64,000 nt of DNA from Vulcanimicrobiota bacterium. Its GTDB lineage: Bacteria > Vulcanimicrobiota > Xenobia > Xenobiales > QWHO01. The stretch is taken from assembly GCA_963169765.1 (NCBI GenBank), contig CAUJEN010000048.1, positions 1 to 64,000 on the forward strand, given 5' to 3'. The position numbers were made by a program, and so were the translations under genes. The notes beneath the pieces were generated by a model. It did not search any database and had not been told where the DNA came from. It worked only from the letters and a program-made list of their open reading frames with translations. Below, piece by piece: positions 1-64,000 of the stretch; within the stretch, counting starts at the first letter, position 1; each line of letters starts with the position of its first letter.

Positions 1-118
1 GGCCCCCGATCAGGCCGGTCAGGAAGATAATCAGGGTCACACTCATGGCCACCACGCCAGTGGTCAGCAGCGTCTCGCCGCGCCCGAAGCGGAGGTGGCG
101 CAGGGCCACCGTGACCAT
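1..118 (-). CDS. ABC transporter permease (MacB/FtsX-like), N-terminal fragment continuing beyond window edge
   Basis: Minus-strand translation from ATG at 118-116 gives MVTVALRHLRFGRGETLLTTGVVAMSVTLIIFLTGLIGG, typical first TM helix of FtsX/MacB permeases; immediately downstream of HlyD adaptor gene. Confidence 0.45.
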   Translation of the reverse strand, partial: MVTVALRHLRFGRGETLLTTGVVAMSVTLIIFLTGLIGG

Positions 119-132
119 GAAGTAGTCGGGGA

Positions 133-1635
133 TCACTGGCCCACCGGCTCGTAGTTGGTCTTGCCATTGGGATCATTGCCGGCGGCGGGGGGCCCCGACT
201 CGAGCTCGGGGGGCTCGACCGTCCGGGCTCGAGCGCGTTGCCCGGGCTCGACGGTGGTGGCGTTCTGCACGACCGCCCGACCCTCGTCGAGACCCTCGAT
301 GGCGGCCCAGTTCTGGCCGCGAGCCAGCACCTTGACCGTCAGCGCGCGCAATCGTCCCCCTTCGACCACCAGGCAGGTGTTGTCGTTGATCAGGCAGGAC
401 AGGGGAAGGCTGAGAGCTTTCAGGCGCCGGACCTCGATGCTGACATCCAGGGTCATGTCGGGACGGGCATACTCCGGCAACCGCTCGGGCTTGAGCCGCA
501 CCGGCACGACCCCGCGCGTGGCATCGACGTCGGGCCCGATCTGGCTGACCCGAGCCGTGAACGGCTGCTCGCGGAAGGCTGGCGGGAAGACGGTCGCGCT
601 CTGCCCCACCTTGAGGCGGGGAAGGTTGGTCTCATCCGTCTCGACATAGATCTCGGTGCGCTCCATGGCTGCCAGCGTCAGCAGGGCGGTGCCCGTATTG
701 ATGCTCTGGCCCGGCTCGACGTTGCGACGGGTGATCAGCCCCGCCATGGGGGCCCGGATCTGGCGTCGCTCCACCTGCTCGACGGCGTTCCGGAAGGCAG
801 ACTCGGCTTCGGCCAGGCGGGCTCGGGCCAGGCTGCGGTCCTCCGGGTAGGGCTGCCGGGCCAGCAGGCCGAGGTTCTGGCGGGCCACCTGCTCGCTGGT
901 GGAGAGCGTGGCGCGGGCGGCCTCGAGCTCGGCTCGGGCGGCGGCGATCTCTTCAGGGCGAGCCGGCTGGCTGGCCAACCGCAGGCGTTCCTGCAGGGCC
1001 TGCTGGCTGGCCAGGGCACGGCTCTGGGCGAGGGTGGCCTGCTCGAGCTCGGAGCGCGAGATGGCCCCCTGGGCAAAGAGGTCGCGGGCCCGAGCCATGT
1101 CGCGGTCGGCCTGCTCGCGCTCCGAGCGAGCTCGAGCCAGGTTTGCCCGAGCTTCCCCCCGCTCCTCGGGCCGCCCGCCGCGCTCGAGCTGGTCGAGCCT
1201 CTGGCGCGCCTGCTCCAGGCGGGCGCGATTGACCTGGCTGGCCTGCTCGAGCTCGGCCCGGGCCCGAGCGAGCTCCTCCGGTTGGGCGCCGCGCTCGACC
1301 CGAGCCAGCTCGCTGGAGGCGGTCTCCACGGCGTGCCGGGCCTGATCGCGCTGAGCCAGGATGTCGCCGTCGTCAAGCTCGATCAGAAGCTGACCCTTGC
1401 GCACCTGGTCGCCTTCCTCCACCAGCACTCTGGCCACGCTACCCGAGACGCTGCTCCCGAGCTGGCTCTGTCGCACCGCTCGGAGCCGACCGCTGGCCAG
1501 AATCAGCTCGACCACCTCGCGCTCTCGGGGCAAGACGACATCGACGGTGGGGGCGGGACGCAGCTGCCACCCCACCAGCGCCACGACCAGCACGCCAAGA
1601 AGGAGCATCGTGGTGACTCTGGGGCTCGGCATTCG
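133..1635 (-). CDS. HlyD-family membrane fusion / periplasmic adaptor protein of an efflux or secretion system
   Basis: ORF 133-1788; N-terminal TM helix MLLLGVLVVALVGW, very long Ala/Arg/Glu/Gln-rich coiled coil, C-terminal beta-barrel region (GLITRRNVEPGQSINTGTALLTLA); likely start MPSPRV at ~1635 rather than ORF extreme. Confidence 0.75.
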   Translation of the reverse strand, partial: RMPSPRVTTMLLLGVLVVALVGWQLRPAPTVDVVLPREREVVELILASGRLRAVRQSQLGSSVSGSVARVLVEEGDQVRKGQLLIELDDGDILAQRDQARHAVETASSELARVERGAQPEELARARAELEQASQVNRARLEQARQRLDQLERGGRPEERGEARANLARARSEREQADRDMARARDLFAQGAISRSELEQATLAQSRALASQQALQERLRLASQPARPEEIAAARAELEAARATLSTSEQVARQNLGLLARQPYPEDRSLARARLAEAESAFRNAVEQVERRQIRAPMAGLITRRNVEPGQSINTGTALLTLAAMERTEIYVETDETNLPRLKVGQSATVFPPAFREQPFTARVSQIGPDVDATRGVVPVRLKPERLPEYARPDMTLDVSIEVRRLKALSLPLSCLINDNTCLVVEGGRLRALTVKVLARGQNWAAIEGLDEGRAVVQNATTVEPGQRARARTVEPPELESGPPAAGNDPNGKTNYEPVGQ

Positions 1636-1684
1636 GCCGGGATGTTCCACTACCAGAGGGTGAGTCCTTTGCCTGGAGCTGGCT

Positions 1685-2551
1685 TCAGACGGTCCGCTCG
1701 GCACCGAGCAGGCTCCTGGGCGGCTCGCGCAACCCCCACACCAGCCCCAGCCGTTCCAGCCCCTTGAGCGCATAGTGGGTGAGATCAAGCTCCCACCAGA
1801 AGAAGCCCTGACGCTCGCTGCCCGGGTAGCGGTGGTGGTTGTTGTGCCAGCCCTCCCCCAGCGTGATCAGGGCCAGCCAGAAGTGATTCCTGCTGCTGTC
1901 TCGGGTCTCATAACGCCGGCTGCCGAAGACGTGGCTCAGCGAATTGATGCTAAAAGTCGCGTGATACACCAGGATGGTGCTCACGAAGTAAGCCCACACC
2001 AGCAGCTGCCAGCGTGTGGTGCCCAGGAAGGGCATCCTGGTCTCGATGAAAATTCCCAGGAAGAACCAGCAGAAAGCGTAAATCCAGGTGGCTTTATGAG
2101 GGTGGCGCTCGAAAAGGTGAAGCTCGGGATAGCGAGCCAGATCGCGCACGGCCTCCAGGTTGGTCTTAGAGCTGCGACAGGTCAAGAACCAGACCGTGTG
2201 GGACCAGAAAAAACCCCTCAGACCCGGCGAGTGCGGGTCCTGCCCGGTGTCCGCATGCCGATGGTGGTGGCGGTGGTGAGCCGCCCACCAGAGCGGGCCG
2301 TTCTGCCCCGCGGTGGCCCCCAGCACAGCCAGCACGAACTGGAAGGCGCGCGAGGTCTGATAGGAGCGGTGCGAGAAATATCGGTGGTAGCCGGCCGTGA
2401 TGCCGAACATGCGCAGCAGGTAGCTAAACAAGCAGGCCGCAACGGCCAGCGGGGTCCAGCCCACCAGGAAGACGGCCAGGGGAGCCAGGTGCAGCATTAC
2501 ATAGGGAATTGCACCGCGGTAGTCCAACCGGTCGGTTTCGACCTCGGTCAT
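1685..2551 (-). CDS. Membrane acyl-CoA/acyl-lipid fatty acid desaturase (delta-9 type)
   Basis: Histidine boxes HRYFSH, HHRHHHRH and C-terminal HNNHH; multiple TM segments; start overlaps upstream stop (ATGA at 2548-2551). Confidence 0.85.
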   Translation of the reverse strand: MTEVETDRLDYRGAIPYVMLHLAPLAVFLVGWTPLAVAACLFSYLLRMFGITAGYHRYFSHRSYQTSRAFQFVLAVLGATAGQNGPLWWAAHHRHHHRHADTGQDPHSPGLRGFFWSHTVWFLTCRSSKTNLEAVRDLARYPELHLFERHPHKATWIYAFCWFFLGIFIETRMPFLGTTRWQLLVWAYFVSTILVYHATFSINSLSHVFGSRRYETRDSSRNHFWLALITLGEGWHNNHHRYPGSERQGFFWWELDLTHYALKGLERLGLVWGLREPPRSLLGAERTV

Positions 2552-4521
2552 AAGGGCAGGCTGGGGTTATTCACCCGCGTGAGGACCAGTTGGAGATCGC
2601 CCAGTGTGCGAGTGGCAAAGCCGGCCTCGCAGTAGCAGAAGTAGTATTCCCAGGTGCGCAGGAAATAGCGATCTTTGCCCAGGCGCTCTTTCGAGCTCAA
2701 GAACCGTCGGCGCCATTCGCGCAGGGTGCGGGCGTAATGGATGCCGATGTTCTCCAGGCTTTCGATCAAGAACCGACTGTTCTTCGTCATCGCGTTCGTG
2801 AGCGCCGTCAGGCTGGGGATGTTGGAGCCGGGGAAAATGTGCTTCTGGGTCCACTCGACGCTGCGCCGGTAGACCTCGTAGCCCTGGTCTGGGATGGTGA
2901 TGGTCTGCAACACCATCAGGCCGTCCGGCTTCAGCAGCCGATCACAGGTCGAGAAAAACTGGCCGTAATGCTCGTGCCCGACGGCCTCCAGCATTTCGAT
3001 GGAGACGATGCGGTCGAACTGCCCCTGTGTCTGGCGATAATCGCACAGTCTGGCCTGAACGAGATCTTGAAGTCCCAGCTCCCGCGAGCGTTGCCGAACA
3101 TACTCATACTGCCGCTCGGACAGCGTCAGGGTGGTAACCCGGCAACCCGTGCGTCGGGCCGCCAGAAATGCGAAACTCCCCCAGCCGGAGCCCATCTCCA
3201 GCAGGTGGTGGTGGGGGGACACGCGGGCCTTGTCCAGCACCGCCAGGAGCTTTTCTTCCTGCGCCTCCTCGAGCGTCTCGTTGCCCCTGCGATAAAGAGC
3301 GCAGGAGTAAGTCATGCTCTCGTCCAGGAAATGCTGGAAGAACTCGTTGCCCAGATCATAGTGCTGGCGAATGTTGCGCCGGCTGCCCGACAGGGTGTTT
3401 CTGCGCAGCAAGTGCTTGAGCCGTTGGAGCCATCGGAACCCGTGGCTGAGCCAGAACTTCCTGTCATCCACGGCCTGGCGGTTGTCCACCATGAGCTGGA
3501 TGAAGGCCACCACGTCGGGGCTGTCCCAGAGCTCGAGCTGGAACGACTCCCCCAACCCGACGTCGCCATCCATGGCCACGCGGCGGAAGAAGTCGTAGTC
3601 GTTGACGATCAACTCGGCGTTGCGGCCACCCTTTCCTTCGAAGACCTTCTGGGTGCGATCGGGCAGCGTCAGGGTCAACCGGCCGGTATGAATGAGGCTC
3701 AGATAGCTCTCTACCAGCCTCTGGCAGTAGCGCTCCAGCCATCCGGGCGGCTCAGCGCGCAGAATGGTCGGGGCTTCCGGGAACGGCTTGGGCACGGGGG
3801 GCAATCCTTTCCGATAGTGCAGTGTGGCCGCTTGCCACAGAATCCGGGGGACGGTCATGGCCGCGGTAACAGGATAATGCAGGAGGGTGGCCAGATGGTT
3901 CCCGGGGGTCAACTCGCAAGGGCGACCTTTCAGAGCCGAGCGGAAGACGACTTTGCCCTGATCCAGGATATGAATCTGGATGTCGAGTTTCTCGCGGGGA
4001 TCACCGAAGTGAAAGTCGTAATCGCCTTCGATGGCGTTGAAAGGAGAGACATAGAACCCCTTGGGCACGGTGTAGCGAGCCAGCATTCCCTCGAGGGGCT
4101 CGCGAGACTCGTTGAGGACATACAGAAAACGCTCTCCAAAGGTATTGTTGACCTCGGCCAGACAGCCCACAAGCTGATCATGGGCGTCCCAGCAATAGTA
4201 GAAGCTGACGGGGTTGAAAACATAGCCCAGGTAGCGAGCGCTGGTGATCAGATGGATCTTCTGAACGCCCAGCAGCCCGTGGCTCTGAAGATGGCCTTCG
4301 AGCTTCTGCCTCAGCGTGCCGGGGCCGCGCTCGAGGTAGTCACAGTCATAGACCGAGCTGAGCCCGGGGCGGTTGTAGCCAAACAGGGGCGAGCTCATTC
4401 TTGGGAGCTCGTCGAGGTCCAGGCAATAGGCGTAGATGGGATAACGAAAGCCGTGCTTGACGGGAGTCAGACGCACGTGGCTGACGTGGCCGCGGTAGAT
4501 GAGGCTGCTCACAACGGGCAA
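2548..4521 (-). CDS. DUF1365 domain fused to cyclopropane-fatty-acyl-phospholipid synthase-like SAM methyltransferase
   Basis: N-term YRGHVSHVRLTPVKHGFRYPIYAYCLDLDEL (DUF1365); C-term LLEMGSGWGSFAFLAARRTGCRVTTLTLSERQYEYV...DRIVSIEMLEAVGHEHY (CFA synthase motifs). Confidence 0.8.
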   Translation of the reverse strand: MPVVSSLIYRGHVSHVRLTPVKHGFRYPIYAYCLDLDELPRMSSPLFGYNRPGLSSVYDCDYLERGPGTLRQKLEGHLQSHGLLGVQKIHLITSARYLGYVFNPVSFYYCWDAHDQLVGCLAEVNNTFGERFLYVLNESREPLEGMLARYTVPKGFYVSPFNAIEGDYDFHFGDPREKLDIQIHILDQGKVVFRSALKGRPCELTPGNHLATLLHYPVTAAMTVPRILWQAATLHYRKGLPPVPKPFPEAPTILRAEPPGWLERYCQRLVESYLSLIHTGRLTLTLPDRTQKVFEGKGGRNAELIVNDYDFFRRVAMDGDVGLGESFQLELWDSPDVVAFIQLMVDNRQAVDDRKFWLSHGFRWLQRLKHLLRRNTLSGSRRNIRQHYDLGNEFFQHFLDESMTYSCALYRRGNETLEEAQEEKLLAVLDKARVSPHHHLLEMGSGWGSFAFLAARRTGCRVTTLTLSERQYEYVRQRSRELGLQDLVQARLCDYRQTQGQFDRIVSIEMLEAVGHEHYGQFFSTCDRLLKPDGLMVLQTITIPDQGYEVYRRSVEWTQKHIFPGSNIPSLTALTNAMTKNSRFLIESLENIGIHYARTLREWRRRFLSSKERLGKDRYFLRTWEYYFCYCEAGFATRTLGDLQLVLTRVNNPSLPL

Positions 4522-5711
4522 CCCAGGCTCTCGGCCACGGCCACGGCCGACTTGACGGCATCCTCGTGGAAGCCATAGCCGAAGTACGAGCCGCAGAAAT
4601 AGGTTCGGTCGCGATTCAGGCTCTTCAAGAGGGGCTGCGTGGCCACGCTGGCGGTGGTATAGGCGGGGTGCTCATAGAAAAATTCCGCGATCACGCTGCC
4701 CTCCGGATAGGGCTCGGGGCGGTTGAGCGTGACGAGATACTGGCGGTGGGTGCACAGCCCCTGGAGCCGATTCATGTGATAGCTCAGGAAGGCTGGCTCG
4801 TCAGGACGCTGGCGGGTGAAGCTCCAACTCGCCCACGCCCTCCGCTCGGGTGGCATGAGGCTCAGGTCCGTGTGGAGCACGGTATGGTTGCGATGGTAGC
4901 ACCAGGCTCCCAGGAGACTTTTTTCCTCGGGTGTGGGGTCGTTCAGAGCGCTCAGGCTCTGATCCGCGTGGCCGGCCAGGACGACCGCGTCGTATCGCTC
5001 GCCCTCAACCTCGACCCACTCCGTGAAGCGGGCCACGCGAGCCTTCACCCCTGTTGTGACGTTCAACCCGGTCAGCATCTTCCGCACGTAGGTCTGGCTG
5101 CCTCCCGGGATGGTCTGCCAGACAGGGCGATCGGTCAGGCTGCGCATTCCGTGGTTGCGGAAGAACTCCAGCAGGGTCGAGGCGGGAAAATCCAACATCT
5201 GGCGGGTGGGAGTGCTCCAGACCGCGGCTCCGATGGCCGTCAGGTAGTGCTGGCGGAAGAAACGGCTGTAGTGCCCGCGGTCGAGATAGCTCCCCAGCGT
5301 CTCTCCTGGCCTGGCAGGCCCGGCCAGGTTGAACCGCAACAAGTCGGCGACCAGTCTCAAGAAGCGCGGATCGAGCAGATTCTTGCGCTGCGCGAAGAGC
5401 CTGTTGGCATCGTGCCCCGAGTAGCAGAGCCCACTGACCCGATCATGGTAGCCAAACGACATGTCTGCCGTGCGCACAGGCACGCCCAGTTGTTGGAGCA
5501 CCTTCGTGAAAGTCGGGTAGTTCCGGTCGTTGAGCACGATGAAACCCGTGTCCACCGGCGTTCCAGCGTCGGGTCCATCGGGCAGGACCACTGTATTGGT
5601 GTGGCCGCCCGCGTAATTGTTCTGCTCGAAAACCCACACCTGGTGCCGGCGTTGCAGCAGCCAGGCCGCTGTCAGGCCGGCCACGCCGGCCCCCACCACA
5701 GCGATACGCAA
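4509..5711 (-). CDS. FAD/NAD(P)-binding oxidoreductase (amine-oxidase-like) of the CFA-synthase/DUF1365 cluster
   Basis: N-terminal Rossmann dinucleotide motif MRIAVVGAGVAGLTAAWLL...VFEQNNYAGGHTNT; conserved neighbourhood with DUF1365 and CFA synthase. Confidence 0.8.
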   Translation of the reverse strand: MRIAVVGAGVAGLTAAWLLQRRHQVWVFEQNNYAGGHTNTVVLPDGPDAGTPVDTGFIVLNDRNYPTFTKVLQQLGVPVRTADMSFGYHDRVSGLCYSGHDANRLFAQRKNLLDPRFLRLVADLLRFNLAGPARPGETLGSYLDRGHYSRFFRQHYLTAIGAAVWSTPTRQMLDFPASTLLEFFRNHGMRSLTDRPVWQTIPGGSQTYVRKMLTGLNVTTGVKARVARFTEWVEVEGERYDAVVLAGHADQSLSALNDPTPEEKSLLGAWCYHRNHTVLHTDLSLMPPERRAWASWSFTRQRPDEPAFLSYHMNRLQGLCTHRQYLVTLNRPEPYPEGSVIAEFFYEHPAYTTASVATQPLLKSLNRDRTYFCGSYFGYGFHEDAVKSAVAVAESLGCPL

Positions 5712-6065
5712 TCGGTCTTGCCTCCTTAGATGAGTTCCCAGACACGCCCGAAAGGTCCGAGCCCGACTGTGCGGGGCGGGAAAGGCGGGGGGTCAAGCAG
5801 CGGTGCCTTGCGCCTGCAGGTTCAACGTCTGCAGGAGCTTGGCCTTCGATCCTCCGGAAAGCACATGGCGGGTTCGGCAGCCCCCCTGGTGGAACAACGG
5901 CACGCCTCTCTGCGGATGTGCCAACGGGGCTACCCGGTGACGTTCGGATGACCTTGAGGAGTTCATGAATCACCTCAGCCACTCCTACACCTTCCGTCGC
6001 CGTCCGCACGGGACCGAGTTCAATGCCAGCAGGAGCCTGACCATCGTCTCTCCAACCGCAGCCCC

Positions 6066-6830
6066 ATGGAGCTCGTGCTGGGCGGGATGGCGCTGGTGAG
6101 CGGACTGATGCTGGTCCTGTGGTTGCTGCATTTCCCGCTCAAGAACGCGGCCCTGGTGGATGTGGGCTGGACCTTCGGCCTGATGCTGCTTGCTCTCTAT
6201 TATGCTTGGAAGGGAACCGGCTGGCCGGTGCGCAGCTGGCTGTGCGCCGCCATGGTCAGCTTGTGGGCTCTGCGTCTTGGAGGCTATCTCTTTTTGACGC
6301 GCATCTGGGGAGCCGAGGAAGAAGGACGCTACAAGCAGCTTCGCAAGGACTGGGAGAGCAACGTTGGCCTCAAATTCCTGGCCTTTTTCCTGGCCCAGGG
6401 CCTGCTGGACGTGCTACTCTCGCTGCCGTTCCTGCTGATCTGCCTCAACCCCGAGCCCCGGATCAATGCCATAGAGCTTGCTGGAACCGCCCTCTGGCTG
6501 ACGGGCCTGCTCGGAGAGGCGACGGCTGACGCTCAACTGGCGGGTTTCAAGCGCGAGGGGCGGGGCGGGGTCTGCCGGCGGGGGCTTTGGAACTACAGCC
6601 GTCATCCCAACTACTTCTTCGAGATCATCACCTGGATCGGCTACGGGACCTTCGCCCTGGCCTCACCTTACGGCTGGCTGGGAATGCTGAGCCCCCTTCT
6701 CATCGCTTATTTCATCCTGCGCGTCACAGGGATTCCGGCCACGGAGCAGCAGGCCCTGCGCAGCAAGGGGGAGGCCTACCGGCACTATCAAGAGACGACC
6801 AGCGTGCTGGTCCCCTGGTTCAAGAAATGA
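6066..6830 (+). CDS. DUF1295 family polytopic membrane protein (steroid 5-alpha-reductase/ICMT-like fold)
   Basis: Multiple TM helices, C-terminal GLWNYSRHPNYFFEIITWIGY motif typical of DUF1295; divergent from oxidoreductase gene. Confidence 0.75.
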   Translation: MELVLGGMALVSGLMLVLWLLHFPLKNAALVDVGWTFGLMLLALYYAWKGTGWPVRSWLCAAMVSLWALRLGGYLFLTRIWGAEEEGRYKQLRKDWESNVGLKFLAFFLAQGLLDVLLSLPFLLICLNPEPRINAIELAGTALWLTGLLGEATADAQLAGFKREGRGGVCRRGLWNYSRHPNYFFEIITWIGYGTFALASPYGWLGMLSPLLIAYFILRVTGIPATEQQALRSKGEAYRHYQETTSVLVPWFKK

Positions 6831-7813
6831 AAGACTTCCTGATCTTGCAGGCGATCCGCTTTTTGAACTGGCAGCGCCTGCGGCACGAGCGCCGGGGCGG
6901 CCCCGAGGCCCAGCAGGAGCGTTTGCTGACTCTGCTGGACAGGCTGTCGCAGGGTCCGCTGGCCTTGCAGGTCGAGGAGGCCAATCGGCAGCACTACGAG
7001 TTGCCCGCGAGCTTCTTCCAACTCGTGCTGGGGCCTCACCGTAAGTATTCCAGCGCCTACTGGACCTCAAGCTGTCAAGACCTGGGGGAGGCCGAGCGGG
7101 CCATGCTCGAGCTCTATTGCGAACGGGCCGAGCTCCGGGATGGGCAAACCATCCTCGAGCTTGGCTGCGGCTGGGGCTCTCTCACCGAGCTCATGGCCCG
7201 CAGCTACCCCGCCAGCCGCATCCTGACCGTTTCGAACTCGCAAAGTCAGCGAGAGCTCATTAATTCCCTGCAACTACCGAACGTCGAGGCTCGGACCTGC
7301 GATATCAACCGATTCGAGCCTTCGCAGAGCTACGATCGCATCGTCTCGATCGAAATGTTCGAGCACCTGCGCAACTACCGATTGCTCTTTCAGCGCCTGG
7401 AGAGGTGGCTCCGGCCGGGGGGCAAGCTGTTCATCCACATCTTCTGCCATCGGACGCTGACCTATCTTTTCGAGGGCCAGGGCTGGATGGAGCGTCATTT
7501 TTTCGCCGGCGGGACACTCCCTTCCGCCAGCCTTTTCCTGCAATGCTGCGGAAAGCTGGTTCCGGAAGCTCACTGGCTGGTGGACGGCAGGCACTACCAG
7601 CGCACCGCGCTGGCCTGGCTGGCAAATTTGCGTCGCGAGAAGGCGCGTGTGCTGGAGATCTTCGGACCCGTCTACGGTCCAGACAGCCGCAAGTGGTTCC
7701 TTCGCTGGGAGCTCTTCTTCCTGGCCTGCGCCGGCTACTTCGGCTACGCCGGCGGTCGCGAATACATGGTGGCTCATTACCGCTTCGCGAGATCGGATCA
7801 GGAGACCCTTTGA
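6827..7813 (+). CDS. Second cyclopropane-fatty-acyl-phospholipid synthase-like SAM-dependent methyltransferase
   Basis: ATG at 6827 overlaps stop of DUF1295 gene (ATGA); motifs ILELGCGWGSLTELMA, DRIVSIEMFEHL, HYQRTALAWLANL. Confidence 0.8.
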   Translation: MKDFLILQAIRFLNWQRLRHERRGGPEAQQERLLTLLDRLSQGPLALQVEEANRQHYELPASFFQLVLGPHRKYSSAYWTSSCQDLGEAERAMLELYCERAELRDGQTILELGCGWGSLTELMARSYPASRILTVSNSQSQRELINSLQLPNVEARTCDINRFEPSQSYDRIVSIEMFEHLRNYRLLFQRLERWLRPGGKLFIHIFCHRTLTYLFEGQGWMERHFFAGGTLPSASLFLQCCGKLVPEAHWLVDGRHYQRTALAWLANLRREKARVLEIFGPVYGPDSRKWFLRWELFFLACAGYFGYAGGREYMVAHYRFARSDQETL

Positions 7814-7871
7814 CACGGTTTTCCGGACCGCTCCAGGAGCGCGGCCGGAACCCCCTTGACACAGTTTTCCG
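7806..7871. repeat. Two 20-bp direct repeats CCTTTGACACGGTTTTCCGG / CCCTTGACACAGTTTTCCGG spaced 46 bp apart, beginning inside the stop codon of the upstream gene
   Basis: Direct reading of sequence at 7806-7826 and 7852-7871; shares TTGACAC core with the 61-bp tandem array at 20.1 kb. Confidence 0.8.
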
Positions 7872-8013
7872 GCTGCGCGACGCCCAACATGTTGGGCTGG
7901 AAGTCCGGTCGCCTGCATTATCTTGTGGTGCCGGAGGCGGGGGCAGGGACCCCCGAGAGCCTGGCTCCTCCGACACCACACGGGGGTTCGCGGCCGCTTC
8001 TAATGTGCGTTCC

Positions 8014-8092
8014 GTGCTGAAGGTTTTGCCTCTCCTTCGGGGGCGCCACCATAAAAGTCGGTCGGCGCGATTTACTGCAAAACCTTCAGCAC
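8014..8092. terminator. Perfect 16-bp inverted repeat (GTGCTGAAGGTTTTGC ... GCAAAACCTTCAGCAC) between convergent genes; candidate bidirectional terminator
   Basis: Arms at 8014-8029 and 8077-8092 are exact reverse complements; located between + gene ending 7813 and - gene ending 8099; T-rich tract follows on + strand. Confidence 0.45.
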
Positions 8093-8098
8093 TTCACT

Positions 8099-9790
8099 TT
8101 AAATCTCGCGGTGGACCACCTGGCCATCGAACATTGTCAGCAGCACCCGGGTTTCGACCAGCTCGTTGCCCATGATCCCCTGGCGATCGATCTCGAAGAG
8201 ATCGCGGTCGAGCACGGCCAGATCTGCCCGTTTCCCCACAGCCAGAGAGCCAGTCAAGCGCTGGCGCCCGGCTGCCGTCGCCGCGCCCAGCGTGTAGGCA
8301 GTGAGGGTTTCCTGGAGCGAGAGGCGCTCGGCTGGATACCAGGCCCCCTGTTCCATGCGAGCTGGGCGCTGTCGGCAGATAGCTCCGTGCATCCCGTAAA
8401 AGGGATTGGCATCCGAAACCGGCGCATCGCTGCCGAAAGCCAGCAAGGCCCCTGAGCGAGCCAGCCCCCCGAAGCGGTAGGCCAGGCGGGCGCGCTCTCC
8501 GAGATAGGCGTCGGCGGTGTCCATGTCGTCCAGGATGTGGGCGGGCTGTAAACTGGCCGTGATCCCCAGCTCGGCCAGCCGGCCCAGGTCGGAGTCGGCC
8601 AGGGTCTGGGCGTGCTCGATCCGGTGCGCAATGGCTGGCGGCTCTCCACCGCTCAGACGAGCTTGCTCGAACAGGTCCAGGCAGACCCGGTTGGCCCGGT
8701 CGCCAATGGCGTGAATGGACACGGGAAATCCGATGGCCAGAGCCCGCTGCAACTCGTCCTCGATCTGCTCGCGAGGAGTCAGAGCCAGGCCACAGTTGTC
8801 ATGCTCGTCAAACGGACCGGGCAGAAAGGGCTTTAGCATCGAGGCTGTGCGACTGCCCAGCGTGCCATCAGCGAAGATCTTGATATGGCCGAGTTGCAGC
8901 CGGTCGTCCCCCATCGCTGAGGATACACCCAGGGCCTCCAGCAGAGGCAAGTTGTGGGCCGCCACGTTGCAGCTCACCCGCAACTTCAGCTGCTCGCGCC
9001 GATTGAGCCGCGCATAGGCAGCCAGGGCGCGGGGCCCATCGTCCTGGTCCTTGAGCCGCTGATCGCAAATGGCCGTGATCCCCAGCCTGTGCAGCCGCTC
9101 CATGCCCGCCAACAGGGCCCGGTCGAGCTGGCCGGCGCTGGGACCGGGCAAAAGCTCTTGCATCCGGCTGATGGCCAGCTCGCGCAGCACCCCGGTGGGC
9201 TGGCCGTCCGGGTCGCGGTCAATCACGCCCCCCTCCACCACCAGGTCCGGCTCCAGCATCCCGGCCAGGTTGAGGGCGCGCGAATTGGCCACGGCCGAGT
9301 GCATGTCCGAGCGGTAGAGCAAGCAGGGACGGTCGGGCCCCGTGACGGCGTCGAGATGGTGGCGTGACGGCAGGGTGGGGTCGGGCCAGAAGGTCTCATT
9401 CCAACCCCAGCCGCAGACCCAGGTGTCCCGGGGCTCCATCGCCATAAACTGGCGCACCCGCTCGAGCAGGTCCGCCAGGCTCGAACAGCCGCTCAGCTGC
9501 ACCTGGCTCAGGCCCAGGCTCCAGTGGTAGTAGTGGATGTGGGCATCCCACAGGCCGGGGATAACCAGCCTCCCTCCCAGATCGAGACGTTCGGTGGCAC
9601 TCACTTCCTCGCCCACAGCCACCAGGTGGTTGCCCCGAATGGCCAGCGAATCAGCCCAGGGCCGCGCCCGGTCGCCCGTCCAGGCCCGGGCATTGGTCAG
9701 GATCAAATCAGCGCGCACGGTGACTCCCTCAAGGTCCCCCTGGGCAGAACCCGTTTGCCAGCATGAGCCAGGGCCCTGCTCCACAGGTAG
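8099..9790 (-). CDS. Metal-dependent amidohydrolase (amidohydrolase-3 family)
   Basis: LILTNARAWTGD...IPGLWDAHIHYYHW...HAIGDRANR...FGSDAPV metal-ligand pattern; the 731-aa ORF has an implausible low-complexity N-terminal extension; no in-frame ATG near the domain start so a GTG/TTG start between ~9700-9826 is assumed. Confidence 0.65.
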   Translation of the reverse strand, partial: LPVEQGPGSCWQTGSAQGDLEGVTVRADLILTNARAWTGDRARPWADSLAIRGNHLVAVGEEVSATERLDLGGRLVIPGLWDAHIHYYHWSLGLSQVQLSGCSSLADLLERVRQFMAMEPRDTWVCGWGWNETFWPDPTLPSRHHLDAVTGPDRPCLLYRSDMHSAVANSRALNLAGMLEPDLVVEGGVIDRDPDGQPTGVLRELAISRMQELLPGPSAGQLDRALLAGMERLHRLGITAICDQRLKDQDDGPRALAAYARLNRREQLKLRVSCNVAAHNLPLLEALGVSSAMGDDRLQLGHIKIFADGTLGSRTASMLKPFLPGPFDEHDNCGLALTPREQIEDELQRALAIGFPVSIHAIGDRANRVCLDLFEQARLSGGEPPAIAHRIEHAQTLADSDLGRLAELGITASLQPAHILDDMDTADAYLGERARLAYRFGGLARSGALLAFGSDAPVSDANPFYGMHGAICRQRPARMEQGAWYPAERLSLQETLTAYTLGAATAAGRQRLTGSLAVGKRADLAVLDRDLFEIDRQGIMGNELVETRVLLTMFDGQVVHREI

Positions 9791-9826
9791 GCCCGCCCGG
9801 GGCCGACCGCGAAGTAACGCCGCCCT

Positions 9827-20083: not shown

Positions 20084-20086
20084 GTG

Positions 20087-20376
20087 TCAACTCATGGCTG
20101 GCGACTCTTCCTCGAGCCGAGTTGACACGCTCGGTGTCAGCTCATGAGCAGACGTTGAGGCTGTCTACCTTTCCCGACCGGAGTTGACACGCTCGGTGTC
20201 AGCTCATGAGCAGACGCGTAGGCTGTCTACCTTTCCCGAGCGGAGTTGACACGCTCGGTGTCAGCTCATGAGCAGACGCGGAGGCTGTCTACTTTTCCCG
20301 ACCGGAGTTGACACGCTCGGTGTCAGCTCATGAGCAGACGCGGAGGCTGTCTACTTTTCCCGACCGGAGTTGACAC
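20087..20376. repeat. Tandem array of ~4.5 copies of a 61-62 bp unit (CGGAGTTGACACGCTCGGTGTCAGCTCATGAGCAGACGCGGAGGCTGTCTACTTTTCCCGAC); each unit has TGACAC-N5-GTGTCA and GCTCATGAGC palindromes
   Basis: Unit starts at ~20117, 20178, 20240, 20302, 20364 plus a degenerate leading copy from 20087; only 3-4 variable positions per unit; contiguous with no spacers. Confidence 0.9.
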
Positions 20377-22238
20377 TAGAGGGCGGAGGTGGGCGAGAGC
20401 CCGGTCCCGAAGCCGCTGCGGTGATCACCCTGCAAGACCCCCGCTTTCTGAACAACCTCCCCACCCGCTGGCCAGATGTCATCGGCGCCGCTCCCTCCCT
20501 GGAGGAGGGCCTGGTCGAGCTGCGAGCCCACTATGCCGGCCTGAACGCCTCCCTGCGAAGGCTGCTCAATCGCATTCGCAACACCGAGTCGGCCGGCATC
20601 GACCCGCTGGCCCGGGCCGTGGCCGAGCTCGATCCCGAGAGCCCCCTGGGATTGCCGGGCTACCGTGAGGTGCGCCGCCAGCTCGAAGCCCTGGTGGGGC
20701 GCTGCACCGAGCTCCTCCGCGAGGTACCCCTGAGCACCGAGGAGTGGCTGCGCCACATCGCGGTGGTGGTCAAGACTTTCGAGCTGGCCCACGCCACCGC
20801 CGGTAACTTCTGCGATCCGGGACCGCGGGCCCGGCTGGGCGAGACCTTCATCCCCTTCGACGAGCCTGGCAACGTGCTCGACCAGACCAACCTGGTCTAC
20901 TACCGCCTGCGCGGCTCCACCATCTACGAGGACTTCATCACCGCCGTCAGCCACGATCCATTGCAGGCTCAGGCCGACGCCATGCGTTTCTGCTCGCAGG
21001 TCGGCTCTCTGCCAGACCCCCTGCGGGTGCTGGAGGTAGGCGTGGGCGGCGGCCAGTACGCGGCCGACTTCCGGGCCGATTGCGCGCGCCGCCTGGGCCG
21101 CCCGGTGCACTACTGCATGGGCGACATCTCGCCCGCCATGCTCAAAGACGCCCTGGCCCACAGCCCCACCTCGCGCGACATCGAGGTGCTGGGGCTGGAC
21201 GAGCTCAATCGCCTGGCCCCCTATGCCTTGCAGCGCCACAACGAGCTCTTCACCGACCTGCCCTGCGCCGCTGTGCTCTATGCCGACAAGCAGGGCAAGC
21301 TGTATCGCGCCACCGCGCGGGGCACCTTCCCCGAGGCCCTGTTGACCCCCGAGGTGAGCGCCGAGCAACTGCACGCCTGGCTCACGGCCGGCGAGCTCGA
21401 GCCGCTGGGACGCTTCGGGGTGCAGACGCTGGAGCACGTCGACTGGGAGGTGCGCTTTGAGCCCTTCGAGTGCGACGATCCGGCCCTCAAGGGTCTGTCG
21501 GACGTGCTCTTCTCCTACCAGAACGGTCCGGCCCGCTTTTTCCGCGAGTCGCTCGAGCGGGCCCACTACCTGCGCATCGTGGACTACGGCATTCCCGACC
21601 TGAGCGGCGCGGCACGCAGCTACGAGGAGGCGGTGCAGGTCATCCGCCGATACGGCGCCTCGGCGACCCGCGACCTGCTCTTCGACATGTTCGCCCGCAT
21701 CGCCCAGGAGGCCGGTCGCCCGGCCCGGGTGGTGCGGCTTGAGCAGTTCGTGGCCGAGACCACCGGCCAGCACCCGGTCTTCCTGCGTCTCTTGGCCGGC
21801 GTAGAGGGCACCAGCCGGGTCTCGCGGGTGGTCAGTGGCCCGGCCGCTCCCTTCCCGCTCAAGTCGCTGCGCCACTTCGAGGAGATCGCCCGCCTGGAGG
21901 GCACATTCGGGGACTATGCCGCCTTCCTCGACCGACTGCAGCAGCAGGGCTGGGTCCGTCTCAGCATGCCAGGGGTGGACTGGCCGCAAGTCAGCTCCAA
22001 CCTGGAGAAGCTGGCCATCGACCTGGACTTCGAGGTCAACGCCATCTTCCGCAGGCCGGCCATCGAGCTGCTCAAGGACCACGTTCCCTGGTTCACCGAC
22101 GAGCCGCTCAAGCAAAGGCTGGCCGCCGAGCTGGTCGAGCTGGGGTTCGCCCAGGAGCCGGTGCTGCAGGAGCTGCGCAACCCGACCTTCGGACGCTTCT
22201 GGGTGCTCGAGGTGGGGCCAGAGGGCAGCTCGCTCTGA
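20370..22238 (+). CDS. Hypothetical 622-aa protein with a possible class I SAM-methyltransferase-like core
   Basis: Long ORF with protein-like composition; VLEVGVGGGQYAADF...MGDISPAML resembles MTase motif I/post-I; otherwise no recognisable motifs. Confidence 0.45.
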   Translation: MTLEGGGGREPGPEAAAVITLQDPRFLNNLPTRWPDVIGAAPSLEEGLVELRAHYAGLNASLRRLLNRIRNTESAGIDPLARAVAELDPESPLGLPGYREVRRQLEALVGRCTELLREVPLSTEEWLRHIAVVVKTFELAHATAGNFCDPGPRARLGETFIPFDEPGNVLDQTNLVYYRLRGSTIYEDFITAVSHDPLQAQADAMRFCSQVGSLPDPLRVLEVGVGGGQYAADFRADCARRLGRPVHYCMGDISPAMLKDALAHSPTSRDIEVLGLDELNRLAPYALQRHNELFTDLPCAAVLYADKQGKLYRATARGTFPEALLTPEVSAEQLHAWLTAGELEPLGRFGVQTLEHVDWEVRFEPFECDDPALKGLSDVLFSYQNGPARFFRESLERAHYLRIVDYGIPDLSGAARSYEEAVQVIRRYGASATRDLLFDMFARIAQEAGRPARVVRLEQFVAETTGQHPVFLRLLAGVEGTSRVSRVVSGPAAPFPLKSLRHFEEIARLEGTFGDYAAFLDRLQQQGWVRLSMPGVDWPQVSSNLEKLAIDLDFEVNAIFRRPAIELLKDHVPWFTDEPLKQRLAAELVELGFAQEPVLQELRNPTFGRFWVLEVGPEGSSL

Positions 22239-22260
22239 GCTTCTTCGCGCCGCGCCAGGG

Positions 22261-22755
22261 TCAGCCCAGGACCAGCAAAGCCTCGGCCGCGCCGATGCGA
22301 TAGCCGGCCACGAAGGCCTCCTGCACCAGGGAGCGATAATCCTCGGCCTGATCGCTGCGAGCATAGAGCGCGCGTCCCCGCTCCTGCTCGGCGGCCAGCG
22401 TCCGCTGCAGGGCCGGCTTGCCCTGCTGGTGCATCTCCCGGCGCAGCTCCTCGGCCTGCCCGGCGATGCCGTCGCGCAGCTCCACCGAGCGCAGCGCCCA
22501 GGCGGTCATGGCTCCAAAGCAGCCGGCCGTCAGCCCGCCTTCCAGGAAGGCCAGGGCCGTCTCGCGGGCCTGCTCGGGCAGCTCGGGGCGCGACCTGATC
22601 TCGTCCAGCGCCTGCTGGCCGCCCTCCAGCGTCTGCTCCACGATGTCCTGGAAGACCGGCTCCCACTGCTGGCGGTCTTCCTTGAGCATGTCGATGAGGC
22701 CGGGGGCCGAGCTCTTGACCTCCTGGTAGAGGTCGTTGACGGGCTGGATGCGCAT
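22261..22755 (-). CDS. Hypothetical protein (164 aa)
   Basis: ATG at 22755 (MRIQPVNDLYQEVK...), helical protein-like composition; sits between two + genes. Confidence 0.4.
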   Translation of the reverse strand: MRIQPVNDLYQEVKSSAPGLIDMLKEDRQQWEPVFQDIVEQTLEGGQQALDEIRSRPELPEQARETALAFLEGGLTAGCFGAMTAWALRSVELRDGIAGQAEELRREMHQQGKPALQRTLAAEQERGRALYARSDQAEDYRSLVQEAFVAGYRIGAAEALLVLG

Positions 22756-22860
22756 GAGCGAAGGGTAGCACGCCCCCCGGCCGGGGGATGTATCGGGTTT
22801 GTTGCGGTTCGGGCGACCGACGGGACAGGGGCCGCTCGGAGCGAGCGAGAAACGGACCCA

Positions 22861-25800
22861 ATGGACCGGCTGGCCAGCTTCGTTCCCCCCCTGCTGGCCG
22901 GCCGTCCCGCCGGCCAGCCCTGGCTGGACCGCTTTCCGGCCGCCGTTCTGCTGGCCGACCTGTGCGGCTTTACCCGGCTGGCCGAAGAGCTGGCCCGGCA
23001 GGGCCCCGACGGGGCCGAGCGGCTTTCGGCCCTGCTCGACCGCTACTTCGAGCAGCTCTTCGAGATCTTTCACCGGCACGGCGGACAGGTGGTCAAGATC
23101 GCCGGGGACGCTCCCATCGTGGCCTTTCCCGGACCCCTGTCGGAGGCCGTGCCCCGGGCCGCCGCCTGTGCCCTGGAAGCGGCTGCCCTGAGCCAGGACG
23201 GCCTGACCCTGCGACTGGGTCTCGGGGCCGGCGAAGCGGTGCTGGCCGGGGTGGGAGGCCACCGGGGCCGCTGGGAGTTCGTGCTGGCCGGCGAGCCCCT
23301 GGAGCAGGCCTCCAGCGCCGAGCGGCTGGCCCAACCGGGCCAGGTGACCGTGGCCGAGCCCGTCTGGGCCTTCTTGCCCGACGCCAGGCGGGAGGGCCCA
23401 CGCCTGCTCGAATCCCCCCCTGTCCCCTGGCTGGCCGAGTCCGCAGCCCCTGGCGAGGAGCTGCAGGCCTACCTCAGCTCGGCCGTGCTCGACCGGCTCC
23501 AGACCAGCGACGCCTGGCTGGCCGAGTTGCGACCCGTCTCGGTGCTCTTCTTATGCTTGCGCAAGCTCGACTACCAGGCCGCCAATGTGCTTGAGAGGTT
23601 GCACCAGGCCGTGCTGCAATCCCAGCAGGTGCTCGAGAGCGAGGAGGCCAGTCTCATCCAGTGCCTGATGGACGACAAGGGCACCATCCTCTTGGCCGCT
23701 TTCGGCGTGCCTCGCTCGCACCCCGACGACGCCCTGCGGGCCATCCGGGCCGGCCTGGAGCTGGCCCCGCTGGGCTCCATCGGAATTGCGACCGGGCGGG
23801 TTTTCTGCGGTATTCGCGGCAGCCCCCGGCGGCGCGAGTACTGCCTGATCGGCGATCGGGTCAATCTGGCCGCCCGCTTGATGCAGAAGGGCGATGCTCT
23901 GTGCGATCCCGAGACGGCCCGCCTGGTCCGCGACCGGGTGCAATTCGAGCAACTCGAGCCCATCGCGCTCAAGGGCAAGAGCCAGACCATCGCGCCCCAC
24001 CGGCCCCTCGGGCTCAGCGACAGTCCTTCCGCCAGCGCGCCCCTGGTGGGACGAAAAAGGGAGCGACAGCAGCTCGAAAGGCTGCTCGACGGGCCTGGCA
24101 AGCTTCTGCTCGAGGGGGAGCCGGGGCTGGGGAAGTCGCGGCTGGTTCAGGACCTGCTCGAGGAGTGCCCCCTGCCGGTGGTGCTGCTGCAGGCCGATCC
24201 GGTGGGCCAGGGCATTCCCGGCTCGGTCTTCCGAGAGCTCGACCGGCCCGACCGGGATTGGCTCGAGCGCCATCCGCTGGCCCCTCTGGCTGCCGAGCTG
24301 GCGGGCCAGAGCTTCAGCGACAATGCCGCTACCCGGAGTCTGACGGGAGCGGCCCGCGGCGAGGCGTTGCGCGAGCTGCTACTCGACCTGACCGATCACT
24401 GGGCCAACCAGAGCTATCTGGTGATCGTGGAGGACGCCCACTGGCTGGACTCGGTCTCGCGCGGAGTGCTGATGCAAGCTCCCGGGCGACTGCTGCTGGT
24501 GGCCCGCCCGGGCCACGGGCTGGATGGTCTCGAGCGTCTGGGGCTCGATCCGCTGGACGAGGAGGCCATCCTGGCCCTGGCCCGAGCCCGAACCGGAGCC
24601 CAGCAGCTGGACGCGCGCTTGCTGCGCCTGTTGCGAGAGAAGGCCGAGGGCAACCCCTTCTTCACCGAGGAGCTGCTGCTGGCCCTGGACGGTGCCGGGC
24701 TGCTCGAGCAAGAAGGAGAGACCCTGCGCCTCAAAGGCGAGCCCGAGCTGCTGCAACTTCTGGATACCGTGGGAGGAGCCATCACCAGTCGCATCGACCG
24801 GCTTGAGCCGGCCCACCAGCTGGCCCTGAAAGTGGCCAGCGTGGTGGGGCGGATCTTCGCCCTGGCCATGGTGGCCGAGGTGCGCCCTGCCGAGGCAGCC
24901 AACGACAATCTGGAGGCGATCTTCGGGGAGCTTGACCGGCTCGAGCTGACCCCCCGCCTCGATACCGGCCGGCACGCCTTCAAGCACGCTTTGACCCGGG
25001 AAGCGGCTTACAATACCCTGCTCTATTCCCAGCGCCGCGAGCTGCACCGGGCGGTCGCCCAGCGCGAAATCGACCCGGTGCAACTCGCTCACCACTGGTG
25101 GGAGGCGGGGGAGCCCGAGCAGGCTTACCCCTACCTGGCCGAAGTGGGCGAGCGGGCTCTCCACCAGGGCGCCTTTCCCGAGGCGGCCGGCCTGCTGCGC
25201 CGGGCCCTGGAGGCGGCACCGCCGCAGGAGCGCGCTCGCCTGTCGCGACTCCTGGCCGAGGCCTGCTATGGAGCGGGCGACCTGGTCGAATGCCGCCGCC
25301 ACCTGGTCAGCTCTCTGGAGAGCAAAGGCTGCCGGGTGCCCCGCTCTCGCTCTTCGCTGTGGACGAGCCCCCACTGGTGGCAGTTCTGGCTCCTCGAGCG
25401 CCCCTTCTCGGTGCCGGGCCAGGCCGGTCGCAAGCTGGCCGACTGGTTCGACCGCTCTTCGGTTGCCGCACTGGCAGGCCCCACCGCCCGCCTGTGCGGC
25501 TGCCCGGCCGTCGCTCCTTCTGCGCAGATGGAGGCAGTGCTGGCCTGGGATCGCCTCACGATGGTGGAGGCTCTAGCCGGGGAGCTGGACCTGTCATTTC
25601 ACGCCGGAGGTGAGCTGGTGGCCCGGGCCGAGGCCCTGGGAGGCCCTTCCCCGGTGCTGGCCCGGGCCTATGCCATGATGGCCGCCGGCTGCTCCACCAC
25701 TCTGCCCTTGCCCCGCCTGGCTGACCTCTACCACAAGCACAGCCTGCAGCTGGCCCGAGAGCTGGGGGATCCGGTGCTGATGGCGCGGGTGCTCTACTGC

Positions 25801-26541
25801 CTGTCCACCGTGGCCATGAGCCGGGCCGACTGGACCGAAGCTGAGCTCATGCTCAAGGAAGCCCGCCAGCTCTCGATCGAGACCCGCGACGCCCGCCAGG
25901 CGGCCGAGTGCCAGGTCATTCTGGCCGACGTTCTCTACAGCCAGGGCAAGCTGCAAGCAGCCCTGGCCGCGGCCGACGAGGTGCTGATCGAAGGTCGCGC
26001 TCGCTGTGACCCCCAGCAAGAAGTGCACGCCCGCAATCTACGCTCGCTGGTGCTGAGCCTTTCGGGCCGCAGCGACGAGGCCCGGGCCTGCCTGGCCGAG
26101 GCCCGCCCCCTGGTGGAGGTGCGCGACGCCATCGGGGTGGCCAACTGGCGAGGCGCCTCGGCCCTGGCCGAAGGCCATCCCGCCGTGGCCCTTCCCCTGC
26201 TGCGCGGCGTCGACCGCCTTCCCTCACCCCACTGGTGCCGTCTGGGGGTCTTCTGGGCCAGCTATCTGGCCCTGCTGCGCGGAGAGTTGGCGCTGGGGGC
26301 GCGTGGGGCCCGCTACCTGCTCAACCGGGCCCGTTTCTTCCCACTCTGCGCCCCCGGGGCCTGGTTGTGCAACGGTCTGTGGCAGAGTCGAAGGGGGAAA
26401 GACGGTCGGCCCTCCCTGGAACGCAGCCTGGCCCTGGCCGAGGCGCAGCAAATGCCGCTGGAGGCGTCCCTGGCCGAGCACCACCTCGGCCGCGTCGCTC
26501 GGCTGGAGCTTGCGGTCGCAGGGGGCGGTCGCCCGGGTTGA
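22861..26541 (+). CDS. Multidomain regulator: two class III nucleotidyl cyclase domains + AAA/STAND-type ATPase + TPR-like helical repeats
   Basis: VLLADLCGFTRL...IAGDAPIVAFPG (cyclase 1), VLFLCLRKLDY...GIATGRVFCGIRGSPRRREYCLIGDRVNLAARLMQ (cyclase 2), Walker A LLEGEPGLGKSRL, long Ala/Leu-rich repeat tail; real start ATG 22861 not the ORF extreme 21835. Confidence 0.8.
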   Translation: MDRLASFVPPLLAGRPAGQPWLDRFPAAVLLADLCGFTRLAEELARQGPDGAERLSALLDRYFEQLFEIFHRHGGQVVKIAGDAPIVAFPGPLSEAVPRAAACALEAAALSQDGLTLRLGLGAGEAVLAGVGGHRGRWEFVLAGEPLEQASSAERLAQPGQVTVAEPVWAFLPDARREGPRLLESPPVPWLAESAAPGEELQAYLSSAVLDRLQTSDAWLAELRPVSVLFLCLRKLDYQAANVLERLHQAVLQSQQVLESEEASLIQCLMDDKGTILLAAFGVPRSHPDDALRAIRAGLELAPLGSIGIATGRVFCGIRGSPRRREYCLIGDRVNLAARLMQKGDALCDPETARLVRDRVQFEQLEPIALKGKSQTIAPHRPLGLSDSPSASAPLVGRKRERQQLERLLDGPGKLLLEGEPGLGKSRLVQDLLEECPLPVVLLQADPVGQGIPGSVFRELDRPDRDWLERHPLAPLAAELAGQSFSDNAATRSLTGAARGEALRELLLDLTDHWANQSYLVIVEDAHWLDSVSRGVLMQAPGRLLLVARPGHGLDGLERLGLDPLDEEAILALARARTGAQQLDARLLRLLREKAEGNPFFTEELLLALDGAGLLEQEGETLRLKGEPELLQLLDTVGGAITSRIDRLEPAHQLALKVASVVGRIFALAMVAEVRPAEAANDNLEAIFGELDRLELTPRLDTGRHAFKHALTREAAYNTLLYSQRRELHRAVAQREIDPVQLAHHWWEAGEPEQAYPYLAEVGERALHQGAFPEAAGLLRRALEAAPPQERARLSRLLAEACYGAGDLVECRRHLVSSLESKGCRVPRSRSSLWTSPHWWQFWLLERPFSVPGQAGRKLADWFDRSSVAALAGPTARLCGCPAVAPSAQMEAVLAWDRLTMVEALAGELDLSFHAGGELVARAEALGGPSPVLARAYAMMAAGCSTTLPLPRLADLYHKHSLQLARELGDPVLMARVLYCLSTVAMSRADWTEAELMLKEARQLSIETRDARQAAECQVILADVLYSQGKLQAALAAADEVLIEGRARCDPQQEVHARNLRSLVLSLSGRSDEARACLAEARPLVEVRDAIGVANWRGASALAEGHPAVALPLLRGVDRLPSPHWCRLGVFWASYLALLRGELALGARGARYLLNRARFFPLCAPGAWLCNGLWQSRRGKDGRPSLERSLALAEAQQMPLEASLAEHHLGRVARLELAVAGGGRPG

Positions 26542-26723
26542 TGGCATTGGCCTGACCTGGGATGAGCGGCCTGCAACGCCCGACCTGCTCATGACGAGAG
26601 CGCATCCGGGCTGTTGTTCTGAGTTCGGGCGAGGTAGCCGCAGAGAGTCTGAATGGCCGTATGATGGGCTCTTCGACGTCTCCAATTTCGTTTGAGTTGC
26701 GCCCAGGTCGGGCGAAGCGCGCG

Positions 26724-26750
26724 GACTTGGTACCCAACTGGTACCAAGTC
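26724..26750. promoter_or_regulatory. Perfect 11-bp inverted repeat GACTTGGTACC-CAACT-GGTACCAAGTC (candidate operator or hairpin)
   Basis: Exact reverse-complement arms at 26724-26734 and 26740-26750 within a 790-bp non-coding gap. Confidence 0.6.
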
Positions 26751-26905
26751 CAACCTCGAGAGGCGAATGCTCCCGTCGCCCCGGTTCTCCTCTCCAAATC
26801 TTGCAATCTGGTGCTGACGAGACCCTGACCCCAGACGAGACTCTCTTTTAGCAGGCCCTCCGCCTGCCAATGCCCACCTTCCTTCCGCCCTGACAAAGCT
26901 CCCGT

Positions 26906-26969
26906 GCTTGTGGGCATGTGGTAAAGCCCCAGCCCATTTACCCGGGGGCTTTTCCACATGTCCACAAGC
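26906..26969. repeat. Long imperfect inverted repeat (~24-bp arms, 22/24 pairing, 13-nt loop) forming a large hairpin
   Basis: GCTTGTGGGCATGTGGTAAAGCCCC ... GGGGCTTTTCCACATGTCCACAAGC. Confidence 0.6.
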
Positions 26970-27330
26970 CGCCTACGTCCAAGCCTTCGCAGACCCGCAC
27001 CTGGCCCAACTCCGTAATCCATGCCGATCCCGTCGAAGAAGTTCAACCTGGTCCAGCACGAAGGGGCGCAGGATGAAGGCCGGGCTCATGGGGGGTGGCT
27101 CCTTTGGTGTAGTCACACCATGGAGCAACCCGCTCGCCGAGCGGTGTCAAAGATTGCCGCCGGCGACAGGCAACCATCCGGGCGGCTTCCTGATTGGCAG
27201 TCGCCCGTTGCTTTGCAGGAGGAGGGACAAATCGATCCGGTGTGAGCACCCCGATGCTGGAGAGGACGTCTCCGGTTGAGTTCGAATCGCCATCACGGAG
27301 CTTTCTTATTTATCGGAGCATCCTTCAATC

Positions 27331-28647
27331 TTGTGGGGGAGATGCGAGTTGACTTTCTCCGTATCCACTCTTCCCAAGGCCGAGCTGCAACGCATCATGG
27401 CTGCCCTTCGCTCGGGAGCAGTCCCTGAGCACGGCCTCGAGCACTTTGCCGTGGGCCTGGATCAGCCGATGGAGGCCATCCGTGAGGACCTGGGCCGGGT
27501 CTCGGGCGGCCGCGACAGTGCCTTCAAATTCATCCGTGGGGCCTACGGATCGGGAAAGACCTTCCTGGCCTCATTGATCGCCTCCGAAGCTGCCCGAGCC
27601 AACAAGATGCTGGTCTCCAAAGTCGAAGTCTCGAGCAACGAGTGCCCCATCTACAAGCTAGCCTCCCTCTACCGGGCGATCTGCCGCAACCTCAGCCACA
27701 ACAAGAAGAAGGGTGCTCTGGGGGCGGTCATCGAGCAATGGCTCTTTCTTCTCGAGGGTCAGGTACTGCAGAACAACGATGTCGCGGAGAACAGCGAGAC
27801 TTTCTTCGAGCTCGTGGGCCAGAAGGTCGAGATGCACCTGGTGCAACTCGACGAGCATGGAGGCACGCTGTCGAAACTGCTTCGCCGGTACCACAGGTTC
27901 AAGTTCGAGCAACGGTACGAAGACGCGCGGGCTGCTCTCGACTGGCTGGCCGGCAACGAGAATCTCCCCGCCAAGGTTCGCAGCAAGCTCGACGTCAAGG
28001 GCGTCATCCAGGACGACGAGGTCTGGGTGTACCTGCGCGGCCTCCTGGACATCGTGCGCTTCCAGTATCGCGGGCTGGTCCTGATCCTGGATGAGGCAGA
28101 GACGCAACTGAACCTTCTCCCGAAACAGCGCAAGAAAAGCTACGAGGTTCTGCGCGAGTTCGTGGACGCCATTCTGGCCAACCGCTACCCTGGACTCTAC
28201 CTGGTGGTCACCGGTACTCCGGAGCTCTTCGAGGACCAGGAGCGCGGCATTCCCACCCTGGTGCCACTGAATCAGAGAATTCTCCTCGACCGGTCCACCG
28301 GCTGGGTCAACTATCGCGGGCCCCAGATTCCGCTCCAGCCCTTCAATCGAGATCGACTGCTGCTGGTGGCAGAGAAGGTCTGCCAGCTGTACGGCGGTCA
28401 GGCCAGCAATCCAGACAGGTTCCAGGCGGCAGCTGGGGCGGGCTTTCAGGAGCACGCGGTAAGCTGTTTCGAGAAGATCTTTGAGGGCAAGTTCGAGGTC
28501 TCGCCTCGACTCTTTCTTCGGTTCTTCCTCCAGGCGCTTGATCTGACCGACCAGGAGCCGGAATATCAACCGCTCAGAGACTTTGTCCCGACCAGAGAAG
28601 CCGTTCTCGCCCTGGCCAACGAGGAGGAGCGAAAAGCGCTTGGCTGA
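27331..28647 (+). CDS. P-loop ATPase resembling the small BREX ATPase BrxD / N-terminal ATPase of PglY (DUF2791-like)
   Basis: Walker A RGAYGSGKTFLASL, Walker B GLVLILDEAETQ, ~440 aa; ORF starts with TTG at 27331, first in-frame ATG at 27397; family assignment from memory of domain pattern, not a search. Confidence 0.55.
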   Translation: MWGRCELTFSVSTLPKAELQRIMAALRSGAVPEHGLEHFAVGLDQPMEAIREDLGRVSGGRDSAFKFIRGAYGSGKTFLASLIASEAARANKMLVSKVEVSSNECPIYKLASLYRAICRNLSHNKKKGALGAVIEQWLFLLEGQVLQNNDVAENSETFFELVGQKVEMHLVQLDEHGGTLSKLLRRYHRFKFEQRYEDARAALDWLAGNENLPAKVRSKLDVKGVIQDDEVWVYLRGLLDIVRFQYRGLVLILDEAETQLNLLPKQRKKSYEVLREFVDAILANRYPGLYLVVTGTPELFEDQERGIPTLVPLNQRILLDRSTGWVNYRGPQIPLQPFNRDRLLLVAEKVCQLYGGQASNPDRFQAAAGAGFQEHAVSCFEKIFEGKFEVSPRLFLRFFLQALDLTDQEPEYQPLRDFVPTREAVLALANEEERKALG

Positions 28648-31600
28648 ACCCGACGAAGCCACGACCCTGTTGAGCCTGGGCTTGAGTGCCTCCAGGCTCC
28701 GCCAACTGGCGGCACTGGGTATCGATTCCCTGGAGGCGCTTCTCAGTTACGATCCGCTCGCACTGCGAGCGCGAACCGCCCTCTGGGAGGAGCTGGAGGA
28801 GGCGCTCCGGGACCTCGTCTGCGAGTTCCATCTCGCCACCCGGGTGGTCACCTTCTTGAAGACCAGGCCTCCCGAGCGTCCCCGGGCGCCTCAGTCGCTC
28901 CCCGATCAGGTCGCGCGCGTCCTGTCCAGCGAGGAGCGGCCGATCACGGTGCGCTACCTGCGCGACCGCCTGCGGCTCGACTTCCAGGTCACCAACCTGG
29001 TCGGGCTCGACGCGGTCCTTCGCGAGCACGAGGAAGTGATCGAGTATCCCTTCGGGCACCATCGCTGGCTCGGTCTGAGGGAGTGGGGAGATCGAGGCTG
29101 GCGCCAGGCCGCCACCGCTGCCTGGGTCGTCCTGCCGGTTCACCTGGAGCAGCTCGAGGCCTCCGAAGGCAAGCTGCCGGCCGACGCCATCCGAATCCTG
29201 AGCCAGCTTGCCGAGGAGCAGGGAGATGCTCGAGTTCTCGACCTGCTGTCACGCGTAGGCTCCACGGCCGATCGAGTGGCCGAGGCACCCGCCCCCAGGC
29301 GACAGGTGCTTGCGGAGGCTACCGATCCGCCGCGCCTGTTTGAAGGCCTGCACGCCGGAACCGACCTCAGCCAGTTCGCGGCTCGACTCCTGCGGGAGGT
29401 CGCACTGATTCGAGCGATGGGCATTCTAGAGTGGCCCTTCTCCCTCTGCCAGCTGCGCCTGAGCCAGGGCGATTCCATGATGTTGCGTCTCTGGGCGCGC
29501 CTGCTGAATCGCAGCCGAATCGAACGATGGTCCGAAGGAAACTGGCTGACTCTCGAGGGCCAGTCCTGTCGCGCGCGCGAGGTTCTCGGCTTGGTGTTCT
29601 GGACCCTGGCCTCTGAGGTCGCTCGTCGAGACGCACGCGAAGGGGACGCCTGGGGAGTCGTCATGCGCTGCTTCTCGGAGGAGGCCCAGACCGTCCTCTT
29701 CTCCCAGAAGGGCCCGACGCAGCTGCTGCGCTGGTTGCTCGAGGAAGCGGCGCAGACATTCGGGCTCAGGCAGGTCTTCGGCCAGGAAGGACAGGCCTGG
29801 TACAAGTGCCTGTTCCTGCAATTCGGCTTTACCCGTCAGGGGATCAGCCAGTTGCCCAGCTGGCTGAACTCCGGCACTCAGAACACGGTCGCCGTTCAGT
29901 ATCTGCGCGACAACTCCGCAGAGTTCCGGAACCTCTGGTCCGCGCTCAGCGCCTACCATACCCGGCCGGATCCCGTGCGCCACAAGCAGTTGACCGAGGT
30001 CTTGCGGGCCAGCTCCTTCGTCCTGCCGGACTGGCACGAGTCGATTCTCCTCCAGGCCCGTCGAGCCCGAGCGGAGAGCCCGGAGGGACAGGTCTCGGCC
30101 GGCCAGGCCTGGGTGCGGCTCGACTGGCCGGAAGGCCGGAGCCCGCGCTTTCTGTTGCCGCTGGCGGAGAATCTTCCCGACCTGGAGGAGTCGGGCTACG
30201 AGGTGCTCCTGGACGGGCGTTCGGCCGCCTGCCTGTATCGGCTGCCCGAGGGCTATCGGGCCCAACCGGAGGAGATCGAGCTTCGTCCCACCCTCTCCGA
30301 GGCCAACCTGACGCTGGTCGGCTACGACAGCGAGGAAACCCGTACCGAGGTCATCTCCCTGTGGGATCAGGAGAGCCCGGCTCTCTACTTCAGCCTCGAG
30401 ACCGGGCGCCGCGAGGAGCGACCGACTGGCCGGGCGCTCGCGGTTCTGACGTCGGAGGGCATTGAGCTGGCGGCGGGAGCCGACGAGAGGTTCCCGCTGC
30501 CCAACGGCTGTCAGCTCTGGCGGCTGGGCGCTGGCTGGACCCGCGAGCAGCAACTGCTCCAGGACGGAGACCCGGTTGCCGCTTCGGTGGCGGAGCGAGA
30601 CCCCGCCTGGGCCCAGCAGGTGACCGTCGCCCCGCAAGGGGACTGCGTTCTTCCCGGCGAGGTCACCCTGTGGGTGGCCGGGCTCCCCGAGGGGTGCACC
30701 CTGCGCTCATGCCGGGCCGGACAGCGCCCTTTGAAACTTGTTCCTCAGAATCTCGGTTTTCAGGGCGTCGTCCAGGTCGGCGCCGAGCTGACGAGCGCCC
30801 GCCTCCCCGTGTTTCTGAGCTTGCGTTATCAGAGCCGGAGCGTCCGATTGCGACGAGCGGTGGACCTGCCGGTGACGGGAGTCACGCTTCATGAGGGGGG
30901 CTGCTGGTCGCTTCTCCGAGGTCAGGAGAGCCTGACCGTCCGCCAGTTGCGCGAGGGGGTGCTGCGCTTTTATACCGGCTCCGACCCGCCCGGCGAGCAT
31001 GCCGTGCTGGAGGGTGCGCTGCTGGCCCATCGTCCTCGTGCCGGTTTCCAGAGCCTGGAGGGCCTGGAGGGCTATGGCGCGCCTCTCACCCTGACGCGCG
31101 GTCCCTACAACGCGTCCCACCCCGGGACCCGCCTCGTCTCCAGCCTGGTCAACCAGGGCCGGGTGCGCGCGATGCACCGGAAGGACGAGACGTTCGAGCT
31201 CCATTTCCACAAGCACCTCGAGGGCGGGCCCGAGCATACCCTTCTCTGGTGGGGGCAGGAGGTTCACCGGCTTCCGGCCTCCGACCTCGAGGTGTGCGAA
31301 GGCCCGGTCTGGGAAGGGAGCGTTCCCCCGGACGGGGCGCCGATGAAGGCGGTCGGGTTGAGCATCGCCGGCGAGTGCCGGGGCGCGTGGTGGGAGCCCC
31401 TGAGCGCGGACGACCCCCTGCCCGCGTCCGCCGCCCCCTGGCTCCGGTGGTTCGGCTTTCCGCTTCAGGACGAGCGTTGGAAAGAGTCGGCTCGCGAGCT
31501 CGTTCGCGCTCACCCGGTCGAGACCCTGACCGCCTGGCTCAAGGCGACCGGCCATGAGAATCTCCCCCTGAGGGACCTCTCCCCTGCCTGGCTTCAGGCG

Positions 31601-32191
31601 GTGGGTGAGCTGGTCCGGGGCTGGGCACCCCCGGCCGAGTCCTGCCGGGAGTTGTTGAGCCGGGTCGGCTGCCAGCCCCTGCTGGACGTCAGTCCCTTCT
31701 TTCTCTATCGCGTGGTGCGCAAGGCCGGGGTAGATCGCGAAGGGGTGCTCCTCGAGCTGGCCGAGGCCGAACATTTCGGGCAGTTGGCCCGGCAGGCCGA
31801 CCTCTGGCTGCGCCAAGCGGTGAACGAGATGAGGGTGGACGATCGGTTCGCGCGGCTCCTCGGGGAGAAGGTCCGGGATCTGTTCTTGTCCGACAAACAG
31901 CCCGATGCTCGCCAGCTCCAGAATATCGAGCTGGCCTGCAGCCGGCCGGCGTATCGCCGCTGGATGGCCGTGCAATTACTGACTGGAGGAAGGCTGGATG
32001 GCACGACTGCAAGCACTGGACCTCTCCCGCCTGCTGCGCGCGAGGGTGCTCGCGTTCACGGAGAGCGACGGGTTCCTGAGGGACCCGGAGCTCCGTCGCC
32101 TGGCTCTAAGCCTGTGGGCGGACAGGCCGGAGCGGGGCGGCCTCGTGTCCGACTTGTGGATCGAAGGGACCGTCCCCCACAAACTGAGTGA
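28583..32191 (+). CDS. Large (~1200 aa) protein with N-terminal tandem helix-hairpin-helix motifs; no recognisable catalytic domain
   Basis: LGLSASRLRQLAALGIDSLEALLSYDPLALR (HhH-like); long protein-like ORF; 5' end overlaps upstream gene by 64 bp (alt TTG start ~28668) and 3' end overlaps helicase start by 194 bp with a low-complexity tail. Confidence 0.55.
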   Translation: MSRPEKPFSPWPTRRSEKRLAEPDEATTLLSLGLSASRLRQLAALGIDSLEALLSYDPLALRARTALWEELEEALRDLVCEFHLATRVVTFLKTRPPERPRAPQSLPDQVARVLSSEERPITVRYLRDRLRLDFQVTNLVGLDAVLREHEEVIEYPFGHHRWLGLREWGDRGWRQAATAAWVVLPVHLEQLEASEGKLPADAIRILSQLAEEQGDARVLDLLSRVGSTADRVAEAPAPRRQVLAEATDPPRLFEGLHAGTDLSQFAARLLREVALIRAMGILEWPFSLCQLRLSQGDSMMLRLWARLLNRSRIERWSEGNWLTLEGQSCRAREVLGLVFWTLASEVARRDAREGDAWGVVMRCFSEEAQTVLFSQKGPTQLLRWLLEEAAQTFGLRQVFGQEGQAWYKCLFLQFGFTRQGISQLPSWLNSGTQNTVAVQYLRDNSAEFRNLWSALSAYHTRPDPVRHKQLTEVLRASSFVLPDWHESILLQARRARAESPEGQVSAGQAWVRLDWPEGRSPRFLLPLAENLPDLEESGYEVLLDGRSAACLYRLPEGYRAQPEEIELRPTLSEANLTLVGYDSEETRTEVISLWDQESPALYFSLETGRREERPTGRALAVLTSEGIELAAGADERFPLPNGCQLWRLGAGWTREQQLLQDGDPVAASVAERDPAWAQQVTVAPQGDCVLPGEVTLWVAGLPEGCTLRSCRAGQRPLKLVPQNLGFQGVVQVGAELTSARLPVFLSLRYQSRSVRLRRAVDLPVTGVTLHEGGCWSLLRGQESLTVRQLREGVLRFYTGSDPPGEHAVLEGALLAHRPRAGFQSLEGLEGYGAPLTLTRGPYNASHPGTRLVSSLVNQGRVRAMHRKDETFELHFHKHLEGGPEHTLLWWGQEVHRLPASDLEVCEGPVWEGSVPPDGAPMKAVGLSIAGECRGAWWEPLSADDPLPASAAPWLRWFGFPLQDERWKESARELVRAHPVETLTAWLKATGHENLPLRDLSPAWLQAVGELVRGWAPPAESCRELLSRVGCQPLLDVSPFFLYRVVRKAGVDREGVLLELAEAEHFGQLARQADLWLRQAVNEMRVDDRFARLLGEKVRDLFLSDKQPDARQLQNIELACSRPAYRRWMAVQLLTGGRLDGTTASTGPLPPAAREGARVHGERRVPEGPGAPSPGSKPVGGQAGAGRPRVRLVDRRDRPPQTE

Positions 32192-35100
32192 GCATGACCT
32201 CGGAGGGCTGGCTCGGGAGGGCGAGTTCCCGCTCCGATTGGCCGAGCACCTGGGCCGTCGCGGCATCTTCCCTCCGGGCCAGAAGCTGTATTCCCATCAG
32301 GAGGAAAGCCTGCGGGCCTCAAACCAGACCGGGGCCCGGCCCGCGGTGATCGTGACCGCGGGAACGGGCGGAGGAAAGACTGAAGCTTTTCTGTTTCCGA
32401 TGTTGCAGGCCATCGAGGACGCGCCCCGCCAGCCGTTCGGAGGGGTCCAGGCGCTCATCCTGTATCCGATGAATGCCCTGGTGAACGATCAGGTGGATCG
32501 CCTCACCAACTGGCTGGCGGGACAAAAGCATGTGCGCTTTGCGCACTTTACCTCCGACACCCCGGAGGACTGGGCCCACGCGGGAAGGATGGGAGTGCCC
32601 GAATGGGATGAGTCGCGCTGTCGAACCCGGCGCCAGGCCCGCGGCCTGGAGACGCACAAAGGAAAGAAGATCGATGACCCCGCGGAACGTCTGAGCGTTC
32701 CGAACATCTTGATCACGAACTACTCCATGCTCGAATACATGCTGGCCCGGCCTCAGGACCGGGTCTTCTTCGGGAGCGACCTGCAGGTCGTGGTCCTGGA
32801 TGAGGCCCATCTCTACACCGGTACTCTGGCGGCCGAGCTGACCTTGCTCCTGCGGCGAACGCTCGAGCGTTGCGGCAAGCGCGCAGAGGACGTCCTGCAC
32901 CTGGCGACCTCCGCCACCATCGGAACGGGCGCGGACGAGGAATTGCTCGAGTTTACCTCCGTGCTCTTTTCGAAGCCTCGCTGGCTGGTCAAGCTCCTGA
33001 GGGGTGTCCCGGCCGAGCCTGACTGGCCGGCGCCCCGTGCTCCCCGGGTCGAGCCGAGCGCAGACTCGTTTCTGGACGCCGACCGTAACGAGCTCAGCCT
33101 GCGAGCCACCACCATCCGACTGCTGGCCCGCCAGGACCGCCAGGAGGAAGAGCTGGTCGTGGACGAGCGGGAATGCCGACAACTGGCCCCGCTCCTGGCC
33201 ACCCTGGTGGAGGAGGAAACCGTGCAGCAAAGCCTGCGCGACTGCCAGGGACAGGTGGCCGGCTTCCTCTACGGCTGCCTGCGGCATGCGCCCGTCATGC
33301 AGCGGCTCGATCAGCTCCTGCGCGGCCGGCGATTCCAGACCGTCCCCCAACTCTCCCACGCGCTGCTCGGCCAGGACGATGCTCGGGGTCAGGAGGTCGC
33401 CTTACGCCTCCTGTCCCTCGGCTCCGCGGCTCGCCTTCACCTCAAAGAGCTGCCCCTGCTTCCCCATCGGCTGCATCTCATGGTGAGGCCTGCCAGCGGG
33501 CTCTCGGTCTGTTTGAGCTCGAGCTGCTCGGGGCCGCGCTGGGCGCCCTTCGGATGCCTGCAGGATGGCAATCGTGACGTCTGCGAGCACTGCGGACATC
33601 TCGTGCTCAGCCTGCTGCGCTGCTCCAACTGCGGAGAGGCGGCTCTGGGAGCGGACCGGGCCGGAGGGAAAGTCGTGGCGCACCAGCCCAGAGGCTTCAA
33701 GCCGCGCGCCGCCGAGCTGGTTCTCTGTCAGTCCGGCCGCCAGGGCACGCCATACCATCTCGACGCGCTGAAGGGCCGTCCTGTCGGGCCCGGGATGGGA
33801 ACGGAGCTCACCCTCGTGGAGGAGTGCCCCAACTGCGGGGATGAGCTGGACGCTTTTCGCGCCGTGGCCACTCCGGGCGGCTTCTTCCAGTCCATCGTGG
33901 CCGAGACCCTGCTGGCGGGAGTTCCCCCTCTCGTCGGCGAGCATCCTCCCCACATCCTCCCCGCGGAAGGCAGGCGGCTCCTGGCCTTCAGCGACAGCCG
34001 GGCCGAGGCCGCGCGGCTGGGTCCGCGCCTTCGGGTCCAGCACGAGCAGCAGGTCGTCCGCGCGGCCCTGGTGGACCTGCTTCGAGAGGGCGGCGGAGCC
34101 GACCCGGCGGTCATCGCCTACCGGCGCGCGCAGCTGGCCGACCTGCAGAAGAAGCTCACCCCCGAGCTTCCGGAGACCCTGGCCCGCGAGATTCGCGCCG
34201 ACATGGGCCGGGTCGAGGCGGAGTTGCTGGCCCTGGAGCAGGGCGGCACCATCGCGGACTGGGGGCGCAAGCTGGGAGAGCATAAGCTGCTCGAGCAGCT
34301 GCTCGACTTCGAGGGTGGCGAGCGCCACCAGTGGAAGGAGTGGAGCCAGCGGGTCTGGGCCGCCAATCACGCTCGGGTCAGGCTGCAGGCCGAGATGCGG
34401 CTGGGTAACGAGCTGGCGGCTCCCAACCGGCGGAGGTTCAACAACCTCGAGACCATCGGGTGGGCCGAGATCACTTATCCGGGCCTGGACCTCCTCGGCC
34501 CTCCGGAAGGCTTCCTGGGCGAGCTGCCCCGACGAGCGCGCCAGAGCCTGGCCCCGGCCTGGACCGAGCTGCTGGCAGCCTTGCTCGATTGCCTGCGCGG
34601 GGAGTTCGCGATCACTCTGGGCTCGCGCGAGCGCGATCTGCTGTGGCGCCCGGGCGACGTCCCCTACGGGCAGTGGTTCGAGCGGCCTCGCTTCATCGGC
34701 AAGCAAAGGCGCCAGCGCCTCCGCCGGTTCTTGCGAGCCGTGCTGGTCCAGGCAGGAATGGACGGAGACGAGGCCGAGAAGACGGCACCGGAGGTGCTGG
34801 CCGTGATCTTCGACCAGCTGGCGGGCAGGGCCCGCGACCGTCTCAAGAGCGAGGCCGGGTCCGGCCAGCTGCCCTGGCTCGAGGTTTACGCGGGCTACGT
34901 GACCGAGAAGGACGGAGTGACAACCGCCCTGCGCCTGCGCTTCCCCGAGTTGGGCCTGCGCCGGCCCACCCGCCTGTACCGCTGCCAGGTCAACGGGCGC
35001 GTCTGGCCCCGCTCGGTGCTGGGTTGCTCGCCGGACCCGGGCTCGGAGGTCACTCTCGAGGAGATCGCCCCGGAGGAGCTGGACCGCACGCCTCCCTTCA

Positions 35101-37199
35101 GCCGTGCTCGCCTGGAGTACGCGCAGAGTCCGGTTTTCCGCATCGGATTGTGGGCCGAGGAGCACAGCGCCCAGCTCTCTCCGGCGGAGGGGCGCCGCCT
35201 GCAAGAGCTCTTTCGGGCCGGCCTGCGGAATCTGCTCTCGGCCACCACCACCATGGAGCTCGGCATCGACATCGGGGGTCTCTCGGCGGCCTTTCTCTCC
35301 AACGTCCCGCCGGGCAAAGCGAACTACCTCCAGCGTGCCGGCCGCGTGGGACGCCGGGCGGACGGCAGCTCGATCGTCGTGACGGGCGCCCGCACGCTGC
35401 CGTATGACCGGGAGGTCTTTCAGCGCATGGGGGACTTCTTCGGGCGCAGCCTGCGCAAGCCCCAGGTCTTTCTCGACCGCATCCGGGTGGTCACCCGGCA
35501 CCTGCACGCCTGGCTCATGGGCGCCTTCTTCGGCCAGCTTTACCGGCCGACCCACCAGGTGGGCGCCATGCGTGCCTTCGGTCAGATGGGCTCCTTCTGC
35601 GGGAGGGCCGTGCCCGACCGGGTGGACAGGCACGCTCGGCCGCGTCCCGAGCTGATTCCGAGACCCCGCGCCGTGGTCGAAGGCGAGTTCATTCCCCCCG
35701 TCTGGTGGGACCAGTCCGCCGAGCAGCCCGAGGATGGCCTGGTGGTGCAGTTTCGGCGTTTCACGGCTTACGTGCGCGGGCCGGGCCGGGGGCAGCTCCA
35801 GCCGCTCTTGACCGAGCTCTTTCGAGGCACCGTCCTGAATCTCGAGTCAGCCTGGGACGCGACTCTCCAGGCAGCCGAGGACCAGTTCGCCAAAATCACC
35901 TCCGATTGGCTGCGCGAGTATGATCAGCTCGTCGGCAGCTGGCTGGCGGCCGAGGACGCCCGTCTGGCCAACTCGCTGCGCTACCAGTTGGGCTCCCTGG
36001 CCGGGGTCACGGTCATCGAGGCGCTGGCGGACGCCCAGTTCCTGCCTCGCTACGGGTTCCCCATCGGGCTCCTGCGGTTGAGGGTCGTGCTGGACGATCA
36101 GGACCTTCGCGAGCAGCGCGAGGAGGACCGTTACCGCCTGGAGCGCCCGGGCCTCCTGGCCCTCAGGGAGTATGTGCCGGGCAGCGAGATCCTGGTGGGC
36201 GGTCGGCTGATCACCAGCCGGGGCCTCCTCAAGCACTGGACCGGAGAGAACCTGGACGAGGCGTTCGGCCTGCAGATCCTGGCCCGGGAATGCCGTTTCA
36301 ATCACTTCTACTACACGACCGGCCGCGACCTGGGCCCCTGCCCCATTTGCGCGGACCCGCCCGAGACCCGCATCCGAACCCTGTTGCTGCCCCGGCACGG
36401 GTTCAGCACGGCCAAATGGGATCCGCCCCAGCAGGCTGCGCAGGCCAGTAGGGTGGGCTCGGTGGAGCGGGCCACCATCACGTTCCAGAAGGACGAGCAA
36501 GAGCTTCAGGACCAGAATTTCGGCGCCATCCCGGGTCTGGTGGCGCGCTACGCCTCCGAGGGGGAGATCCTGGTCTACAACCAGGGTGCCCACGAGTGCG
36601 GCTTCGCCATCTGCACCCGGTGCGGCTTTGCCGACAGCGAGAAGAAGCTGGGCCAGCAGGCCATGCACCTCCCGAAAGGGTTTGCCGATCACCTGCCTCT
36701 TCATCAAAAGGACGGGCCGCGGTGCTGGAAGGACGATCAGGTCACCGTCCTGCGCAATCGCGACCTGGCCGCCCGGCAGACGACCGACGTGCTCTTGCTG
36801 GACTGGTCGCGCGTCCTGGGCCGTGAGCTGCGCGACGAGATCCTGGTCCTGACCCTGACCGTGGCCCTGCAGCTGGCGGGTGCACGGCTGCTGGAGCTGG
36901 ACTCGCGGGAGCTGGGCTCGATGGTCGTTCCCCTGCGCCCCGACGAGTGGGGCGGGGTCGTGTACGACAACGTTCCCGGAGGCGCGGGGCACGTGCTCGA
37001 GCTCTACCGGCTCGGCTCCGCCTGGCTGCGCGAGGCCGAACGGCTCCTGTTCGTCAGTCCCGAGCATGACCAGCGCTGCAACAGCGCCTGCCTCGACTGC
37101 CTGATGAGTATCGACGCCCAGATTCTCCTGACCGAGGCGCGGCTCGAGCGCCGTCGGGCTCTCGGGGCCCTGCGCTCGGCTCTGGGAGCGGCCGTGTAA
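31998..37199 (+). CDS. SF2 DEAH-box helicase with C-terminal DUF1998/MrfA-type zinc-binding module (DruE / Lhr / BrxHI / DrmA+B-like)
   Basis: Motif I AVIVTAGTGGGKTEAF, Ia ILYPMNALVNDQ, II VVLDEAHLY, V-VI LSATTTMELGIDIGG...YLQRAGRVGRR; Cys clusters CPNCGDELD, CEHCGH...CSNCGE, CPICADP, CTRCGFAD; ATG 31998 with GGAGGA RBS. Confidence 0.85.
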   Translation: MARLQALDLSRLLRARVLAFTESDGFLRDPELRRLALSLWADRPERGGLVSDLWIEGTVPHKLSEHDLGGLAREGEFPLRLAEHLGRRGIFPPGQKLYSHQEESLRASNQTGARPAVIVTAGTGGGKTEAFLFPMLQAIEDAPRQPFGGVQALILYPMNALVNDQVDRLTNWLAGQKHVRFAHFTSDTPEDWAHAGRMGVPEWDESRCRTRRQARGLETHKGKKIDDPAERLSVPNILITNYSMLEYMLARPQDRVFFGSDLQVVVLDEAHLYTGTLAAELTLLLRRTLERCGKRAEDVLHLATSATIGTGADEELLEFTSVLFSKPRWLVKLLRGVPAEPDWPAPRAPRVEPSADSFLDADRNELSLRATTIRLLARQDRQEEELVVDERECRQLAPLLATLVEEETVQQSLRDCQGQVAGFLYGCLRHAPVMQRLDQLLRGRRFQTVPQLSHALLGQDDARGQEVALRLLSLGSAARLHLKELPLLPHRLHLMVRPASGLSVCLSSSCSGPRWAPFGCLQDGNRDVCEHCGHLVLSLLRCSNCGEAALGADRAGGKVVAHQPRGFKPRAAELVLCQSGRQGTPYHLDALKGRPVGPGMGTELTLVEECPNCGDELDAFRAVATPGGFFQSIVAETLLAGVPPLVGEHPPHILPAEGRRLLAFSDSRAEAARLGPRLRVQHEQQVVRAALVDLLREGGGADPAVIAYRRAQLADLQKKLTPELPETLAREIRADMGRVEAELLALEQGGTIADWGRKLGEHKLLEQLLDFEGGERHQWKEWSQRVWAANHARVRLQAEMRLGNELAAPNRRRFNNLETIGWAEITYPGLDLLGPPEGFLGELPRRARQSLAPAWTELLAALLDCLRGEFAITLGSRERDLLWRPGDVPYGQWFERPRFIGKQRRQRLRRFLRAVLVQAGMDGDEAEKTAPEVLAVIFDQLAGRARDRLKSEAGSGQLPWLEVYAGYVTEKDGVTTALRLRFPELGLRRPTRLYRCQVNGRVWPRSVLGCSPDPGSEVTLEEIAPEELDRTPPFSRARLEYAQSPVFRIGLWAEEHSAQLSPAEGRRLQELFRAGLRNLLSATTTMELGIDIGGLSAAFLSNVPPGKANYLQRAGRVGRRADGSSIVVTGARTLPYDREVFQRMGDFFGRSLRKPQVFLDRIRVVTRHLHAWLMGAFFGQLYRPTHQVGAMRAFGQMGSFCGRAVPDRVDRHARPRPELIPRPRAVVEGEFIPPVWWDQSAEQPEDGLVVQFRRFTAYVRGPGRGQLQPLLTELFRGTVLNLESAWDATLQAAEDQFAKITSDWLREYDQLVGSWLAAEDARLANSLRYQLGSLAGVTVIEALADAQFLPRYGFPIGLLRLRVVLDDQDLREQREEDRYRLERPGLLALREYVPGSEILVGGRLITSRGLLKHWTGENLDEAFGLQILARECRFNHFYYTTGRDLGPCPICADPPETRIRTLLLPRHGFSTAKWDPPQQAAQASRVGSVERATITFQKDEQELQDQNFGAIPGLVARYASEGEILVYNQGAHECGFAICTRCGFADSEKKLGQQAMHLPKGFADHLPLHQKDGPRCWKDDQVTVLRNRDLAARQTTDVLLLDWSRVLGRELRDEILVLTLTVALQLAGARLLELDSRELGSMVVPLRPDEWGGVVYDNVPGGAGHVLELYRLGSAWLREAERLLFVSPEHDQRCNSACLDCLMSIDAQILLTEARLERRRALGALRSALGAAV

Positions 37200-37226
37200 T
37201 GCGAAACGAGCTCTTGGAGGGATCTT

Positions 37227-40200
37227 ATGCCGCTTGACGGCCAGCACTGGAAAGCCATCTCGCCCAGCCAGTTCCCCTGGGAGGAAGAGGCCCTGGCCTG
37301 GTTGCGCCGCATTCTGGATCGGCCCTGGGCCCTGCGCGGCTGGTCCAACTTCGAGGTGGTGGATGGGCAGGGGCGCCGCTATGAGATCGACGCGCTGGTC
37401 CTGACCGTGCACGGGCTCTTCCTGGTCGAGATCAAGTCTTACTCGGGGCAGGTGCTGGCCGACCCCTACCAGCTCATCCGGCGCCAGGGGCAGGGAGCGC
37501 CCTTCGTGGAGACCAATCCGCTGTCTCTCACCAACCACAAGTGCCGCGTGCTGCGCTCGGCCCTGGGGCGCAACATCCCCCGCCTCGAGGCCGTGCTCTT
37601 TCTGAGCCACCCGGAGGTGCACCTCACGGTCAAGCCGGGCATCCCGCAGCACATCTACACGCGCAACACCCTGCCGGCTTTCCTTCGGAGCGCCGGTCGG
37701 CCGGTGATCGACAGCGCCACCGAGGCCCGAGTCGTGCAGGCCATGAAAGACAGCGGGATCAGCACGCAGACCCGGCGCAGCGTATTCGTGGGCGAGTACG
37801 TGCTGCAGACTCTGCTGGGCGAGGGCCCCGACTGGCAGGACTTTCTGGGCAAGCACCGCTCGATGGACCACGTGCGGCGCGTGCGGGCTTTCTCGGCCCG
37901 CCTCGAGGACCGGGAGGCTCGCGAGCGCGCCAAGCGCGCCGCCCAGCGAGAGTTCCGCCTGCTCGAGTGGATCAACCACGACGGGGTTCTCAAGCCCATC
38001 GACTACAAGGAGCACGAGCTGGGCCACTGCCTGATCTATCCCTTCTACCCGGACGCCGCCCGGCTGGACCACTTTTTGGCCACCCCCGAGCTGGGCGAGC
38101 GTCAGGGCCGGGCCCAACGTTTGAAGCTCTGGCGCCAGCTGGCCGACATCCTCAGGTATGCCCACGAGCGCAAGCTTTACCATCGCGCCCTGGCGCCCCA
38201 GAATGTGCTGATCCTGAGCCCGTCCACCGAGAGCCTGCGTCCTCTCATCATGAACTGGCAGACGGCCCGCGCCTCGGACCAGACCACCGGCACCGTGCAC
38301 CTCCAGGACCTGGTGGAAGACCAGACCACGGCCTACATGGCTCCCGAGGCCATGCTGTATCCGGAGAGCGCCGCCGAGCAGGCCGACCTCTTCTCGCTCG
38401 GTTGCCTCGGCTACTTCATCCTGAGCGGGCAGCCCCCGGCCAGCACGCAGGTCGAGCTGCAGACCCGGCTTCAGGAGTACCCTGGGCTCCGCCTCACGTC
38501 CGTGCTCGACGGCGTGCTGCCCGAGCTGGCGGAGCTGGTGGAGCGCTGCACGCATCCCGACCTGTCCGAGCGGCTGGATTCCGTGCCCGAGTTCCTGAGC
38601 CGGCTCGCCCGCGTGGAGGCGCTTCTGGCCGGCGAGCTGGAGCCCGCGGCCGAGGAGATCGATCCGGCCCGGGCCCAGCCCGGCGATCCCCTGGTGGGAG
38701 GTCTCCTCTTCCAGAAGCCCCTGGGCCAGGGCGGGGTGGCGGTCGCCTACCAGGTGCAGCGGGGCAACGAGACCCTGGTTCTCAAGGTGGCCCTGAAGGC
38801 CGAGAGCAACCAGCTGCTGGAGGACGAGGCGGAGGTGCTGGCCCGGCTCAACGACCGCCAAGTGGTGCAGCTTCGCCAGACCCTCAAGGTCTCCGACCGC
38901 CGCGCCCTGCTCTTGAGCTTCGCGGGTCCCGAGACCCTGGCCGAGCGTCTGCGCCGGGAGGGCCCGCTGCAGCTCGAGCTGTTGAGCCGTTTCGGAGACG
39001 ACCTGCTGCGCCTGGTCGAGGTGCTCGAGAAAGCGGGAGTCCATCACCGCGACCTCAAGCCGGCCAACCTCGGCGTTCTTCCGATGGGGGAGAACAACGA
39101 GCTGCGGCTGGTGCTCTTCGATTTCTCGCTCTCCCGGGTTCCCGTGGACCGGCTGGAGGTGGGCACGCGTGATTACCTGGACCCGTTCCTCAGCCTGCGC
39201 CGACCCCCTCGCTGGGATCTCTCCGCCGAGCGTTATGCCGCCGCACTGACCCTTTACGAGATGGCGACCGGCGTGCTGCCCCGCTGGGGTGACGGACAGA
39301 CCAACCCGGCCGTGGTGGCCTGCAAGCTGGTCCTGGAGGAGGAGCGCTTCCCCCCGGAGCTGCGGGCCAGCCTGGGTGGGTTCTTCCGGCGCGCCCTGGC
39401 TCGCGACGCCAGCCAGCGTTTCGACAATGCCGAGGAGCTGCGCACGGCCTTCCGCCAGGCGCTGGAGAGCCGCCAGGCGGAGGACCAGATCGGGGCCGAG
39501 CGTACGGACTGGAGCCAGGTCGCCGCCGCCACGCCGGTCACCGAGCTGGGCCTCAGCCCTGCGGGGGTTCAGGCTCTGGACCGGATGGGCATCCTGCGGG
39601 CCGGCGACCTCGTGGCCCTGACCCGGGCACGGCTCACGCGCGAGCGAGGGTTGGGCAGCCGGACCCGCCGCGAGCTTCTGGCCGTTCGGGATCGGCTGCT
39701 CGAGCTGCTCGGTCAGCCCGAGCCGGAGGTGGCTCCGGGGCAAGGGCTGGAAGGCCTGCTGGCGTTTCTCGAGCGCGCTGCCGACCCCGGCGAGCAGGCG
39801 CTGGCCCGCGTGTTTCTCCAGCCCGACCTCCACTGGCCTACGCTGCAGGAGCTGGCCCAGGCTCTGCGCGCCGGCCCCAACGAGCTGCGCCGGCAGATGC
39901 CCCGGTTGCGGCGGACCTGGCAGGAGGTCGAGGAGCTGTCTCCGGTCCTCGATCAGGTGGCCGAGCTGCTGGCGGGGCTCGGTGGCGTGGCTGTGGCCGA
40001 GGACGTGGTGCGGGCCCTTCTCATCGCGCGCGGCTCGACCTCCAACCAGCCGTCGGAGCGCCAGGGACGCGCCCGCGCCCTGCTGCGCGCCGCGCTCGAG
40101 CTCGAGGGCCTGAGCGAGACACCCCGGTTCTTCCATCAGCGGATGGAGGGCGACCGTCACCTGGTGGCCGCCCAGAACGCGCTGGTGCCCTATGCCCTGC

Positions 40201-41231
40201 GCCTGGGAGAGGTGGCCGATCAGCTCTCGAGCGAGGAGCCACTGCCTTCCCGCGCTCGGGTGCTCGAGCGCCTCCAGGAGCTTGCGCCCCCGGAGAGAGC
40301 CAGCCCGTTGACGGAGGCCTCGCTGCTGCGCCTGGCCGCGGGGATGGCCAGGCAGGCGGCCCTCTCGTCCCGAGGCGAGTTCTACCCGGTCGGAATGGAG
40401 GCGCGGCGGGCCCTGCTGCTGTCGCACGGGGCGCTTCTGGGAACCTGGTCGCTCACCCCGGCCCAGCTGGCCGAGCGCGTCAAGAGCCGCTATCCCGAGG
40501 CCCGGGACCTGCCTCTGCGGCCGGAGCTGGACCGGCTGCTGGCCGACCTGGAGCTGGACTTCGTGTGGAACGAGGAGAGCGGTGGCTACCATCGTCGCTT
40601 CGGGGGCCTGAACCTCTCCACGACCACTCCCAGCGGCTCGCGCGGGCTCCTCAAGCCGACCCAGGAGCCGATCCCGCAGGCCCAGCTTCACCAGCGTCTG
40701 GCGCGGCTGGTCCGCGAGCGCTCGCCCCTGGTGGTGACCTCCCGCTCGCGGGACCTGGAGAGCGCGCAGGCTGCCCTGGTGGAGCGCTGGGCCTTTCAGC
40801 CCGTGTCCGTGGAGGCGGCCCTGCTGGCCGCCCTGGAAGAGGTCGGCCGCGAGCGCAGGATTCCCTGGGAGACCCTGCTGCGCACCGATCGGGCCGGGCC
40901 CGACCACCCGGACTGGGGCCGCCTCCTGCAGGTGGTGCGACTGGCTCTGGCCCGGGTGGAAACCGAGCTCAAGCTCCGCTCGGGGCCCGTCTTGCTCGAG
41001 CGCCTGAGCCTGCTGGCCCGCTACCAGCCGGACCTCAAACTGGTCGAGGAGCTGCTGGCGTGCAGCGGCCAGCCGGGCTGCCCCGGGCCGGTCTGGGTCC
41101 TGACGGCTGTCCGCTCGGAGGGCGAGCTGCCCAGGGTGGACGGCCGGCCGGTGCCGCTGCCGGTGGCCACGCACCCGGTTTTCTTGCCGGCCAGCTGGCT
41201 GTATGAGAAGGCCGAGGCCGCGCCGGCCTGA
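37227..41231 (+). CDS. NERD domain + tandem Ser/Thr kinase-like domains (first degenerate, second canonical) + C-terminal HhH-containing extension; PglW-like
   Basis: NERD YEIDALVLTVHGLFLVEIKSYSG; kinase 1 with HRALAPQN (catalytic Asp replaced) ; kinase 2 with LVLKV, HRDLKPANL, DFS, GTRDYLDP; GGAGGG RBS 5 nt upstream of ATG 37227. Confidence 0.85.
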   Translation: MPLDGQHWKAISPSQFPWEEEALAWLRRILDRPWALRGWSNFEVVDGQGRRYEIDALVLTVHGLFLVEIKSYSGQVLADPYQLIRRQGQGAPFVETNPLSLTNHKCRVLRSALGRNIPRLEAVLFLSHPEVHLTVKPGIPQHIYTRNTLPAFLRSAGRPVIDSATEARVVQAMKDSGISTQTRRSVFVGEYVLQTLLGEGPDWQDFLGKHRSMDHVRRVRAFSARLEDREARERAKRAAQREFRLLEWINHDGVLKPIDYKEHELGHCLIYPFYPDAARLDHFLATPELGERQGRAQRLKLWRQLADILRYAHERKLYHRALAPQNVLILSPSTESLRPLIMNWQTARASDQTTGTVHLQDLVEDQTTAYMAPEAMLYPESAAEQADLFSLGCLGYFILSGQPPASTQVELQTRLQEYPGLRLTSVLDGVLPELAELVERCTHPDLSERLDSVPEFLSRLARVEALLAGELEPAAEEIDPARAQPGDPLVGGLLFQKPLGQGGVAVAYQVQRGNETLVLKVALKAESNQLLEDEAEVLARLNDRQVVQLRQTLKVSDRRALLLSFAGPETLAERLRREGPLQLELLSRFGDDLLRLVEVLEKAGVHHRDLKPANLGVLPMGENNELRLVLFDFSLSRVPVDRLEVGTRDYLDPFLSLRRPPRWDLSAERYAAALTLYEMATGVLPRWGDGQTNPAVVACKLVLEEERFPPELRASLGGFFRRALARDASQRFDNAEELRTAFRQALESRQAEDQIGAERTDWSQVAAATPVTELGLSPAGVQALDRMGILRAGDLVALTRARLTRERGLGSRTRRELLAVRDRLLELLGQPEPEVAPGQGLEGLLAFLERAADPGEQALARVFLQPDLHWPTLQELAQALRAGPNELRRQMPRLRRTWQEVEELSPVLDQVAELLAGLGGVAVAEDVVRALLIARGSTSNQPSERQGRARALLRAALELEGLSETPRFFHQRMEGDRHLVAAQNALVPYALRLGEVADQLSSEEPLPSRARVLERLQELAPPERASPLTEASLLRLAAGMARQAALSSRGEFYPVGMEARRALLLSHGALLGTWSLTPAQLAERVKSRYPEARDLPLRPELDRLLADLELDFVWNEESGGYHRRFGGLNLSTTTPSGSRGLLKPTQEPIPQAQLHQRLARLVRERSPLVVTSRSRDLESAQAALVERWAFQPVSVEAALLAALEEVGRERRIPWETLLRTDRAGPDHPDWGRLLQVVRLALARVETELKLRSGPVLLERLSLLARYQPDLKLVEELLACSGQPGCPGPVWVLTAVRSEGELPRVDGRPVPLPVATHPVFLPASWLYEKAEAAPA

Positions 41232-41261
41232 CGTCCAACGTTGAAGGGTACGGCCACCAGT

Positions 41262-41392
41262 GGGGCGCATTGCGTCCACGGTATAAACTGGATTGGGAAG
41301 GTTTGTTTGGCAGGATACCTGTCGAATGCCGGCCCACGAGCTTTGGATCGAACACGAAGGATCGAGGTGCTCAGGTGGCGCGAGCGGATCTG
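41262..41392 (+). repeat. ~130-bp leader element (includes TATAAA box, GAGGTG RBS and first codons of the AAA+ gene), copy A; near-identical copy at 63204-63332
   Basis: Direct alignment: GGGAAGGTTTGTTTGGCAGG(G)ATACCTGTCGAA(T/G)GCCGGCCCACGAGC and GGATCGAGGTGCTCAGGTGGCGCGAGCGGATC identical in both copies. Confidence 0.85.
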
Positions 41393-42331
41393 TTACTGGA
41401 CCTGGTCAGGGCCGGGACGCAAGGGGATCAGGCGCGCTTTCGCAAGGTCGTCGAGGCCTTGATTGCGGAGGAGCGCTCGAAGCAACACCACATTCTAGCT
41501 GACCACCTGAGTGCTCAGCTTCGCGTCAACGGGAACGGGAGCAAGACCAGCGTCGCTTTTCAGCGAGCCAGCGACTATTTCACCTCATCGATACCGCAAA
41601 GGACCTTCACCGATCTGGTCCTACCCGAGCCGGTTCTGGAAGCTTGCCGCGAGATCGTCGAGGAGCACCATCGACGCGAGGTCCTTTTCTCCCACAGCCT
41701 GGAGCCGCGACATCGCATCCTGCTGACCGGCCCCCCCGGGAATGGAAAGACTAGCCTGGCGGAAGCTCTGGCCACGGAACTCATGGTGCCGTTCTATCGC
41801 CTTCGCTACGAGAAGGTGATCGGCAGCTACCTGGGCGAAACCGCGCAGCGGCTGGCCAACCTCTTCGTCGAGGCGAGGGCTCAACATTGCGTGCTGTTTC
41901 TCGACGAGTTCGAAACGCTGGGAAAGGAGCGCGGGGACGAGCACGAGACCGGTGAGATCAAGCGGGTCGTTTCGTCCTTGCTTCTGGAGGTGGATGCCCT
42001 GCCGAGCCACACGGTGATCGTCACCGCTACCAACCACCCCGAATTGCTTGACCGGGCAGTGTGGCGCCGTTTCCAGGTTCAGCTCGAGCTGCCGGCTCCG
42101 GGCCCGGCACAGATTCGCGAGTGGTGGCAACGTTATCAGGCCGCCACGGGCCTCAAGCTGAAGCGCAACATTGACAATCTGACCGAGCGCTTCCGAGGAG
42201 CAAGCTTCTCGGACCTGGAGAATTTTGGGGCAGACCTGCAGCGTCGCTTTGTCTTAAGTCTCCCCGAGGCCTCCGTGGAGACCCTTCTGAGCAAGAGACT
42301 CAAACGGTGGAAGCCCCGAAAGCAGAGCTGA
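41375..42331 (+). CDS. AAA+ ATPase (classical AAA clade)
   Basis: Walker A LLTGPPGNGKTSLA, Walker B CVLFLDEFE, sensor-1 TATN, Arg finger region RAVWRRF; no in-frame ATG, GTG at 41375 preceded by GAGGTG RBS (ORF opens with TTG at 41270). Confidence 0.8.
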   Translation: MARADLLLDLVRAGTQGDQARFRKVVEALIAEERSKQHHILADHLSAQLRVNGNGSKTSVAFQRASDYFTSSIPQRTFTDLVLPEPVLEACREIVEEHHRREVLFSHSLEPRHRILLTGPPGNGKTSLAEALATELMVPFYRLRYEKVIGSYLGETAQRLANLFVEARAQHCVLFLDEFETLGKERGDEHETGEIKRVVSSLLLEVDALPSHTVIVTATNHPELLDRAVWRRFQVQLELPAPGPAQIREWWQRYQAATGLKLKRNIDNLTERFRGASFSDLENFGADLQRRFVLSLPEASVETLLSKRLKRWKPRKQS

Positions 42332-42342
42332 GTCCGACCTGA

Positions 42343-44895
42343 ATGCCCGACGCAACCAGCCATCCCCTCCTTCTACTGCCGAGACCAACCAGCGCCGAAC
42401 GTAAAGGCAAAGGCGGCGGGGGAGCAAAGCTCGCCAAACCCTCGCGCTCCGAGCAGGCACGGCGTCTTGGGCCCGAGCTGAGGTCGCTGACCCTGGCCTT
42501 GGAGCAGAAGCGCCTGCGGCTTCAGGCGGGGGTGAGCGGCATCGTCCCGGAGGAGGTGCTGGTTCTCGAAACAGCCGGGCCGGTCCAGAATTTTCTAAAC
42601 GCCGTCCGCAAGATCGAAGAGCTGGAATGGATGGCTGAGTGGGATCGCGACTTTGAGCCCGACGAGTACTTTCAGGACGCGAAGAGTCCGGAGAAGGTCC
42701 TGGGCGGGCGTCTGTACCTCGTCCTGACCACCGATGCCGCCATCAAGGATCTCCTGGCTCTCTGGAACCTGTGGGAGAAAGGCCAGAAACTCCCGACAGG
42801 ATTTGCTCCTTGGGGCGAGGCTTTCACCCATCTCAAGACGATCCGATTCTGGAATGCGCATGATCGTATGGAGGCCACCGGCGTTCTCGAGGACTGGGAG
42901 CGTCGCATCGAGTCCGGTGCCGAGCTCGTTCCGGCCGAAGTGGAGCTGTGGTTTCGTGCCGGTCCCGAGCGGAGAGCGAGGGCTGCGGAGAGAGTGCGAA
43001 CGCTGGTCGTGGGCTGTGGGGGCCGGGTTGTCCAGGTGGCCGCCATTGAGGAAATCCATTACCATGGGCTCCTGGTGGAGATCCCCCGAAGTGAGGTTCG
43101 TCGGCTGGACGAGATCGACGAGGTCGACCTCTTCCTCTGCGAGCAGGTCCAGTTCTTCCGCCCGGTTGGTCAGATGGTCGCACCGAGCAGCGAAGAGTCC
43201 ACCCCCGACGCGACGGAGCAATTTGCTGGCGAAGTCGCGGGGGAGCCGGTAGCTGCTCTGCTCGACGGGCTGCCTCTCGAGAACCATGACGTCCTGGCGG
43301 GCCGCCTCCTCGTCGACGACCCCGATGGTTGGGCCTCGGGTTATCCGGCAGCCCGGCGCGAGCACGGAACTTGCATGGCCTCGCTCATCGTGCAGGGAGA
43401 TCTCGAGCGGCCATCGGGGGGCCTCCCCCGCCCGTTGTACGTGCGCCCCATCATGCAGCCTGTGACCGGAGACTATCCAGGTACGGGGGAGCGTTGCCCC
43501 GAAGACCAGCTCCTGGTGGACCTGGTGCATCGTGCGGTGCGGCGGATGTTCGTCGGGGATGGTGGGTCCGGCCCGGTGGCGCCCACGATCAAGGTCATCA
43601 ATTTCTCGATCGGGGATCGGGACCGTCCTTATGATCACATGATGAGCCCGCTGGCTCGATTGCTGGACTGGCTCAGCTGGGAGCACAAGGTTCTGTTTGT
43701 CGTCAGCGCCGGCAATCAGCGTCGACCTATCGATCTGGACACCACTCGGCCCGCGTTTGAGGCTCTGGCTCCACCGGCTCGCGCCGACATGATCCTTTCC
43801 AAAACAAGAGAGGAGCACATTTATCGGCGCATCCTCTCGCCGGGCGAATCGATCAATGCTCTGACGGTGGGGGCAACCTACTCGGATCATTCGAGTCCGA
43901 CCGGCGCCGGCACGGTGTTCGTACTGCCTGGCGGCATCCCGGCTCCTTACACTCGGCAGGGACCAGGCTATCGTGGGATCATCAAGCCGGACCTGGTCAT
44001 TGCGGGCGGCCGGCTTCCGTTCCGGATAGACCTTGCCGCTCACACAAAGATTCATCTGGTGGAGGGCGTGCTGGCTCCCGGGCACAAGAGCGCGGCCCCG
44101 GGCCCGGGGCCAGGCCAACGCAACCGGACGCGCTACAGCCGGGGCACCAGCAACGCCGCCGCCCTGTTGACCCGCCAGGGTGCGAGGTTTACTGAGCTCC
44201 TGGCGAGTCTCCGCCGAGACCCTGGCGGCCAACTGCTTGATGAGGTCCCCGAGAGTCTCTTTCTGAAGGTCCTGCTCGTGCACGGCGCTCGCTGGCCCGA
44301 CGAGTGCGTCAGCCTCCTCACCCGAATTTCTGGATTCGCTCCGGAGAGCAAGGAAGGGCTGACGCTGACCCGACGGTTCACCGGTTATGGCCTGCCGAAC
44401 TTCGAGCGGGTTGCCTTCTGCACAGACCAGCGGGTGACCGCGCTGAGCGGTGGCGCACTGGAGGAGGACCAGGGCCACGTTCACAGCCTGCCGCTCCCGA
44501 CGGCACTTTCTGGTCAGCGAGGAAAGCGACGTGTCACGGTCACGCTGGCCTATTTCACGCCCGTGCAACCAGGCCGGCGAGAATACTCGGTCGCCGACCT
44601 CTGGTTCAAGATCGAGAATCGCGGCGTCCTGCAGCTTGAAGGCGCTGGCGCGGATTTCTATGCCGTCGAGCGCGGTACGGTGCAGCACACCATCTTTGAG
44701 GGAGAGCGCGCCAAAGTCTTCGATGACGAGGAGAGCCTGAACATCCAGGTGTCGTGTCGATCCCAGGCGGGCCCGATCGTGGAGCCGATTCCCTATGCCC
44801 TGGCCGTCACGTTGGAGGTGGCGCCGAAGCTGAATCTTCCCATTTATTCCCAGGTCCGAGAGCGTCTGCGCCTCAGGATTCGGCCTCAAGAGTGA
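42343..44895 (+). CDS. S8 subtilisin-like serine peptidase with ~300-aa N-terminal domain of unknown function
   Basis: Catalytic motifs LLDGLP (Asp), HGTCMASLI (His), VVSAGNQ (oxyanion Asn), GTSNAAALL (Ser); starts 11 bp after AAA+ stop. Confidence 0.85.
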   Translation: MPDATSHPLLLLPRPTSAERKGKGGGGAKLAKPSRSEQARRLGPELRSLTLALEQKRLRLQAGVSGIVPEEVLVLETAGPVQNFLNAVRKIEELEWMAEWDRDFEPDEYFQDAKSPEKVLGGRLYLVLTTDAAIKDLLALWNLWEKGQKLPTGFAPWGEAFTHLKTIRFWNAHDRMEATGVLEDWERRIESGAELVPAEVELWFRAGPERRARAAERVRTLVVGCGGRVVQVAAIEEIHYHGLLVEIPRSEVRRLDEIDEVDLFLCEQVQFFRPVGQMVAPSSEESTPDATEQFAGEVAGEPVAALLDGLPLENHDVLAGRLLVDDPDGWASGYPAARREHGTCMASLIVQGDLERPSGGLPRPLYVRPIMQPVTGDYPGTGERCPEDQLLVDLVHRAVRRMFVGDGGSGPVAPTIKVINFSIGDRDRPYDHMMSPLARLLDWLSWEHKVLFVVSAGNQRRPIDLDTTRPAFEALAPPARADMILSKTREEHIYRRILSPGESINALTVGATYSDHSSPTGAGTVFVLPGGIPAPYTRQGPGYRGIIKPDLVIAGGRLPFRIDLAAHTKIHLVEGVLAPGHKSAAPGPGPGQRNRTRYSRGTSNAAALLTRQGARFTELLASLRRDPGGQLLDEVPESLFLKVLLVHGARWPDECVSLLTRISGFAPESKEGLTLTRRFTGYGLPNFERVAFCTDQRVTALSGGALEEDQGHVHSLPLPTALSGQRGKRRVTVTLAYFTPVQPGRREYSVADLWFKIENRGVLQLEGAGADFYAVERGTVQHTIFEGERAKVFDDEESLNIQVSCRSQAGPIVEPIPYALAVTLEVAPKLNLPIYSQVRERLRLRIRPQE

Positions 44896-45416
44896 TCTGA
44901 CCAAGCCCCTTCCGGCCGGGCGAGGCCGCGCCCGGGCTGCGCGAGAGGAGGCCGAGAAGAGCTTCGAAGAAAGGTGAAGTACTATCAATGTCGCCATGGA
45001 GCAAGTGGGGATGCCGTGCAGCAAAGCAGAGATTCTGAAGAGTTCCAAATTCCCGAGGGGAGGGGCTCCCGAGTGGGCAGGCTCTTGTGCTTGCCACCAG
45101 AGAAGCGAGATCTCATCCTTGCTTTGGCATCCAGCATGGCGCAAAAGCTTTACCTCCGCAGGGACGACATCAATATGGACACGTGCCGTAGCAGTCAGAA
45201 CACCGGATCGTTTTGGGCATGTGTGCTCGCGTCAGTCCGAGGGTAGTATCCTCCAAGAACGCGGACGACGGGGAAACCCCTCTGTGATTCGTTTTCCGGT
45301 GATTCTTGGCAGGAATTGCACTCTCGCCGCGAAGAGTTGCCCGTGCCGCGAGTACCTGCTTCAACTCAGAGTGTTCTGGACATATTCCAGCTTTGCCGTC
45401 AGGTCGGCACATCGCC

Positions 45417-46811
45417 ATGTTGAAGCTCCTCCCGAACCGCAAGCCTTTCCCTCGGGGCCGCCTGCTCGCTCGCAGCGCGAGGACGGGCGTCCACCAGATG
45501 CTGCGCCAGGCCAACGAACCCTATTACTGGTACCGGAACAGGGACGACTATGCTCATGACCTCGGCGCCGAAGACCTCTTCCTGGACGACCTTGGCGTCT
45601 GGTTCTTCGAGCAGTTCGACACGAGCCTTCCGGCGTTCCCGTATCTAGGGGTCGCTCTTGGCCTGCTCATGGCTCGCTGGGATGACTTGAAGTCGGCTGT
45701 CGTACCTGCCAAGCCCTTCTGGAACCGGCACTACAACAGTAAGCGCAAGGCCCACGCGGGCGAGCCTCGCTCCCTGCTCCGACTCGACCGCGCCCGGGAT
45801 GCCCTGTCTTTGTCTCTCGGGGATCGCGTCGAAGGTCCGGACGTTGAGCGCGGTTTCGACTGGCGCCTTCTCCAGGGGCGTTACGGGCCGGAGCTCTTCT
45901 GGCCCCGCTGGTTCGATTTGCCCTACGAGCGTGCCCTGTGGCGGCTCTCGCCCAACCAGGAGTTCGAGCCGTGGAGCCCCTGGCTGTTGCTGCCAGAGGA
46001 GCTGAGACGCTTCCAGGACCTCGAGTTGCCGCAGCCACCGGACCGCTCAGATACTTCCTCCGGCGTCGAGCTGCCGGAGGGTTGGTCCCCGACCGTCCCC
46101 AGCTATGAGATTCTCCCGGTCGAGTTCTCCACGCCCGACCTGCCCCTGCGGGTCGGCGCCGAGGAGAAAGACCTGGCTCGATTCGAGCTACATGTGCTGG
46201 ACCAGGGTCCCAACCCAACCTGCGTCGCTCACGCCGTCTGCACCGCGCTCGACATTCTGCGCAAGCGCAAGCCTCGCCAGCGCGACCACCAGTTCTTCGC
46301 CCCTGCCGACCTCCACATGCGCTGCGGATCGAGCTGGTCCACCGGGCGGAAGCTCTCCGCGGTGATCGACGAGCTCCGGAAGGGCTTGCCTGCTAGCCAG
46401 ACCCCGAAGAGCCGACCAAACTATGGCTCCCCCACAGTCCGCGACCTGAGCGTGCGGGATATTCCCCGACTTAAGGCCCACCTCGCTGCCGGCTGGGTGG
46501 TGGTGATAACCACTTATTTGCCGGAGGAGACCTACCGCAGCAACGCCTTCCGCGAGTTTGGAGAGCCGTTGCGCCCACTCCCCGGCCAGCAACGCCGCAC
46601 ATCCGGCCACGCCTGGGCACTGGTCGGCTACGAGCACGTGGACGGCAACCAGCAGTGGAAGTATCAGGGCCGCTTCATCGCCCTGAACAGCTGGGGCCCG
46701 GGCTTTCCGGATAGACCGCGCCTCCGTCCAGGACTGGTCTCCCTCCCGTTCTCTTTTGTCTACAGCGAAGGGATCGAGGCTTACGCCTTGCGGCTGCCAA
46801 GCTGTGAGTGA
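45417..46811 (+). CDS. Papain-like (C1 family) cysteine peptidase, cytoplasmic
   Basis: QGPNPTCVAHAVCTALD (Gln/Cys region), HAWALVGYEH (His), NSWGPGF (Asn-Ser-Trp-Gly) matching papain catalytic landmarks; no signal peptide; start among 45306/45417/45498 uncertain. Confidence 0.6.
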   Translation: MLKLLPNRKPFPRGRLLARSARTGVHQMLRQANEPYYWYRNRDDYAHDLGAEDLFLDDLGVWFFEQFDTSLPAFPYLGVALGLLMARWDDLKSAVVPAKPFWNRHYNSKRKAHAGEPRSLLRLDRARDALSLSLGDRVEGPDVERGFDWRLLQGRYGPELFWPRWFDLPYERALWRLSPNQEFEPWSPWLLLPEELRRFQDLELPQPPDRSDTSSGVELPEGWSPTVPSYEILPVEFSTPDLPLRVGAEEKDLARFELHVLDQGPNPTCVAHAVCTALDILRKRKPRQRDHQFFAPADLHMRCGSSWSTGRKLSAVIDELRKGLPASQTPKSRPNYGSPTVRDLSVRDIPRLKAHLAAGWVVVITTYLPEETYRSNAFREFGEPLRPLPGQQRRTSGHAWALVGYEHVDGNQQWKYQGRFIALNSWGPGFPDRPRLRPGLVSLPFSFVYSEGIEAYALRLPSCE

Positions 46812-46826
46812 ATTCTGGAGGTGTGG

Positions 46827-48623
46827 ATGAGCCAGGGCGGCACGTTCGAGACTAAAGAGCCCTATCTTGTGGAGCTGCTGCGCAAGATCAGCCAGGGCAG
46901 GATCCAGTTGCCCGACTTCCAGCGCGGCTGGGTCTGGGATGACGGCCACATTCGCTCGCTGCTGGCCAGCGTAACCCTGTCCTACCCCATCGGAGCCGTC
47001 ATGCTGCTCGAGACGGGCTCGGAGACGGTCCGCTTCAAACCTCGTCTCTTCGAGGGAGTTTCGCTCTCGGACGACTGCCAGCCCGAGCGCCTGGCTCTGG
47101 ACGGCCAGCAGCGGCTGACCTCCCTCTACCTGGCCATCGCCAGCGGGCAGCCCGTCCCCACGCGGACCGAGAAGCGACAGGAGGTCCAGCGGCTCTACTA
47201 CCTCGACATGGAAGCGGCTCTTGACCCGGAGCGAGACCGCGAGGAGGCCGTGGTCTCCATACCCTCCTCACGGCAGGTCACCTCCGACTTCGGACGCAAG
47301 ATCGAGCTCGATCTGAGCGAGCCGCACCACGAGTATGCCCGGCGCATGTACCCGTTTCACTGCCTGTTTGACCAGAGTGGAGCCGGCTTCCGCTGGGAGA
47401 GCGGGTATCGCGAGCACTACCAGCACAGCCCGGAATCGAGCCAGTTCCTGATGCGGTTCCAGCAGCAGATCGTGATCCCGTTCCAGCAGTACCGCATCCC
47501 GGTTATCGAGCTCCTGAAGCAGACTCCCAAGGAAGCCGTGTGCCAGGTGTTCGAGAAGGTCAATACCGGCGGTGTCAGTCTGACCGTTTTCGAGCTCGTG
47601 ACCGCCTCCTTCGCCGCCGAGGACTTCCTGCTGCGCGAGGACTGGAATGATCGGGCTGGACGCTTGCGTGAGCGCAAGGTGCTGGAATCGATCGACGCCA
47701 GTGACTTCCTGACCGCCGCGACCTTGCTCACCACCTACGAGCGCAGCCAGTCGGGCAGGGGCCCGGTGAGCTGCAAACGCAAGGACATACTCGAGCGACT
47801 AGACCTGGAGGCCTACCGCCAGACCGCCCCGCGGGTCGAGGACGGTTTCCGGCGGGCATCCGAGTTCCTGGCCACGCAAAAGGTCTACGACTCCCGCAAC
47901 CTGCCCTACAAGACGCAGCTCGTCCCGCTGGCCGTTGTCTGTGCGCTTCTGGGCATGGACTACGACCAGGACCTCGTCCGCGACAAGCTTGCTCGTTGGT
48001 ACTGGTGCGGCGTTTTCGGCGAGCTCTACGGGGGGAGCACGGATGCGCGCTTTGCCTTTGACGTGCCGGAGCTGTGCGCCTGGATTCGCCAGCCCGACGG
48101 CCCGCTGCCCCGCACGGTGCAGGAATGCAATTTCGCCCCCACCCGTCTCCTGAGCATGCAGACCGGGGGGCGGGACTTCATGAATGGGGACGACATCGCC
48201 CTTACGACCTACTTCGATCTGGCCGTGGACATCCACCACGTGTTTCCGGCGGACTACTGCAAGAAGAGCCAGCTCCCCGAGCGCCAGTGGAACAGCGCGG
48301 TCAACAAGACCCCGCTGACGTCGCGCACCAACCGACGCGTCGGGGGACACGCGCCCAGCCACTATCTGCAGAGCCTGATCGCCGCCCGTGTCGTCGACCA
48401 GGCGAAGCTCGATCCGATTCTGCGCAGCCACCTGATCGATCCCGGTTTCCTCTGGGCGGATGACTTCTCGGGATTCCTGCGCTCGCGCGCGGCTCAGCTC
48501 CTGAGCGCGATCGAGCGAGCTACCGGGAAGGAGATTCCCGGCCTCGATTCCGACGAGGTCCGCGACAGCTTTGGAGGGCCGCTCCTGCGAGCTGATCCTG
48601 CTTCCACAGCGGCCCAGGGCTGA
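46827..48623 (+). CDS. GmrSD-family type IV restriction-like nuclease (DUF262 ParB-like N-domain + DUF1524 His-Me finger C-domain)
   Basis: N-term LPDFQRGWVWD (DUF262 signature), C-term VDIHHVFPADYCKK...NKTPLTSRTNR (DUF1524/HNH-like); ATG 46827 with GGAGG RBS. Confidence 0.8.
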   Translation: MSQGGTFETKEPYLVELLRKISQGRIQLPDFQRGWVWDDGHIRSLLASVTLSYPIGAVMLLETGSETVRFKPRLFEGVSLSDDCQPERLALDGQQRLTSLYLAIASGQPVPTRTEKRQEVQRLYYLDMEAALDPERDREEAVVSIPSSRQVTSDFGRKIELDLSEPHHEYARRMYPFHCLFDQSGAGFRWESGYREHYQHSPESSQFLMRFQQQIVIPFQQYRIPVIELLKQTPKEAVCQVFEKVNTGGVSLTVFELVTASFAAEDFLLREDWNDRAGRLRERKVLESIDASDFLTAATLLTTYERSQSGRGPVSCKRKDILERLDLEAYRQTAPRVEDGFRRASEFLATQKVYDSRNLPYKTQLVPLAVVCALLGMDYDQDLVRDKLARWYWCGVFGELYGGSTDARFAFDVPELCAWIRQPDGPLPRTVQECNFAPTRLLSMQTGGRDFMNGDDIALTTYFDLAVDIHHVFPADYCKKSQLPERQWNSAVNKTPLTSRTNRRVGGHAPSHYLQSLIAARVVDQAKLDPILRSHLIDPGFLWADDFSGFLRSRAAQLLSAIERATGKEIPGLDSDEVRDSFGGPLLRADPASTAAQG

Positions 48624-48763
48624 TTCGAAGAAGCGGAGGGATTACCGGTGGCCGATACGCTGCAAGACTCGGTCGACTCCGAGGACAAGGGATTCATCGA
48701 TGACACGCGGAGTTACATCACCCAGATCCAGACAACCTCAGGGGGTACCAGAGCGGCTATCCG

Positions 48764-51700
48764 GTGATTCGGGAGCTGGTGCAGAACGCCGACGACGGCG
48801 GAGCGCTGAAGATCTGCCTGGTCCGGACCGAGCCGATCGCCGGAGTCGACCACCCGCTGCTGAACGCGCCGGGGCTGCTGGTGATCAACGACGGCCGATT
48901 TCAAGAGTCCGACAACGCAGCCATTCGCCGCCTCGGGCTGGGGCACAAGATCGTCGAGACAGGAACGATCGGAAAATTCGGCCTGGGGCTCAAGAGCGTC
49001 TTCCATCTCTGCGAGGTGTTCTTCTTCGGGGCTTCCTCGGTCCGGAAGCACGATGGCAAGGAAGCCGGCGGAGCCTTCGTGACCATCCTGAACCCCTGGT
49101 CACGCCTCGAGAGCCCGAGCCTGGGCGCGACTTTCAAAGCCTGGAATCGAGTCACCTCCAAGGACAAGAACAAGCTCCTCGAGCTGGTCCGGAGCTCGGT
49201 AAAGTGGGAACAGTGGTTCTTCGTCTACCTGCCCTTTCGCCGCAGCGAGTTGTGTCCGCGCGATTCCACAGGTGAGCCGGTCGCCATCACGGCGAACTTC
49301 GCTGGCGATAGGGAGATTCTCCAGGAAGATCTGGCTCGCTGGTGGCCGAGTCTGGCACAGGAGATGTCCCCGGTTCTTCCCCTCTTGCACAACCTGACCG
49401 AGCTCGAGCAAAAGCCGCGCCCCGGGGAGACACTGGCAAGGCTGGTGCTCGCCCCCAAAGGGAGCCGATCGGCCTACCCGGAGGGCTTGACCCGTGGGAA
49501 GGAGCGCGCTCTGGGAGGGCAGTTCGACCTTACCTTCGGGACGGACAAAGCGATACCGGTTCCCTTCGGTGGTCAGGAAGCCCATCTCGCCGACCCCCGG
49601 CTGCAGGAGTTGAAGAACAATTCCCACTGGCCGCGCCAGCCAGTGCTCTTCGTAGAGGGAGAGGACCGCCTGCAGAGCGCGGACAAGAATGCTCCCCACG
49701 CCGCCGCTTATTTCTCGCGCCTGGCCGGCGAGAAGGGACTGCTGAGAATCCGGCTGGCGACCTTTCTCCCGGTGGGTGATCCCCTGGAGGCGATCCCGCT
49801 GGAGGGCGATCTGTCGGTCGACCTGATGCTGCACGGGTTCTTCTTTCTGGACCCGAGCCGCTCCAAGGTGCGCTTCCCGGACGCCCCTACGGCGCCCGGC
49901 AGCATCATCAACGAAGAGCAACTCATGGGGAGCTGGAACCACTACGTCCTTCATCTGGGCACATTGCCTCTGGTGCCGCGCGCTCTGTGCGAGTTCTGCG
50001 AGAGAGCCAGGCTGACACACCCTCAGGCCAGCCTTCTCACCGGAGCCTTCTCCAACTCCGACTTTTGCCGTTCTTACCTCGACTCGCTCACCAGCCGGTT
50101 TACCTGGGAATGTCGACTGAACGGGGGCCCAGAGGGAGCCCGTTTCGACGACGAGCTCGCGGTGACTGCTGTGGCCGGGAGAAAGCCGCAAGTGAGCCGC
50201 TGGGTTCTGCTGTCGGCCGAGGAAGATCCACGCCCTCCCTACCAGTTTCCTCCCGGCGCCGAGGATGAGCTGCTGGATACCTTCTCCGAATGGCGCCGAT
50301 TGGCCGAGCTCGGCCCGGTTTTGCGCCCGTCGCAACCCCGCCTCTCCGCCATCTGTCCGCGATCGTCGCTCTCCCTGTTCGAGCTCAGCGCACTCCTCGG
50401 GGAGCAGCCCGAGGGCTTCTTCGAGGCGATCGAGCATGAGCGCGGCAATCGCCCTGCGCCCCGAGTGCGCAGATTCCACCTTCTTGCCGACCTGCTCCAG
50501 GCGAGTTGGGAGCACGACGAGGCGGCCCGCGGCTGGATTGCCCGGTGGGCGGGCTCGTTTCTCTCTCTGCTCTTGACGAGCTTTTCCTACGAGCGCATCA
50601 AGGACCTGAGCGCGCCGTTGACGCGACTGGTGCGGATGGCACCGAGGGAGGCATGCTTTGTGCCCACCCTGGATGGGGGAGAAGCGGCCTACGTGCTCAT
50701 CCAGCAGCTCAATCACGCGACGAAGGGGCGGCTCCTGACCGTTCCCTCCTATCTCCTGACCGAGGAACTCGGGTCCAATCCAAAGCTGGCCTCCGATTTG
50801 ACGGACAGCATGCTCGGCGTGCTCAGCGGCGGCTCCAATGCCGAGGTGCTGGACCGGTTGGCCCACCAGATCGTCCTCTCCGCGGCGGAGCCAAGGGCGG
50901 AGGTATGGGCCCGAAACCCTCACCTCAAGTTGTTCCGCGCCTACGACGCTGCTCTGGAGGCGCCGCGGGAGTGTCGCGTCCGCTTCGCCGATCTTCAGCG
51001 CGCCCATGAAAGCCATCGCCTCTTTCTGCTGAAGGCCTTTAACCCCGACCTCGAGGCGCTGCTGGCGCGGGCGCTCGCGCCCGGTCCAGCCGGCCCGGTT
51101 CTGGTCCTGAGGCATAGCGCCGCCGAGCTGGCCTACGGGATGCCCGAGCGGGTGCCGGACTGTGGTCTTGATTCCATCGTCAGGCTACTGTCCATGAAGC
51201 CGACCCCCGCGCTGGGAGACCCGGGCGCGCGGGGCAGCCTGCTGGCCAGACTGTTGACGCAGGCGCCAAGCGCGCACCAGAGGTTCGCTCTACGATATCT
51301 CCTTCACGGAGCCAGGGAGCACTTCGACGAGGCCGGACCGCTCTGGCTCCTCCGCCCTCAGGATACCGAGGCTTCCTGGCCGGGAGTGCTGGCGACCATT
51401 CTGCAATCCAGCGACGAGAGGTGGCGGGTGATCCACCCCGACGCCACGCGCGCCCTGAGCGCGGCGGCCCAGGACTGGCTCGATCTGGCGGCGCCCGAGG
51501 AGCGCCAGGTGTGTGCCGATTTGCAGACCCGGGAGGATCTCGGGTGTCTGAGTCAGTCTCAGAGGCTCTTCATTCAGAGGTCGGTCCAGGACGACCAGGT
51601 TTTCAAGTCTCTCTGGATCCACGAGACGCACGATCAGGGGCTGACTTCGATTCAGGAGCAGGTCTTCCTCGAGAGCAACTACCCGCTTCCTGCCGAGTTG

Positions 51701-54700
51701 CAGGCGTCCGCTACGTTCGTTGTGCCCTCTGCTGACCCGGAGGTTCGCAAGAGGCAGGCGCGGCTCATTCCCCTGCTGGGGCCACCCGATGCCGTCCGGC
51801 TGGCCCTGGCGGCGGATCATCCCGAGAGATTCTGGTCCACGATTCTCACGGCGCTGGACAGGACGGGCTGCGACGTGTCCGCCGAGCTGCGCTCGCAGCT
51901 GAGGCACACTCCATGGATTCCGATGCTGGTGGGCCCCGCATCCGGGTTTGGCCAGCTCCTCTACCTCCCGGGCCTGGACAAGATCCTGGACGGATTCCTG
52001 GAGAGATTCGGCCAGGGATTCTCGTCGCTGGCTCAGGTGATACCAGAGCTCACTTCTCACCCGGCGTGGATTCCCGCCTGTCGGGCTTTGCTCCCCGGCG
52101 AGGAAGAGGCTCTCGACCTGCTGGCCCAGCTCCTGGAGGAGCCCGCGGTACCGTCGTTGGGACAACTCCCTGCGAGCCTCCTCACGGACGAAGGCTTCCT
52201 GGACATTCTCTCGTCGATGCCGGAGGAGCTGCTGCCCGGCGCCCTCTTGCTCAATGAGCCCTGGGTTCGAAGGCAGCCCAGGTTCGAAAGCTTGCTTCGC
52301 TCCCTGGCACGCCCAGCAGGGTTGGGAAGGCTGCTGGAGCTCTACCGTTGGGCTGCCGATCAGCATGCGAGCGCCCGGCGCGCCCCGAGAAAGCGCCTGG
52401 CTCTAGAAGCTCTGGCGCTCGAGTACCTCGTGCAGGCAATCCGTTCCAAGGAGTTTGCTGCTGAGTTCGAGCGGTTGCCGCTTCTGAGCCTGAGCGGTGC
52501 CTGGAAGAAGGCCGGCCAGCTATGCCACGGAGTTCCTAATGTCGACCCTGCCAGCCTTCTCTCGGAGCCGTTTGCGGAAGTCCTGAAGGCTTTCTTGCCG
52601 GAAGCCGGGCAGCTCGAGACGGGGCCGAAGGAGATTCTTGTCTCGACCCGACACCATTCCTTGTCGGATTGCCTGCAGACCCTTTTCGGGTCGCCCGGAT
52701 GGAAGAAGTGCCCCGAGGAGGTGATTGGGGCCTTCTATGCCATCTTTGCGCCCCAGGAAGAGGCCGTCGCGAAGGAAGCCGTTCGCCGTCTCCGCTTGCC
52801 CGATTTGAAGGGGACGCGCGCCGGTCTGTTCATTCCGGAAGAGGCGACCTGTCGTCACACCCCGCCGGGGCGATCCCAGCACAACCTGACGTTGCGCCTC
52901 GAGCTCGAGGTTCTCCAGGCGGACACGGTCAGGGTAGTCGCTCTCTCCGGTGATCGGTTGAGCGTCCGGTTGGACAAGAGCATCAGCCGGCTTCTCATGG
53001 CCAGCTCCAAGCCTGCCATCTTCGAGCGAACTGCCGTTTTCACTCTCCAACTGCTGCTTTTCGACCCCATCGAGCTGGAGGCGTCCGAGATTCAGGGCAT
53101 CGTCTGGTGCACCGCCTGGGAGATTATCGCGCGAACTTACTTCAATGAGCGTACCGAGGACGCCATCAAGGCGGCCAAAAAGGCTGCTTCCGATTATTGG
53201 AGCGAGCAGATCCTCGAAGCCGGGCAGTTTGACATCAACGTTGCGCAGAAGCTAATCGAGGAGTATTTCCCGCTGTATTTCCGCATGCTGCCGCGAACCA
53301 AGAAGAACAAGCTCGCGCAGGAGATGGAGAACCTGGACTCGCTGCGGCACAAGCGGGCCGAGGCCGACGTCTCGAAGGTATACGACGTCAAGCGCAGACT
53401 GCGCGACGAAGTCGAGGCTGATCTGCCTAAAATCCAACAGAGAATCGTGAGCCTGATTCGTACGGATGCGGAAGTGCAGGCTTCCCTGCTGGAAATGGTG
53501 CGCTGCAAGATCGGGGGGCATTTTCAGTACACGCTGCTCTCCATCCCCTTCGAGCTCTTCCAGAACGCAGACGATGCCGAGGTAGAACTGGCCGGCATGG
53601 GAGGCGAAGCCGCGATCACGCACGACTTTCTGATCGAGGAGCTCCCCGAAGGGCTGGTTTTCGGTCACAACGGCAGGTTGATCAACCAGTACCTGAGCCC
53701 CGACGGCCGTGACTACCGGTCCATCGGCTACCACAAGGATCTGGAGAAGATGCTGATTCTTCAAGGCTCCGACAAGGAGCTCGACCGCGAGGTCTTCGAG
53801 CGCACCGGCAAATTCGGGCTTGGTTTCAAGTCGGTCTTTCTCGCGTCGGACGAGGTGGAGGTCCGAAGTGGTCGGCGGCACTTTCGGATCGTCGGCGGAG
53901 TTTACCCCGTGCCGGCCGAGGCGGATTCTTTCTTCCGCAACCGACCTCAGGAGAACGCCTCGTTCAACACCCAGATCTACCTCAGGCCCCGCAAGGGCAG
54001 CTCGACGAAGGAATGGCTCGACTCCATCCTGACCGACTTCCGGCGCCGCCTGGCCATCCAGCTCGTCTTCGCCCACAGCATTCGCTCGGCGGTCTGGAAG
54101 GATCGTTCGGGCGTCGTCCGTCAGCATGGCTGGCAGCCGCGGCCGGTTTTGGGATTGGACTCCGTGCTCATCGGACGACTGTCACAATTCGCCTCCGAGG
54201 CAGGGAACGAGCGGGCTCTGGTCCTGGAATCCTCGGCTGGCCGGGTGCTCTTTCTGTTGACTTCGGCCGGGATCGCCCCCCCCGATCCGGACATGCCGAG
54301 GGGATGGGTGACGACGCCTCTGGCGGAGGTCGCACCCTGCAATTTCGTGGTGAACGCCAACTTTGCTGTCGACATCGGGCGGCACCAACTGGCCGCCGAA
54401 TCAAAAGAGAATCGTTCGCTGGCGCAGGCTCTGGGGAGGGCCGCGGGGGCGAGCCTTGTCGAGCTGTATCTCAAGGCAACCAATGCCGGATGGCCGGCCC
54501 TGCGCCAGGAGCTCGAGCTCTCGCCAGATCTCGCCGAGGAGACATTCTGGGCGGGGCTCTGGAAGTCACTTGGAGGGGCGACTTCGAGAGCCGGGGAGGA
54601 GGATACGCTTTCGGAGTTCGAGCGGTTAATTCGGGGGGTGGAGGCCGAGTGCTTACGCTCGCTGACCGGTCGCAATCCCGTGATTCCGACTGACTTGTGG

Positions 54701-56287
54701 GGCTCCTTCTCCGGCACTACGGCCCAACACAGTATCCGGGCACAGGTGACCGGGTTGCTGGCCCGAGAGACGATTTTCAGGGGAGCGGAGCGACTGCTTG
54801 CCAGGTACTACGCGCCCTTGAGCCTGGTTGATTTTCGCGTCGCGCAGCTCCTGGCACGCGTCCTCCCAGGCTTTTCCGTCCCCACTCTCAACCTGAGCCG
54901 ACTCGTGACCCAGGCCCTTCCCGACGACCAACTGACCCCTGAGACAGCCGACCTGGTGGCCGAAGCATGTTCCGAGCAGAGCCTCAATGAGTTTGAGGGG
55001 GAGCTCCACGGGGAGATTCAGGAGCTGCGTCAAAAGCTTGGCTCGCTGCTGGCGAAGAACGCTGACGCCCAGTGGCGCCGGCTCGATGGTCTCCTCATCG
55101 ACAGCGCACAGGATACCGAGGAGCAGCTCCTTTGCAGGTTCAGCCCCTCCGAGCGCCTTTTGTCCCCGGACTACTCCGAGCAAGCTCGCCCCTTCTTGCT
55201 GCAGGTGCGTGGAGCCCCGTCGAGCTCGACCGAGGAGATCGCCGACTGGGTGCTCTCGGCAAGTGGCGGGTCTGCCCGGCATGGCGCTCTCATCTATATC
55301 CTGCAAGGTGCCAGGGGCCGCGACGTGGCAGCGAGGCTCTACCGGCTACTCGCCACCGGGCGCCCCTCCTGGCTCAGGGCCGTCCTCGAGACAGGGGTGC
55401 TCGTCGCTTTGGGATTTAGCGCCGGTGACGCACGCGAGCTCATCCGGCTGATCCTGCCGCCGACCGCCGGACCACGGCCCCTTGAGACGAAACCCATCGG
55501 AAATCCGATTGCCCGGCTGCGGAGGCTGCAGGAATGGTGGACCCGTAATGGCGAGGAATGCCTGCGGCGCTACGAGAGACGCGTCTATCCGCACCAGTGC
55601 CTGCCCGACCTGGAGAGCAAGAAGGGCTGGCTGGTCTTGCTCATGCTGGGCGCCCTGCACAGAATGGGAAGGCAGAAGCGTCAGCAGAGCCGGGGATTCC
55701 TGGAGATGTTCGAGTCTCGCAACTGGCTCGACAAGATGCTTTTCGCCAGGGCCAAGCCCGAAGGCCTGATCGACGTTCTGGACCAGTACTTCGCCGAGGA
55801 GGACGATCAGAGATTCTTTCACTGGCTGGGATTTCTCCCAACGATGTACCAACTCAGCCGCTGGCTCGACGAGTATGTCGTGATGCTGGAGGAGTTCAAC
55901 AAGGTCAAGGGGTCTCAGACGGTTGAGGACTTCATCGCGCCACGCAGCGCCGCCTACTGGCAGGGGGCCAACGTCAGCGCTCCCAACCTCAGGCGAACCC
56001 TGGGAGTCGGCACCTGCTTCGTACTGCGCGAGCTCCGCCGCAGAAAGTGGCTCCGGAAGGACGAGCTGGACCCCTACTGCTTTACTCCCACCAAACGCGT
56101 CTTGGAGCGCCTCGAGCTCCTGACCGGCGACGTCGTCGAGAGAGACTCCCATCTCGAGTCTTCCCGGCGAGTCTACACGATTCTTCACGGCTACCTCGGG
56201 GACGAAGGAGCCACGTTCGGGCACTGCTTCGACCTTCCGTTCCGGCTGGTTCCCGATGACCAGTTCGAAGACATCGCCAGGGCATGA
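48764..56287 (+). CDS. Giant (2507 aa) protein with two sacsin-type GHKL/HSP90-like ATPase modules
   Basis: Bergerat N-box IRELVQNADDGGA and G2 box GKFGLGLKSVF at N-terminus; second module FELFQNADDAEVE ... GKFGLGFKSVF near nt 53545-53840; only in-frame start is GTG 48764; stop overlaps next gene start (ATGA at 56284). Confidence 0.8.
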   Translation: MIRELVQNADDGGALKICLVRTEPIAGVDHPLLNAPGLLVINDGRFQESDNAAIRRLGLGHKIVETGTIGKFGLGLKSVFHLCEVFFFGASSVRKHDGKEAGGAFVTILNPWSRLESPSLGATFKAWNRVTSKDKNKLLELVRSSVKWEQWFFVYLPFRRSELCPRDSTGEPVAITANFAGDREILQEDLARWWPSLAQEMSPVLPLLHNLTELEQKPRPGETLARLVLAPKGSRSAYPEGLTRGKERALGGQFDLTFGTDKAIPVPFGGQEAHLADPRLQELKNNSHWPRQPVLFVEGEDRLQSADKNAPHAAAYFSRLAGEKGLLRIRLATFLPVGDPLEAIPLEGDLSVDLMLHGFFFLDPSRSKVRFPDAPTAPGSIINEEQLMGSWNHYVLHLGTLPLVPRALCEFCERARLTHPQASLLTGAFSNSDFCRSYLDSLTSRFTWECRLNGGPEGARFDDELAVTAVAGRKPQVSRWVLLSAEEDPRPPYQFPPGAEDELLDTFSEWRRLAELGPVLRPSQPRLSAICPRSSLSLFELSALLGEQPEGFFEAIEHERGNRPAPRVRRFHLLADLLQASWEHDEAARGWIARWAGSFLSLLLTSFSYERIKDLSAPLTRLVRMAPREACFVPTLDGGEAAYVLIQQLNHATKGRLLTVPSYLLTEELGSNPKLASDLTDSMLGVLSGGSNAEVLDRLAHQIVLSAAEPRAEVWARNPHLKLFRAYDAALEAPRECRVRFADLQRAHESHRLFLLKAFNPDLEALLARALAPGPAGPVLVLRHSAAELAYGMPERVPDCGLDSIVRLLSMKPTPALGDPGARGSLLARLLTQAPSAHQRFALRYLLHGAREHFDEAGPLWLLRPQDTEASWPGVLATILQSSDERWRVIHPDATRALSAAAQDWLDLAAPEERQVCADLQTREDLGCLSQSQRLFIQRSVQDDQVFKSLWIHETHDQGLTSIQEQVFLESNYPLPAELQASATFVVPSADPEVRKRQARLIPLLGPPDAVRLALAADHPERFWSTILTALDRTGCDVSAELRSQLRHTPWIPMLVGPASGFGQLLYLPGLDKILDGFLERFGQGFSSLAQVIPELTSHPAWIPACRALLPGEEEALDLLAQLLEEPAVPSLGQLPASLLTDEGFLDILSSMPEELLPGALLLNEPWVRRQPRFESLLRSLARPAGLGRLLELYRWAADQHASARRAPRKRLALEALALEYLVQAIRSKEFAAEFERLPLLSLSGAWKKAGQLCHGVPNVDPASLLSEPFAEVLKAFLPEAGQLETGPKEILVSTRHHSLSDCLQTLFGSPGWKKCPEEVIGAFYAIFAPQEEAVAKEAVRRLRLPDLKGTRAGLFIPEEATCRHTPPGRSQHNLTLRLELEVLQADTVRVVALSGDRLSVRLDKSISRLLMASSKPAIFERTAVFTLQLLLFDPIELEASEIQGIVWCTAWEIIARTYFNERTEDAIKAAKKAASDYWSEQILEAGQFDINVAQKLIEEYFPLYFRMLPRTKKNKLAQEMENLDSLRHKRAEADVSKVYDVKRRLRDEVEADLPKIQQRIVSLIRTDAEVQASLLEMVRCKIGGHFQYTLLSIPFELFQNADDAEVELAGMGGEAAITHDFLIEELPEGLVFGHNGRLINQYLSPDGRDYRSIGYHKDLEKMLILQGSDKELDREVFERTGKFGLGFKSVFLASDEVEVRSGRRHFRIVGGVYPVPAEADSFFRNRPQENASFNTQIYLRPRKGSSTKEWLDSILTDFRRRLAIQLVFAHSIRSAVWKDRSGVVRQHGWQPRPVLGLDSVLIGRLSQFASEAGNERALVLESSAGRVLFLLTSAGIAPPDPDMPRGWVTTPLAEVAPCNFVVNANFAVDIGRHQLAAESKENRSLAQALGRAAGASLVELYLKATNAGWPALRQELELSPDLAEETFWAGLWKSLGGATSRAGEEDTLSEFERLIRGVEAECLRSLTGRNPVIPTDLWGSFSGTTAQHSIRAQVTGLLARETIFRGAERLLARYYAPLSLVDFRVAQLLARVLPGFSVPTLNLSRLVTQALPDDQLTPETADLVAEACSEQSLNEFEGELHGEIQELRQKLGSLLAKNADAQWRRLDGLLIDSAQDTEEQLLCRFSPSERLLSPDYSEQARPFLLQVRGAPSSSTEEIADWVLSASGGSARHGALIYILQGARGRDVAARLYRLLATGRPSWLRAVLETGVLVALGFSAGDARELIRLILPPTAGPRPLETKPIGNPIARLRRLQEWWTRNGEECLRRYERRVYPHQCLPDLESKKGWLVLLMLGALHRMGRQKRQQSRGFLEMFESRNWLDKMLFARAKPEGLIDVLDQYFAEEDDQRFFHWLGFLPTMYQLSRWLDEYVVMLEEFNKVKGSQTVEDFIAPRSAAYWQGANVSAPNLRRTLGVGTCFVLRELRRRKWLRKDELDPYCFTPTKRVLERLELLTGDVVERDSHLESSRRVYTILHGYLGDEGATFGHCFDLPFRLVPDDQFEDIARA

Positions 56288-58980
56288 GGCAAGAGATGAA
56301 TCAGGTGGACGTCGGTTCGAGAGTGCGGCATCCCCAGCACGGGACCGGAACGGTTCAGATGTGCCAGGGCGTTCTGGCCATTGTCGAGTTTGACGAGCCC
56401 GGCCTCCAGCGCGTTGAGGTAGGCGATCTCGAGCTGCTCGCCTCGGCGACCCGGGCGGTCGGGCGAGACCACTGGGATCCCCCCATCGCCACCACGACAC
56501 GGCTTCTGGCCGAGTCCATCCTGTCCGTCAACGACGCGTGGGGCGTTTTTGCTCCCTCGAACATCGACCTGCTTCCGCATCAGCTTTGGGTCTGCAAGAA
56601 GGTGAATCAGTTCTGGCCCACGCGATGGTTGGTGGCTGACGATGTCGGTCTCGGTAAGACCATCGAAGCCGGCCTGATCCTTTGGCCGCTTCTCTCGCGT
56701 GGGCAGGTTCGCCGGGTGCTCGTGCTGACTCCGGCTTCTCTCGTGGATCAGTGGCGCGAGCGCATGTACGAGATGTTTGACATTCGGCTTCAGGCCTATC
56801 GCGCCGACGAGGACCGAGGTCGGGTGAACTTCTGGGAGCGCGAGAACCAGGTTGTCGCTTCCTTTCATACCCTGAGACTGGACCGGAACCAGCGTCACGA
56901 GAGAATCCTCAAGGCCCCGCCCTGGGACCTGGTCATCGTGGATGAGGCCCATCACCTGAACAGCGATGAGGAGCTTGGGCCCACTCGGACCTATCGTTTC
57001 GTGCAGCAACTCGAGGAGGCCGGTCTGATCGAGTCCATGGTCTTCTTCACCGGTACTCCCCATCGCGGGAAAGACTGGGGATTTCTGTCCCTCATGCAGC
57101 TGCTTCGCAAGGAGCTGTTCAACCCTCGCAAGCCTGCCGCTGAGCAGCTCGGCCACCTGCCATCGGTCATGATACGCAACAACAAGTATTCGGTGACCGA
57201 CCTGGAAGGACGGCGCCTCTTCCAGCCTCCCAAAGTGCGCCAGATCGATTACAAGTACAGCTCTGACGAGCAAGACTTCTACGATCTGATCTCGGATTTC
57301 ATCCAGAATGGCTATGCCTATTCCAACCGCCTGAACGTGACGATGGGAAATGCGGTCACGCTGGTGCTGATCGCGATTCAGAAGCTGGCGGCCAGCTCGG
57401 TGGCGGCGGTACTTCGTGCCCTGCGCAAACGCCTGCAGCTCCATGGCCAGCGGCGGACCCAGCGCGACTCCTTCGAGGCCCATCTCGAGCAAATTCGGGA
57501 GGCAAGCGCGAATCTGGACCTCGATCGGGCGGCCGAGCTGGAAGCAGCCCTGGCGGAGATCGCCGGCGACCTCGTGCTCATGGAGGACGAGGTTCCCCAT
57601 CTCGAGGAGCTGATCGTCGCGGCCGAGCGAGTGCGCTCGGAAACGAAGATCGAGCTCATTCTCGACCTGCTCGAGAAGGAGTATGCCGGTCGTCAGGTTC
57701 TGTTTTTCACGGAGTACAAGGCCACCCAGTCCCTGTTGCTGTCCCGTCTCAACGCTCGATTTGGCGAGGGGCTCACGGCATTCATCAACGGAGACGAGCG
57801 CGCCGAGGAGGTGAGGGATGCGGAGGGGCAACTTCGAACCCTGCGAATGCCCCGAGCTGAGGCGGCTGAGGCCTTCAACTCGGGCAAGGCGACCTATCTG
57901 ATCTCGACGGAAGCGGGCGGCGAGGGGATCGACCTTCAGGAGCGCTGCCACACGCTGATTCACGTCGACCTCCCATGGAACCCGATGCGGATGCACCAGC
58001 GGGTAGGTCGGCTCAATCGCTACGGTCAGAAGCGGCAGGTCGAGGTGGCGGTCGTCAGAAACCGAGCCACGGTCGAGTCGAGAATCTTCGACCGATTGAC
58101 CGAGAAGATTCATTCCATCAACCGGGCCTTCGACGAAGTCATGGAGGAGCCGGAGGACCTCTTCAACCTGATCTTGGGGTTCGCGTCGGGCCAGTTTTTC
58201 AACGACCTCTACGCAAGCGCCCGCAGGTCGTTCAGTGGCGACGACGACGACGAGCGCTTGAGTCGCTGGTTCGACTTCAAAACCGGCAGCTTTGGAGGCC
58301 AGGACGCGATCGCCACGGTGAAGGGGCTGATCGGCAACGTGGCCCGCTTCAATTTCCAGCAGGTATCCGAGGATTTACCCAAGGTCAATCTGCCCGACCT
58401 GAAGCCGTTTTTCGAAGCGATGCTCACGCTGAATCACCGCCGGCCGACCTACGAGGGGCACAGTCTGTCGTTCATCACTCCGGATGAATGGCGCGAAGAG
58501 CGCGGAATCCAGCCGAGATACTCGGGCCTTCACTTCGACCGGACCGTGCGTGACCGCGAAGCCCGCAAGGGAATTCTGGGAGTCGGACAGAGGTTGATGG
58601 ACCTGGCTCTCTCGCAAGCGAGGGGGCGTACCGAAACCCTGACCGGTTTCACCAAGAGCAGCCAGCCGGGACCCTTGTTCGTCTTCCGCATCCGGGACCG
58701 GATCACGAGAGGAAATACCTCGGTTCGCTTTCAGATCGCGGGAGTCCACGATAACGGGAAGACCCTGCGGCTTCTCAAAGACTGGGAGCTCGTTCTCCAA
58801 CTCAACTCGACACTTGAGAGAGGAGCCGCTAGAGATGAGCCACAGCGCCCGCTGGTCTCGGGCGAGCAGGTGGAGAGCGGGATTGATCGGGCCAGGAGTT
58901 TTCTCGAGTCGCGCCTTCCTTCCATGGACCTGCCGTTCCAGCATCCGGACGTCGAGGTACTGGGGACAATCTGGAAATAG
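56284..58980 (+). CDS. SNF2/SWI2-family helicase with N-terminal UvrD-C-terminal-like Tudor domain
   Basis: N-term GSRVRHPQHGTGTV (UvrD/PcrA C-terminal Tudor-like), motif I WLVADDVGLGKTIEAG, Ia LVLTPASLVDQW, II LVIVDEAHHLNS, V LISTEAGGEGIDLQ, VI HQRVGRLNRYGQ. Confidence 0.85.
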   Translation: MRQEMNQVDVGSRVRHPQHGTGTVQMCQGVLAIVEFDEPGLQRVEVGDLELLASATRAVGRDHWDPPIATTTRLLAESILSVNDAWGVFAPSNIDLLPHQLWVCKKVNQFWPTRWLVADDVGLGKTIEAGLILWPLLSRGQVRRVLVLTPASLVDQWRERMYEMFDIRLQAYRADEDRGRVNFWERENQVVASFHTLRLDRNQRHERILKAPPWDLVIVDEAHHLNSDEELGPTRTYRFVQQLEEAGLIESMVFFTGTPHRGKDWGFLSLMQLLRKELFNPRKPAAEQLGHLPSVMIRNNKYSVTDLEGRRLFQPPKVRQIDYKYSSDEQDFYDLISDFIQNGYAYSNRLNVTMGNAVTLVLIAIQKLAASSVAAVLRALRKRLQLHGQRRTQRDSFEAHLEQIREASANLDLDRAAELEAALAEIAGDLVLMEDEVPHLEELIVAAERVRSETKIELILDLLEKEYAGRQVLFFTEYKATQSLLLSRLNARFGEGLTAFINGDERAEEVRDAEGQLRTLRMPRAEAAEAFNSGKATYLISTEAGGEGIDLQERCHTLIHVDLPWNPMRMHQRVGRLNRYGQKRQVEVAVVRNRATVESRIFDRLTEKIHSINRAFDEVMEEPEDLFNLILGFASGQFFNDLYASARRSFSGDDDDERLSRWFDFKTGSFGGQDAIATVKGLIGNVARFNFQQVSEDLPKVNLPDLKPFFEAMLTLNHRRPTYEGHSLSFITPDEWREERGIQPRYSGLHFDRTVRDREARKGILGVGQRLMDLALSQARGRTETLTGFTKSSQPGPLFVFRIRDRITRGNTSVRFQIAGVHDNGKTLRLLKDWELVLQLNSTLERGAARDEPQRPLVSGEQVESGIDRARSFLESRLPSMDLPFQHPDVEVLGTIWK

Positions 58981-59261
58981 GTCACCTCGGACCCCCATAA
59001 ATGGCTTTCAGTCGCGATTCATGAGGCCGAAACTTCTTGGCTCGATTCGGAAACTCCGTTTTCAGCGGAGTTGGTAACCTGTTGGGATCGAGGACCTGCT
59101 CTACATGGACGAGGTCGAGCAATTTTCCGATTGAACCGCATCGACGTATGGAATTTGCCCGTACGGCCGACGTCGCGCCAGGCGTGTCGGATCTGACAGG
59201 AGGCCGAGGCGGTCTGCGAGAAAGATGAATCATTCTCAACGTTGCGAAGGAGCGCAGAAGC

Positions 59262-59579
59262 ATGCAGTCCATCCAGCCGGAGGAGCTCAAGGTCCGTGCC
59301 CAGATCAAGGAGCGCTTTTTGGACGCCGTGAAGCGTTCTGGATCGGGTAGCCGGGCCAGCGCTCTTGTGGCGGCCCTTCGCAAGCACACCGATGCTCCGG
59401 AAATCAAGATTCAGTCCGTTTTTCTGCAGCTTCTCGACGAGGGCAAGATTACCGTTGGCCAGGATCTGCTCGTGCGCCTGGCGCCCAAGCTCGAAGCCGA
59501 AGAGCAGCCGAAGAAAGCCCAAAAGCAGGCCTCGGCCAGGGTCAAAGCAGCCACGAAGATAACCATCCCGGCCAGATAG
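59262..59579 (+). CDS. Small conserved hypothetical protein (105 aa) with Lys-rich C-terminal tail; paralog at 63633
   Basis: AAGGAG RBS 9 nt upstream; ~93% nucleotide identity over ~300 bp with 63568-63870; MQSIQPEELKVRAQIKERFLDAVKRSGSG...ITVGQDLLVRLAP. Confidence 0.55.
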   Translation: MQSIQPEELKVRAQIKERFLDAVKRSGSGSRASALVAALRKHTDAPEIKIQSVFLQLLDEGKITVGQDLLVRLAPKLEAEEQPKKAQKQASARVKAATKITIPAR

Positions 59580-60203
59580 ATGACTTTGCGCGAGGATCGG
59601 CGCACGACTACGTCGATGAAGATCAAAGAACGCCCGGTCAGCGAGATCGCGATCGAGTCCATTACTCTCAGGCGATGGTGCGCCTCCCAGGTCGTCAGTT
59701 CGGGAGAGGTACAACAACCGATTGAGCCAAACGTTCAAAGTAGCCCAGGTCGGCCGTCGATTGGCGGAAAGGTTGCGTGAGGAATCGCCCCAGCTTGGGA
59801 GACGGGCTCATCGACGGAAAGCCCTTCGAGGACACCAGACCCATTCTCGGGCTTGCGCCGCCTGTTGGAGCAGAACGAGGCCGAGCTGCGCCGGTGCAGT
59901 CTCAACCTGCCCGTCTGGCGTGACCTCTTGCGCAGCCACGGCCGCAACATCGCCGCCGCCTGGCGCCATTGGGAGCACGAGAGCGAGCTGCGCGCCCGGC
60001 TGGCCGAAGTGGCGGCGAGTGACGGGTTGTCCATCGGTTCTGCCGGGTTCAGGATTTCGATCGGGTGTTGCTGGCTCGACGAGCCTTGATTGATTCTGGA
60101 AGGTGGCCTGCGTGCCTGAGAGGGCGCATCGAGTTTCGAAGCACGTCGGGCTATTCCCACTGCCAGGTAGGCGAAGGAGTGTTTCCGTCGAATTCCCGGC
60201 TCC

Positions 60204-61046
60204 GTGGGGCGGAAGCTGCAAGCACGACTCTCTTCGAAATGTCGCGTCGACGACGAGACGCACTTTGCTCGCAGGCCGCCGGGTTATTTCGAGGCAATCG
60301 CAGAGGACCGGAGCCTGACGACCTGCCCGCGGTGCGGGGGTCCGGCGGTGCGCGAGCCTCCTGCGCTCGTGCTTCGCGACGGGGTCGAATCGACCGAAGA
60401 GGTGCTCCGGTGCCTGGCGCAGTGTGATGTCCCGGTTCGCGCCCGCAAGCCTCGCGAGCGGTGCCCCTGTGGCTGCGGCGAGTGGCTCCCGTATGGACAC
60501 GTCTACTACAGTGAGGCGTGTCGTCGGCGCGGCGAGCCCCTCTGTGCTTGCGGGTGTGGGCGTCAGGCTGCGGGACAGCGCAAGTACGCGATATACGCCT
60601 GCAGTCGACGGGGGCCCCAGGAAGAGCGCAACGCGTGCGCATGCGGATGTGGGCGTCTGGCATGGGGCGACCGCAAGTACGCCACTCGGCAATGCCTGCA
60701 GCGGGGACTGCAGGCCGGACGGGACACGGCACGTCCGAGGCCCCGGAAACCTCTGCGGCTCTGCTTGTGCGGTTGTGGGGAACTCACCGAGCGTCTCACC
60801 GCCACGCGCCAGTGCCGCACGCGGCTCACGGTCTGGAAGGACGAGCTCGAGGAGTGCTTGACCTGGCTCCGCGAGCTTCCGGCCAAGGACCGTCGGCCTA
60901 CGCTCGAACTGGCGGAGGAGCGACTGGCCGGTGGTCGCGGCGCACCCCTGAAAACCACGCTGGGGAGGGTGTTGCAAATCGCCAAGAAGCTGGGCCCTTC
61001 CGGGTCGGAGTTCTTTCGGATGCTCTCGCGTCACCTGGAAGACTGA
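60204..61046 (+). CDS. Hypothetical Cys-rich protein with four tandem ~24-aa C-x-C-G-C-G ... C repeats (putative zinc-binding)
   Basis: CPCGCGEWLPYGHVYYSEACRRRG / CACGCGRQAAGQRKYAIYACSRRG / CACGCGRLAWGDRKYATRQCLQRG / CLCGCGELTERLTATRQCRTRL; preferred over the antisense 430-aa ORF. Confidence 0.45.
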   Translation: MGRKLQARLSSKCRVDDETHFARRPPGYFEAIAEDRSLTTCPRCGGPAVREPPALVLRDGVESTEEVLRCLAQCDVPVRARKPRERCPCGCGEWLPYGHVYYSEACRRRGEPLCACGCGRQAAGQRKYAIYACSRRGPQEERNACACGCGRLAWGDRKYATRQCLQRGLQAGRDTARPRPRKPLRLCLCGCGELTERLTATRQCRTRLTVWKDELEECLTWLRELPAKDRRPTLELAEERLAGGRGAPLKTTLGRVLQIAKKLGPSGSEFFRMLSRHLED

Positions 61047-61233
61047 ATCAGGGACCATGACGCCCTTTGGCCCCATCACGCGCTGGATCACCCGGGGCAC
61101 CAGCTTTCAACGAATGTGGCCCGAGCCTGATCGACGAGTGGGTGGCCCATGCTCGTGTGCTGCACGACCTGCCGGGCGGACCCTTCGAGACCCGGTTCAC
61201 CGCGACCATGGCGCGGCGCTCGTCGCAGCCAGC

Positions 61234-62319
61234 CTATCGGCTCGCCATACGGACCATTCGTCGAGCCTTCTTCCGCCGCTCCTTTCGGTTCAGCCCGCGC
61301 TCGCCCACCTCGAACAGGTCGGCCAGGTGGACGGCGACCTGCCGGCCGTCGGCCATCTCGACCACGAGGCGGGCCCCGGGCCGGAGGCCATGGGGATAGT
61401 CGGCTCGCTCCGAGAGGAGGCGGAGAAGCTCGAGCAGGTCCTGCAGCAGGGCGTGCTCGGCAGGCCCTGGCATTCCGCCGTGCGGGCACAGGACCAGGGG
61501 GACCAGATCGGACTCCTCGACCAGCGGGAAGTCATGTTCTTCAATCTCGTCCATCAGCTCGCTCGGAATGTCCTCAACGCAGCTGTAGGTAAAGCTGATA
61601 AGGTTGGATGCCTCAATCAGGTCCTGGTTCTGGTTGGCCAGGGCCAGGACCGCCGCCTGATCCAGATAGATGGAGAGTCCCCGCTCGATGTCGGCGGCTC
61701 CCATCACGCTGAAGGACAGCCCAGGGGTGAGCCCCTCCACTTGAAAGAGCAACTGGTCGTCGATTCCCTGCTCCCACGGGGCCAGGTCCCACAGGGCGCG
61801 CGCTTCCGCGAACAGTCGACGGACCTGCTCGACGGTTACGCCGGGGGGCCGGAGGTAGGTGAGGGTCGGACCGAACAGGGAGTCTTCGATCTCCCGAAAG
61901 ACAGGTAGGAGAGCCTCCGGGTCTGGCAGCGCGGTGACCTGGATGCCGAGGCGGCTCAAGGGCGGACCGAGGGCCTGGACCAGCTCCGGACGGACGGCCA
62001 CCGTCTGCGGACGACAGGGCCTGACTTTGGGCTCGCTGGTCAGGATCGCCTCCTCGAGACTCTCGAGCACCACCTCGACGGTGGACCGGTCGGTGTCGTA
62101 AGGTCCGGCTGAGCGCAGGAGGCCCGAATGCGCCTCCTGCCACAGGGAGAGCCCGTAGCGGGCTTCTCCTGCGATGGCGTCCAGGGGCTGAAAGTCCCCC
62201 AGCCAGAGGGCTCCCGCCCGCTGGGGAGTCTGGAGCAGGCGAGCCTCCACTTCGGGTTGCAGCTGACATTCCGGTGAATTGCTCATGATCGGTCTCCTCA
62301 TGCGTTTTCTTTCAGGCAC
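61234..62319 (-). CDS. Hypothetical acidic protein
   Basis: Protein-like diverse composition; likely start MSNSPEC at 62286; overlaps upstream gene stop by 8 bp. Confidence 0.45.
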   Translation of the reverse strand: MPERKRMRRPIMSNSPECQLQPEVEARLLQTPQRAGALWLGDFQPLDAIAGEARYGLSLWQEAHSGLLRSAGPYDTDRSTVEVVLESLEEAILTSEPKVRPCRPQTVAVRPELVQALGPPLSRLGIQVTALPDPEALLPVFREIEDSLFGPTLTYLRPPGVTVEQVRRLFAEARALWDLAPWEQGIDDQLLFQVEGLTPGLSFSVMGAADIERGLSIYLDQAAVLALANQNQDLIEASNLISFTYSCVEDIPSELMDEIEEHDFPLVEESDLVPLVLCPHGGMPGPAEHALLQDLLELLRLLSERADYPHGLRPGARLVVEMADGRQVAVHLADLFEVGERGLNRKERRKKARRMVRMASR

Positions 62320-63124
62320 AGCTCGTCTCGTAGAGGGCGGTCTCCATCCGGGTGATGGAGCGACGAGCCTGCGTCAACTGTTGCCGCACAGCGCCGACAT
62401 CGGGGTCTGAGGACGATAGTGACGCCAGTTGTGCCGCTGCGCGTATCAGCGAGAACGCGGCGCTTTGAGCCGGGGAGCTCCCGCCGCGGAGCTTCTCGGT
62501 CGCGTCCAGGATCGAGCGCAGGACCGGCCCGAAGTCAGTCGCGTGCGGGAGCTGGCGGGGCCTGGGCGGCTGCGGCTCTAGCCCAAGACTGTGAATGATC
62601 TCGCCTCGTCTGCGGGCCAGAGCATAGTCTTCGGCGGCGTGCCGACGGGCTCCGCCGCCAAAATGAACGTTGGACAGGCTGAGGAAGCCGTCGTAGGTGA
62701 TCCGGTCCTCAAAGGGGAGCAGGGTGGTCTGGATGCAGGCCGGGCACTGCCCGCAGAGCAGATCCTGGAGGGGCTGGGTCAGACCCTGCACGCAGTAAAA
62801 CCGGTACGGCTTTCCTCCGCCGAGGATGGCTCCCTTCCTCAGATAGCGGTGAACGAGGAATGAGGCCCGGATGAATCCCCTCCACGAGCCGACGAGCTCC
62901 AGCGCGCGCCCGCCAAGCCGGTCCGGATTCTCCTGGTGGTATGCCGCGATCCACTCAGGGCTCTCGAAGAGCCTGGTTCGCAGAGGCGCGAGCTGCTCGG
63001 GCGACAGCCGCGTGGACTCGAAGTCGTCGGGCAGATCCAGGACTCTGAGGTGCCGGTTGAGATACCGATCCAGACCGCCGAGCAGCTGGAGGACGAGTTG
63101 TCGGTCGGGGGGTGAGAGAATCAC
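62312..63124 (-). CDS. Hypothetical protein (270 aa) with CGQCPAC motif
   Basis: ATG at 63124 (MILSPPDRQLV); co-oriented with downstream hypothetical gene; diverges from leader-element copy B. Confidence 0.45.
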   Translation of the reverse strand: MILSPPDRQLVLQLLGGLDRYLNRHLRVLDLPDDFESTRLSPEQLAPLRTRLFESPEWIAAYHQENPDRLGGRALELVGSWRGFIRASFLVHRYLRKGAILGGGKPYRFYCVQGLTQPLQDLLCGQCPACIQTTLLPFEDRITYDGFLSLSNVHFGGGARRHAAEDYALARRRGEIIHSLGLEPQPPRPRQLPHATDFGPVLRSILDATEKLRGGSSPAQSAAFSLIRAAAQLASLSSSDPDVGAVRQQLTQARRSITRMETALYETSCA

Positions 63125-63203
63125 GGGTCGAGCTCCTTGGGAAGGTACTGTGAGAGGAATTCAAGTCGGCGGGTGGAGCACCTCCAGAACGGTTGTTCTG
63201 AAG

Positions 63204-63332
63204 TGGGCGCTTGCGTCCAGGGTATTACACTGGAGCGGGAAGGTTTGTTTGGCAGGGATACCTGTCGAAGGCCGGCCCACGAGCCCTGGCTCGATCAGAG
63301 GGATCGAGGTGCTCAGGTGGCGCGAGCGGATC
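63204..63332 (+). repeat. Copy B of the ~130-bp leader element; the embedded AAA+-like reading frame terminates after 6 codons (VARADQ*)
   Basis: Alignment with 41262-41392; GTG GCG CGA GCG GAT CAG TGA at 63317-63337. Confidence 0.85.
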
Positions 63333-63632
63333 AGTGATCTGGCAAGGCCCCGGAAGCGCTGGAGAGCACTTGGACCGACCGACTCAATCGGGAAAGCTCC
63401 GGGGAATAGCTCTTTCAACGCACGAACGGCCGCCGTCGCCTCGGGCGGGCAGCTTCTGGACGACCTGAAGCGACCAGCAGCGAAGCAGACCCAGGCAGCG
63501 GAAATTGTGCCCAGTCCTTGGGCATTGGAAACCTGCCGGCCAGGCGAGGCCGGCCCGGGCTGCGCGACAGGAAGCCGAGGATCGCTTCGAGAAAGATGAA
63601 ACATTCTCAACGTGGCGAAGGAGCGCAGAAGG

Positions 63633-64000
63633 ATGCAGTTCATCAAGCCGGAGGAGCTCAAGGTCCGTGCCCAGATCAAGGAGCGCTTCTTGGATGCCGT
63701 GAAGCAGTCTGGATCGGGTCGCCGGGCCAGCGCTCTCGTAGCGGCCCTTCGCAAGCAGACCGATGCTCCGGAAATCAAGATTCAGTCCGTTTTTCTGCAG
63801 CTTCTCGACGAGGGAAAGATAACCGTTGGCCAGGATCTGCTCGTGCGCCTGGCACCCCACGCGCTCGAAACTGAAGAACACCCATATCAGCGAGAGCACG
63901 GCTCGAGTTCAGGACCCCCTGTCCGCCAGTCCCACGTCGGGACAAGCCCTGCGCGGGCCGCTGGGAACCTGTCGTTGAACCTCAGCCCCGGCAGCATTGA
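63633..64000 (+). CDS. Paralog of the small 59262 protein, C-terminus diverged, runs to window end
   Basis: MQFIKPEELKVRAQIKERFLDAVKQSGSGRRASALVAALRKQTDAPEIKIQSVFLQLLDEGKITVGQDLLVRLAP identical in most positions to 59262 protein. Confidence 0.5.
   Translation, partial: MQFIKPEELKVRAQIKERFLDAVKQSGSGRRASALVAALRKQTDAPEIKIQSVFLQLLDEGKITVGQDLLVRLAPHALETEEHPYQREHGSSSGPPVRQSHVGTSPARAAGNLSLNLSPGSI

What the first reader, a model, noticed from the sequence alone, without database searches (positions are those of the whole stretch)
27331..41231. Four-gene operon mixing BREX type-2 parts (BrxD-like ATPase, Lhr/DUF1998 helicase, PglW-like NERD-tandem kinase) with a 1202-aa HhH protein, but no methyltransferase or phosphatase: candidate undescribed defence system
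All four genes are co-directional, with overlaps of 64 and 194 bp and a 27-bp gap between them. Gene 1 is a ~440-aa P-loop ATPase (GAYGSGKT / LVLILDEAE) like BrxD. Gene 2 is 1202 aa with only an HhH DNA-binding signature. Gene 3 is a 1733-aa DEAH helicase with MrfA/DUF1998-type Cys clusters, as in DruE, BrxHI or DrmA+DrmB. Gene 4 is a NERD domain plus a pseudokinase (HRA) and an active kinase (HRD, DFS), as in PglW. Described BREX type 2 always pairs these with the PglX methyltransferase, PglZ phosphatase and PglY. Druantia III is just DruH+DruE. None of the four proteins shows an MTase motif IV (NPPY/DPPY) or an obvious SAM motif. The assortment therefore looks like a methylation-independent hybrid.
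Basis: partly seen in the sequence, partly recalled or inferred. Interest (0 to 1): 0.85.

Follow-up and report, generated by a model that had tools for sequence, protein, structure and literature searches.

The report
Druantia-like helicase pair joined to PglW kinase
Four adjacent genes in a bacterial defence island combine a Druantia-type helicase and its large partner protein with two parts (BrxD ATPase, PglW nuclease-kinase) so far known only from BREX type 2. The helicase, partner and kinase trio recurs in distant genomes but has not been described, although whether it works without DNA methylation remains open.

Summary
Four co-directional genes at 27331-41231 encode BrxD, a 1202-aa protein with no family hit, a compact DruE-type (YprA-family) helicase and a full-length PglW. 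No PglX, PglY or PglZ is present anywhere in the 64-kb window.

- Gene 2 is not PglX, PglY or PglZ. It belongs to a large uncatalogued family (815 clusters) that nearly always sits directly upstream of a DruE-like helicase. Its predicted structure has the same layout as cryo-EM DruH: helical N-domain, chain of Ig-like domains, helical C-domain. Genes 2+3 are therefore a Druantia III-B-like pair, usually found alone.
- The new point is that the PglW proteins closest to gene 4 form a subclade. All five looked-up members, the window's gene 4 among them (41-52% identity among them), sit directly downstream of such a helicase. A three-gene core is therefore recurrent.
- BrxD joins it here and in one rearranged locus.

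One caveat weakens the claim of methylation independence. In that rearranged locus PglX lies 4.7 kb away. In the nearest relative, PglY-PglZ-BrxD share the contig with the triad. The cassette could therefore be a helicase-swapped half of a split BREX-2.

I rate it a new variant of known kinds, interest about 0.6.

The parts
27331..28647 (+). Gene 1: BrxD, an ORC/Cdc6-type AAA+ ATPase (438 aa as the longest ORF; probable start 27349, 432 aa).
   Evidence: PADLOC BrxD scores 358 bits and Pfam BrxC_BrxD 337 bits. NCBIfam BREX_BrxD equivalog scores 354.3 against a cutoff of 350. Walker A GAYGSGKT and Walker B LVLILDEAE are present.
28583..32191 (+). Gene 2: DruH-like partner protein (1202 aa as ORF; 1183 aa from 28640). 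It belongs to a large uncatalogued family.
   Evidence: No Pfam, PADLOC or NCBIfam hit. The family has 815 clusters at 50% identity. A member sits directly upstream of a DruE-like helicase in 26 of the 27 other loci that hold both genes (L058 is rearranged). The AF2 model has pLDDT 86.8 and pTM 0.74.
28640..29330 (+). Gene 2 N-terminal extension (about residues 1-230 of the 1183-aa form). It is helical, with an HhH-like motif and a winged-helix-like unit. It is present only in the long forms of the family.
   Evidence: AF2 secondary structure. Relatives carry RNA_pol_A_CTD, Sigma70_r4 or TerB domains at this position. Pfam finds no HhH here. The long forms are the ones that co-occur with BrxD.
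29357..30079 (+). Gene 2 core helical domain, carrying the family's most conserved motifs: A-E-x2-R-R...E-G-x2-W near 29595-29650, and LQFGFT.
   Evidence: Alignments. The motif matches the invariant A-E-x2-R-R...W of canonical DruH. Domain-wise hhalign of N-domain against N-domain gives P=0.008.
30107..31399 (+). Gene 2 all-beta region: a chain of about six Ig-like beta-sandwich domains.
   Evidence: AF2 strands span residues 493-918. Foldseek PDB hits are tandem-Ig proteins such as LIF-R, titin, KIT, neurofascin and Dscam.
31424..31984 (+). Gene 2 C-terminal helical domain.
   Evidence: AF2 helices span residues 929-1115 with pLDDT above 90. Conserved residues include W966, W984 and R989.
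32003..32191 (+). Gene 2 disordered, unconserved tail that overlaps the start of gene 3 in another reading frame.
   Evidence: pLDDT below 45 for residues 1122-1183. The tail is absent from homologues.
31998..37199 (+). Gene 3: compact DruE-type (YprA/MrfA-family) SF2 helicase with an MZB zinc domain and no PLD nuclease domains.
   Evidence: PADLOC DruE3 scores 692 bits, against 82 for BrxHI. Pfam finds DEAD, Helicase_C and MZB. The protein matches solved DruE structures (9tu7, E=1e-81). The match to the 2055-position DruE3 profile ends at position 1676. Cys clusters DVCEHCGH and CNSACLDC are present.
37227..41231 (+). Gene 4: full-length PglW. Domains are NERD nuclease (about 37278-37580), pseudokinase (about 37911-38576), active Ser/Thr kinase (about 38715-39425), alpha-CTD-like HhH (about 39528-39677) and a C-terminal wHTH/iSTAND half.
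   Evidence: PADLOC PglW scores 1203 bits over residues 6-1331. NCBIfam BREX_PglW scores 1197.8 against a cutoff of 990. Pfam finds NERD, two Pkinase domains and RNA_pol_A_CTD. Catalytic motifs are conserved. The protein belongs to a six-member subclade of DruE-adjacent PglWs.

Best explanation
The cassette is an anti-phage module built on a Druantia type III-B-like pair: gene 2, a DruH-like protein, and gene 3, a compact DruE helicase without PLD nuclease domains. A PglW nuclease-kinase (gene 4) is fixed directly downstream. Here a BrxD AAA+ ATPase (gene 1) also sits upstream.

**Proposed mechanism.**
1. The DruH-like protein and DruE recognise and process single-stranded or forked DNA of replicating phage, with DruE translocating 3'->5'. 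This is inferred from work on Druantia III-A and on the mycobacterial system.
2. This compact DruE has no nuclease of its own. PglW would supply the effector side through its intact NERD PD-(D/E)xK nuclease. Its active kinase, DNA-binding wHTH modules and inactive-STAND C-terminal half would supply signalling and sensing. This is inference.
3. BrxD, an ORC/Cdc6-type ATPase that in BREX-2 forms a dyad with the BrxHI helicase, would load or activate the helicase. This follows the published proposal for BrxD-BrxHI and is also inference.

**Shown versus not shown.** Gene identities, the recurrent gene order, the predicted fold of gene 2 and the intact catalytic motifs are shown. Every functional step is inferred. 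It is not shown whether the module needs a PglX/PglZ methylation core encoded elsewhere.
For: **Identities.**

**The gene 2 family and the helicase are a conserved pair.**
- 39 metagenomic loci carry relatives of gene 2.
- Wherever downstream DNA exists, a DruE-like gene (35-45% identical) follows within tens to a few hundred bases.
- The same pair is on a Roseomonas mucosa plasmid.

**DruH-like fold of gene 2.**
- The AF2 model has pLDDT 86.8. It runs helical domain, about six Ig-like domains, helical domain.
- Cryo-EM DruH has the same layout (10.64898/2026.05.13.724313; 10.64898/2026.05.12.722862).
- Both families share an A-E-x2-R-R...W motif at the start of the core helical domain, 93-100% conserved in each.

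**Compact DruE without PLD domains.** This corresponds to subtype III-B as described in 10.64898/2026.05.13.724758 and PMC12458937.

**Triad recurrence.**
- The PglWs nearest to gene 4 (P0155 52%, P0158 42%, P0161 41%, P0173 40%) each directly follow a DruE-like gene. The genes abut or overlap by 1-4 bases. An upstream gene of the gene 2 family is seen at three of these loci. At P0173 the contigs end inside the helicase gene.
- These PglWs form a clade of six in a neighbour-joining tree. The clade excludes P0157, which sits next to PglX.
- The P0173 context was predicted from the tree and then confirmed.

**Intact catalysis.** PglW catalytic motifs are intact across the clade.

**All four genes recur in another order.** L058 carries DruE-like (44% identity), a NERD-helicase, a gene 2-like protein (29-34%), BrxD (41%) and PglW (38%).

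**No BREX core nearby.** No PglX, PglY or PglZ lies within about 27 kb upstream or 23 kb downstream in the window. None is found in the available flanks (up to 10 kb where the contig allows) of the triad loci L048, L052, L053 and L059.
Against: - No experiment bears on this cassette.
- Sequence homology between gene 2 and canonical DruH is not significant. PADLOC DruH3 and NCBIfam YjiT_fam give no hit. Full-length hhalign gives E=0.09 and hmmsearch is negative.
- Most gene 2/DruE pairs lack PglW: 0 of 16 evaluable loci found through gene 2. PglW is therefore dispensable for the pair.
- BrxD is missing from the other triads within 10 kb. Its nearest relatives sit in ordinary PglY-PglZ-BrxD loci.
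- BREX core genes lie close to the module in L058, and on the same contig in the nearest relative. Autonomy from BREX-2 is therefore uncertain.
Confidence: 0.55

Rival explanations
1. The cassette is one half of a split type-2 BREX (Pgl) system. PglX, PglY and PglZ would be encoded elsewhere in the genome or beyond the window. The DruH-like/DruE pair would simply replace the usual Lhr-like BrxHI helicase next to BrxD. Defence would then still depend on methylation.
For: - BrxD and PglW pass NCBI's BREX equivalog cutoffs.
- In canonical BREX-2, BrxD and the helicase BrxHI form a tight dyad (PMC12839542). Here BrxD sits next to a helicase module.
- In L058 all four genes lie 4.7 kb from a PglX gene.
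- In the nearest relative, the gene 2-like protein P0011, the PglW P0329 and the BrxD P0275 (adjacent to PglY-PglZ, with no BrxHI after it) all map to a 71,667-bp contig.
- The S. coelicolor Pgl system is itself split into two operons, pglWX and pglYZ (my own knowledge of the Pgl literature; Pgl is characterised in PMC4365076).
- The source contig is 77 kb, so about 13 kb of it lies outside the window.
Against: - No PglX, PglY or PglZ lies within about 23-27 kb on either side here. Unrelated systems (Iet, a DUF262 gene, a giant ATPase with an SNF2 helicase) and housekeeping genes fill the flanks.
- Three independent triads have no BREX core in 10-kb flanks.
- PglW is normally adjacent to PglX, as in L050. 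The triad PglWs form their own clade and are instead coupled to the helicase.
- The co-location in the relative rests on matching contig lengths. The gap and the presence of PglX there are unknown.
Confidence: 0.3
2. There is no single system. A self-sufficient two-gene Druantia III-B-like system (genes 2+3) merely lies between leftovers of a decayed BREX-2 (BrxD, PglW) in a crowded defence island.
For: - The gene 2/DruE pair is overwhelmingly found alone. In M. smegmatis and E. coli, DruH plus DruE suffice for defence (PMC13316683; 10.64898/2026.05.13.724758).
- The window is a defence island carrying Iet, a GmrSD-like gene and a DrmD-like helicase.
- BrxD is not conserved in the other triads.
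Against: - DruE-PglW adjacency recurs in four other loci whose proteins are only 40-55% identical to the window's. Their start and stop codons abut or overlap, and the PglWs form a dedicated clade. Chance neighbourhood or decay does not predict this.
- PglW and BrxD are full length with intact motifs.
- All four genes recur together, rearranged, in L058.
Confidence: 0.15

Closest known systems
Druantia type III, subtype III-B (DruH + compact DruE)
   Same: - A large partner protein without recognised domains sits directly upstream of a roughly 1700-aa YprA-family helicase (DEAD, Helicase_C, MZB) that lacks PLD domains.
- Sizes match the tested M. smegmatis system: 1132 and 1667 aa there, against 1183 and 1733 aa here.
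- The predicted fold of the partner has the DruH layout.
   Different: - The partner gets no hit from the DruH models of PADLOC or NCBIfam (YjiT family). It belongs to a separate, uncatalogued sequence family.
- A PglW gene is fixed downstream and a BrxD gene sits upstream. Neither is part of any described Druantia type.
BREX type 2 / Pgl (PglW, PglX, PglY, PglZ, BrxD, BrxHI)
   Same: BrxD and PglW are bona fide members of the BREX-2 families by curated cutoffs. As in BREX-2, BrxD sits next to a helicase module.
   Different: - The window has no PglX methyltransferase, no PglZ and no PglY.
- The helicase is YprA/DruE-type with an MZB domain, not the Lhr/Ski2-like BrxHI.
- PglW follows the helicase instead of preceding PglX.
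ARMADA / DISARM / other YprA-helicase systems (Bell et al. 2025, PMC12458937)
   Same: A YprA-family helicase is combined with proteins borrowed from BREX. That paper stresses this pattern for BrxHII-like and PglX-like proteins.
   Different: The borrowed parts here are BrxD and PglW rather than BrxHII and PglX. No methyltransferase is present. That paper's main text mentions no kinase, PglW or BrxD.
MADS (MAD6 kinase) and the NERD-kinase DndF variants
   Same: They share the NERD, pseudokinase and kinase arrangement. Gene 4 scores 250 bits on the MAD6 model.
   Different: The score is below the MAD6 cutoff of 460. The full-length match is to PglW, and no other MADS or Dnd genes are present.

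Membership tests
BREX type 2 (Pgl) | PglX DNA methyltransferase in the locus | tested here: not met
   No ORF of 280 aa or more in the 64-kb window hits a PglX or MmeI-type methyltransferase. tblastn with the PglX of L050 gives a best E of 0.07. The rest of the genome was not searchable.
BREX type 2 (Pgl) | PglZ alkaline-phosphatase-fold protein in the locus | tested here: not met
   No Pfam or PADLOC PglZ hit. tblastn with the PglZ of L055 gives a best E of 0.56.
BREX type 2 (Pgl) | PglY (BrxC-like ATPase) | tested here: not met
   tblastn with the PglY of L055 gives a best E of 1.0. There are no family hits.
BREX type 2 (Pgl) | PglW (NERD, pseudokinase, kinase, C-terminal sensor half) | tested here: met
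   NCBIfam BREX_PglW scores 1197.8 against a cutoff of 990. PADLOC scores 1203 bits over the full length. Motifs are intact.
BREX type 2 (Pgl) | BrxD ATPase | tested here: met
   NCBIfam BREX_BrxD scores 354.3 against a cutoff of 350. PADLOC scores 358 bits.
BREX type 2 (Pgl) | BrxHI (Lhr/Ski2-like helicase) | tested here: not met
   Gene 3 scores only 82 bits on BrxHI, against 692 on DruE3. It carries the MZB domain of YprA helicases. E. coli DruE gives the same low BrxHI score.
Druantia type III | DruE signature helicase (YprA-like, DEAD + Helicase_C + MZB/DUF1998) | tested here: met
   PADLOC DruE3 PDLC00037 scores 692 bits. Pfam finds DEAD, Helicase_C and MZB. The protein matches solved DruE (9tu7) at E=1e-81.
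Druantia type III | DruH (YjiT / STY4851 family) directly upstream of DruE | tested here: inconclusive
   Position is met, and so is the predicted architecture of helical domain, Ig-like chain and helical domain. Sequence membership is not met. No PADLOC DruH3 or NCBIfam YjiT_fam hit appears for gene 2 or for 40 relatives, whereas E. coli DruH scores 1830 and 1264 bits. hhalign gives E=0.09, with a shared A-E-x2-R-R...W motif.
Druantia type III-B | Compact DruE lacking the two PLD nuclease domains | tested here: met
   The protein is 1733 aa, against 2114 aa in E. coli. The match to the 2055-position DruE3 profile ends at position 1676. There is no PLD or other nuclease hit.
Druantia type III-B | Two-gene composition (DruH + DruE only) | tested here: not met
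   PglW is fixed downstream in the window and in four other loci, and BrxD is upstream here.
Druantia type III-B | Same partner-protein family as the tested M. smegmatis DruH (MSMEG_1253) | not testable with these tools
Only its length of 1132 aa is known, from PMC13316683.
MADS | MAD6 kinase at the equivalog level, with the other mad genes | tested here: not met
   NCBIfam antiphage_MADS6 scores 250.2 against a cutoff of 460. No other mad genes appear apart from a weak mad8-like hit of IetA.

The most novel reading that the evidence does not exclude
The triad of DruH-like protein, compact DruE and PglW, with BrxD as an optional loader, is a self-sufficient and methylation-independent defence system. 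A BREX-2 sensor-effector, the PglW nuclease-kinase, has been captured by a Druantia helicase module to replace the missing PLD nuclease. This would make it the first functional bridge between BREX-2 and Druantia, and a tractable setting for learning what the PglW kinase does.
Probability: 0.3. Interest if true: 0.75.

Novelty: new variant of a known kind. Interest (0 to 1): 0.6.

Why it matters
PglW and BrxD are among the least understood BREX components, and PglW is currently regarded as specific to type-2 BREX. A recurrent cassette couples PglW to a Druantia-type helicase pair with no methyltransferase nearby. If it acts alone, it offers a simpler three- or four-gene system for testing what the NERD nuclease and the kinase of PglW do, and what BrxD does to a helicase.

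The work also exposes a large family of DruH-like partner proteins (815 clusters at 50% identity) that current defence-finder models miss. Many Druantia III-B-like systems are therefore probably not being annotated.

If the cassette instead proves to be a split BREX-2, it shows that the BREX-2 helicase slot can be filled by a Druantia pair. That is still informative about modularity, but less surprising.

Tried and rejected
**Readings tested and rejected.**
- Gene 2 as PglX, PglY, PglZ or canonical DruH. No HMM hit appeared at E up to 10.
- An ordinary BREX-2 hidden in the window. No PglX, PglY or PglZ was found by HMMs or tblastn.
- Kinase fusions in the gene 2 family as a Rosetta-stone link to PglW. 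None were found. The N-terminal extensions are alpha-CTD HhH, sigma-70 region 4 or TerB domains. The weak PglW hits of relatives cover only the alpha-CTD-like region.

**Searches that gave little or nothing.**
- The genome-contig scan with gene 3 as a single protein returned one distant locus.
- Scans of viral contigs with the gene 2 alignment found nothing.
- tblastn of gene 2 against plasmids found nothing. A profile HMM later recognised the Roseomonas plasmid protein.
- The promoter and terminator scan was uninformative.
- L048 and L055 share no DNA, so the distance between the triad and PglY-PglZ in the relative stays unknown.


Full report
**1. What is there**

The window is 64 kb of about 66% GC DNA. 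A public source labels the identical BrxD protein 'bacterium CPR1'. The same cassette occurs on MAG contig GCA_013328875.1 JAANMY010001901.

Their third-position GC is typical of real genes.

- Gene 1 (27331-28647) is BrxD: PADLOC 358 bits, and NCBIfam BREX_BrxD 354.3 against a cutoff of 350.
- Gene 3 (31998-37199) is a DruE-type YprA-family helicase. It scores 692 bits on PADLOC DruE3 but only 82 on BrxHI. Pfam finds DEAD, Helicase_C and MZB. It matches solved DruE structures at E=1e-81.
- Gene 4 (37227-41231) is a full-length PglW: 1203 bits in PADLOC, and 1197.8 against a cutoff of 990 in NCBIfam.
- Gene 2 (28583-32191) hits nothing in Pfam, PADLOC or NCBIfam, even at E=10.

The one detail I could not confirm is the HhH signature of gene 2. 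Pfam finds none there, although relatives carry alpha-CTD HhH domains at the N-terminus.

**2. No BREX core in the window**

I scanned every ORF of 280 aa or more that lies in a plausible reading frame.

- The left 16 kb is housekeeping.
- From about 17 kb there are two cyclase genes.
- After PglW come IetA/IetS, an unknown gene followed by a DUF262/GmrSD_N gene, and a 2507-aa ATPase with a DrmD-like SNF2 helicase.

tblastn with PglX, PglY and PglZ taken from related loci gives nothing better than E=0.07. The source contig is 77 kb, so about 13 kb of it, and the rest of the genome, remain unseen.

**3. Gene 2 and gene 3 form a Druantia III-like pair**

A word-index search found only three distant relatives of gene 2. 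All three lay next to a helicase of about 1700 aa with DEAD, Helicase_C and MZB domains.

An exhaustive profile search then showed that the family is large. It has 815 clusters at 50% identity with E<=1e-3. Members share a core of about 950 aa and carry variable N-terminal extensions: alpha-CTD HhH, sigma-70 region 4 or TerB domains, and never a kinase.

A metagenome scan gave 39 loci. Wherever downstream DNA exists, a helicase 35-45% identical to gene 3 follows directly. A Roseomonas mucosa plasmid carries the same pair.

Gene 3 lacks the C-terminal PLD region of E. coli DruE: it has 1733 aa against 2114. This compact form is what recent work calls subtype III-B (10.64898/2026.05.13.724758; PMC12458937). 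The tested M. smegmatis system has similar sizes, 1132 and 1667 aa (PMC13316683).

**4. Is gene 2 a DruH?**

By sequence models it is not.

- An E. coli DruH that I extracted (L061) scores 1830 bits on PADLOC DruH3 and 1264 on NCBIfam YjiT_fam.
- Gene 2 and 40 of its relatives score nothing on those models.
- Profile-profile comparison of 81 family members with nine canonical DruH proteins gives E=0.09. hmmsearch is negative.

By architecture it is.

- The AF2 model has pLDDT 86.8 and pTM 0.74.
- It has an N-terminal helical part, a core helical domain, about 430 residues of beta-sandwich domains and a C-terminal helical domain.
- Foldseek returns tandem-Ig proteins.
[quoted passage not shown] One reports the same kind of Ig-protein hits (10.64898/2026.05.13.724313; 10.64898/2026.05.12.722862).

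The only stretch that hhalign pairs is a hydrophobic helix followed by A-E-x2-R-R...W. This motif is 93-100% conserved in both families and sits at the same relative position.

Domain-wise hhalign gives lower P-values for matching domains (0.008, 0.026 and 0.055) than for mismatched ones (0.13 and 0.2). That result is suggestive but post hoc.

I therefore call gene 2 DruH-like: positionally and architecturally equivalent to DruH, and probably a remote homologue.

**5. The new element: PglW is fixed to this pair in several lineages**

The nearest relatives of gene 4 are P0155 (52% identity), P0158 (42%) and P0161 (41%). Each lies directly after a DruE-like gene, abutting it or overlapping it by a few bases. 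Each DruE-like gene is preceded by a member of the gene 2 family. P0157 (43%) instead sits in the canonical PglW-PglX arrangement.

A neighbour-joining tree of 120 PglWs places the window protein with five others, all 1320-1347 aa long, in a clade that excludes P0157. From that tree I predicted that P0173 would also follow a DruE. It does.

All catalytic motifs of PglW are kept across the clade. None of these triads has PglX, PglY or PglZ in its available flanks, which reach 10 kb where the contig allows.

Seen from the gene 2 side the triad is a minority. None of the 16 evaluable pairs found through gene 2 has a PglW.

**6. BrxD**

The other triads have no BrxD within 10 kb. L052 has a different ORC/Cdc6-type ATPase in that position.

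The nearest BrxD relatives (44-47% identity) sit in ordinary PglY-PglZ-BrxD loci. P0282 (41%) is different. It lies in L058, where all four window genes recur in another order: DruE-like, a NERD-helicase, gene 2-like, BrxD and PglW, with a PglX gene 4.7 kb further on.

Contig-length bookkeeping suggests further co-occurrence of BrxD with long forms of gene 2. P0010 and P0281 both map to a 12,618-bp contig. P0032 and P0287 both map to a 26,786-bp contig.

In the nearest relative, the gene 2-like protein, the PglW and the BrxD adjacent to PglY-PglZ all map to one 71,667-bp contig. The gap between them is unknown.

**7. Reading**

The best-supported view is a Druantia III-B-like helicase pair that has acquired PglW, and here also BrxD.

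The compact DruE has no nuclease domain. III-A DruE carries a PLD nuclease, and its DruH was reported to be an exonuclease. PglW could therefore supply the nuclease through its NERD domain, and sensing or signalling through its kinase and C-terminal half. BrxD could act on the helicase, as proposed for the BrxD-BrxHI dyad (PMC12839542). All of these steps are inferred.

The main rival is that the cassette is the PglW/BrxD/helicase half of a split BREX-2 in which the Druantia pair replaces BrxHI. L058 and the relative's contig support this rival. The empty flanks here and in three triads argue against it.

**8. Novelty**

- No paper in the searchable library mentions PglW together with Druantia, or BrxD together with DruE.
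- The YprA-helicase survey does not mention a kinase, PglW or BrxD in its main text.
- The 2026 BREX survey treats PglW as specific to type 2.
- The gene 2 family is absent from PADLOC v2, Pfam and NCBIfam.

The cassette is therefore a new variant built from known kinds, not a categorically new one. It is interesting mainly as a link between BREX-2 and Druantia, and as a possible minimal setting for studying PglW and BrxD.

Noticed in passing
window 41270-44895 (+): A complete IetA/IetS (AAA ATPase + subtilase) defence pair follows PglW after a 39-bp gap. PADLOC scores are 452 and 982 bits.
   Followed up: partly
window 48764-58980 (+): A 2507-aa protein with a sacsin-type ATPase N-terminus and weak TmtA hits overlaps by 4 bp a DrmD-like SNF2 helicase (PADLOC DrmD 879 bits). 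No DrmA, DrmB or methylase is present. The giant-protein and helicase pair is unclassified.
   Followed up: partly
window 45306-48623 (+): A 501-aa ORF with no family hit is followed 10 bp later by a 600-aa GmrSD_N/DUF262 protein (Pfam 100 bits; PADLOC PDC-M55C 83 bits). They may form a two-gene unit.
   Followed up: partly
window 17319-19193 and 21835-26541 (+): A CHASE2-adenylate/guanylate cyclase gene and a cyclase-AAA_16-TPR (STAND-like) giant gene lie just upstream of the cassette. Both give only weak PycC-like hits.
   Followed up: no
window 12020-14482 (-): An 820-aa protein carries a major-vault-protein shoulder domain and an SPFH/Band-7 region, which is unusual in bacteria.
   Followed up: no
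window 31998-32191: The gene 2 reading frame runs 194 bp into gene 3. That tail is disordered in the model and absent from homologues, whose stop lies at or near the helicase start.
   Followed up: yes
window ~29595-29650; L061 (E. coli DruH residues 65-91): The gene 2 family and canonical DruH share an A-E-x2-R-R...W motif after a hydrophobic helix, 93-100% conserved in both. A preprint reports essential N-domain residues in P. aeruginosa DruH (R22, K28, E64). I could not test whether they correspond to this motif.
   Followed up: partly
L052 721-2091; L058 4554-6242: In triad L052, an ATPase_2/wHTH/DUF234 (ORC/Cdc6-type) ATPase occupies the position that BrxD has in the window. In L058, a NERD-UvrD-like helicase is inserted between DruE and the gene 2-like gene.
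   Followed up: partly
gene 2 family (P0001-P0153), L048, L052, L053, L058: Long forms of the family (1140-1245 aa, with an N-terminal extension) are the ones found with BrxD. The short forms of about 875 aa in triads L052 and L053 have no BrxD nearby. The extension may be the BrxD- or BREX-linked part.
   Followed up: partly
L070 (Rhodobacter sp. CZR27 plasmid) 1-6980: A canonical DruH-DruE pair lies directly after DUF1156 and DUF499 genes, which are components of BREX-related systems. This is another juxtaposition of Druantia and BREX-like genes.
   Followed up: no

Follow-up and report, generated by a model that had tools for sequence, protein, structure and literature searches.

Four genes in one operon

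Within the window, as we term the whole 64-kb stretch of DNA that was analyzed, four tightly spaced genes on the plus strand form an operon in the order brxD, a gene for a partner protein, a gene for a YprA/DruE3-like helicase, and pglW. The initial annotation dealt with the product of the last gene and left out its neighborhood, where the unusual aspect is to be found. The first gene, brxD (27349..28647; start as in the NCBI gene call in L038), encodes an ORC/Cdc6-type AAA+ ATPase (Pfam BrxC_BrxD, E = 1.7e-100) that scores 358 bits with PADLOC and 354.3 bits with NCBIfam BREX_BrxD (NF033438; cutoff, 350) and shares 33% full-length identity with the protein annotated as BrxD in a Thiodictyon BREX-2 locus. 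Outside this setting, brxD is specific to BREX type 2.

The partner gene (28640..32191) overlaps brxD by 8 nt and, lying upstream of the helicase gene, occupies the DruH position. Its product (1183 to 1202 aa) has no match in Pfam, PADLOC or NCBIfam. Homologs numbered 3 or 4 among 5.8 billion proteins, every one adjoining a DEAD/Helicase_C/MZB helicase of ~1700 aa, and a profile built from a 16-sequence partner alignment retrieved 2 proteins only, in a search whose word-index filter limits sensitivity. We rejected the idea that the partner is a divergent PglX, PglY or PglZ, as it matched no PADLOC, Pfam or NCBIfam model even at an E value of 0.5 and its homologs are invariably encoded alongside the helicase. 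The AlphaFold2 (AF2) model, from an alignment of 5 sequences, is poor (mean pLDDT 52.6), with a helical N terminus, an all-beta middle and a helical C terminus; the best Foldseek hit of this model in the PDB had an E value of 0.02, and the weak multi-Ig/FnIII matches are not evidence of a fold. Long variants of the partner bear a PglW-like alpha-CTD/HTH segment, seen as an HMM match of the L061 variant to positions 805 to 947 of the PglW model. This is the sole sequence link between such extended variants and PglW; BLASTP of the N-terminal extension of P0003 against PglW gave nothing significant.

The third gene (32145..37199) shares 47 nt with the partner gene and encodes an SF2 helicase of the YprA/MrfA family (1684 to 1733 aa) that matches PADLOC DruE3 (PDLC00037) at 691.6 bits. 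Pfam recognizes DEAD, Helicase_C and MZB (1623-1702) domains and no nuclease domain, the protein ending in the MZB/DUF1998 Zn module at its extreme C terminus. We also considered and discarded an assignment as BrxHI: the helicase shares just the SF2/RecA-core motifs with the canonical 699-aa BrxHI, a Lhr/Ski2-like helicase, and the PADLOC BrxHI models cover only its Helicase_C stretch.

The fourth and last gene, pglW (37227..41231), starts with an ATG codon 27 nt downstream from the stop codon of the helicase gene and encodes 1334 aa. A 1810-aa open reading frame on the opposite strand (35847-41279) was taken to be an antisense shadow of high-GC coding DNA. A scan of the 26.3- to 45.5-kb region for promoters and terminators gave counts at or below the shuffled expectation and is uninformative on operon limits in such high-GC DNA; a tRNA scan found no tRNA gene and hence no evidence of an integration site. 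Elsewhere, the window carries the defense genes IetAS and GmrSD and a gene for a DrmD-like helicase.

The last gene encodes full-length PglW

The pglW product scores 1197.8 bits against the NCBIfam equivalog BREX_PglW (NF033442; cutoff, 990), residues 6-1327 aligning to positions 1-1389 of 1391, and 1203 bits against PADLOC PglW (PDLC02512), residues 6-1331 aligning to positions 4-1398 of 1403. Judged by these matches, it is a bona fide full-length PglW of BREX type 2/Pgl. Its domains follow the full-length order of Streptomyces coelicolor PglW (SCO6627) and of NF033442: NERD, pseudokinase, Hanks-type kinase, alpha-CTD, winged helices, alpha/beta. The initial annotation had likened the protein to the tandem kinase arrangement of PglW, which was right as to the arrangement; however, the protein is PglW itself. 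For that reason, the combination of NERD with a pseudokinase-kinase tandem is no novel fusion. It is a published, defining trait of PglW (PMC4365076; PMC12839542), and it is the context that matters. A sequence search of the PDB with PglW returned generic kinases only, and we therefore take it that no PglW structure has been solved.

The NERD (PD-(D/E)xK) nuclease domain proposed at the N terminus was recovered by Pfam at residues 18-118 (37278..37580; E = 1.4e-11). Its E53, D55, E68 and K70 are invariant in all 119 full-length homologs, and the active site appears intact. The first kinase-like domain (residues ~187-470, 37785..38636; Pfam kinase-like match, 229-450), which includes YHRALAPQNVLIL at residues 318-330, had been described as lacking both the HRD Asp and the following Lys. 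Alignment with CDPK1 confirmed this: HRD is HRA and the catalytic-loop Lys is Ala, the VAIK Lys is replaced by Arg220, DFG is replaced by NWQ, and APE is retained. A catalytic Asp at a shifted position would have spoken against a pseudokinase; none lies at or beside this position in the CDPK1 alignment, and the 119 homologs carry Ala (86), Ser (15), Gly (12), Asn (5) or Thr (1) there, Asp in none. Throughout the family HRD reads HR[A/S/G/N/T], DFG reads N-W-Q, and APE is kept; R220 (119/119), H319, R320 (118/119) and W344 are invariant, and Q204-D205, Q345 and E242 nearly so. Because the substituted residues are themselves invariant, the "dead" domain may be no inert scaffold and may instead hold a conserved site for sensing a ligand or nucleotide, or for noncanonical catalysis.

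The second domain (residues ~497-745, 38715..39461; Pfam Pkinase 497-733, whole-protein E = 7.9e-38) is a Hanks-type kinase with the motifs attributed to it at the outset, namely, VLK (K520), HRDLKPAN (607-614) and DFS (632-634). Each of G500, G502, K520, E534, H607, R608, D609, K611, N614 and D632-F633-S634 is present in 119 of 119 homologs, the residues invariant in BREX type 2 PglW being shared, including DFS for DFG, and we predict that the domain is catalytically competent. The kinase of S. coelicolor PglW autophosphorylates and is needed for Pgl phage defense, as demonstrated through K677A for that PglW only (PMC4365076).

The helix-hairpin-helix-like motif noted at the C terminus is present, as an RNA polymerase alpha-CTD-like module (residues ~768-828, 39528..39710) whose Pfam RNA_pol_A_CTD match (768-817) scores 21.1 bits, slightly below the 23.8-bit cutoff, and which AF2 models as a short helical bundle (pLDDT >90); such a module has been reported for PglW (PMC12839542). 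It is, however, merely the first module of a C-terminal half of ~580 aa that also holds a tandem winged-helix (BrxA-like) DNA-binding region (residues ~840-1123, 39744..40595) and an alpha/beta domain (residues ~1151-1325, 40677..41201), for which AF2 gives alternating strands and helices (pLDDT >90). The half as a whole is modeled with this winged-helix and alpha/beta architecture at a pLDDT of 91. Conservation in the alpha/beta domain is comparatively low for this protein (0.24 to 0.30 in 50-aa windows from residue 1101 on), and the corresponding domain of PglW has been assigned as an inactive STAND (BrxB-like) sensor by the authors of PMC12839542. We judged the C-terminal features that they give for PglW (alpha-CTD, triple winged helix and, as a putative assignment, inactive STAND) to be present, alongside the NERD domain with its catalytic residues and the tandem in which an inactive kinase-like domain precedes an active kinase of the Hanks type. 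The earlier suggestion of DNA sensing coupled to phosphorylation agrees with the published view of the family.

Identical copies of pglW were found on independent contigs, and its dN/dS is 0.10 to 0.11 in loci without PglX (0.11 for the L046/L047 orthologs). We concluded from the copies and the ratio of 0.11 that pglW is a real gene and not a chance pattern.

pglW follows a homologous helicase gene in six loci

In the genomes of its five closest relatives (P0006, P0007, P0009, P0012 and P0024), pglW directly follows a homolog of the window helicase gene, and the partner gene lies upstream of the helicase gene wherever the contig reaches that far. The window PglW and these five form one clade (bootstrap, 100/100) that the tree places as small and deeply separated, with ~38% identity to the remaining PglW proteins and with small clade-specific deletions that leave the window protein ~70 aa shorter than a typical PglW. 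The helicases form a matching clade (bootstrap, 200/200). brxD was seen only at the window locus among the six. The conserved partner (833 to 1202 aa) is always upstream of the helicase, and some 30 related partner-helicase pairs lack PglW, nor is any third gene conserved beside them.

One account of these loci, which we consider unlikely but the most serious competitor, is that the window holds part of a conventional BREX type 2 (Pgl) system in which pglX, pglY/brxC and pglZ lie beyond the 64 kb, PglW acts as in Streptomyces, and a YprA-type helicase replaces BrxHI. PglW and BrxD both score above the cutoffs of the respective NCBIfam BREX equivalogs, so that their BREX heritage is clear; the S. 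coelicolor pgl genes lie in two separate operons (PMC4365076), and canonical loci tolerate insertions between pgl genes (L001, L133). Furthermore, pglX adjoins pglW in one of the six clade loci (L132, helicase-pglW-pglX), which implies that the triad can coexist with a BREX core and that the clade may descend from an ancestor with such a core. Against this account, PglX, PglY and PglZ are absent from the 37 kb upstream and the 23 kb downstream: 28 PglX proteins gave no tblastn match in the window at E <1e-3, and no large open reading frame had a PADLOC or Pfam match to PglX; PglY/BrxC was not found in the 64 kb by tblastn or PADLOC; and PglZ, for which there was no tblastn query, was not found by PADLOC and Pfam scans of the large open reading frames. 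The methyltransferase core is likewise not nearby in five of the six clade loci, including the available flanks (up to 10 kb) of L044, L046, L047 and L050, whereas in canonical relatives pglX comes next after pglW or almost so (immediately downstream at 25 of 35 genome loci, and likewise in L049 and L133). Finally, the partner and helicase behave as an autonomous two-gene unit in the ~30 loci without BREX genes.

A chance meeting within a defense island, with PglW (perhaps a BREX-2 orphan) and the helicase pair as separate systems, would suit a window that is a mosaic of defense genes (IetAS, GmrSD, the DrmD-like helicase) and the absence of PglW beside most partner-helicase pairs. We regard it as improbable, since the gene order recurs in six loci even though the clade PglW proteins are only ~40 to 52% identical to that of the window (46 to 55% for the helicases), the helicase-pglW junctions are close (at one extreme the genes overlap by 4 nt, at the other they are 93 nt apart; 27 nt in the window), the PglW clade mirrors the helicase clade, both with full bootstrap support, and the between-locus identities of partner, helicase and PglW rise and fall together. 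That pglW is a decaying, nonfunctional remnant of the loss of pglXYZ, as the missing core genes and the ~70-aa shortfall might hint, is very hard to credit given an unbroken reading frame with all catalytic and structural motifs intact, a dN/dS of ~0.1 in clade members without PglX, and a confidently folding C-terminal half.

PglW as a candidate effector of a helicase system

On balance, we think it probable that PglW has been recruited as a DNA-binding nuclease/kinase effector of a Druantia III-like helicase system. The fuller version, in which a distinct PglW lineage came out of BREX and is now both the kinase/nuclease effector and the DNA sensor of a methylation-independent helicase system, we put forward more tentatively, as somewhat less than an even bet. 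The BREX heritage of BrxD and PglW, the L132 arrangement and the split pgl operons of S. coelicolor count against recruitment, as do a view of the genome confined to 64 kb, the restriction of brxD to one of the six loci, and a partner protein that matches no DruH model.

We infer the coupling of PglW to the helicase, as a whole, to run as follows. The nuclease-less helicase and its partner would engage phage DNA ends or junctions of single- and double-stranded DNA, like Escherichia coli DruE/DruH, with BrxD possibly acting as loader or regulator of the helicase. The alpha-CTD and winged-helix modules would bring PglW to the helicase-engaged DNA, where the C-terminal sensor domain and the pseudokinase would activate it, the latter as allosteric partner of the live kinase. 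PglW would then autophosphorylate, phosphorylate targets and/or cut DNA by means of NERD, thereby providing this helicase subtype with its missing effector. With no methyltransferase, self would be told from nonself by DNA structure and not by methylation.

If this reading is correct, the locus represents an undescribed type of defense system that bridges BREX-2 and Druantia (partner, YprA helicase and PglW, with or without BrxD). The locus also shows the BREX-2 "accessory" genes to be portable modules that Druantia-like systems share. The window offers a natural, minimal, methyltransferase-free setting of 3 or 4 genes, with pglW under purifying selection beside a helicase type whose biochemistry was solved in 2026. 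Such a setting could make PglW function testable, as regards the activator of the kinase, NERD as the missing DruE-like nuclease, and the role of BrxD.

Relation to known systems

Like Druantia type III (DruH-DruE), the locus has a large DEAD/Helicase_C/MZB helicase encoded after a protein of ~900 to 1200 aa without annotated domains; unlike it, the locus adds brxD and a gene for the PglW kinase/nuclease, and its pglW, in contrast to that of BREX type 2, is not followed by pglX and is the 3'-terminal gene of a partner-YprA-helicase operon. DruE unwinds 3'->5' from single-stranded regions, and DruH binds single-stranded DNA (10.64898/2026.05.13.724758; 10.64898/2026.05.12.722862). The helicase without a C-terminal nuclease, in a widespread two-gene unit, resembles the "III-B/type III-like" YprA branch, in which most helicases lack the nuclease (10.1101/2025.09.15.676423). 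Ten members of the partner family have no PADLOC DruH match. The published DruH fold comprises six Ig-like domains flanked by an N-terminal and a C-terminal domain, and the helical/all-beta/helical layout of the poorly modeled partner bears at most a suggestive likeness to it. We use "Druantia III" for the pair as a putative label, taken from the helicase and gene order alone. We found no literature that combines Druantia, NERD, a kinase and DruE, and the Druantia/YprA papers that we searched mention neither PglW nor BrxD nor a kinase; the arrangement may still be reported elsewhere.

An N-terminal NERD domain with a tandem-kinase module also occurs in MAD6 (MADS), Mokosh MkoA and some DndF proteins (DndFGH; PMC12839542). 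The window protein matches NCBIfam MAD6 at 250 bits (residues 19-605), and there are matches to PADLOC mad6 and MkoA as well, all below the cutoffs of those families. These proteins differ from PglW in their C-terminal halves and in their partner genes. A dead kinase domain beside a live one is found in immune signaling proteins of eukaryotes as well, in JAK (JH2-JH1) and in the tandem-kinase immune receptors of plants, where a regulatory or sensing role of the dead domain is plausible. PglW appears to share nothing with these tandems beyond the kinase fold, to which it adds putative nuclease and DNA-binding modules.

The 37227-41231 gene encodes PglW with a conserved, degenerate kinase domain

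The ORF at 37227-41231 (+) is real, begins with an ATG start codon and encodes a protein of 1334 aa that matched the PADLOC PglW model end to end (1203 bits) and scored 1197.8 bits against the NCBIfam equivalog BREX_PglW, whose curated cutoff is 990. Many of its 258 strong homologs are annotated by NCBI as "BREX system serine/threonine kinase PglW," and each testable defining feature of the PglW family was present. The initial annotation noted that kinase-pseudokinase tandems are known in PglW, which is correct, but judged by the PADLOC and NCBIfam scores the protein is PglW itself, not merely PglW-like.

Pfam placed a NERD domain at residues 18-118, a kinase-like region at residues 229-450, a Pkinase domain at residues 497-733 and, just below threshold, an RNA polymerase alpha-CTD (helix-hairpin-helix) at residues 768-817. 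The NERD and pseudokinase-kinase feature is itself already known: Hoskisson et al. (2015) described PglW as combining a NERD domain with an atypical kinase domain that lacks an ATP site and with a Hanks kinase, in which the K677A change abolishes autophosphorylation and phage resistance (PMC4365076), and a 2026 NAR survey gave its architecture as a NERD-REase, a pseudokinase, an active kinase and an RNAP alpha-CTD-like domain, with a C-terminal part comprising three winged helices (BrxA-like) and then an inactive STAND domain (BrxB-like) (PMC12839542). PglW carries several DNA-binding modules.

All of the motifs quoted in the initial annotation were found. When the first kinase-like domain was aligned residue by residue with CDPK1, Arg220 replaced the VAIK lysine, HRD was HRA, the catalytic-loop lysine was Ala and DFG was NWQ; the alpha-C Glu and APE were retained. 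In an alignment of 119 full-length homologs, the HRD Asp position was never Asp (86 Ala, 15 Ser, 12 Gly, 5 Asn and 1 Thr), Arg220 was invariant and N-W-Q nearly so. The description of this domain as lacking the catalytic Asp and the following Lys is therefore correct, and no catalytic Asp was found at a shifted position. In the second domain, G500, G502, K520, E534, H607-R608-D609, K611, N614 and D632-F633-S634 were retained in all 119 homologs, as were E53, D55, E68 and K70 of the NERD domain. Thus, the nuclease and kinase catalytic residues of PglW are intact, and the first of its kinase domains, though catalytically degenerate, is strongly conserved. Because the replacement residues are invariant or nearly so, the alignment suggests a conserved noncanonical site rather than relaxed decay. 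The positions of this kind in the "dead" kinase motifs are Q204, D205, R218, R220, H319, R320, N343, W344 and Q345.

pglW lies in an operon that differs from BREX type 2

In the window, pglW is the last of four tightly packed genes that run in the same direction, with gene starts taken from the NCBI calls in locus L038. The first, brxD (27349-28647, +), encodes a genuine BrxD (NCBIfam BREX_BrxD; 33% identity to an annotated BrxD). It overlaps by 8 nt the gene (28640-32191, +) for a protein of 1183 aa, here called the partner, in which no domain was detected. The partner gene in turn overlaps by 47 nt the gene for a 1684-aa DEAD/Helicase_C/MZB helicase (32145-37199, +), and pglW follows after a gap of 27 nt. 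The helicase scored 692 bits on the PADLOC DruE3 model, ends in an MZB zinc module without a nuclease domain and has only RecA-core motifs in common with canonical BrxHI. On the opposite strand, an 1810-aa ORF (35847-41279, -) that covers pglW together with the last part of the helicase gene was rejected as a shadow ORF typical of coding DNA of 68-70% GC.

PglW relatives of 35-41% identity encoded at 35 genome loci, with flanks of 10 kb, served for comparison. There, pglX lay directly after pglW or within three genes in 25 loci, brxC/pglY followed pglW in 13 as far as the flanks extend, and a fully annotated plasmid locus had the canonical order pglW, pglX, pglY, pglZ, brxD and a 699-aa helicase gene. 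The surroundings of pglW in the window differ: tblastn with 28 PglX and 13 PglY proteins found no homolog in the window, and none of its large ORFs matched the PglX, PglY or PglZ models. Within the 64 kb, the locus departs from the definition of BREX type 2 in PglX, PglY, PglZ and BrxHI; its PglW has the family features. It resembles Druantia type III in its helicase and gene order, but no HMM match was found between DruH and the partner, for which the structure model was poor. PglW, BrxD and kinases in general go unmentioned in the Druantia/YprA literature whose text was searched, as do YprA and MZB helicases in the BREX survey (PMC12839542), so that within the literature searched the partner-helicase-PglW arrangement looks undescribed.

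PglW is co-inherited with the helicase and its partner

The partner is very rare, with only three other homologs found among 5.8 billion proteins, each of the three adjoining an ~1700-aa MZB helicase. The closest PglW relatives, P0006 (52%), P0009 (42%), P0012 (41%) and P0024 (40%), are short forms of 1328-1347 aa. Each of their genes directly follows one for a homolog of the helicase in the window (46-55% identity), and the junctions range from a 4-nt overlap to zero gap. A partner homolog lies upstream of the helicase wherever these contigs extend that far, and no pglX was found in their available flanks. In a tree of 144 PglW sequences (neighbor joining, corrected p-distances, as for the helicase), a six-member clade that also includes P0007 had 100/100 bootstrap support and was sister to all 138 canonical sequences; since L046, L047 and L050 are closely related to one another, it stands for about four independent lineages. 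For several loci, the sequence is a short metagenomic contig.

We took P0007 as a test of prediction and found a helicase C terminus upstream of its gene on the 6.6-kb contig L132. Unexpectedly, the order on this contig (1-6642) was helicase C terminus, pglW and then the N terminus of pglX with a 4-nt overlap. L132 is the sole clade member adjoining a BREX gene (one of the six loci) and may be an intermediate between BREX type 2 and the helicase-PglW arrangement. It also supports, together with the BrxD in the window and a Streptomyces precedent, the main, if less probable, alternative, that the 64 kb of the window hold part of a split BREX-2 system whose pglXYZ genes lie elsewhere in the genome.

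The PglW-linked helicases formed one clade with 200/200 support, which also contains the helicase of L041, whose contig ends on the downstream side. The PglW and helicase trees agree, and chance adjacency within a defense island is unlikely, given that the two clades match with full support and that the genes lie so close together. Within the clade, PglW, helicase and partner are all under purifying selection (dN/dS of 0.10-0.19, with dS near saturation), and pglW is unlikely to be a decaying remnant, since its motifs are intact and its dN/dS is low. A metagenome scan with the helicase profile found ~30 further partner-helicase pairs (35-46% identity), all lacking PglW and BREX genes as well as a conserved third gene. 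The pattern is that of a two-gene helicase system that is widespread and that would have gained a PglW gene once, in one lineage, which has kept it across deep divergence. We conclude that PglW is inherited together with a YprA/DruE-like helicase that lacks a nuclease and with the partner of this helicase.

Long partner variants of ~1500-1600 aa (L042 263-5068, P0003; L061 2166-6974; L056; L058; L087) have an N-terminal extension of RNAP alpha-CTD plus Sigma70_r4/HTH. Residues 95-335 of the L061 partner matched PglW HMM positions 805-947 (E 5e-6), so a PglW-type DNA-binding module appears to be fused to the partner in some loci without PglW, a domain-level hint of a link between the two proteins. 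An ATPase_2/DUF234 AAA+ ATPase is encoded upstream of partner and helicase in L046 (721-2091) and upstream in the distant helicase loci L115, L120 and L125 (132-1382), which suggests a recurrent ATPase-partner-helicase layout with this protein in the position of the window BrxD.

Proposed mode of action

Escherichia coli DruE dimers load on single-stranded DNA or 3' overhangs and have 3'->5' unwinding activity (10.64898/2026.05.13.724758), DruH binds single-stranded DNA and is inhibited by ATP (10.64898/2026.05.12.722862), and a nuclease is absent from most helicases of the "type III-like" branch (10.1101/2025.09.15.676423). PglW autophosphorylates, and defense requires its kinase (PMC4365076). 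Most likely, recognition by helicase and partner would precede an effector step by PglW. The two proteins would recognize phage DNA structures, on which PglW would be recruited or activated by way of the half that holds its alpha-CTD, winged-helix and sensor domains; the pseudokinase would be an allosteric regulator, and PglW would then act by NERD cleavage, phosphorylation or both. BrxD, an ORC/Cdc6-type AAA+ protein proposed as the loader of BrxHI in BREX-2 (PMC12839542), may load the helicase.

Other genes in the window

Directly after pglW lie ietA (41270-42331, +; AAA+ ATPase, PADLOC 452 bits) and ietS (42343-44895, +; S8 protease, 982 bits). A canonical-clade locus, L001 (5691-9405), has the order pglW-ietA-ietS-pglX, so in two different PglW clades the position after pglW is filled by IetAS (IetA 58% and IetS 45% identical). 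The genes for a 501-aa protein (45306-46811, +) and a GmrSD_N (type IV restriction-like) protein (46821-48623, +) follow and add to the evidence for a defense island at 27-59 kb. Next, a 2507-aa ORF (48764-56287, +), whose N terminus holds a Sacsin/HATPase-like domain (Pfam SACS, 1e-19) and which gave weak TmtA matches, overlaps the start of the gene for a DrmD-like SNF2 helicase (56284-58980, +; PADLOC DrmD, 879 bits). No other DISARM gene was found beside the latter in the window, and the two may form a separate, uncharacterized two-gene system.

Just upstream of brxD are two adenylate/guanylate cyclase genes with weak Pycsar-cyclase matches, encoding a CHASE2-cyclase (17319-19193, +) and a cyclase-AAA_16-TPR STAND-like protein (21835-26541, +). 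Among the housekeeping-like genes upstream of the defense island is one (12020-14482, -) whose 820-aa product combines a major-vault-protein shoulder domain with an SPFH/Band 7 domain.

Follow-up and report, generated by a model that had tools for sequence, protein, structure and literature searches.

The window analysed here is a stretch of 64,000 nucleotides (64 kb) from one uncultured high-GC bacterium, and it contains a defence island with BrxD, a DruE/BrxH-like helicase, PglW, IetAS and GmrSD. Downstream of the PglW stop codon at 41231 lies a block of genes, referred to as copy A, that runs from a leader element through IetAS and further cargo genes to a small gene. Related pieces of this block recur beyond a spacer as a much shorter copy B (Table 1).

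Table 1. Features of copies A and B and of the DNA between them. IG denotes the intergenic elements discussed in the text.
Feature	Position	Strand	Evidence or remark
Leader A	41263..41393	+	PglW-to-ietA intergenic region, RBS, GTG start (41375), first 6 ietA codons
ietA, AAA+ ATPase of IetAS	41375..42331	+	PADLOC PDLC04232 E 3e-136; Pfam AAA E 1e-30
ietS, S8 subtilase of IetAS	42343..44895	+	PADLOC PDLC04233 E 7e-296, full length; Pfam Peptidase_S8
IG#1 block a	44908..44941	+	GC-rich hairpin, 13 nt beyond the stop of IetS
IG#1 block b	44942..45040	+	Decayed small-gene upstream region, ATG (45011), about 10 codons
Protein without assigned function, about 480-501 aa	45306..46811	+	Recurs in defence islands
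GmrSD-family type IV restriction enzyme	46821..48623	+	Pfam GmrSD_N E 2e-28
Giant 2507-aa protein	48764..56287	+	Sacsin/GHKL-like ATPase regions; Pfam SACS E 1e-19
SNF2 helicase, DrmD-like	56284..58980	+	PADLOC DrmD PDLC02634 E 1e-264, full length
IG#2 block b	59195..59261	+	Small gene A upstream region with RBS; 86.6% to 63566-63632
Small gene A	59262..59579	+	105-aa orphan, helical, Lys-rich tail; codon periodicity 0.71/0.37/0.74
Spacer between copies A and B	59510..63204	.	3.7 kb, three genes
Cys-rich repeat protein (spacer)	60204-61046	+	
DUF6930/DUF7309 protein (spacer)	61234-62286	-	
270-aa protein (spacer)	62312-63124	-	
Leader B	63205..63335	+	Copy of leader A ending in truncated ietA; confirmed in contig L008
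Filler	63336..63531	+	196 bp, in place of IetAS in copy B
IG-B mosaic	63532..63632	+	Block a (63532-63565) IG#1-like, block b (63566-63632) IG#2-like
Small gene B	63633..64000	+	Codons 1-83 paralogous to A, unrelated tail past window end

Judged by its profile matches, copy A encodes both members of the IetAS defence system, IetA and IetS, complete and at full length. This anti-phage system, which Gao et al. are said to have described in 2020, reportedly consists of the AAA+ ATPase IetA and the S8 subtilase IetS. The IetA profile match covers residues 37-352 of the ORF and begins at the GVG-start residue, and ietS starts 12 nt after the ietA stop in the same orientation. PglW, IetA and IetS are also adjacent in a distant MAG (L034), with identities of 41%, 58% and about 48%, respectively. 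Because this adjacency is conserved, leader A appears to be in its ancestral place. We record as an observation in its own right that both of these distant genomes show linkage between a PglW-like kinase and IetAS.

Within the window, blastn aligned leaders A and B with 118 of 133 positions identical (88.7%, E 3e-41), and the last 38 nt are 95% identical, including an exact run of 32 nt. An earlier note on this DNA had called the leaders near-identical; the repeat is indeed present at the places given there and exceeds chance, but its copies are better described as similar. The ietA stub of copy B reads GTG GCG CGA GCG GAT CAG TGA from the GTG at 63317, and the frame thus stops after 6 codons, with TGA following GAT CAG, as had been read from the sequence. 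Since leader B holds the ietA RBS, the GTG, 6 codons and then a stop, the leader derives from the ietA gene; it is part of the IetAS defence operon and no neutral flank. The leader had also been described as promoter-like, but a scan of it and of the IG regions revealed no sigma-70-like promoter above shuffle expectation. It folds with a z-score of -2.7 relative to shuffles, and the two copies, 89% identical, differ without compensatory changes. An Rfam scan of 40900-64000 (E<=1) returned a chance miRNA match and nothing else.

The product of the first gene behind IetAS had no direct match in Pfam, NCBIfam, PADLOC or PDB. It has 57 homologues, which elsewhere adjoin GmrSD, SNF2 and methyltransferases, and PF00112 was precomputed in only 2 of the 57. 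The label ‘C1 peptidase’ proposed earlier is not backed by a direct family match; the product may be a distant papain-like peptidase. The giant protein also matches NCBIfam P_loop_sacsin (E 1.5e-27), its PADLOC matches to TmtA are weak, and the SNF2 helicase contains the Pfam domains SNF2-rel_dom and Helicase_C. We regard both the papain-like/GmrSD pair and the giant sacsin-like GHKL/DrmD-like pair as candidate defence modules.

The small gene and 67 nt of its upstream region are repeated between 59195-59509 and 63566-63883 with an identity of 90.6% over 318 columns (E 6e-125), or 92% when counted ungapped over 292 nt. An estimate of about 93% had been close, and the repeat lies where it had been placed, beyond chance. 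The spacing of about 300 bp between leader and small gene in copy B was likewise read correctly (leader end 63335, small-gene ATG 63633). The similarity between small genes A and B ends inside the ORF at 59509 (codon ~83), and the C-terminal tails are unrelated. In contigs L097 and L004, from which the DNA downstream of the window was taken, the small B protein has 153 aa. Its tail is without codon periodicity (0.65/0.69/0.65), as expected for read-through past a rearrangement breakpoint. Over codons 1-75, the two genes show 94% nucleotide identity, with a dN of 0.033, a dS of 0.149 and a dN/dS of 0.22. Small gene B, the only intact ORF left in copy B, appears to be under purifying selection. 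We also note that an orphan small protein seems to have been retained here in two copies under such selection. Database searches suggest that this protein is a lineage-restricted orphan: only 2 homologous clusters were found among 5.8e9; phmmer against 1.84e9 representatives returned the protein itself and a spurious match to the Ig-like repeats of a 2123-aa surface protein; and Pfam, NCBIfam, PHROGs and PADLOC gave no match. The single PDB sequence match, to MCM6 (E 0.04), was taken as chance, and with an AlphaFold2 single-sequence model (pLDDT 67) Foldseek found nothing in the PDB with E<3.

The small-gene upstream region occurs a third time directly after the IetS stop, in a partial and more diverged form; this copy is IG#1 (44908-45040), and its stretch 44908-45002 aligns to 63532-63624 at 81% (E 2.5e-18). 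Its block a matches 63532-63564 at 31 of 34 positions (91%), and the hairpin that is predicted in both copies is probably a terminator; an intrinsic terminator scan of the leader and IG regions gave nothing above shuffle expectation. Block b of IG#1 shares 71% identity with copy B and 68% with IG#2, with local alignment scores of 69 and 57, respectively, against a shuffle maximum of 37. Because it is 29-32% diverged from both other copies, this block is likely older. The DNA after it is non-coding to about 45305: there is no codon periodicity in 45011-45305, and small-gene remnants after IG#1 did not rise above shuffles. Upstream of IG#2, a marginal, position-consistent trace of block a is present (11 of 500 shuffles reach the observed score). 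The 14.25-kb segment 44942-59194 is itself bracketed by two IG element copies. The corresponding element of copy B is a mosaic, its block a being 91% identical to IG#1 and 57% to IG#2, and its block b 86.6% to IG#2 and 71% to IG#1. The folds of the IG elements have z-scores of +0.6, 0.0 and -0.75 relative to shuffles.

Copy B therefore reads, in order, leader, 196-bp filler, IetS-trailing hairpin, small-gene upstream region and first 83 small-gene codons. The repeat blocks (leader, block a, block b with the small gene) follow one another in the same order in copies A and B, all on the + strand. Their divergence between A and B is 11.3% for the leader, 8.8% for block a, 13.4% for block b and a dS of 0.149 for the small gene, all estimated from short blocks of 34-225 nt with wide errors. 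The breakpoints, at ietA codon 6 and small-gene codon ~83, ignore gene boundaries, and the edges are sharp, with no likeness above shuffles beyond them. The filler has no detectable relative in the window, its blastn and Smith-Waterman scores being within those of shuffles, and it shows no codon periodicity. The spacer resembles neither copy A nor the DNA downstream of copy B. Gene callers chose an antisense 416-aa ORF (59808-61058) within the spacer, which we rejected as non-protein-like in favour of the Cys-rich ORF on the + strand.

The junctions of the window were confirmed by independent contigs from other samples, namely PglW-leader A-IetA (L011, L095), IetS-IG#1-cargo (L092), SNF2-small A (L003, L001) and 270-aa gene-leader B-filler-small B (L008, L097). 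L008 covers 61169-63675 at 99.9%, and L097 is 100% identical to 63317-64000 and reaches past the window end. Two further contigs have recombinant junctions. L004 (GCA_013328955.1) carries SNF2, the 5' part of an A-type small gene, a B-type 3' tail and the downstream genes, with the A-to-B switch inside a 57-nt identical run, at about 59383-59439 in copy A and 63754-63810 in copy B. L010, from SRR28483937, reads 270-aa gene(-)-leader B-IetA, with the switch inside the 32-nt identical run, 41362-41393 in leader A and 63304-63335 in leader B. These junctions may be real variants or assembly chimeras, and L004 could accordingly represent a single-copy state for the small gene or a chimera.

Copy B is probably a gutted duplicate of this 18-kb block of predicted anti-phage genes, and its presence would reflect ordinary genome churn in a defence island; a conserved insertion hotspot is unsupported. 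As to its origin, we consider it most probable (about 0.6) that the whole block, 41263-59509 (18.2 kb, ietA leader to small-gene codon ~83), was present in a second copy that was subsequently gutted. The earlier note had raised a deletion remnant as one option, and this is supported by the ietA RBS, start and 6 codons, the IetS-trailing hairpin and the collinear pieces with ~9-15% divergence. Indeed, copy B retains the two ends of the IetAS operon but lacks the IetAS ORFs. The repeats with their extents and divergences, the mosaic and the identities of the genes are shown by the sequence, and from these we infer the order of events and the deletion mechanisms as follows. The 14-kb segment with the peptidase-like, GmrSD, GHKL and SNF2 genes would have been bracketed by IG#1 and IG#2 before the duplication. 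The similar divergence of all blocks points to one event, such that the duplication would have happened once, about 0.12-0.15 substitutions per site ago. It may have been a tandem duplication, since a period of 21,942 bp sets leader B exactly at the start of the second unit, or it may have produced a dispersed copy; acquisition of the block from a relative would fit equally. Copy B would then have lost IetAS (3.5 kb, beginning with codon 7 of ietA and reaching 12 nt beyond the stop of IetS), with the filler in its place, and the 14.25-kb segment (44942-59194), probably via the short homology between IG#1 and IG#2, leaving the chimeric IG-B.

Several points speak against this duplication and decay. 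With a tandem origin, the second copy of 59510-63204 must also have been deleted, as a third such loss, and the downstream paralogue of the Cys-rich, DUF6930 and 270-aa genes that a pure tandem duplication predicts after small gene B was not found. The filler is unaccounted for. IG#1 and IG#2, now only 68% identical, would serve homologous recombination poorly; an illegitimate event at an 11-nt run common to both (AGGAGGCCGAG) would then have removed the cargo, unless the deletion is older than its appearance suggests. Furthermore, a uniform divergence of ~10-15% is equally expected if the pieces of copy B came from a ~10% diverged relative, and the genomes compared did not include the ancestral single-copy state.

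Import from such a donor is the essence of one alternative, in which 4.37 kb of circular DNA (59510-63883) was integrated in Campbell fashion by a single homologous crossover in the small gene. The circle would have carried tail A, the Cys-rich, DUF6930 and 270-aa genes, a decayed leader-filler-IG stretch and the small-gene 5' part. Its donor would have been a ~10% diverged relative or a paralogous locus, copy B would be an imported decayed IetAS locus, and L004 would show the unoccupied or excised state. The 318-bp direct repeats do flank the segment, the uniform ~10% divergence fits a single donor, the switch in L004 falls within the 57-nt run of identity, the place at which a homologous crossover is expected to resolve, and the order in L010 is a circular permutation of such a donor locus. 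However, the switches in L004 and L010 fall exactly within the longest stretches of identity (57 nt and 32 nt, respectively), and De Bruijn graph assemblers can make chimeras at such stretches. The Logan contigs L092, L095, L096, L006 and L097 (k=31) break precisely at that 32-nt run. Moreover, L010 does not contain an old intact B-type operon, because its IetAS part matches copy A over 2666 bp with 0 mismatches, and the 4.37 kb hold no plasmid, phage or recombinase gene. We therefore regard this route as unlikely. A patchwork inserted in one step by MMBIR-like template switches into a break at 63204/63884 would do without a full second 18-kb copy and without large deletions. Apart from filler, the pieces would be the leader (131 bp), block a (34 bp) and block b joined to the 5' portion of the small gene (318 bp); they are short, collinear, equally oriented and about equally diverged, and the origin of the filler was not traced. 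On the other hand, the patches match the operon 5' end, the terminator and the promoter with the small-gene 5' part, and such functional boundaries are better predicted by selective retention after deletion than by random template switching. A microhomology analysis would be indecisive after about 12% divergence. Overall, we judge this patchwork improbable.

A mis-join in the source assembly can be dismissed almost entirely. Although this is a metagenome-type assembly and contigs of other samples fragment at the repeats, copy B with its unique filler is spanned by L008 and L097 from different samples, the junctions of copy A are spanned by L011, L092, L001 and L003, and the copies differ by 9-11%, so that reads were not collapsed. 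The earlier note had also proposed a defence-cassette insertion or swap site, with the leader and the IG-small gene unit as conserved flanks, copy B empty and copy A filled. The bracketing of the 14.25-kb segment by two IG copies, its position within the defence island and the occurrence of its modules elsewhere in other contexts agree with such a site. Against it, one ‘flank’ contains the first 6 ietA codons, the IetS-trailing hairpin is also found in copy B, the PglW-IetAS adjacency is ancestral, the small protein is an orphan, and the IG folds are no stabler than shuffles. The flanks do not recur either: leader, IG, small gene and cargo genes were found in 0 of 80 related IetAS loci from other species, a leader 20-mer found one unrelated low-GC chance match in JGI metagenome contigs, and a small-gene 32-mer found none in IMG/VR. 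A search for recombinases revealed no recombinase, transposase or integrase domain in the scanned ORFs of the 64-kb window or in 10 kb downstream on L004. The comparison of cargo in related genomes that had been suggested showed no variation, the cargo being identical in all strain-level contigs. This comes near to the simple local segmental duplication named as a refutation, but it covers near-identical strains only; the best IetA match among GTDB species representatives is 62% identical, with no close relative among them. A hotspot with exchanged cargo thus seems very unlikely.

The direct repeats are nested, with the 131-bp leaders at a distance of 21.9 kb and the 318-bp small-gene repeats at 4.4 kb, and a bolder reading is that they are active recombination substrates that excise, delete or tandemly amplify the IetAS/GmrSD/GHKL/SNF2 block in natural populations. 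We think this rather doubtful. If true, L010 would be a circle or tandem junction and L004 a deletion product, and homologous recombination would act as a switch that sets whether a 22-kb defence block is present and in how many copies, while each junction keeps the orphan small gene. With duplication and decay as the preferred reading, the locus would be a worked example of defence-island remodelling, in which duplication of a whole multi-system block was followed by pruning that spared only its regulatory ends and one small gene, and in which the leftover direct repeats are able to drive further gain or loss. The locus also shows that repeated ‘flanks’ around defence genes are not necessarily the sign of an insertion hotspot. 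These results open no long-standing question, and the PglW-IetAS link, the candidate modules and the orphan protein may outweigh the repeat itself in worth.

Compared with IetAS as known, copy A has the same intact IetA-IetS pair, with a 12-nt gap, but here it lies directly downstream of a PglW-like NERD/kinase, as in L034, and the genome retains a second ietA leader with a 6-codon stub. Defence hotspots with conserved flanks are known from P2/P4 satellites, from core hotspots of E. coli and P. aeruginosa, and from integron cassettes. The present locus shares with them the defence genes between repeated elements within a defence island, whereas its flanks are absent from every other genome examined, its cargo does not vary, there is no integrase or attC-like structure, and a cargo gene contributes its 5' end as one ‘flank’. 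It resembles att-flanked genomic islands in having a 22-kb block between 131-bp direct repeats and, in L010, the junction expected of a circle or tandem form. Unlike in such islands, an integrase is lacking, the repeats share 89% identity rather than being identical, a search for integron or integrative-island sites found no attC-like structure or identical att repeats, and the point of crossover is inside the longest stretch of identity, a position that either homologous recombination or a chimeric assembly would give. Relative to segmental duplication with deletional decay in bacteria, the locus is distinguished by a 196-bp filler, whose source was not traced in the window, and by fragments that are operon regulatory ends and an orphan gene. 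It shares with this process the collinear direct repeats in the same orientation, the uniform divergence, the boundaries that run through ORFs, the fragmentary state of one copy and the retention of one paralogue.

Comparison of the window with itself bore out the two repeats described in the earlier note, as well as its claim that the second copy's reading frame ends after six codons. The leader of copy A (41263-41393) matches that of the 'empty' copy B (63205-63335) at 118 of 133 positions (88.7%, blastn E 3e-41), with a 32-nt identical run at the 3' end of the pair, and small gene A taken together with the 67 nt before it (59195-59509) is 90.6% identical to 63566-63883 (E 6e-125). From the conserved GTG, copy B reads GTG GCG CGA GCG GAT CAG TGA, i.e. 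six codons and a stop. The repeat edges are sharp and disregard gene boundaries. An assembly artefact is ruled out as the source of the repeats, because independent contigs from other samples bridge every junction of the window: PglW-leader A-IetA (L011, L095, L096), IetS-IG#1-cargo (L092 to L094, IG#1 being the region after the IetS stop), SNF2-small gene A (L001, L003) and 270-aa gene-leader B-filler-small gene B (L008, L097).

The gene map shows that the leader takes in the PglW-to-ietA intergenic region, the ribosome-binding site and start codon of ietA, and that gene's first six codons, and so forms the 5' end of the IetAS operon, not a neutral flank. Among 80 IetA-related loci fetched from GTDB species representatives (best 62% identical), a single one, L034, encodes a full-length PglW-like protein (41% identity over its whole length) immediately 5' of IetA-IetS, the arrangement seen in the window; leader A therefore sits in its ancestral context, and PglW plus IetAS may be a conserved association. 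This NERD/tandem-kinase gene and IetA-IetS span 37227-44895 in the window and 1526-9405 in L034, a distant MAG. Both leader copies fold somewhat better than shuffled sequences (z -2.7); no compensatory changes were found between the two, which share ancestry. Searches for Rfam families and sigma-70-like promoters found neither.

Copy B consists, in this order, of the leader, a 196-bp filler with no relative anywhere in the window, blocks a and b of an intergenic (IG) element, and small-gene codons 1-83. In IG#1, block a is a GC-rich hairpin (44908-44941) that starts thirteen nucleotides past the IetS stop. Block b (44942-45040) comes next; it is a degraded version of the sequence that precedes the small gene, with an ATG and about ten small-gene-like codons, and is followed by non-coding sequence as far as about 45305. 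The same hairpin lies in copy B (63532-63565), directly 5' of its block b and small gene. Block a of copy B is 91% identical to IG#1 and only 57% to IG#2, the region 5' of small gene A; its block b is 86.6% identical to IG#2 and only 71% to IG#1. The IG elements fold no better than shuffled sequences. All pieces of this collinear mosaic are about 9-15% diverged from their A counterparts (leader 11.3%, block a 8.8%, block b 13.4%, dS 0.149 at synonymous sites of the small gene), which supports the earlier suggestion that copy B is a deletion remnant. Block b of IG#1 differs from each of the other two copies by 29-32% and is therefore older than the A/B split. Over the N-terminal 75 codons, comparison of small genes A and B counts 7.5 synonymous against 5.5 non-synonymous changes (dN/dS 0.22; p roughly 0.01-0.02 by our own binomial estimate), and on this departure from neutrality both copies seem to be maintained.

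We consider copy B to be best explained, with a probability of roughly 0.6, as a decayed partial duplicate of the defence block. A 14.25-kb peptidase-like/GmrSD/GHKL/SNF2 segment would already have been bracketed by IG#1 and IG#2 when everything from the leader through codon 83 of the small gene was copied once. The second copy would then have lost IetAS (3.5 kb, now the filler) and the 14.25-kb segment, the latter with its junction at the a/b boundary, where AGGAGGCCGAG is common to IG#1 and IG#2. We grade this three-step order as the simplest reading. It fits the sharp, gene-ignoring edges, the repeat spacing of 21,942 bp, which places leader B exactly where a second tandem unit should start, and the C-terminal tail of small gene B, whose lack of codon periodicity is what read-through past a breakpoint should produce. 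Most of the remaining confidence goes to variants of this idea, in which copy B was imported by recombination or arose in one step as a patchwork.

Two contigs have unusual junctions. In L004 (GCA_013328955.1), SNF2 and an A-type small-gene 5' part are followed directly by a B-type tail and the genes downstream; 59510-63883 is missing, and the switch falls inside a 57-nt identical run. In L010 (Logan SRR28483937), the 270-aa gene and leader B lead into IetA-IetS; here the switch falls inside the 32-nt run, and the IetAS part shows no mismatch to copy A in 2666 bp. Homologous recombination between the repeats would yield such junctions, through deletion in the one case and through excision or tandem amplification in the other. 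De Bruijn graph chimeras would look exactly the same, and other Logan contigs (k=31) break at this 32-nt run. An active role of the repeats in excising or amplifying the 22-kb block in natural populations is, in our view, improbable. Were L004 real, a rival origin would be the integration of a 4.37-kb segment through one crossover at the small gene, which would leave copy B a decayed IetAS locus all the same.

The proposal that conserved flanks delimit a hotspot of cargo exchange found no support. None of the 80 loci shows DNA similarity to leader or IG, or encodes homologues of the small, 270-aa, DUF6930, Cys-rich, 500-aa, GmrSD or giant GHKL proteins, and a leader 20-mer gave only a chance match in JGI metagenome contigs. 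The small protein is an orphan: its only two clusters among 5.8e9 proteins are both from this organism, exhaustive phmmer against 1.84e9 representatives returned nothing real, searches for family, PDB sequence and fold matches came back empty, and a small-gene 32-mer has no match in IMG/VR. Neither the window nor the 10 kb downstream yielded a recombinase domain, and contigs of near-identical strains all hold the same cargo. Downstream of small gene B, L004 (2802-6236) carries five minus-strand genes without Pfam matches, followed by pilin-like (N_methyl) genes and one for a Ser/Thr kinase, and no integrase; the right edge of the island thus appears to lie near small gene B.

Genes of the defence island
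Feature	Position	Strand	Match
BrxD	27331-28647	+	
1202-aa protein, function unassigned	28583-32191	+	
DruE/BrxH-like helicase with MZB domain	31998-37199	+	
PglW-like NERD/kinase	37227-41231	+	PADLOC PglW, E = 0
IetA	41375-42331	+	E 3e-136
IetS	42343-44895	+	E 7e-296
Protein of about 500 aa, function unassigned	45306-46811	+	
GmrSD	46821-48623	+	
2507-aa sacsin/GHKL-like protein	48764-56287	+	
DrmD-like SNF2 helicase	56284-58980	+	E 1e-264
Small gene A	59262-59579	+	
Cys-rich repeat protein	60204-61046	+	
DUF6930/DUF7309 protein	61234-62286	-	
270-aa protein	62312-63124	-	
Small gene B	63633 onward	+	

The island occupies the right half of the high-GC window (about 60-72%). Outside it, 12020-14482 (-) encodes an 820-aa protein in which a Major Vault Protein shoulder domain (E 4e-28) is combined with an SPFH/Band 7 domain, which is unusual in bacteria. 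The proteins encoded at 17319-19193 and 21835-26541 both carry adenylate/guanylate-cyclase domains that fit Pycsar cyclase models (E 2e-27 and 2e-10, respectively); in the latter protein the domain is fused to AAA_16 and TPR in a STAND-like arrangement. A 62-bp tandem repeat (20119-20376, 4.2 copies, 96% matches) lies immediately 5' of ORF 20370-22238 and extends over its start; CRISPR was rejected, as whole units are repeated. Motifs of the form CxCGCG...RKYA...C recur in the Cys-rich protein (DNA repeat 60543-60589/60636-60682). In its place, gene callers on public contigs pick an antisense 416-aa ORF (59808-61058, -), whose Pro/Arg/Ala-rich translation looks non-protein-like.

The label 'C1 peptidase' has no direct support for the ~500-aa protein itself, and 2 of its 57 homologues carry a precomputed PF00112 (Peptidase_C1) match. 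The family recurs beside GmrSD-like or ~600-aa proteins, SNF2 helicases and Eco57I-type methyltransferases (compared at 45306-48623 in the window, 10001-13362 in contig L099 and 7234-11539 in contig L101) and is therefore a candidate defence gene. BrxD and the DruE/BrxH-like helicase lie upstream of the PglW-like gene, but PglX and PglZ were not detected. In the 2507-aa giant, residues 1-87 and about 1596-1770 form two sacsin/GHKL-like ATPase regions, and its gene overlaps that of the DrmD-like helicase by 4 nt. Together (48764-58980), the two may form a defence module with no match among complete known systems.

Follow-up and report, generated by a model that had tools for sequence, protein, structure and literature searches.

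An intact, divergent IetAS ATPase-protease gene pair in a chromosomal defence island of a Vulcanimicrobiota bacterium

In this study, which was based on a 64,000-nt stretch (the window) of contig CAUJEN010000048.1 from a Vulcanimicrobiota bacterium, we analysed two adjacent genes that encode an AAA+ ATPase and a subtilisin-like protease. The ATPase gene ends at 42331 and the gene for the 850-aa S8 protease starts at 42343, in agreement with the 11-bp distance given in an earlier note on this sequence. The features of the pair, all of which lie on the forward (+) strand, are as follows:

41232 to 41374, +: upstream intergenic region of 143 nt, from the PglW stop codon to the IetA start, with a GAGGTG ribosome-binding site inside
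41375 to 42331, +: ietA, a 318-aa classical-clade AAA+ ATPase, the probable antitoxin/regulator partner
41729 to 41752, +: Walker A, GPPGNGKT (aa 119; K125), with G119, P121, G122, G124 and K125 invariant in 77 homologues
41828 to 41836, +: pore-loop 1, Tyr152-Leu-Gly, an aromatic-hydrophobic-Gly motif
41903 to 41914, +: Walker B, DEFE (aa 177; D177, E178), with D177, E178 and F179 invariant in 77 homologues
42023 to 42073, +: sensor-1 TATN (aa 217; N220) to the second region of homology with the arginine fingers R231/R232 (WRRF)
42332 to 42342, +: 11-nt spacer from the ietA stop codon to the ietS ATG
42343 to 44895, +: ietS, an 850-aa cytoplasmic S8 subtilase, the probable toxin/effector partner
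42343 to 42438, +: disordered IetS tail, aa 1-32, running from hydrophobic through basic to Gly-rich (HPLLLLPRP...KGKGGGG)
42439 to 43167, +: IetS N-terminal domain, aa 33-275 (predicted fold)
43168 to 43242, +: IetS aa 276-300, Gly276-Gln277 and then an acidic, disordered linker of variable sequence
43243 to 44412, +: IetS S8 catalytic domain, aa 301-690
43264 to 43266, +: catalytic D308
43363 to 43365, +: catalytic H341
43714 to 43716, +: oxyanion N458
44149 to 44151, +: catalytic S603
44413 to 44895, +: IetS C-terminal beta-sandwich domain and terminal helix, aa 691-850 (stop codon included)

The ietA reading frame opens with a TTG at 41270, while the GTG at 41375 has the ribosome-binding site 6 nt on its 5' side, yields exactly the 318-aa product that is recorded at NCBI and lies where the alignment to the IetA of the Agrobacterium plasmid pTiC58 begins at residue 1. 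The intergenic region upstream presumably carries the module's own promoter; a scan for sigma-70 promoters and terminators around both genes returned nothing beyond chance, the sigma-70 consensus being uninformative for a high-GC, non-enteric genome. The two genes are likely to be translationally coupled. The IetA gene was found directly 5' of the IetS gene and on the same strand in all 80 related loci, which come from many phyla; the called genes of relatives overlap by 8 nt in four cases and are separated by a 37-nt gap in two. The opposite-strand ORF at 42595-45144 was rejected as a high-GC shadow ORF. The two genes are bracketed by an imperfect direct repeat of 15 nt (41210-41224 and 44918-44932), but its reading as an insertion scar was dropped and it was not counted as evidence, because chance alone would produce about two such repeats in 4.7 kb at 66% GC.

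The three ATPase motifs that the earlier note had named were all present, and IetA matched the Pfam AAA model with E=9e-31. Beyond the Walker motifs, N220, H221, W230, R231, R232 and F233 were invariant among the 77 homologues. Among solved structures, IetA is most closely related to p97/Cdc48 D2 domains (E ~1e-40). Residue 152 of the pore loop is Tyr in 58 and Phe in 19 of these homologues, and the following L153, G154, E155 and T156 are invariant. An aromatic-hydrophobic-Gly pore loop is a signature of substrate-threading AAA unfoldases.

The catalytic Asp, His, Asn and Ser of IetS, described earlier as intact, are indeed so and are invariant in 32 full-length homologues, although the Pfam Peptidase_S8 model covers only aa 337-625 (E=2e-14). 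When the IetS alignment was used as a profile against the sequences of the PDB, nothing matched at E<=0.001, hence sequence comparison detects no solved structure of the IetS type. Most S8 peptidases are secreted enzymes with a degradative role, and one relative of the pair lies amid metabolic genes only, as might be expected if the subtilase had a housekeeping function or were secreted, with the ATPase as its chaperone, in sporulation, secretion or nutrition. However, neither a signal peptide nor a transmembrane segment was found in IetS, which has no hydrophobic segment (maximum Kyte-Doolittle 19-residue mean of 1.21). The phyletic spread of the pair is patchy, which suggests horizontal transfer, and its neighbours are variable. 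Uniformly housekeeping contexts, which the earlier note had named as the observation that would speak against a defence role, were not seen: the relatives span many phyla and commonly have defence-gene contexts, adjoining genes of Hma, Gabija, type I R-M and SNF2 helicases. Together with the full-length matches to IetA and IetS models described below, these observations effectively refute the housekeeping explanation.

PADLOC contains profile models of IetA and IetS to which the two proteins align over their full length: IetA matches PDLC04232 (E=3.3e-137; aa 1-317 on profile positions 1-321 of 330) and IetS matches PDLC04233 (E=7.1e-296; aa 6-848 on 3-850 of 855). The candidate abortive-infection or effector module of the earlier note thus corresponds to a named system, which that reading did not recognise as already known; the pair is an intact, divergent copy of IetAS rather than a new module. 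IetA scored 201 bits against the NCBIfam IteA_antiphage equivalog, below its cut-off of 510, and IetS scored 81.6 bits against IteS_antiphage (cut-off 900) with an alignment confined to aa 413-743. Because these scores fall far under the cut-offs, the pair does not count as an equivalog of the tested systems; it represents a clade that belongs to their family but is distant from them. This separate, deep clade is PADLOC PDLC04231-04234. The clade is very large, the protein search having returned over 3,000 relatives, and the pair adds a divergent member to it, being at most 48% identical to any other sequence found, whereas sampled relatives are on average about 62% identical to each other. 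No experimental test of any member of PDLC04231-04234 was found in the searched literature, and the clade appears never to have been examined experimentally. The value for annotation is small, since the usual defence-system finders would annotate the pair as IetAS.

The IetAS system was originally reported from pTiC58, as a factor that determines the stability and incompatibility of this plasmid (Yamamoto et al. 2009, as cited in PMC13069673 and PMC8562856). The order of the genes, ATPase then protease, is the same in pTiC58 and here, the products are of similar size (328 and 836 aa there, 318 and 850 aa here), and the spacing is similarly tight (3 nt there, 11 nt here). The founding copy is located on a Ti plasmid, whereas the present one is chromosomal and lies in a defence island. 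IetA shares 32% identity with pTiC58 IetA (E=2e-39). In the case of IetS, BLASTP similarity to its pTiC58 counterpart is restricted to aa 497-746 (28%); profile comparison using hhalign extended the relationship to aa 298-842, i.e., the protease and C-terminal domain (probability 97.7%, E=2.5e-12), and detected no homology between the N-terminal ~295 aa of IetS and the pTiC58 IetS N-terminus.

The anti-phage IetAS systems of B. cereus and E. coli (Gao et al. 2020; Stokar-Avihail et al.) act by abortive infection and require the protease active site. These tested systems (NCBIfam IteA/IteS; PADLOC PDLC02195-02202) likewise pair an AAA ATPase with an S8 protease, and their models match here significantly, although this IetS aligns to them over the protease core only (aa 394-760). 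In published family members the protease IetS acts as the toxin, with IetA as its antitoxin, and protection is by abortive infection (PMC13069673, PMC8562856). In other family members, co-expression of a phage protein also turns IetAS toxic to the cell, with the phage protein triggering abortive infection. A similar assignment was made for the Mycoplasma AAA-ATPase/subtilisin-like pair TA132/133, in which genetics identified the ATPase as the antitoxin and the protease as the toxin (PMC8562856); set beside the present pair by description, it has the same two-gene architecture and a shorter protease of 757 aa.

We consider it probable that ietAS here is a self-contained, horizontally mobile, two-gene system that combines a toxin-antitoxin pair with defence by abortive infection. 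This IetS type matches 167 plasmid records, mostly large rhizobial and agrobacterial replicons. These records, the pTiC58 origin of the system and the GC3 of the module, which marks it as an acquired gene pair, would all suit a pure addiction module that stabilises a genomic island or plasmid by post-segregational killing without acting against phages in this host. Such a restricted function is unlikely, because the sampled relatives are mostly chromosomal and placed amid defence genes, and other family members protect against phages; the two roles are, moreover, compatible.

Another explanation is an ATP-dependent protease machine resembling Lon, FtsH or ClpXP, in which IetA would unfold substrates such as phage proteins and feed them to IetS, the toxicity of lone IetS being a side effect of ungated proteolysis. 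IetA belongs to the same classical AAA clade as p97, FtsH and the proteasomal ATPases, its pore loop is conserved and the two genes are tightly coupled, all of which is in line with this. Subtilases, however, are open-cleft, monomeric endopeptidases and not chambered proteases. Moreover, the toxicity that appears upon phage-protein co-expression and the genetics in three systems, in which IetA neutralises rather than activates its partner (PMC13069673, PMC8562856), make a protease machine rather improbable.

The defence-island setting that was proposed earlier proved to be real. Upstream of ietAS lie genes encoding BrxD, a DruE-like helicase and PglW, and downstream of it are those encoding a DUF262/GmrSD protein, a TmtA-like giant of 2507 aa and a DrmD-like SNF2 helicase; the 501-aa ORF immediately downstream of ietS had no matches. 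The presence of the pair identifies the 30 kb around it as a defence island with several unclassified large genes. The related loci differ in their neighbours, among which other defence genes are frequent. When 98 immediate neighbours, taken from 25 of the related loci, were scanned with PADLOC, many defence families were found; the scan had no control set and, for this reason, no formal enrichment statistic is claimed.

In this setting, ietAS could be a component of a BREX-type-2-like system formed with PglW, BrxD and the helicase, as PglW ends 143 nt 5' of ietA on the same strand. It could also be a variant of ietHAS, which consists of an SNF2 helicase, IetA and IetS and in which the adjacent SNF2 helicase is needed (PMC13069673). 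The IetA-IetS core is common to both, the island does contain an SNF2 gene, and such genes were found in 9 of the 80 related loci, three of which (L010, L016 and L063) have it directly adjoining the pair. Unlike in ietHAS, no helicase gene adjoins ietAS here, where the direct neighbours are PglW upstream and the 501-aa ORF downstream. Three genes and 11.4 kb separate the pair from the SNF2 gene (56284-58980) further downstream, which is coupled to the 2507-aa ORF by a 4-nt overlap. In addition, PglX, PglY and PglZ were not present among the ORFs scanned in the window, and the junction between PglW and IetA coincides with a break in GC3, which falls there from 0.90 (PglW) to 0.73 (IetA). PglW (one weak match), BrxD, the DruE-like helicase and a 1202-aa ORF are missing from essentially all of the 80 related loci. 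Because each of them, like the 501-aa ORF, the DUF262 protein and the 2507-aa giant, was absent from these loci or had a single weak match, they were rejected as parts of the system. Membership in a larger system is thus very improbable. What was found here for the IetAS reading comprises family membership, intact catalytic residues, the operon structure and the defence-island context.

As a self-contained IetAS system, the pair would act through a cytoplasmic subtilisin-like protease, IetS, whose uncontrolled activity would damage the cell. IetA, a presumed hexamer with an intact threading pore loop, would use ATP to restrain it. A phage product may upset this control, after which IetS would cut proteins of the cell or of the phage, and growth arrest or death of the infected cell would precede phage release.

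How an ATPase could restrain a protease may be encoded in the ~300-aa N-terminal extension. The earlier description of it as free of recognisable motifs stands at the sequence level, as Pfam gives nothing in aa 1-300 of this IetS even at E<=10; in the same search, 17 homologues gave scattered, single-member noise, and Inhibitor_I9 (PF05922) was matched in none of the 18 sequences. The region is conserved across the clade and is a predicted folded domain rather than an ad hoc extension. In aa 33-275, a long helix (35-63) is predicted to be followed by two beta-alpha-beta-beta-alpha-beta ferredoxin-like units (~67-170 and 171-275). The preceding tail has a pLDDT below 50 at aa 1-27, and its consensus, MPERPLLILPxP..RRKKxGGGG, is kept across the clade.

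IetS may thus be organised like a zymogen, with a disordered N-terminal tail that could serve as an engagement segment (aa 1-32) gripped by the AAA partner, and with the second ferredoxin-like unit perhaps acting on the active site as a subtilase pro-domain; the one basis for the latter is similarity to a very common fold. Compared with I9-type subtilase zymogens (pro-subtilisin E, pro-Tk-SP, PCSK9 and CspB), which have one pro-domain unit, IetS would have two tandem units together with the helix and the tail, lacks the I9 sequence signature and is cytoplasmic. We tentatively propose, as a possibility that we consider doubtful, that the conserved 300-aa N-terminus is a built-in control in which IetA grips the tail and the second of the tandem units is an I9-like inhibitor, making IetS an ATP-gated cytoplasmic subtilase zymogen that is freed when a phage factor blocks IetA or draws it away. 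If true, this would supply a mechanism for IetAS. The pore loop of IetA, the disordered but conserved tail and the pro-domain-like units offer concrete, testable ideas on how the ATPase might restrain the protease. In a variant reading, the tandem units would be ACT-like small-molecule sensors; Foldseek favours tandem ACT domains for them.

Ahead of the catalytic domain, G276 and Q277 are invariant and Met278 is nearly so; aa 280-296 have a pLDDT below 50 and the pairwise identity of the linker is just 0.37; speculatively, aa 276-300 might be an autoprocessing site of IetS.

The AAA+ ATPase (IetA) and the S8 protease (IetS) of the window are encoded by two intact genes that are coupled as an operon. 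GC content is high here (~65%), and codon-position GC distinguishes real genes from shadow ORFs. The two genes are:

41375-42331, + strand: IetA, 318 aa; the ORF opens with TTG at 41270, likely start GTG at 41375
42343-44895, + strand: IetS, 850 aa; start ATG at 42343

The GTG is the likely start of IetA because it is preceded by a GAGGTG ribosome-binding site, its product is identical to a 318-aa NCBI protein record and the alignment with IetA of pTiC58 begins at residue 1. The earlier note, which had described an AAA ATPase ending 11 bp before an 850-aa S8 peptidase, was confirmed in all details: the spacer is 11 nt, the ATPase motifs GPPGNGKT, DEFE and TATN lie at aa 119, 177 and 217, and the catalytic residues D308, H341, N458 and S603 of IetS are invariant in 32 full-length homologues. 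The Pfam S8 match is limited to aa 337-625, and the N-terminal extension, which had been called free of recognisable motifs, had no Pfam match within aa 1-300 even with the threshold relaxed to E<=10.

The pair belongs to IetAS, an already named and catalogued system. The PADLOC models PDLC04232 (IetA, E=3.3e-137, aa 1-317 on profile positions 1-321 of 330) and PDLC04233 (IetS, E=7.1e-296, aa 6-848 on positions 3-850 of 855) span both proteins end to end; the clade is already covered by PADLOC models of its own. The NCBIfam equivalogs IteA and IteS, which were built around experimentally tested anti-phage systems, also matched significantly, although far under their cut-offs (201 bits against 510 for IteA and 82 against 900 for IteS), which points to a deep clade apart from the tested systems. 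The founding pair, located on a Ti plasmid of Agrobacterium fabrum C58, is arranged in the same way, with an ATPase of 328 aa and an S8 peptidase of 836 aa whose genes are separated by 3 nt. Its IetA is 32% identical to that of the window (E=2e-39), and profile comparison aligned IetS from the catalytic Asp to the C-terminus (aa 298-842 on pTiC58 287-824, probability 97.7%, E=2.5e-12), whereas no similarity was detectable in the N-terminal ~295 aa.

Anti-phage activity of IetAS was reportedly observed by Gao et al. in 2020. According to two later papers, IetAS was first described as a toxin-antitoxin system for the stability and incompatibility of pTiC58, in which the protease is the toxin and the ATPase the antitoxin (cited in PMC13069673 and PMC8562856). 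In Mycoplasma, deletion of the ATPase gene alone was lethal while deletion of the pair or of the protease gene was tolerated, and the protease was toxic in E. coli unless neutralised by the ATPase (PMC8562856). An IetAS system of B. cereus works through abortive infection, and co-expression of the SPbeta protein YosG makes it toxic (bioRxiv 10.1101/2022.08.27.505566). For relatives it is thus established which partner is toxin and which antitoxin, that the protease is required, that infection is aborted and that a phage protein can be the trigger. The pair of the window itself shows intact genes, membership of the family, coupling as an operon, mobility and a defence context, and is best explained as a toxin-antitoxin and abortive-infection module. 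A pure addiction module would suit the plasmid-stability role, but is less likely, as most sampled relatives are chromosomal and lie among defence genes, and other family members protect against phage. The earlier proposal of a candidate abortive-infection or effector module pointed in the right direction, as indicated by the IetAS model matches and the defence-gene contexts.

IetA is a classical-clade AAA protein. Among solved structures it is closest to p97/Cdc48 D2 domains (E ~1e-40), followed by FtsH, and the NCBIfam ranking also gives the CDC48, FtsH and PAN families. Among 77 homologues, the Walker A lysine, the Walker B Asp-Glu, the sensor-1 Asn, two arginines of the second region of homology and the pore-loop motif [Y/F]-L-G-E-T are invariant. 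An intact aromatic-hydrophobic-Gly pore loop is a mark of polypeptide-threading AAA proteins, and IetA is probably a working unfoldase or remodeller rather than a mere binding partner. A Lon-like unfoldase-protease machine, which such a loop would also fit, is less likely for a pair whose relatives use the ATPase as antitoxin.

An AlphaFold2 model of IetS (32-sequence alignment; pLDDT 73.9, pTM 0.79) and a separate model of aa 28-300 (pLDDT 79.6) predict the following architecture:

aa 1-32: disordered tail, conserved, running from hydrophobic to basic to Gly-rich
aa 35-63: long helix
about aa 67-170 and 171-275: two beta-alpha-beta-beta-alpha-beta units
Gly276-Gln277: invariant, then a variable acidic linker, predicted disordered
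after the linker: S8 domain
C-terminus: beta-sandwich, resembling GOLD and pre-peptidase C-terminal (PPC) sandwiches

A sequence search of the PDB copy detected no IetS-like chain. Structurally, chains containing a pro-domain (pro-Tk-SP, unprocessed pro-subtilisin E, PCSK9) scored high with 291-353 residues aligned, and mature enzymes aligned over ~220-250. Further pro-domain matches were pro-kumamolisin (7.5), the I9-type inhibitor POIA1 (6.8) and the PCSK9 and CspB pro-domains (6.1-6.4), with generic ferredoxin-like proteins (ribosomal S6, ACT domains) scoring in between; tandem-ACT regulatory subunits ranked first in Foldseek with weak E-values (TM ~0.2). Within the clade, conservation of the N-terminal domain equals that of the protease domain (pairwise identity 0.61 and 0.64), the linker (0.37) being the sole variable part, so the N-terminal domain is not a hypervariable sensor. 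We infer that IetA, by ATP-driven engagement, perhaps of the N-terminal tail, would hold a pro-domain-inhibited IetS inactive, and that a phage factor blocking or diverting IetA would free the protease. It is rather doubtful that this structural hypothesis is essentially right; if true, it would matter moderately for the mechanism of IetAS, and it is the one part of the finding with some upside.

The pair lies between an upstream block that runs from BrxD to PglW and a downstream block that runs from the 501-aa ORF to the SNF2 helicase; housekeeping genes occupy 1-17 kb.

Genes around the IetAS pair
12020-14482, - strand: MVP-like protein, 820 aa (Major Vault Protein shoulder 3.9e-28, Vault_3, Band_7/SPFH)
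within 17319-26541, + strand: CHASE2-adenylate/guanylate cyclase, 624 aa (modest PADLOC PycC match, 1.7e-27)
21835-26541, + strand: large cyclase-AAA_16-TPR protein (modest PADLOC PycC match, 2.2e-10)
within 27331-41231, + strand: BrxD (PADLOC 2e-107)
within 27331-41231, + strand: 1202-aa ORF without Pfam or PADLOC match
within 27331-41231, + strand: DruE-like DEAD helicase, 1733 aa, with MrfA Zn-binding domain (MZB, formerly DUF1998; 8.5e-208)
within 27331-41231, + strand: PglW, full-length, NERD and two kinase domains (E=0)
within 45306-48623, + strand: 501-aa ORF without a match in any library
within 45306-48623, + strand, after the 501-aa ORF: DUF262/GmrSD_N protein, 600 aa (2e-28)
within 48764-58980, + strand: 2507-aa ORF, sacsin/HATPase-like at the N-terminus only (Pfam SACS 1e-19, weak TmtA matches)
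within 48764-58980, + strand: DrmD-like SNF2 helicase (PADLOC PDLC02634, full length, 1e-264)

GC3 of the pair is the island minimum (0.73-0.74 versus 0.86-0.90 in the genes just upstream), and the same type of IetS was found in 167 plasmid records, mostly rhizobial. Low GC3, the flanking blocks and varied neighbours are typical of a defence cassette that is self-contained and mobile. The four co-oriented upstream genes may form an unusual or partial BREX-type-2-like system; the scanned ORFs of the window included no PglX, PglY or PglZ. Downstream, IetS is followed by ~410 nt without an assigned gene and then by the 501-aa ORF; further on, the giant and SNF2 genes overlap by 4 nt as an operon. 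The cyclase genes lie just upstream of the island and may serve either signalling or defence, and the bacterial MVP-like protein lies outside the island. A 15-nt imperfect direct repeat brackets the pair (41210-41224 / 44918-44932, GGCCGAGGCCGCGCC / GGGCGAGGCCGCGCC), by estimate roughly what chance would give at this GC content.

At E<=1e-5 the search with IetS found over 3,261 relatives, of which many are full length at ~45% identity; the closest non-self relative reached 48%, and the copy in the window is a divergent IetAS with at most 48% identity. In a scan of genomes that represent species, 80 loci were located. They belong to Gammaproteobacteria, Myxococcota, Bacillota, Planctomycetota, Gemmatimonadota, Chloroflexota, Cyanobacteriota, Bacteroidota, Omnitrophota and further groups, and in all 80 an IetA homologue lies directly upstream of IetS on the same strand. 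Across these loci the other genes of the window show no conserved adjacency to the pair: BrxD, the 1202-aa and 501-aa ORFs and the 2507-aa giant had no match nearby, and PglW, the DruE-like helicase and DUF262 had one weak match each. Nine loci contain an SNF2 helicase gene, which directly neighbours the pair in three of them (upstream in L010, downstream in L016 and L063), recalling the published three-gene ietHAS variant (PMC13069673) and suggesting that similar variants are also present within this clade. Dependence of the pair on PglW or on the distant SNF2 helicase is less likely in the light of these counts.

The neighbourhood analysis of homologous pairs, for which uniformly housekeeping contexts had been named as the contrary outcome, found defence-gene neighbours to be common. 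Pre-computed Pfam annotation of six long-contig relatives showed one metabolic context, one methyltransferase and restriction-enzyme pair following IetAS, and four loci in which DUF499 genes precede the pair, joined in three by DUF1156 methylase genes. These genes match PADLOC Hma models, and two of the four loci also have OLD/UvrD (Gabija-like) genes. The 98 immediate neighbours from 25 loci matched 336 PADLOC families, including type I R-M methyltransferase and specificity subunits, SNF2 (BrxHII/DrmD/HmaA), MADS and Hma, a qualitative result, since the scan had no control set. A housekeeping or secreted protease, for which the metabolic context might speak, is less likely; IetS lacks any hydrophobic segment and is therefore cytoplasmic. 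In one sub-clade (L001, L006, L083-L086), ietA closely follows the end of a co-oriented DUF499 ATPase gene with a PADLOC HmaC match, in front of which there is in most cases a DUF1156 methylase gene. This could reflect either a composite Hma-IetAS island that recurs or a functional link between the two. The gap to ietA is 59 nt in L083-L085, a further ATPase gene intervenes in L086, and some loci of this sub-clade also carry Gabija-like OLD/UvrD genes upstream.
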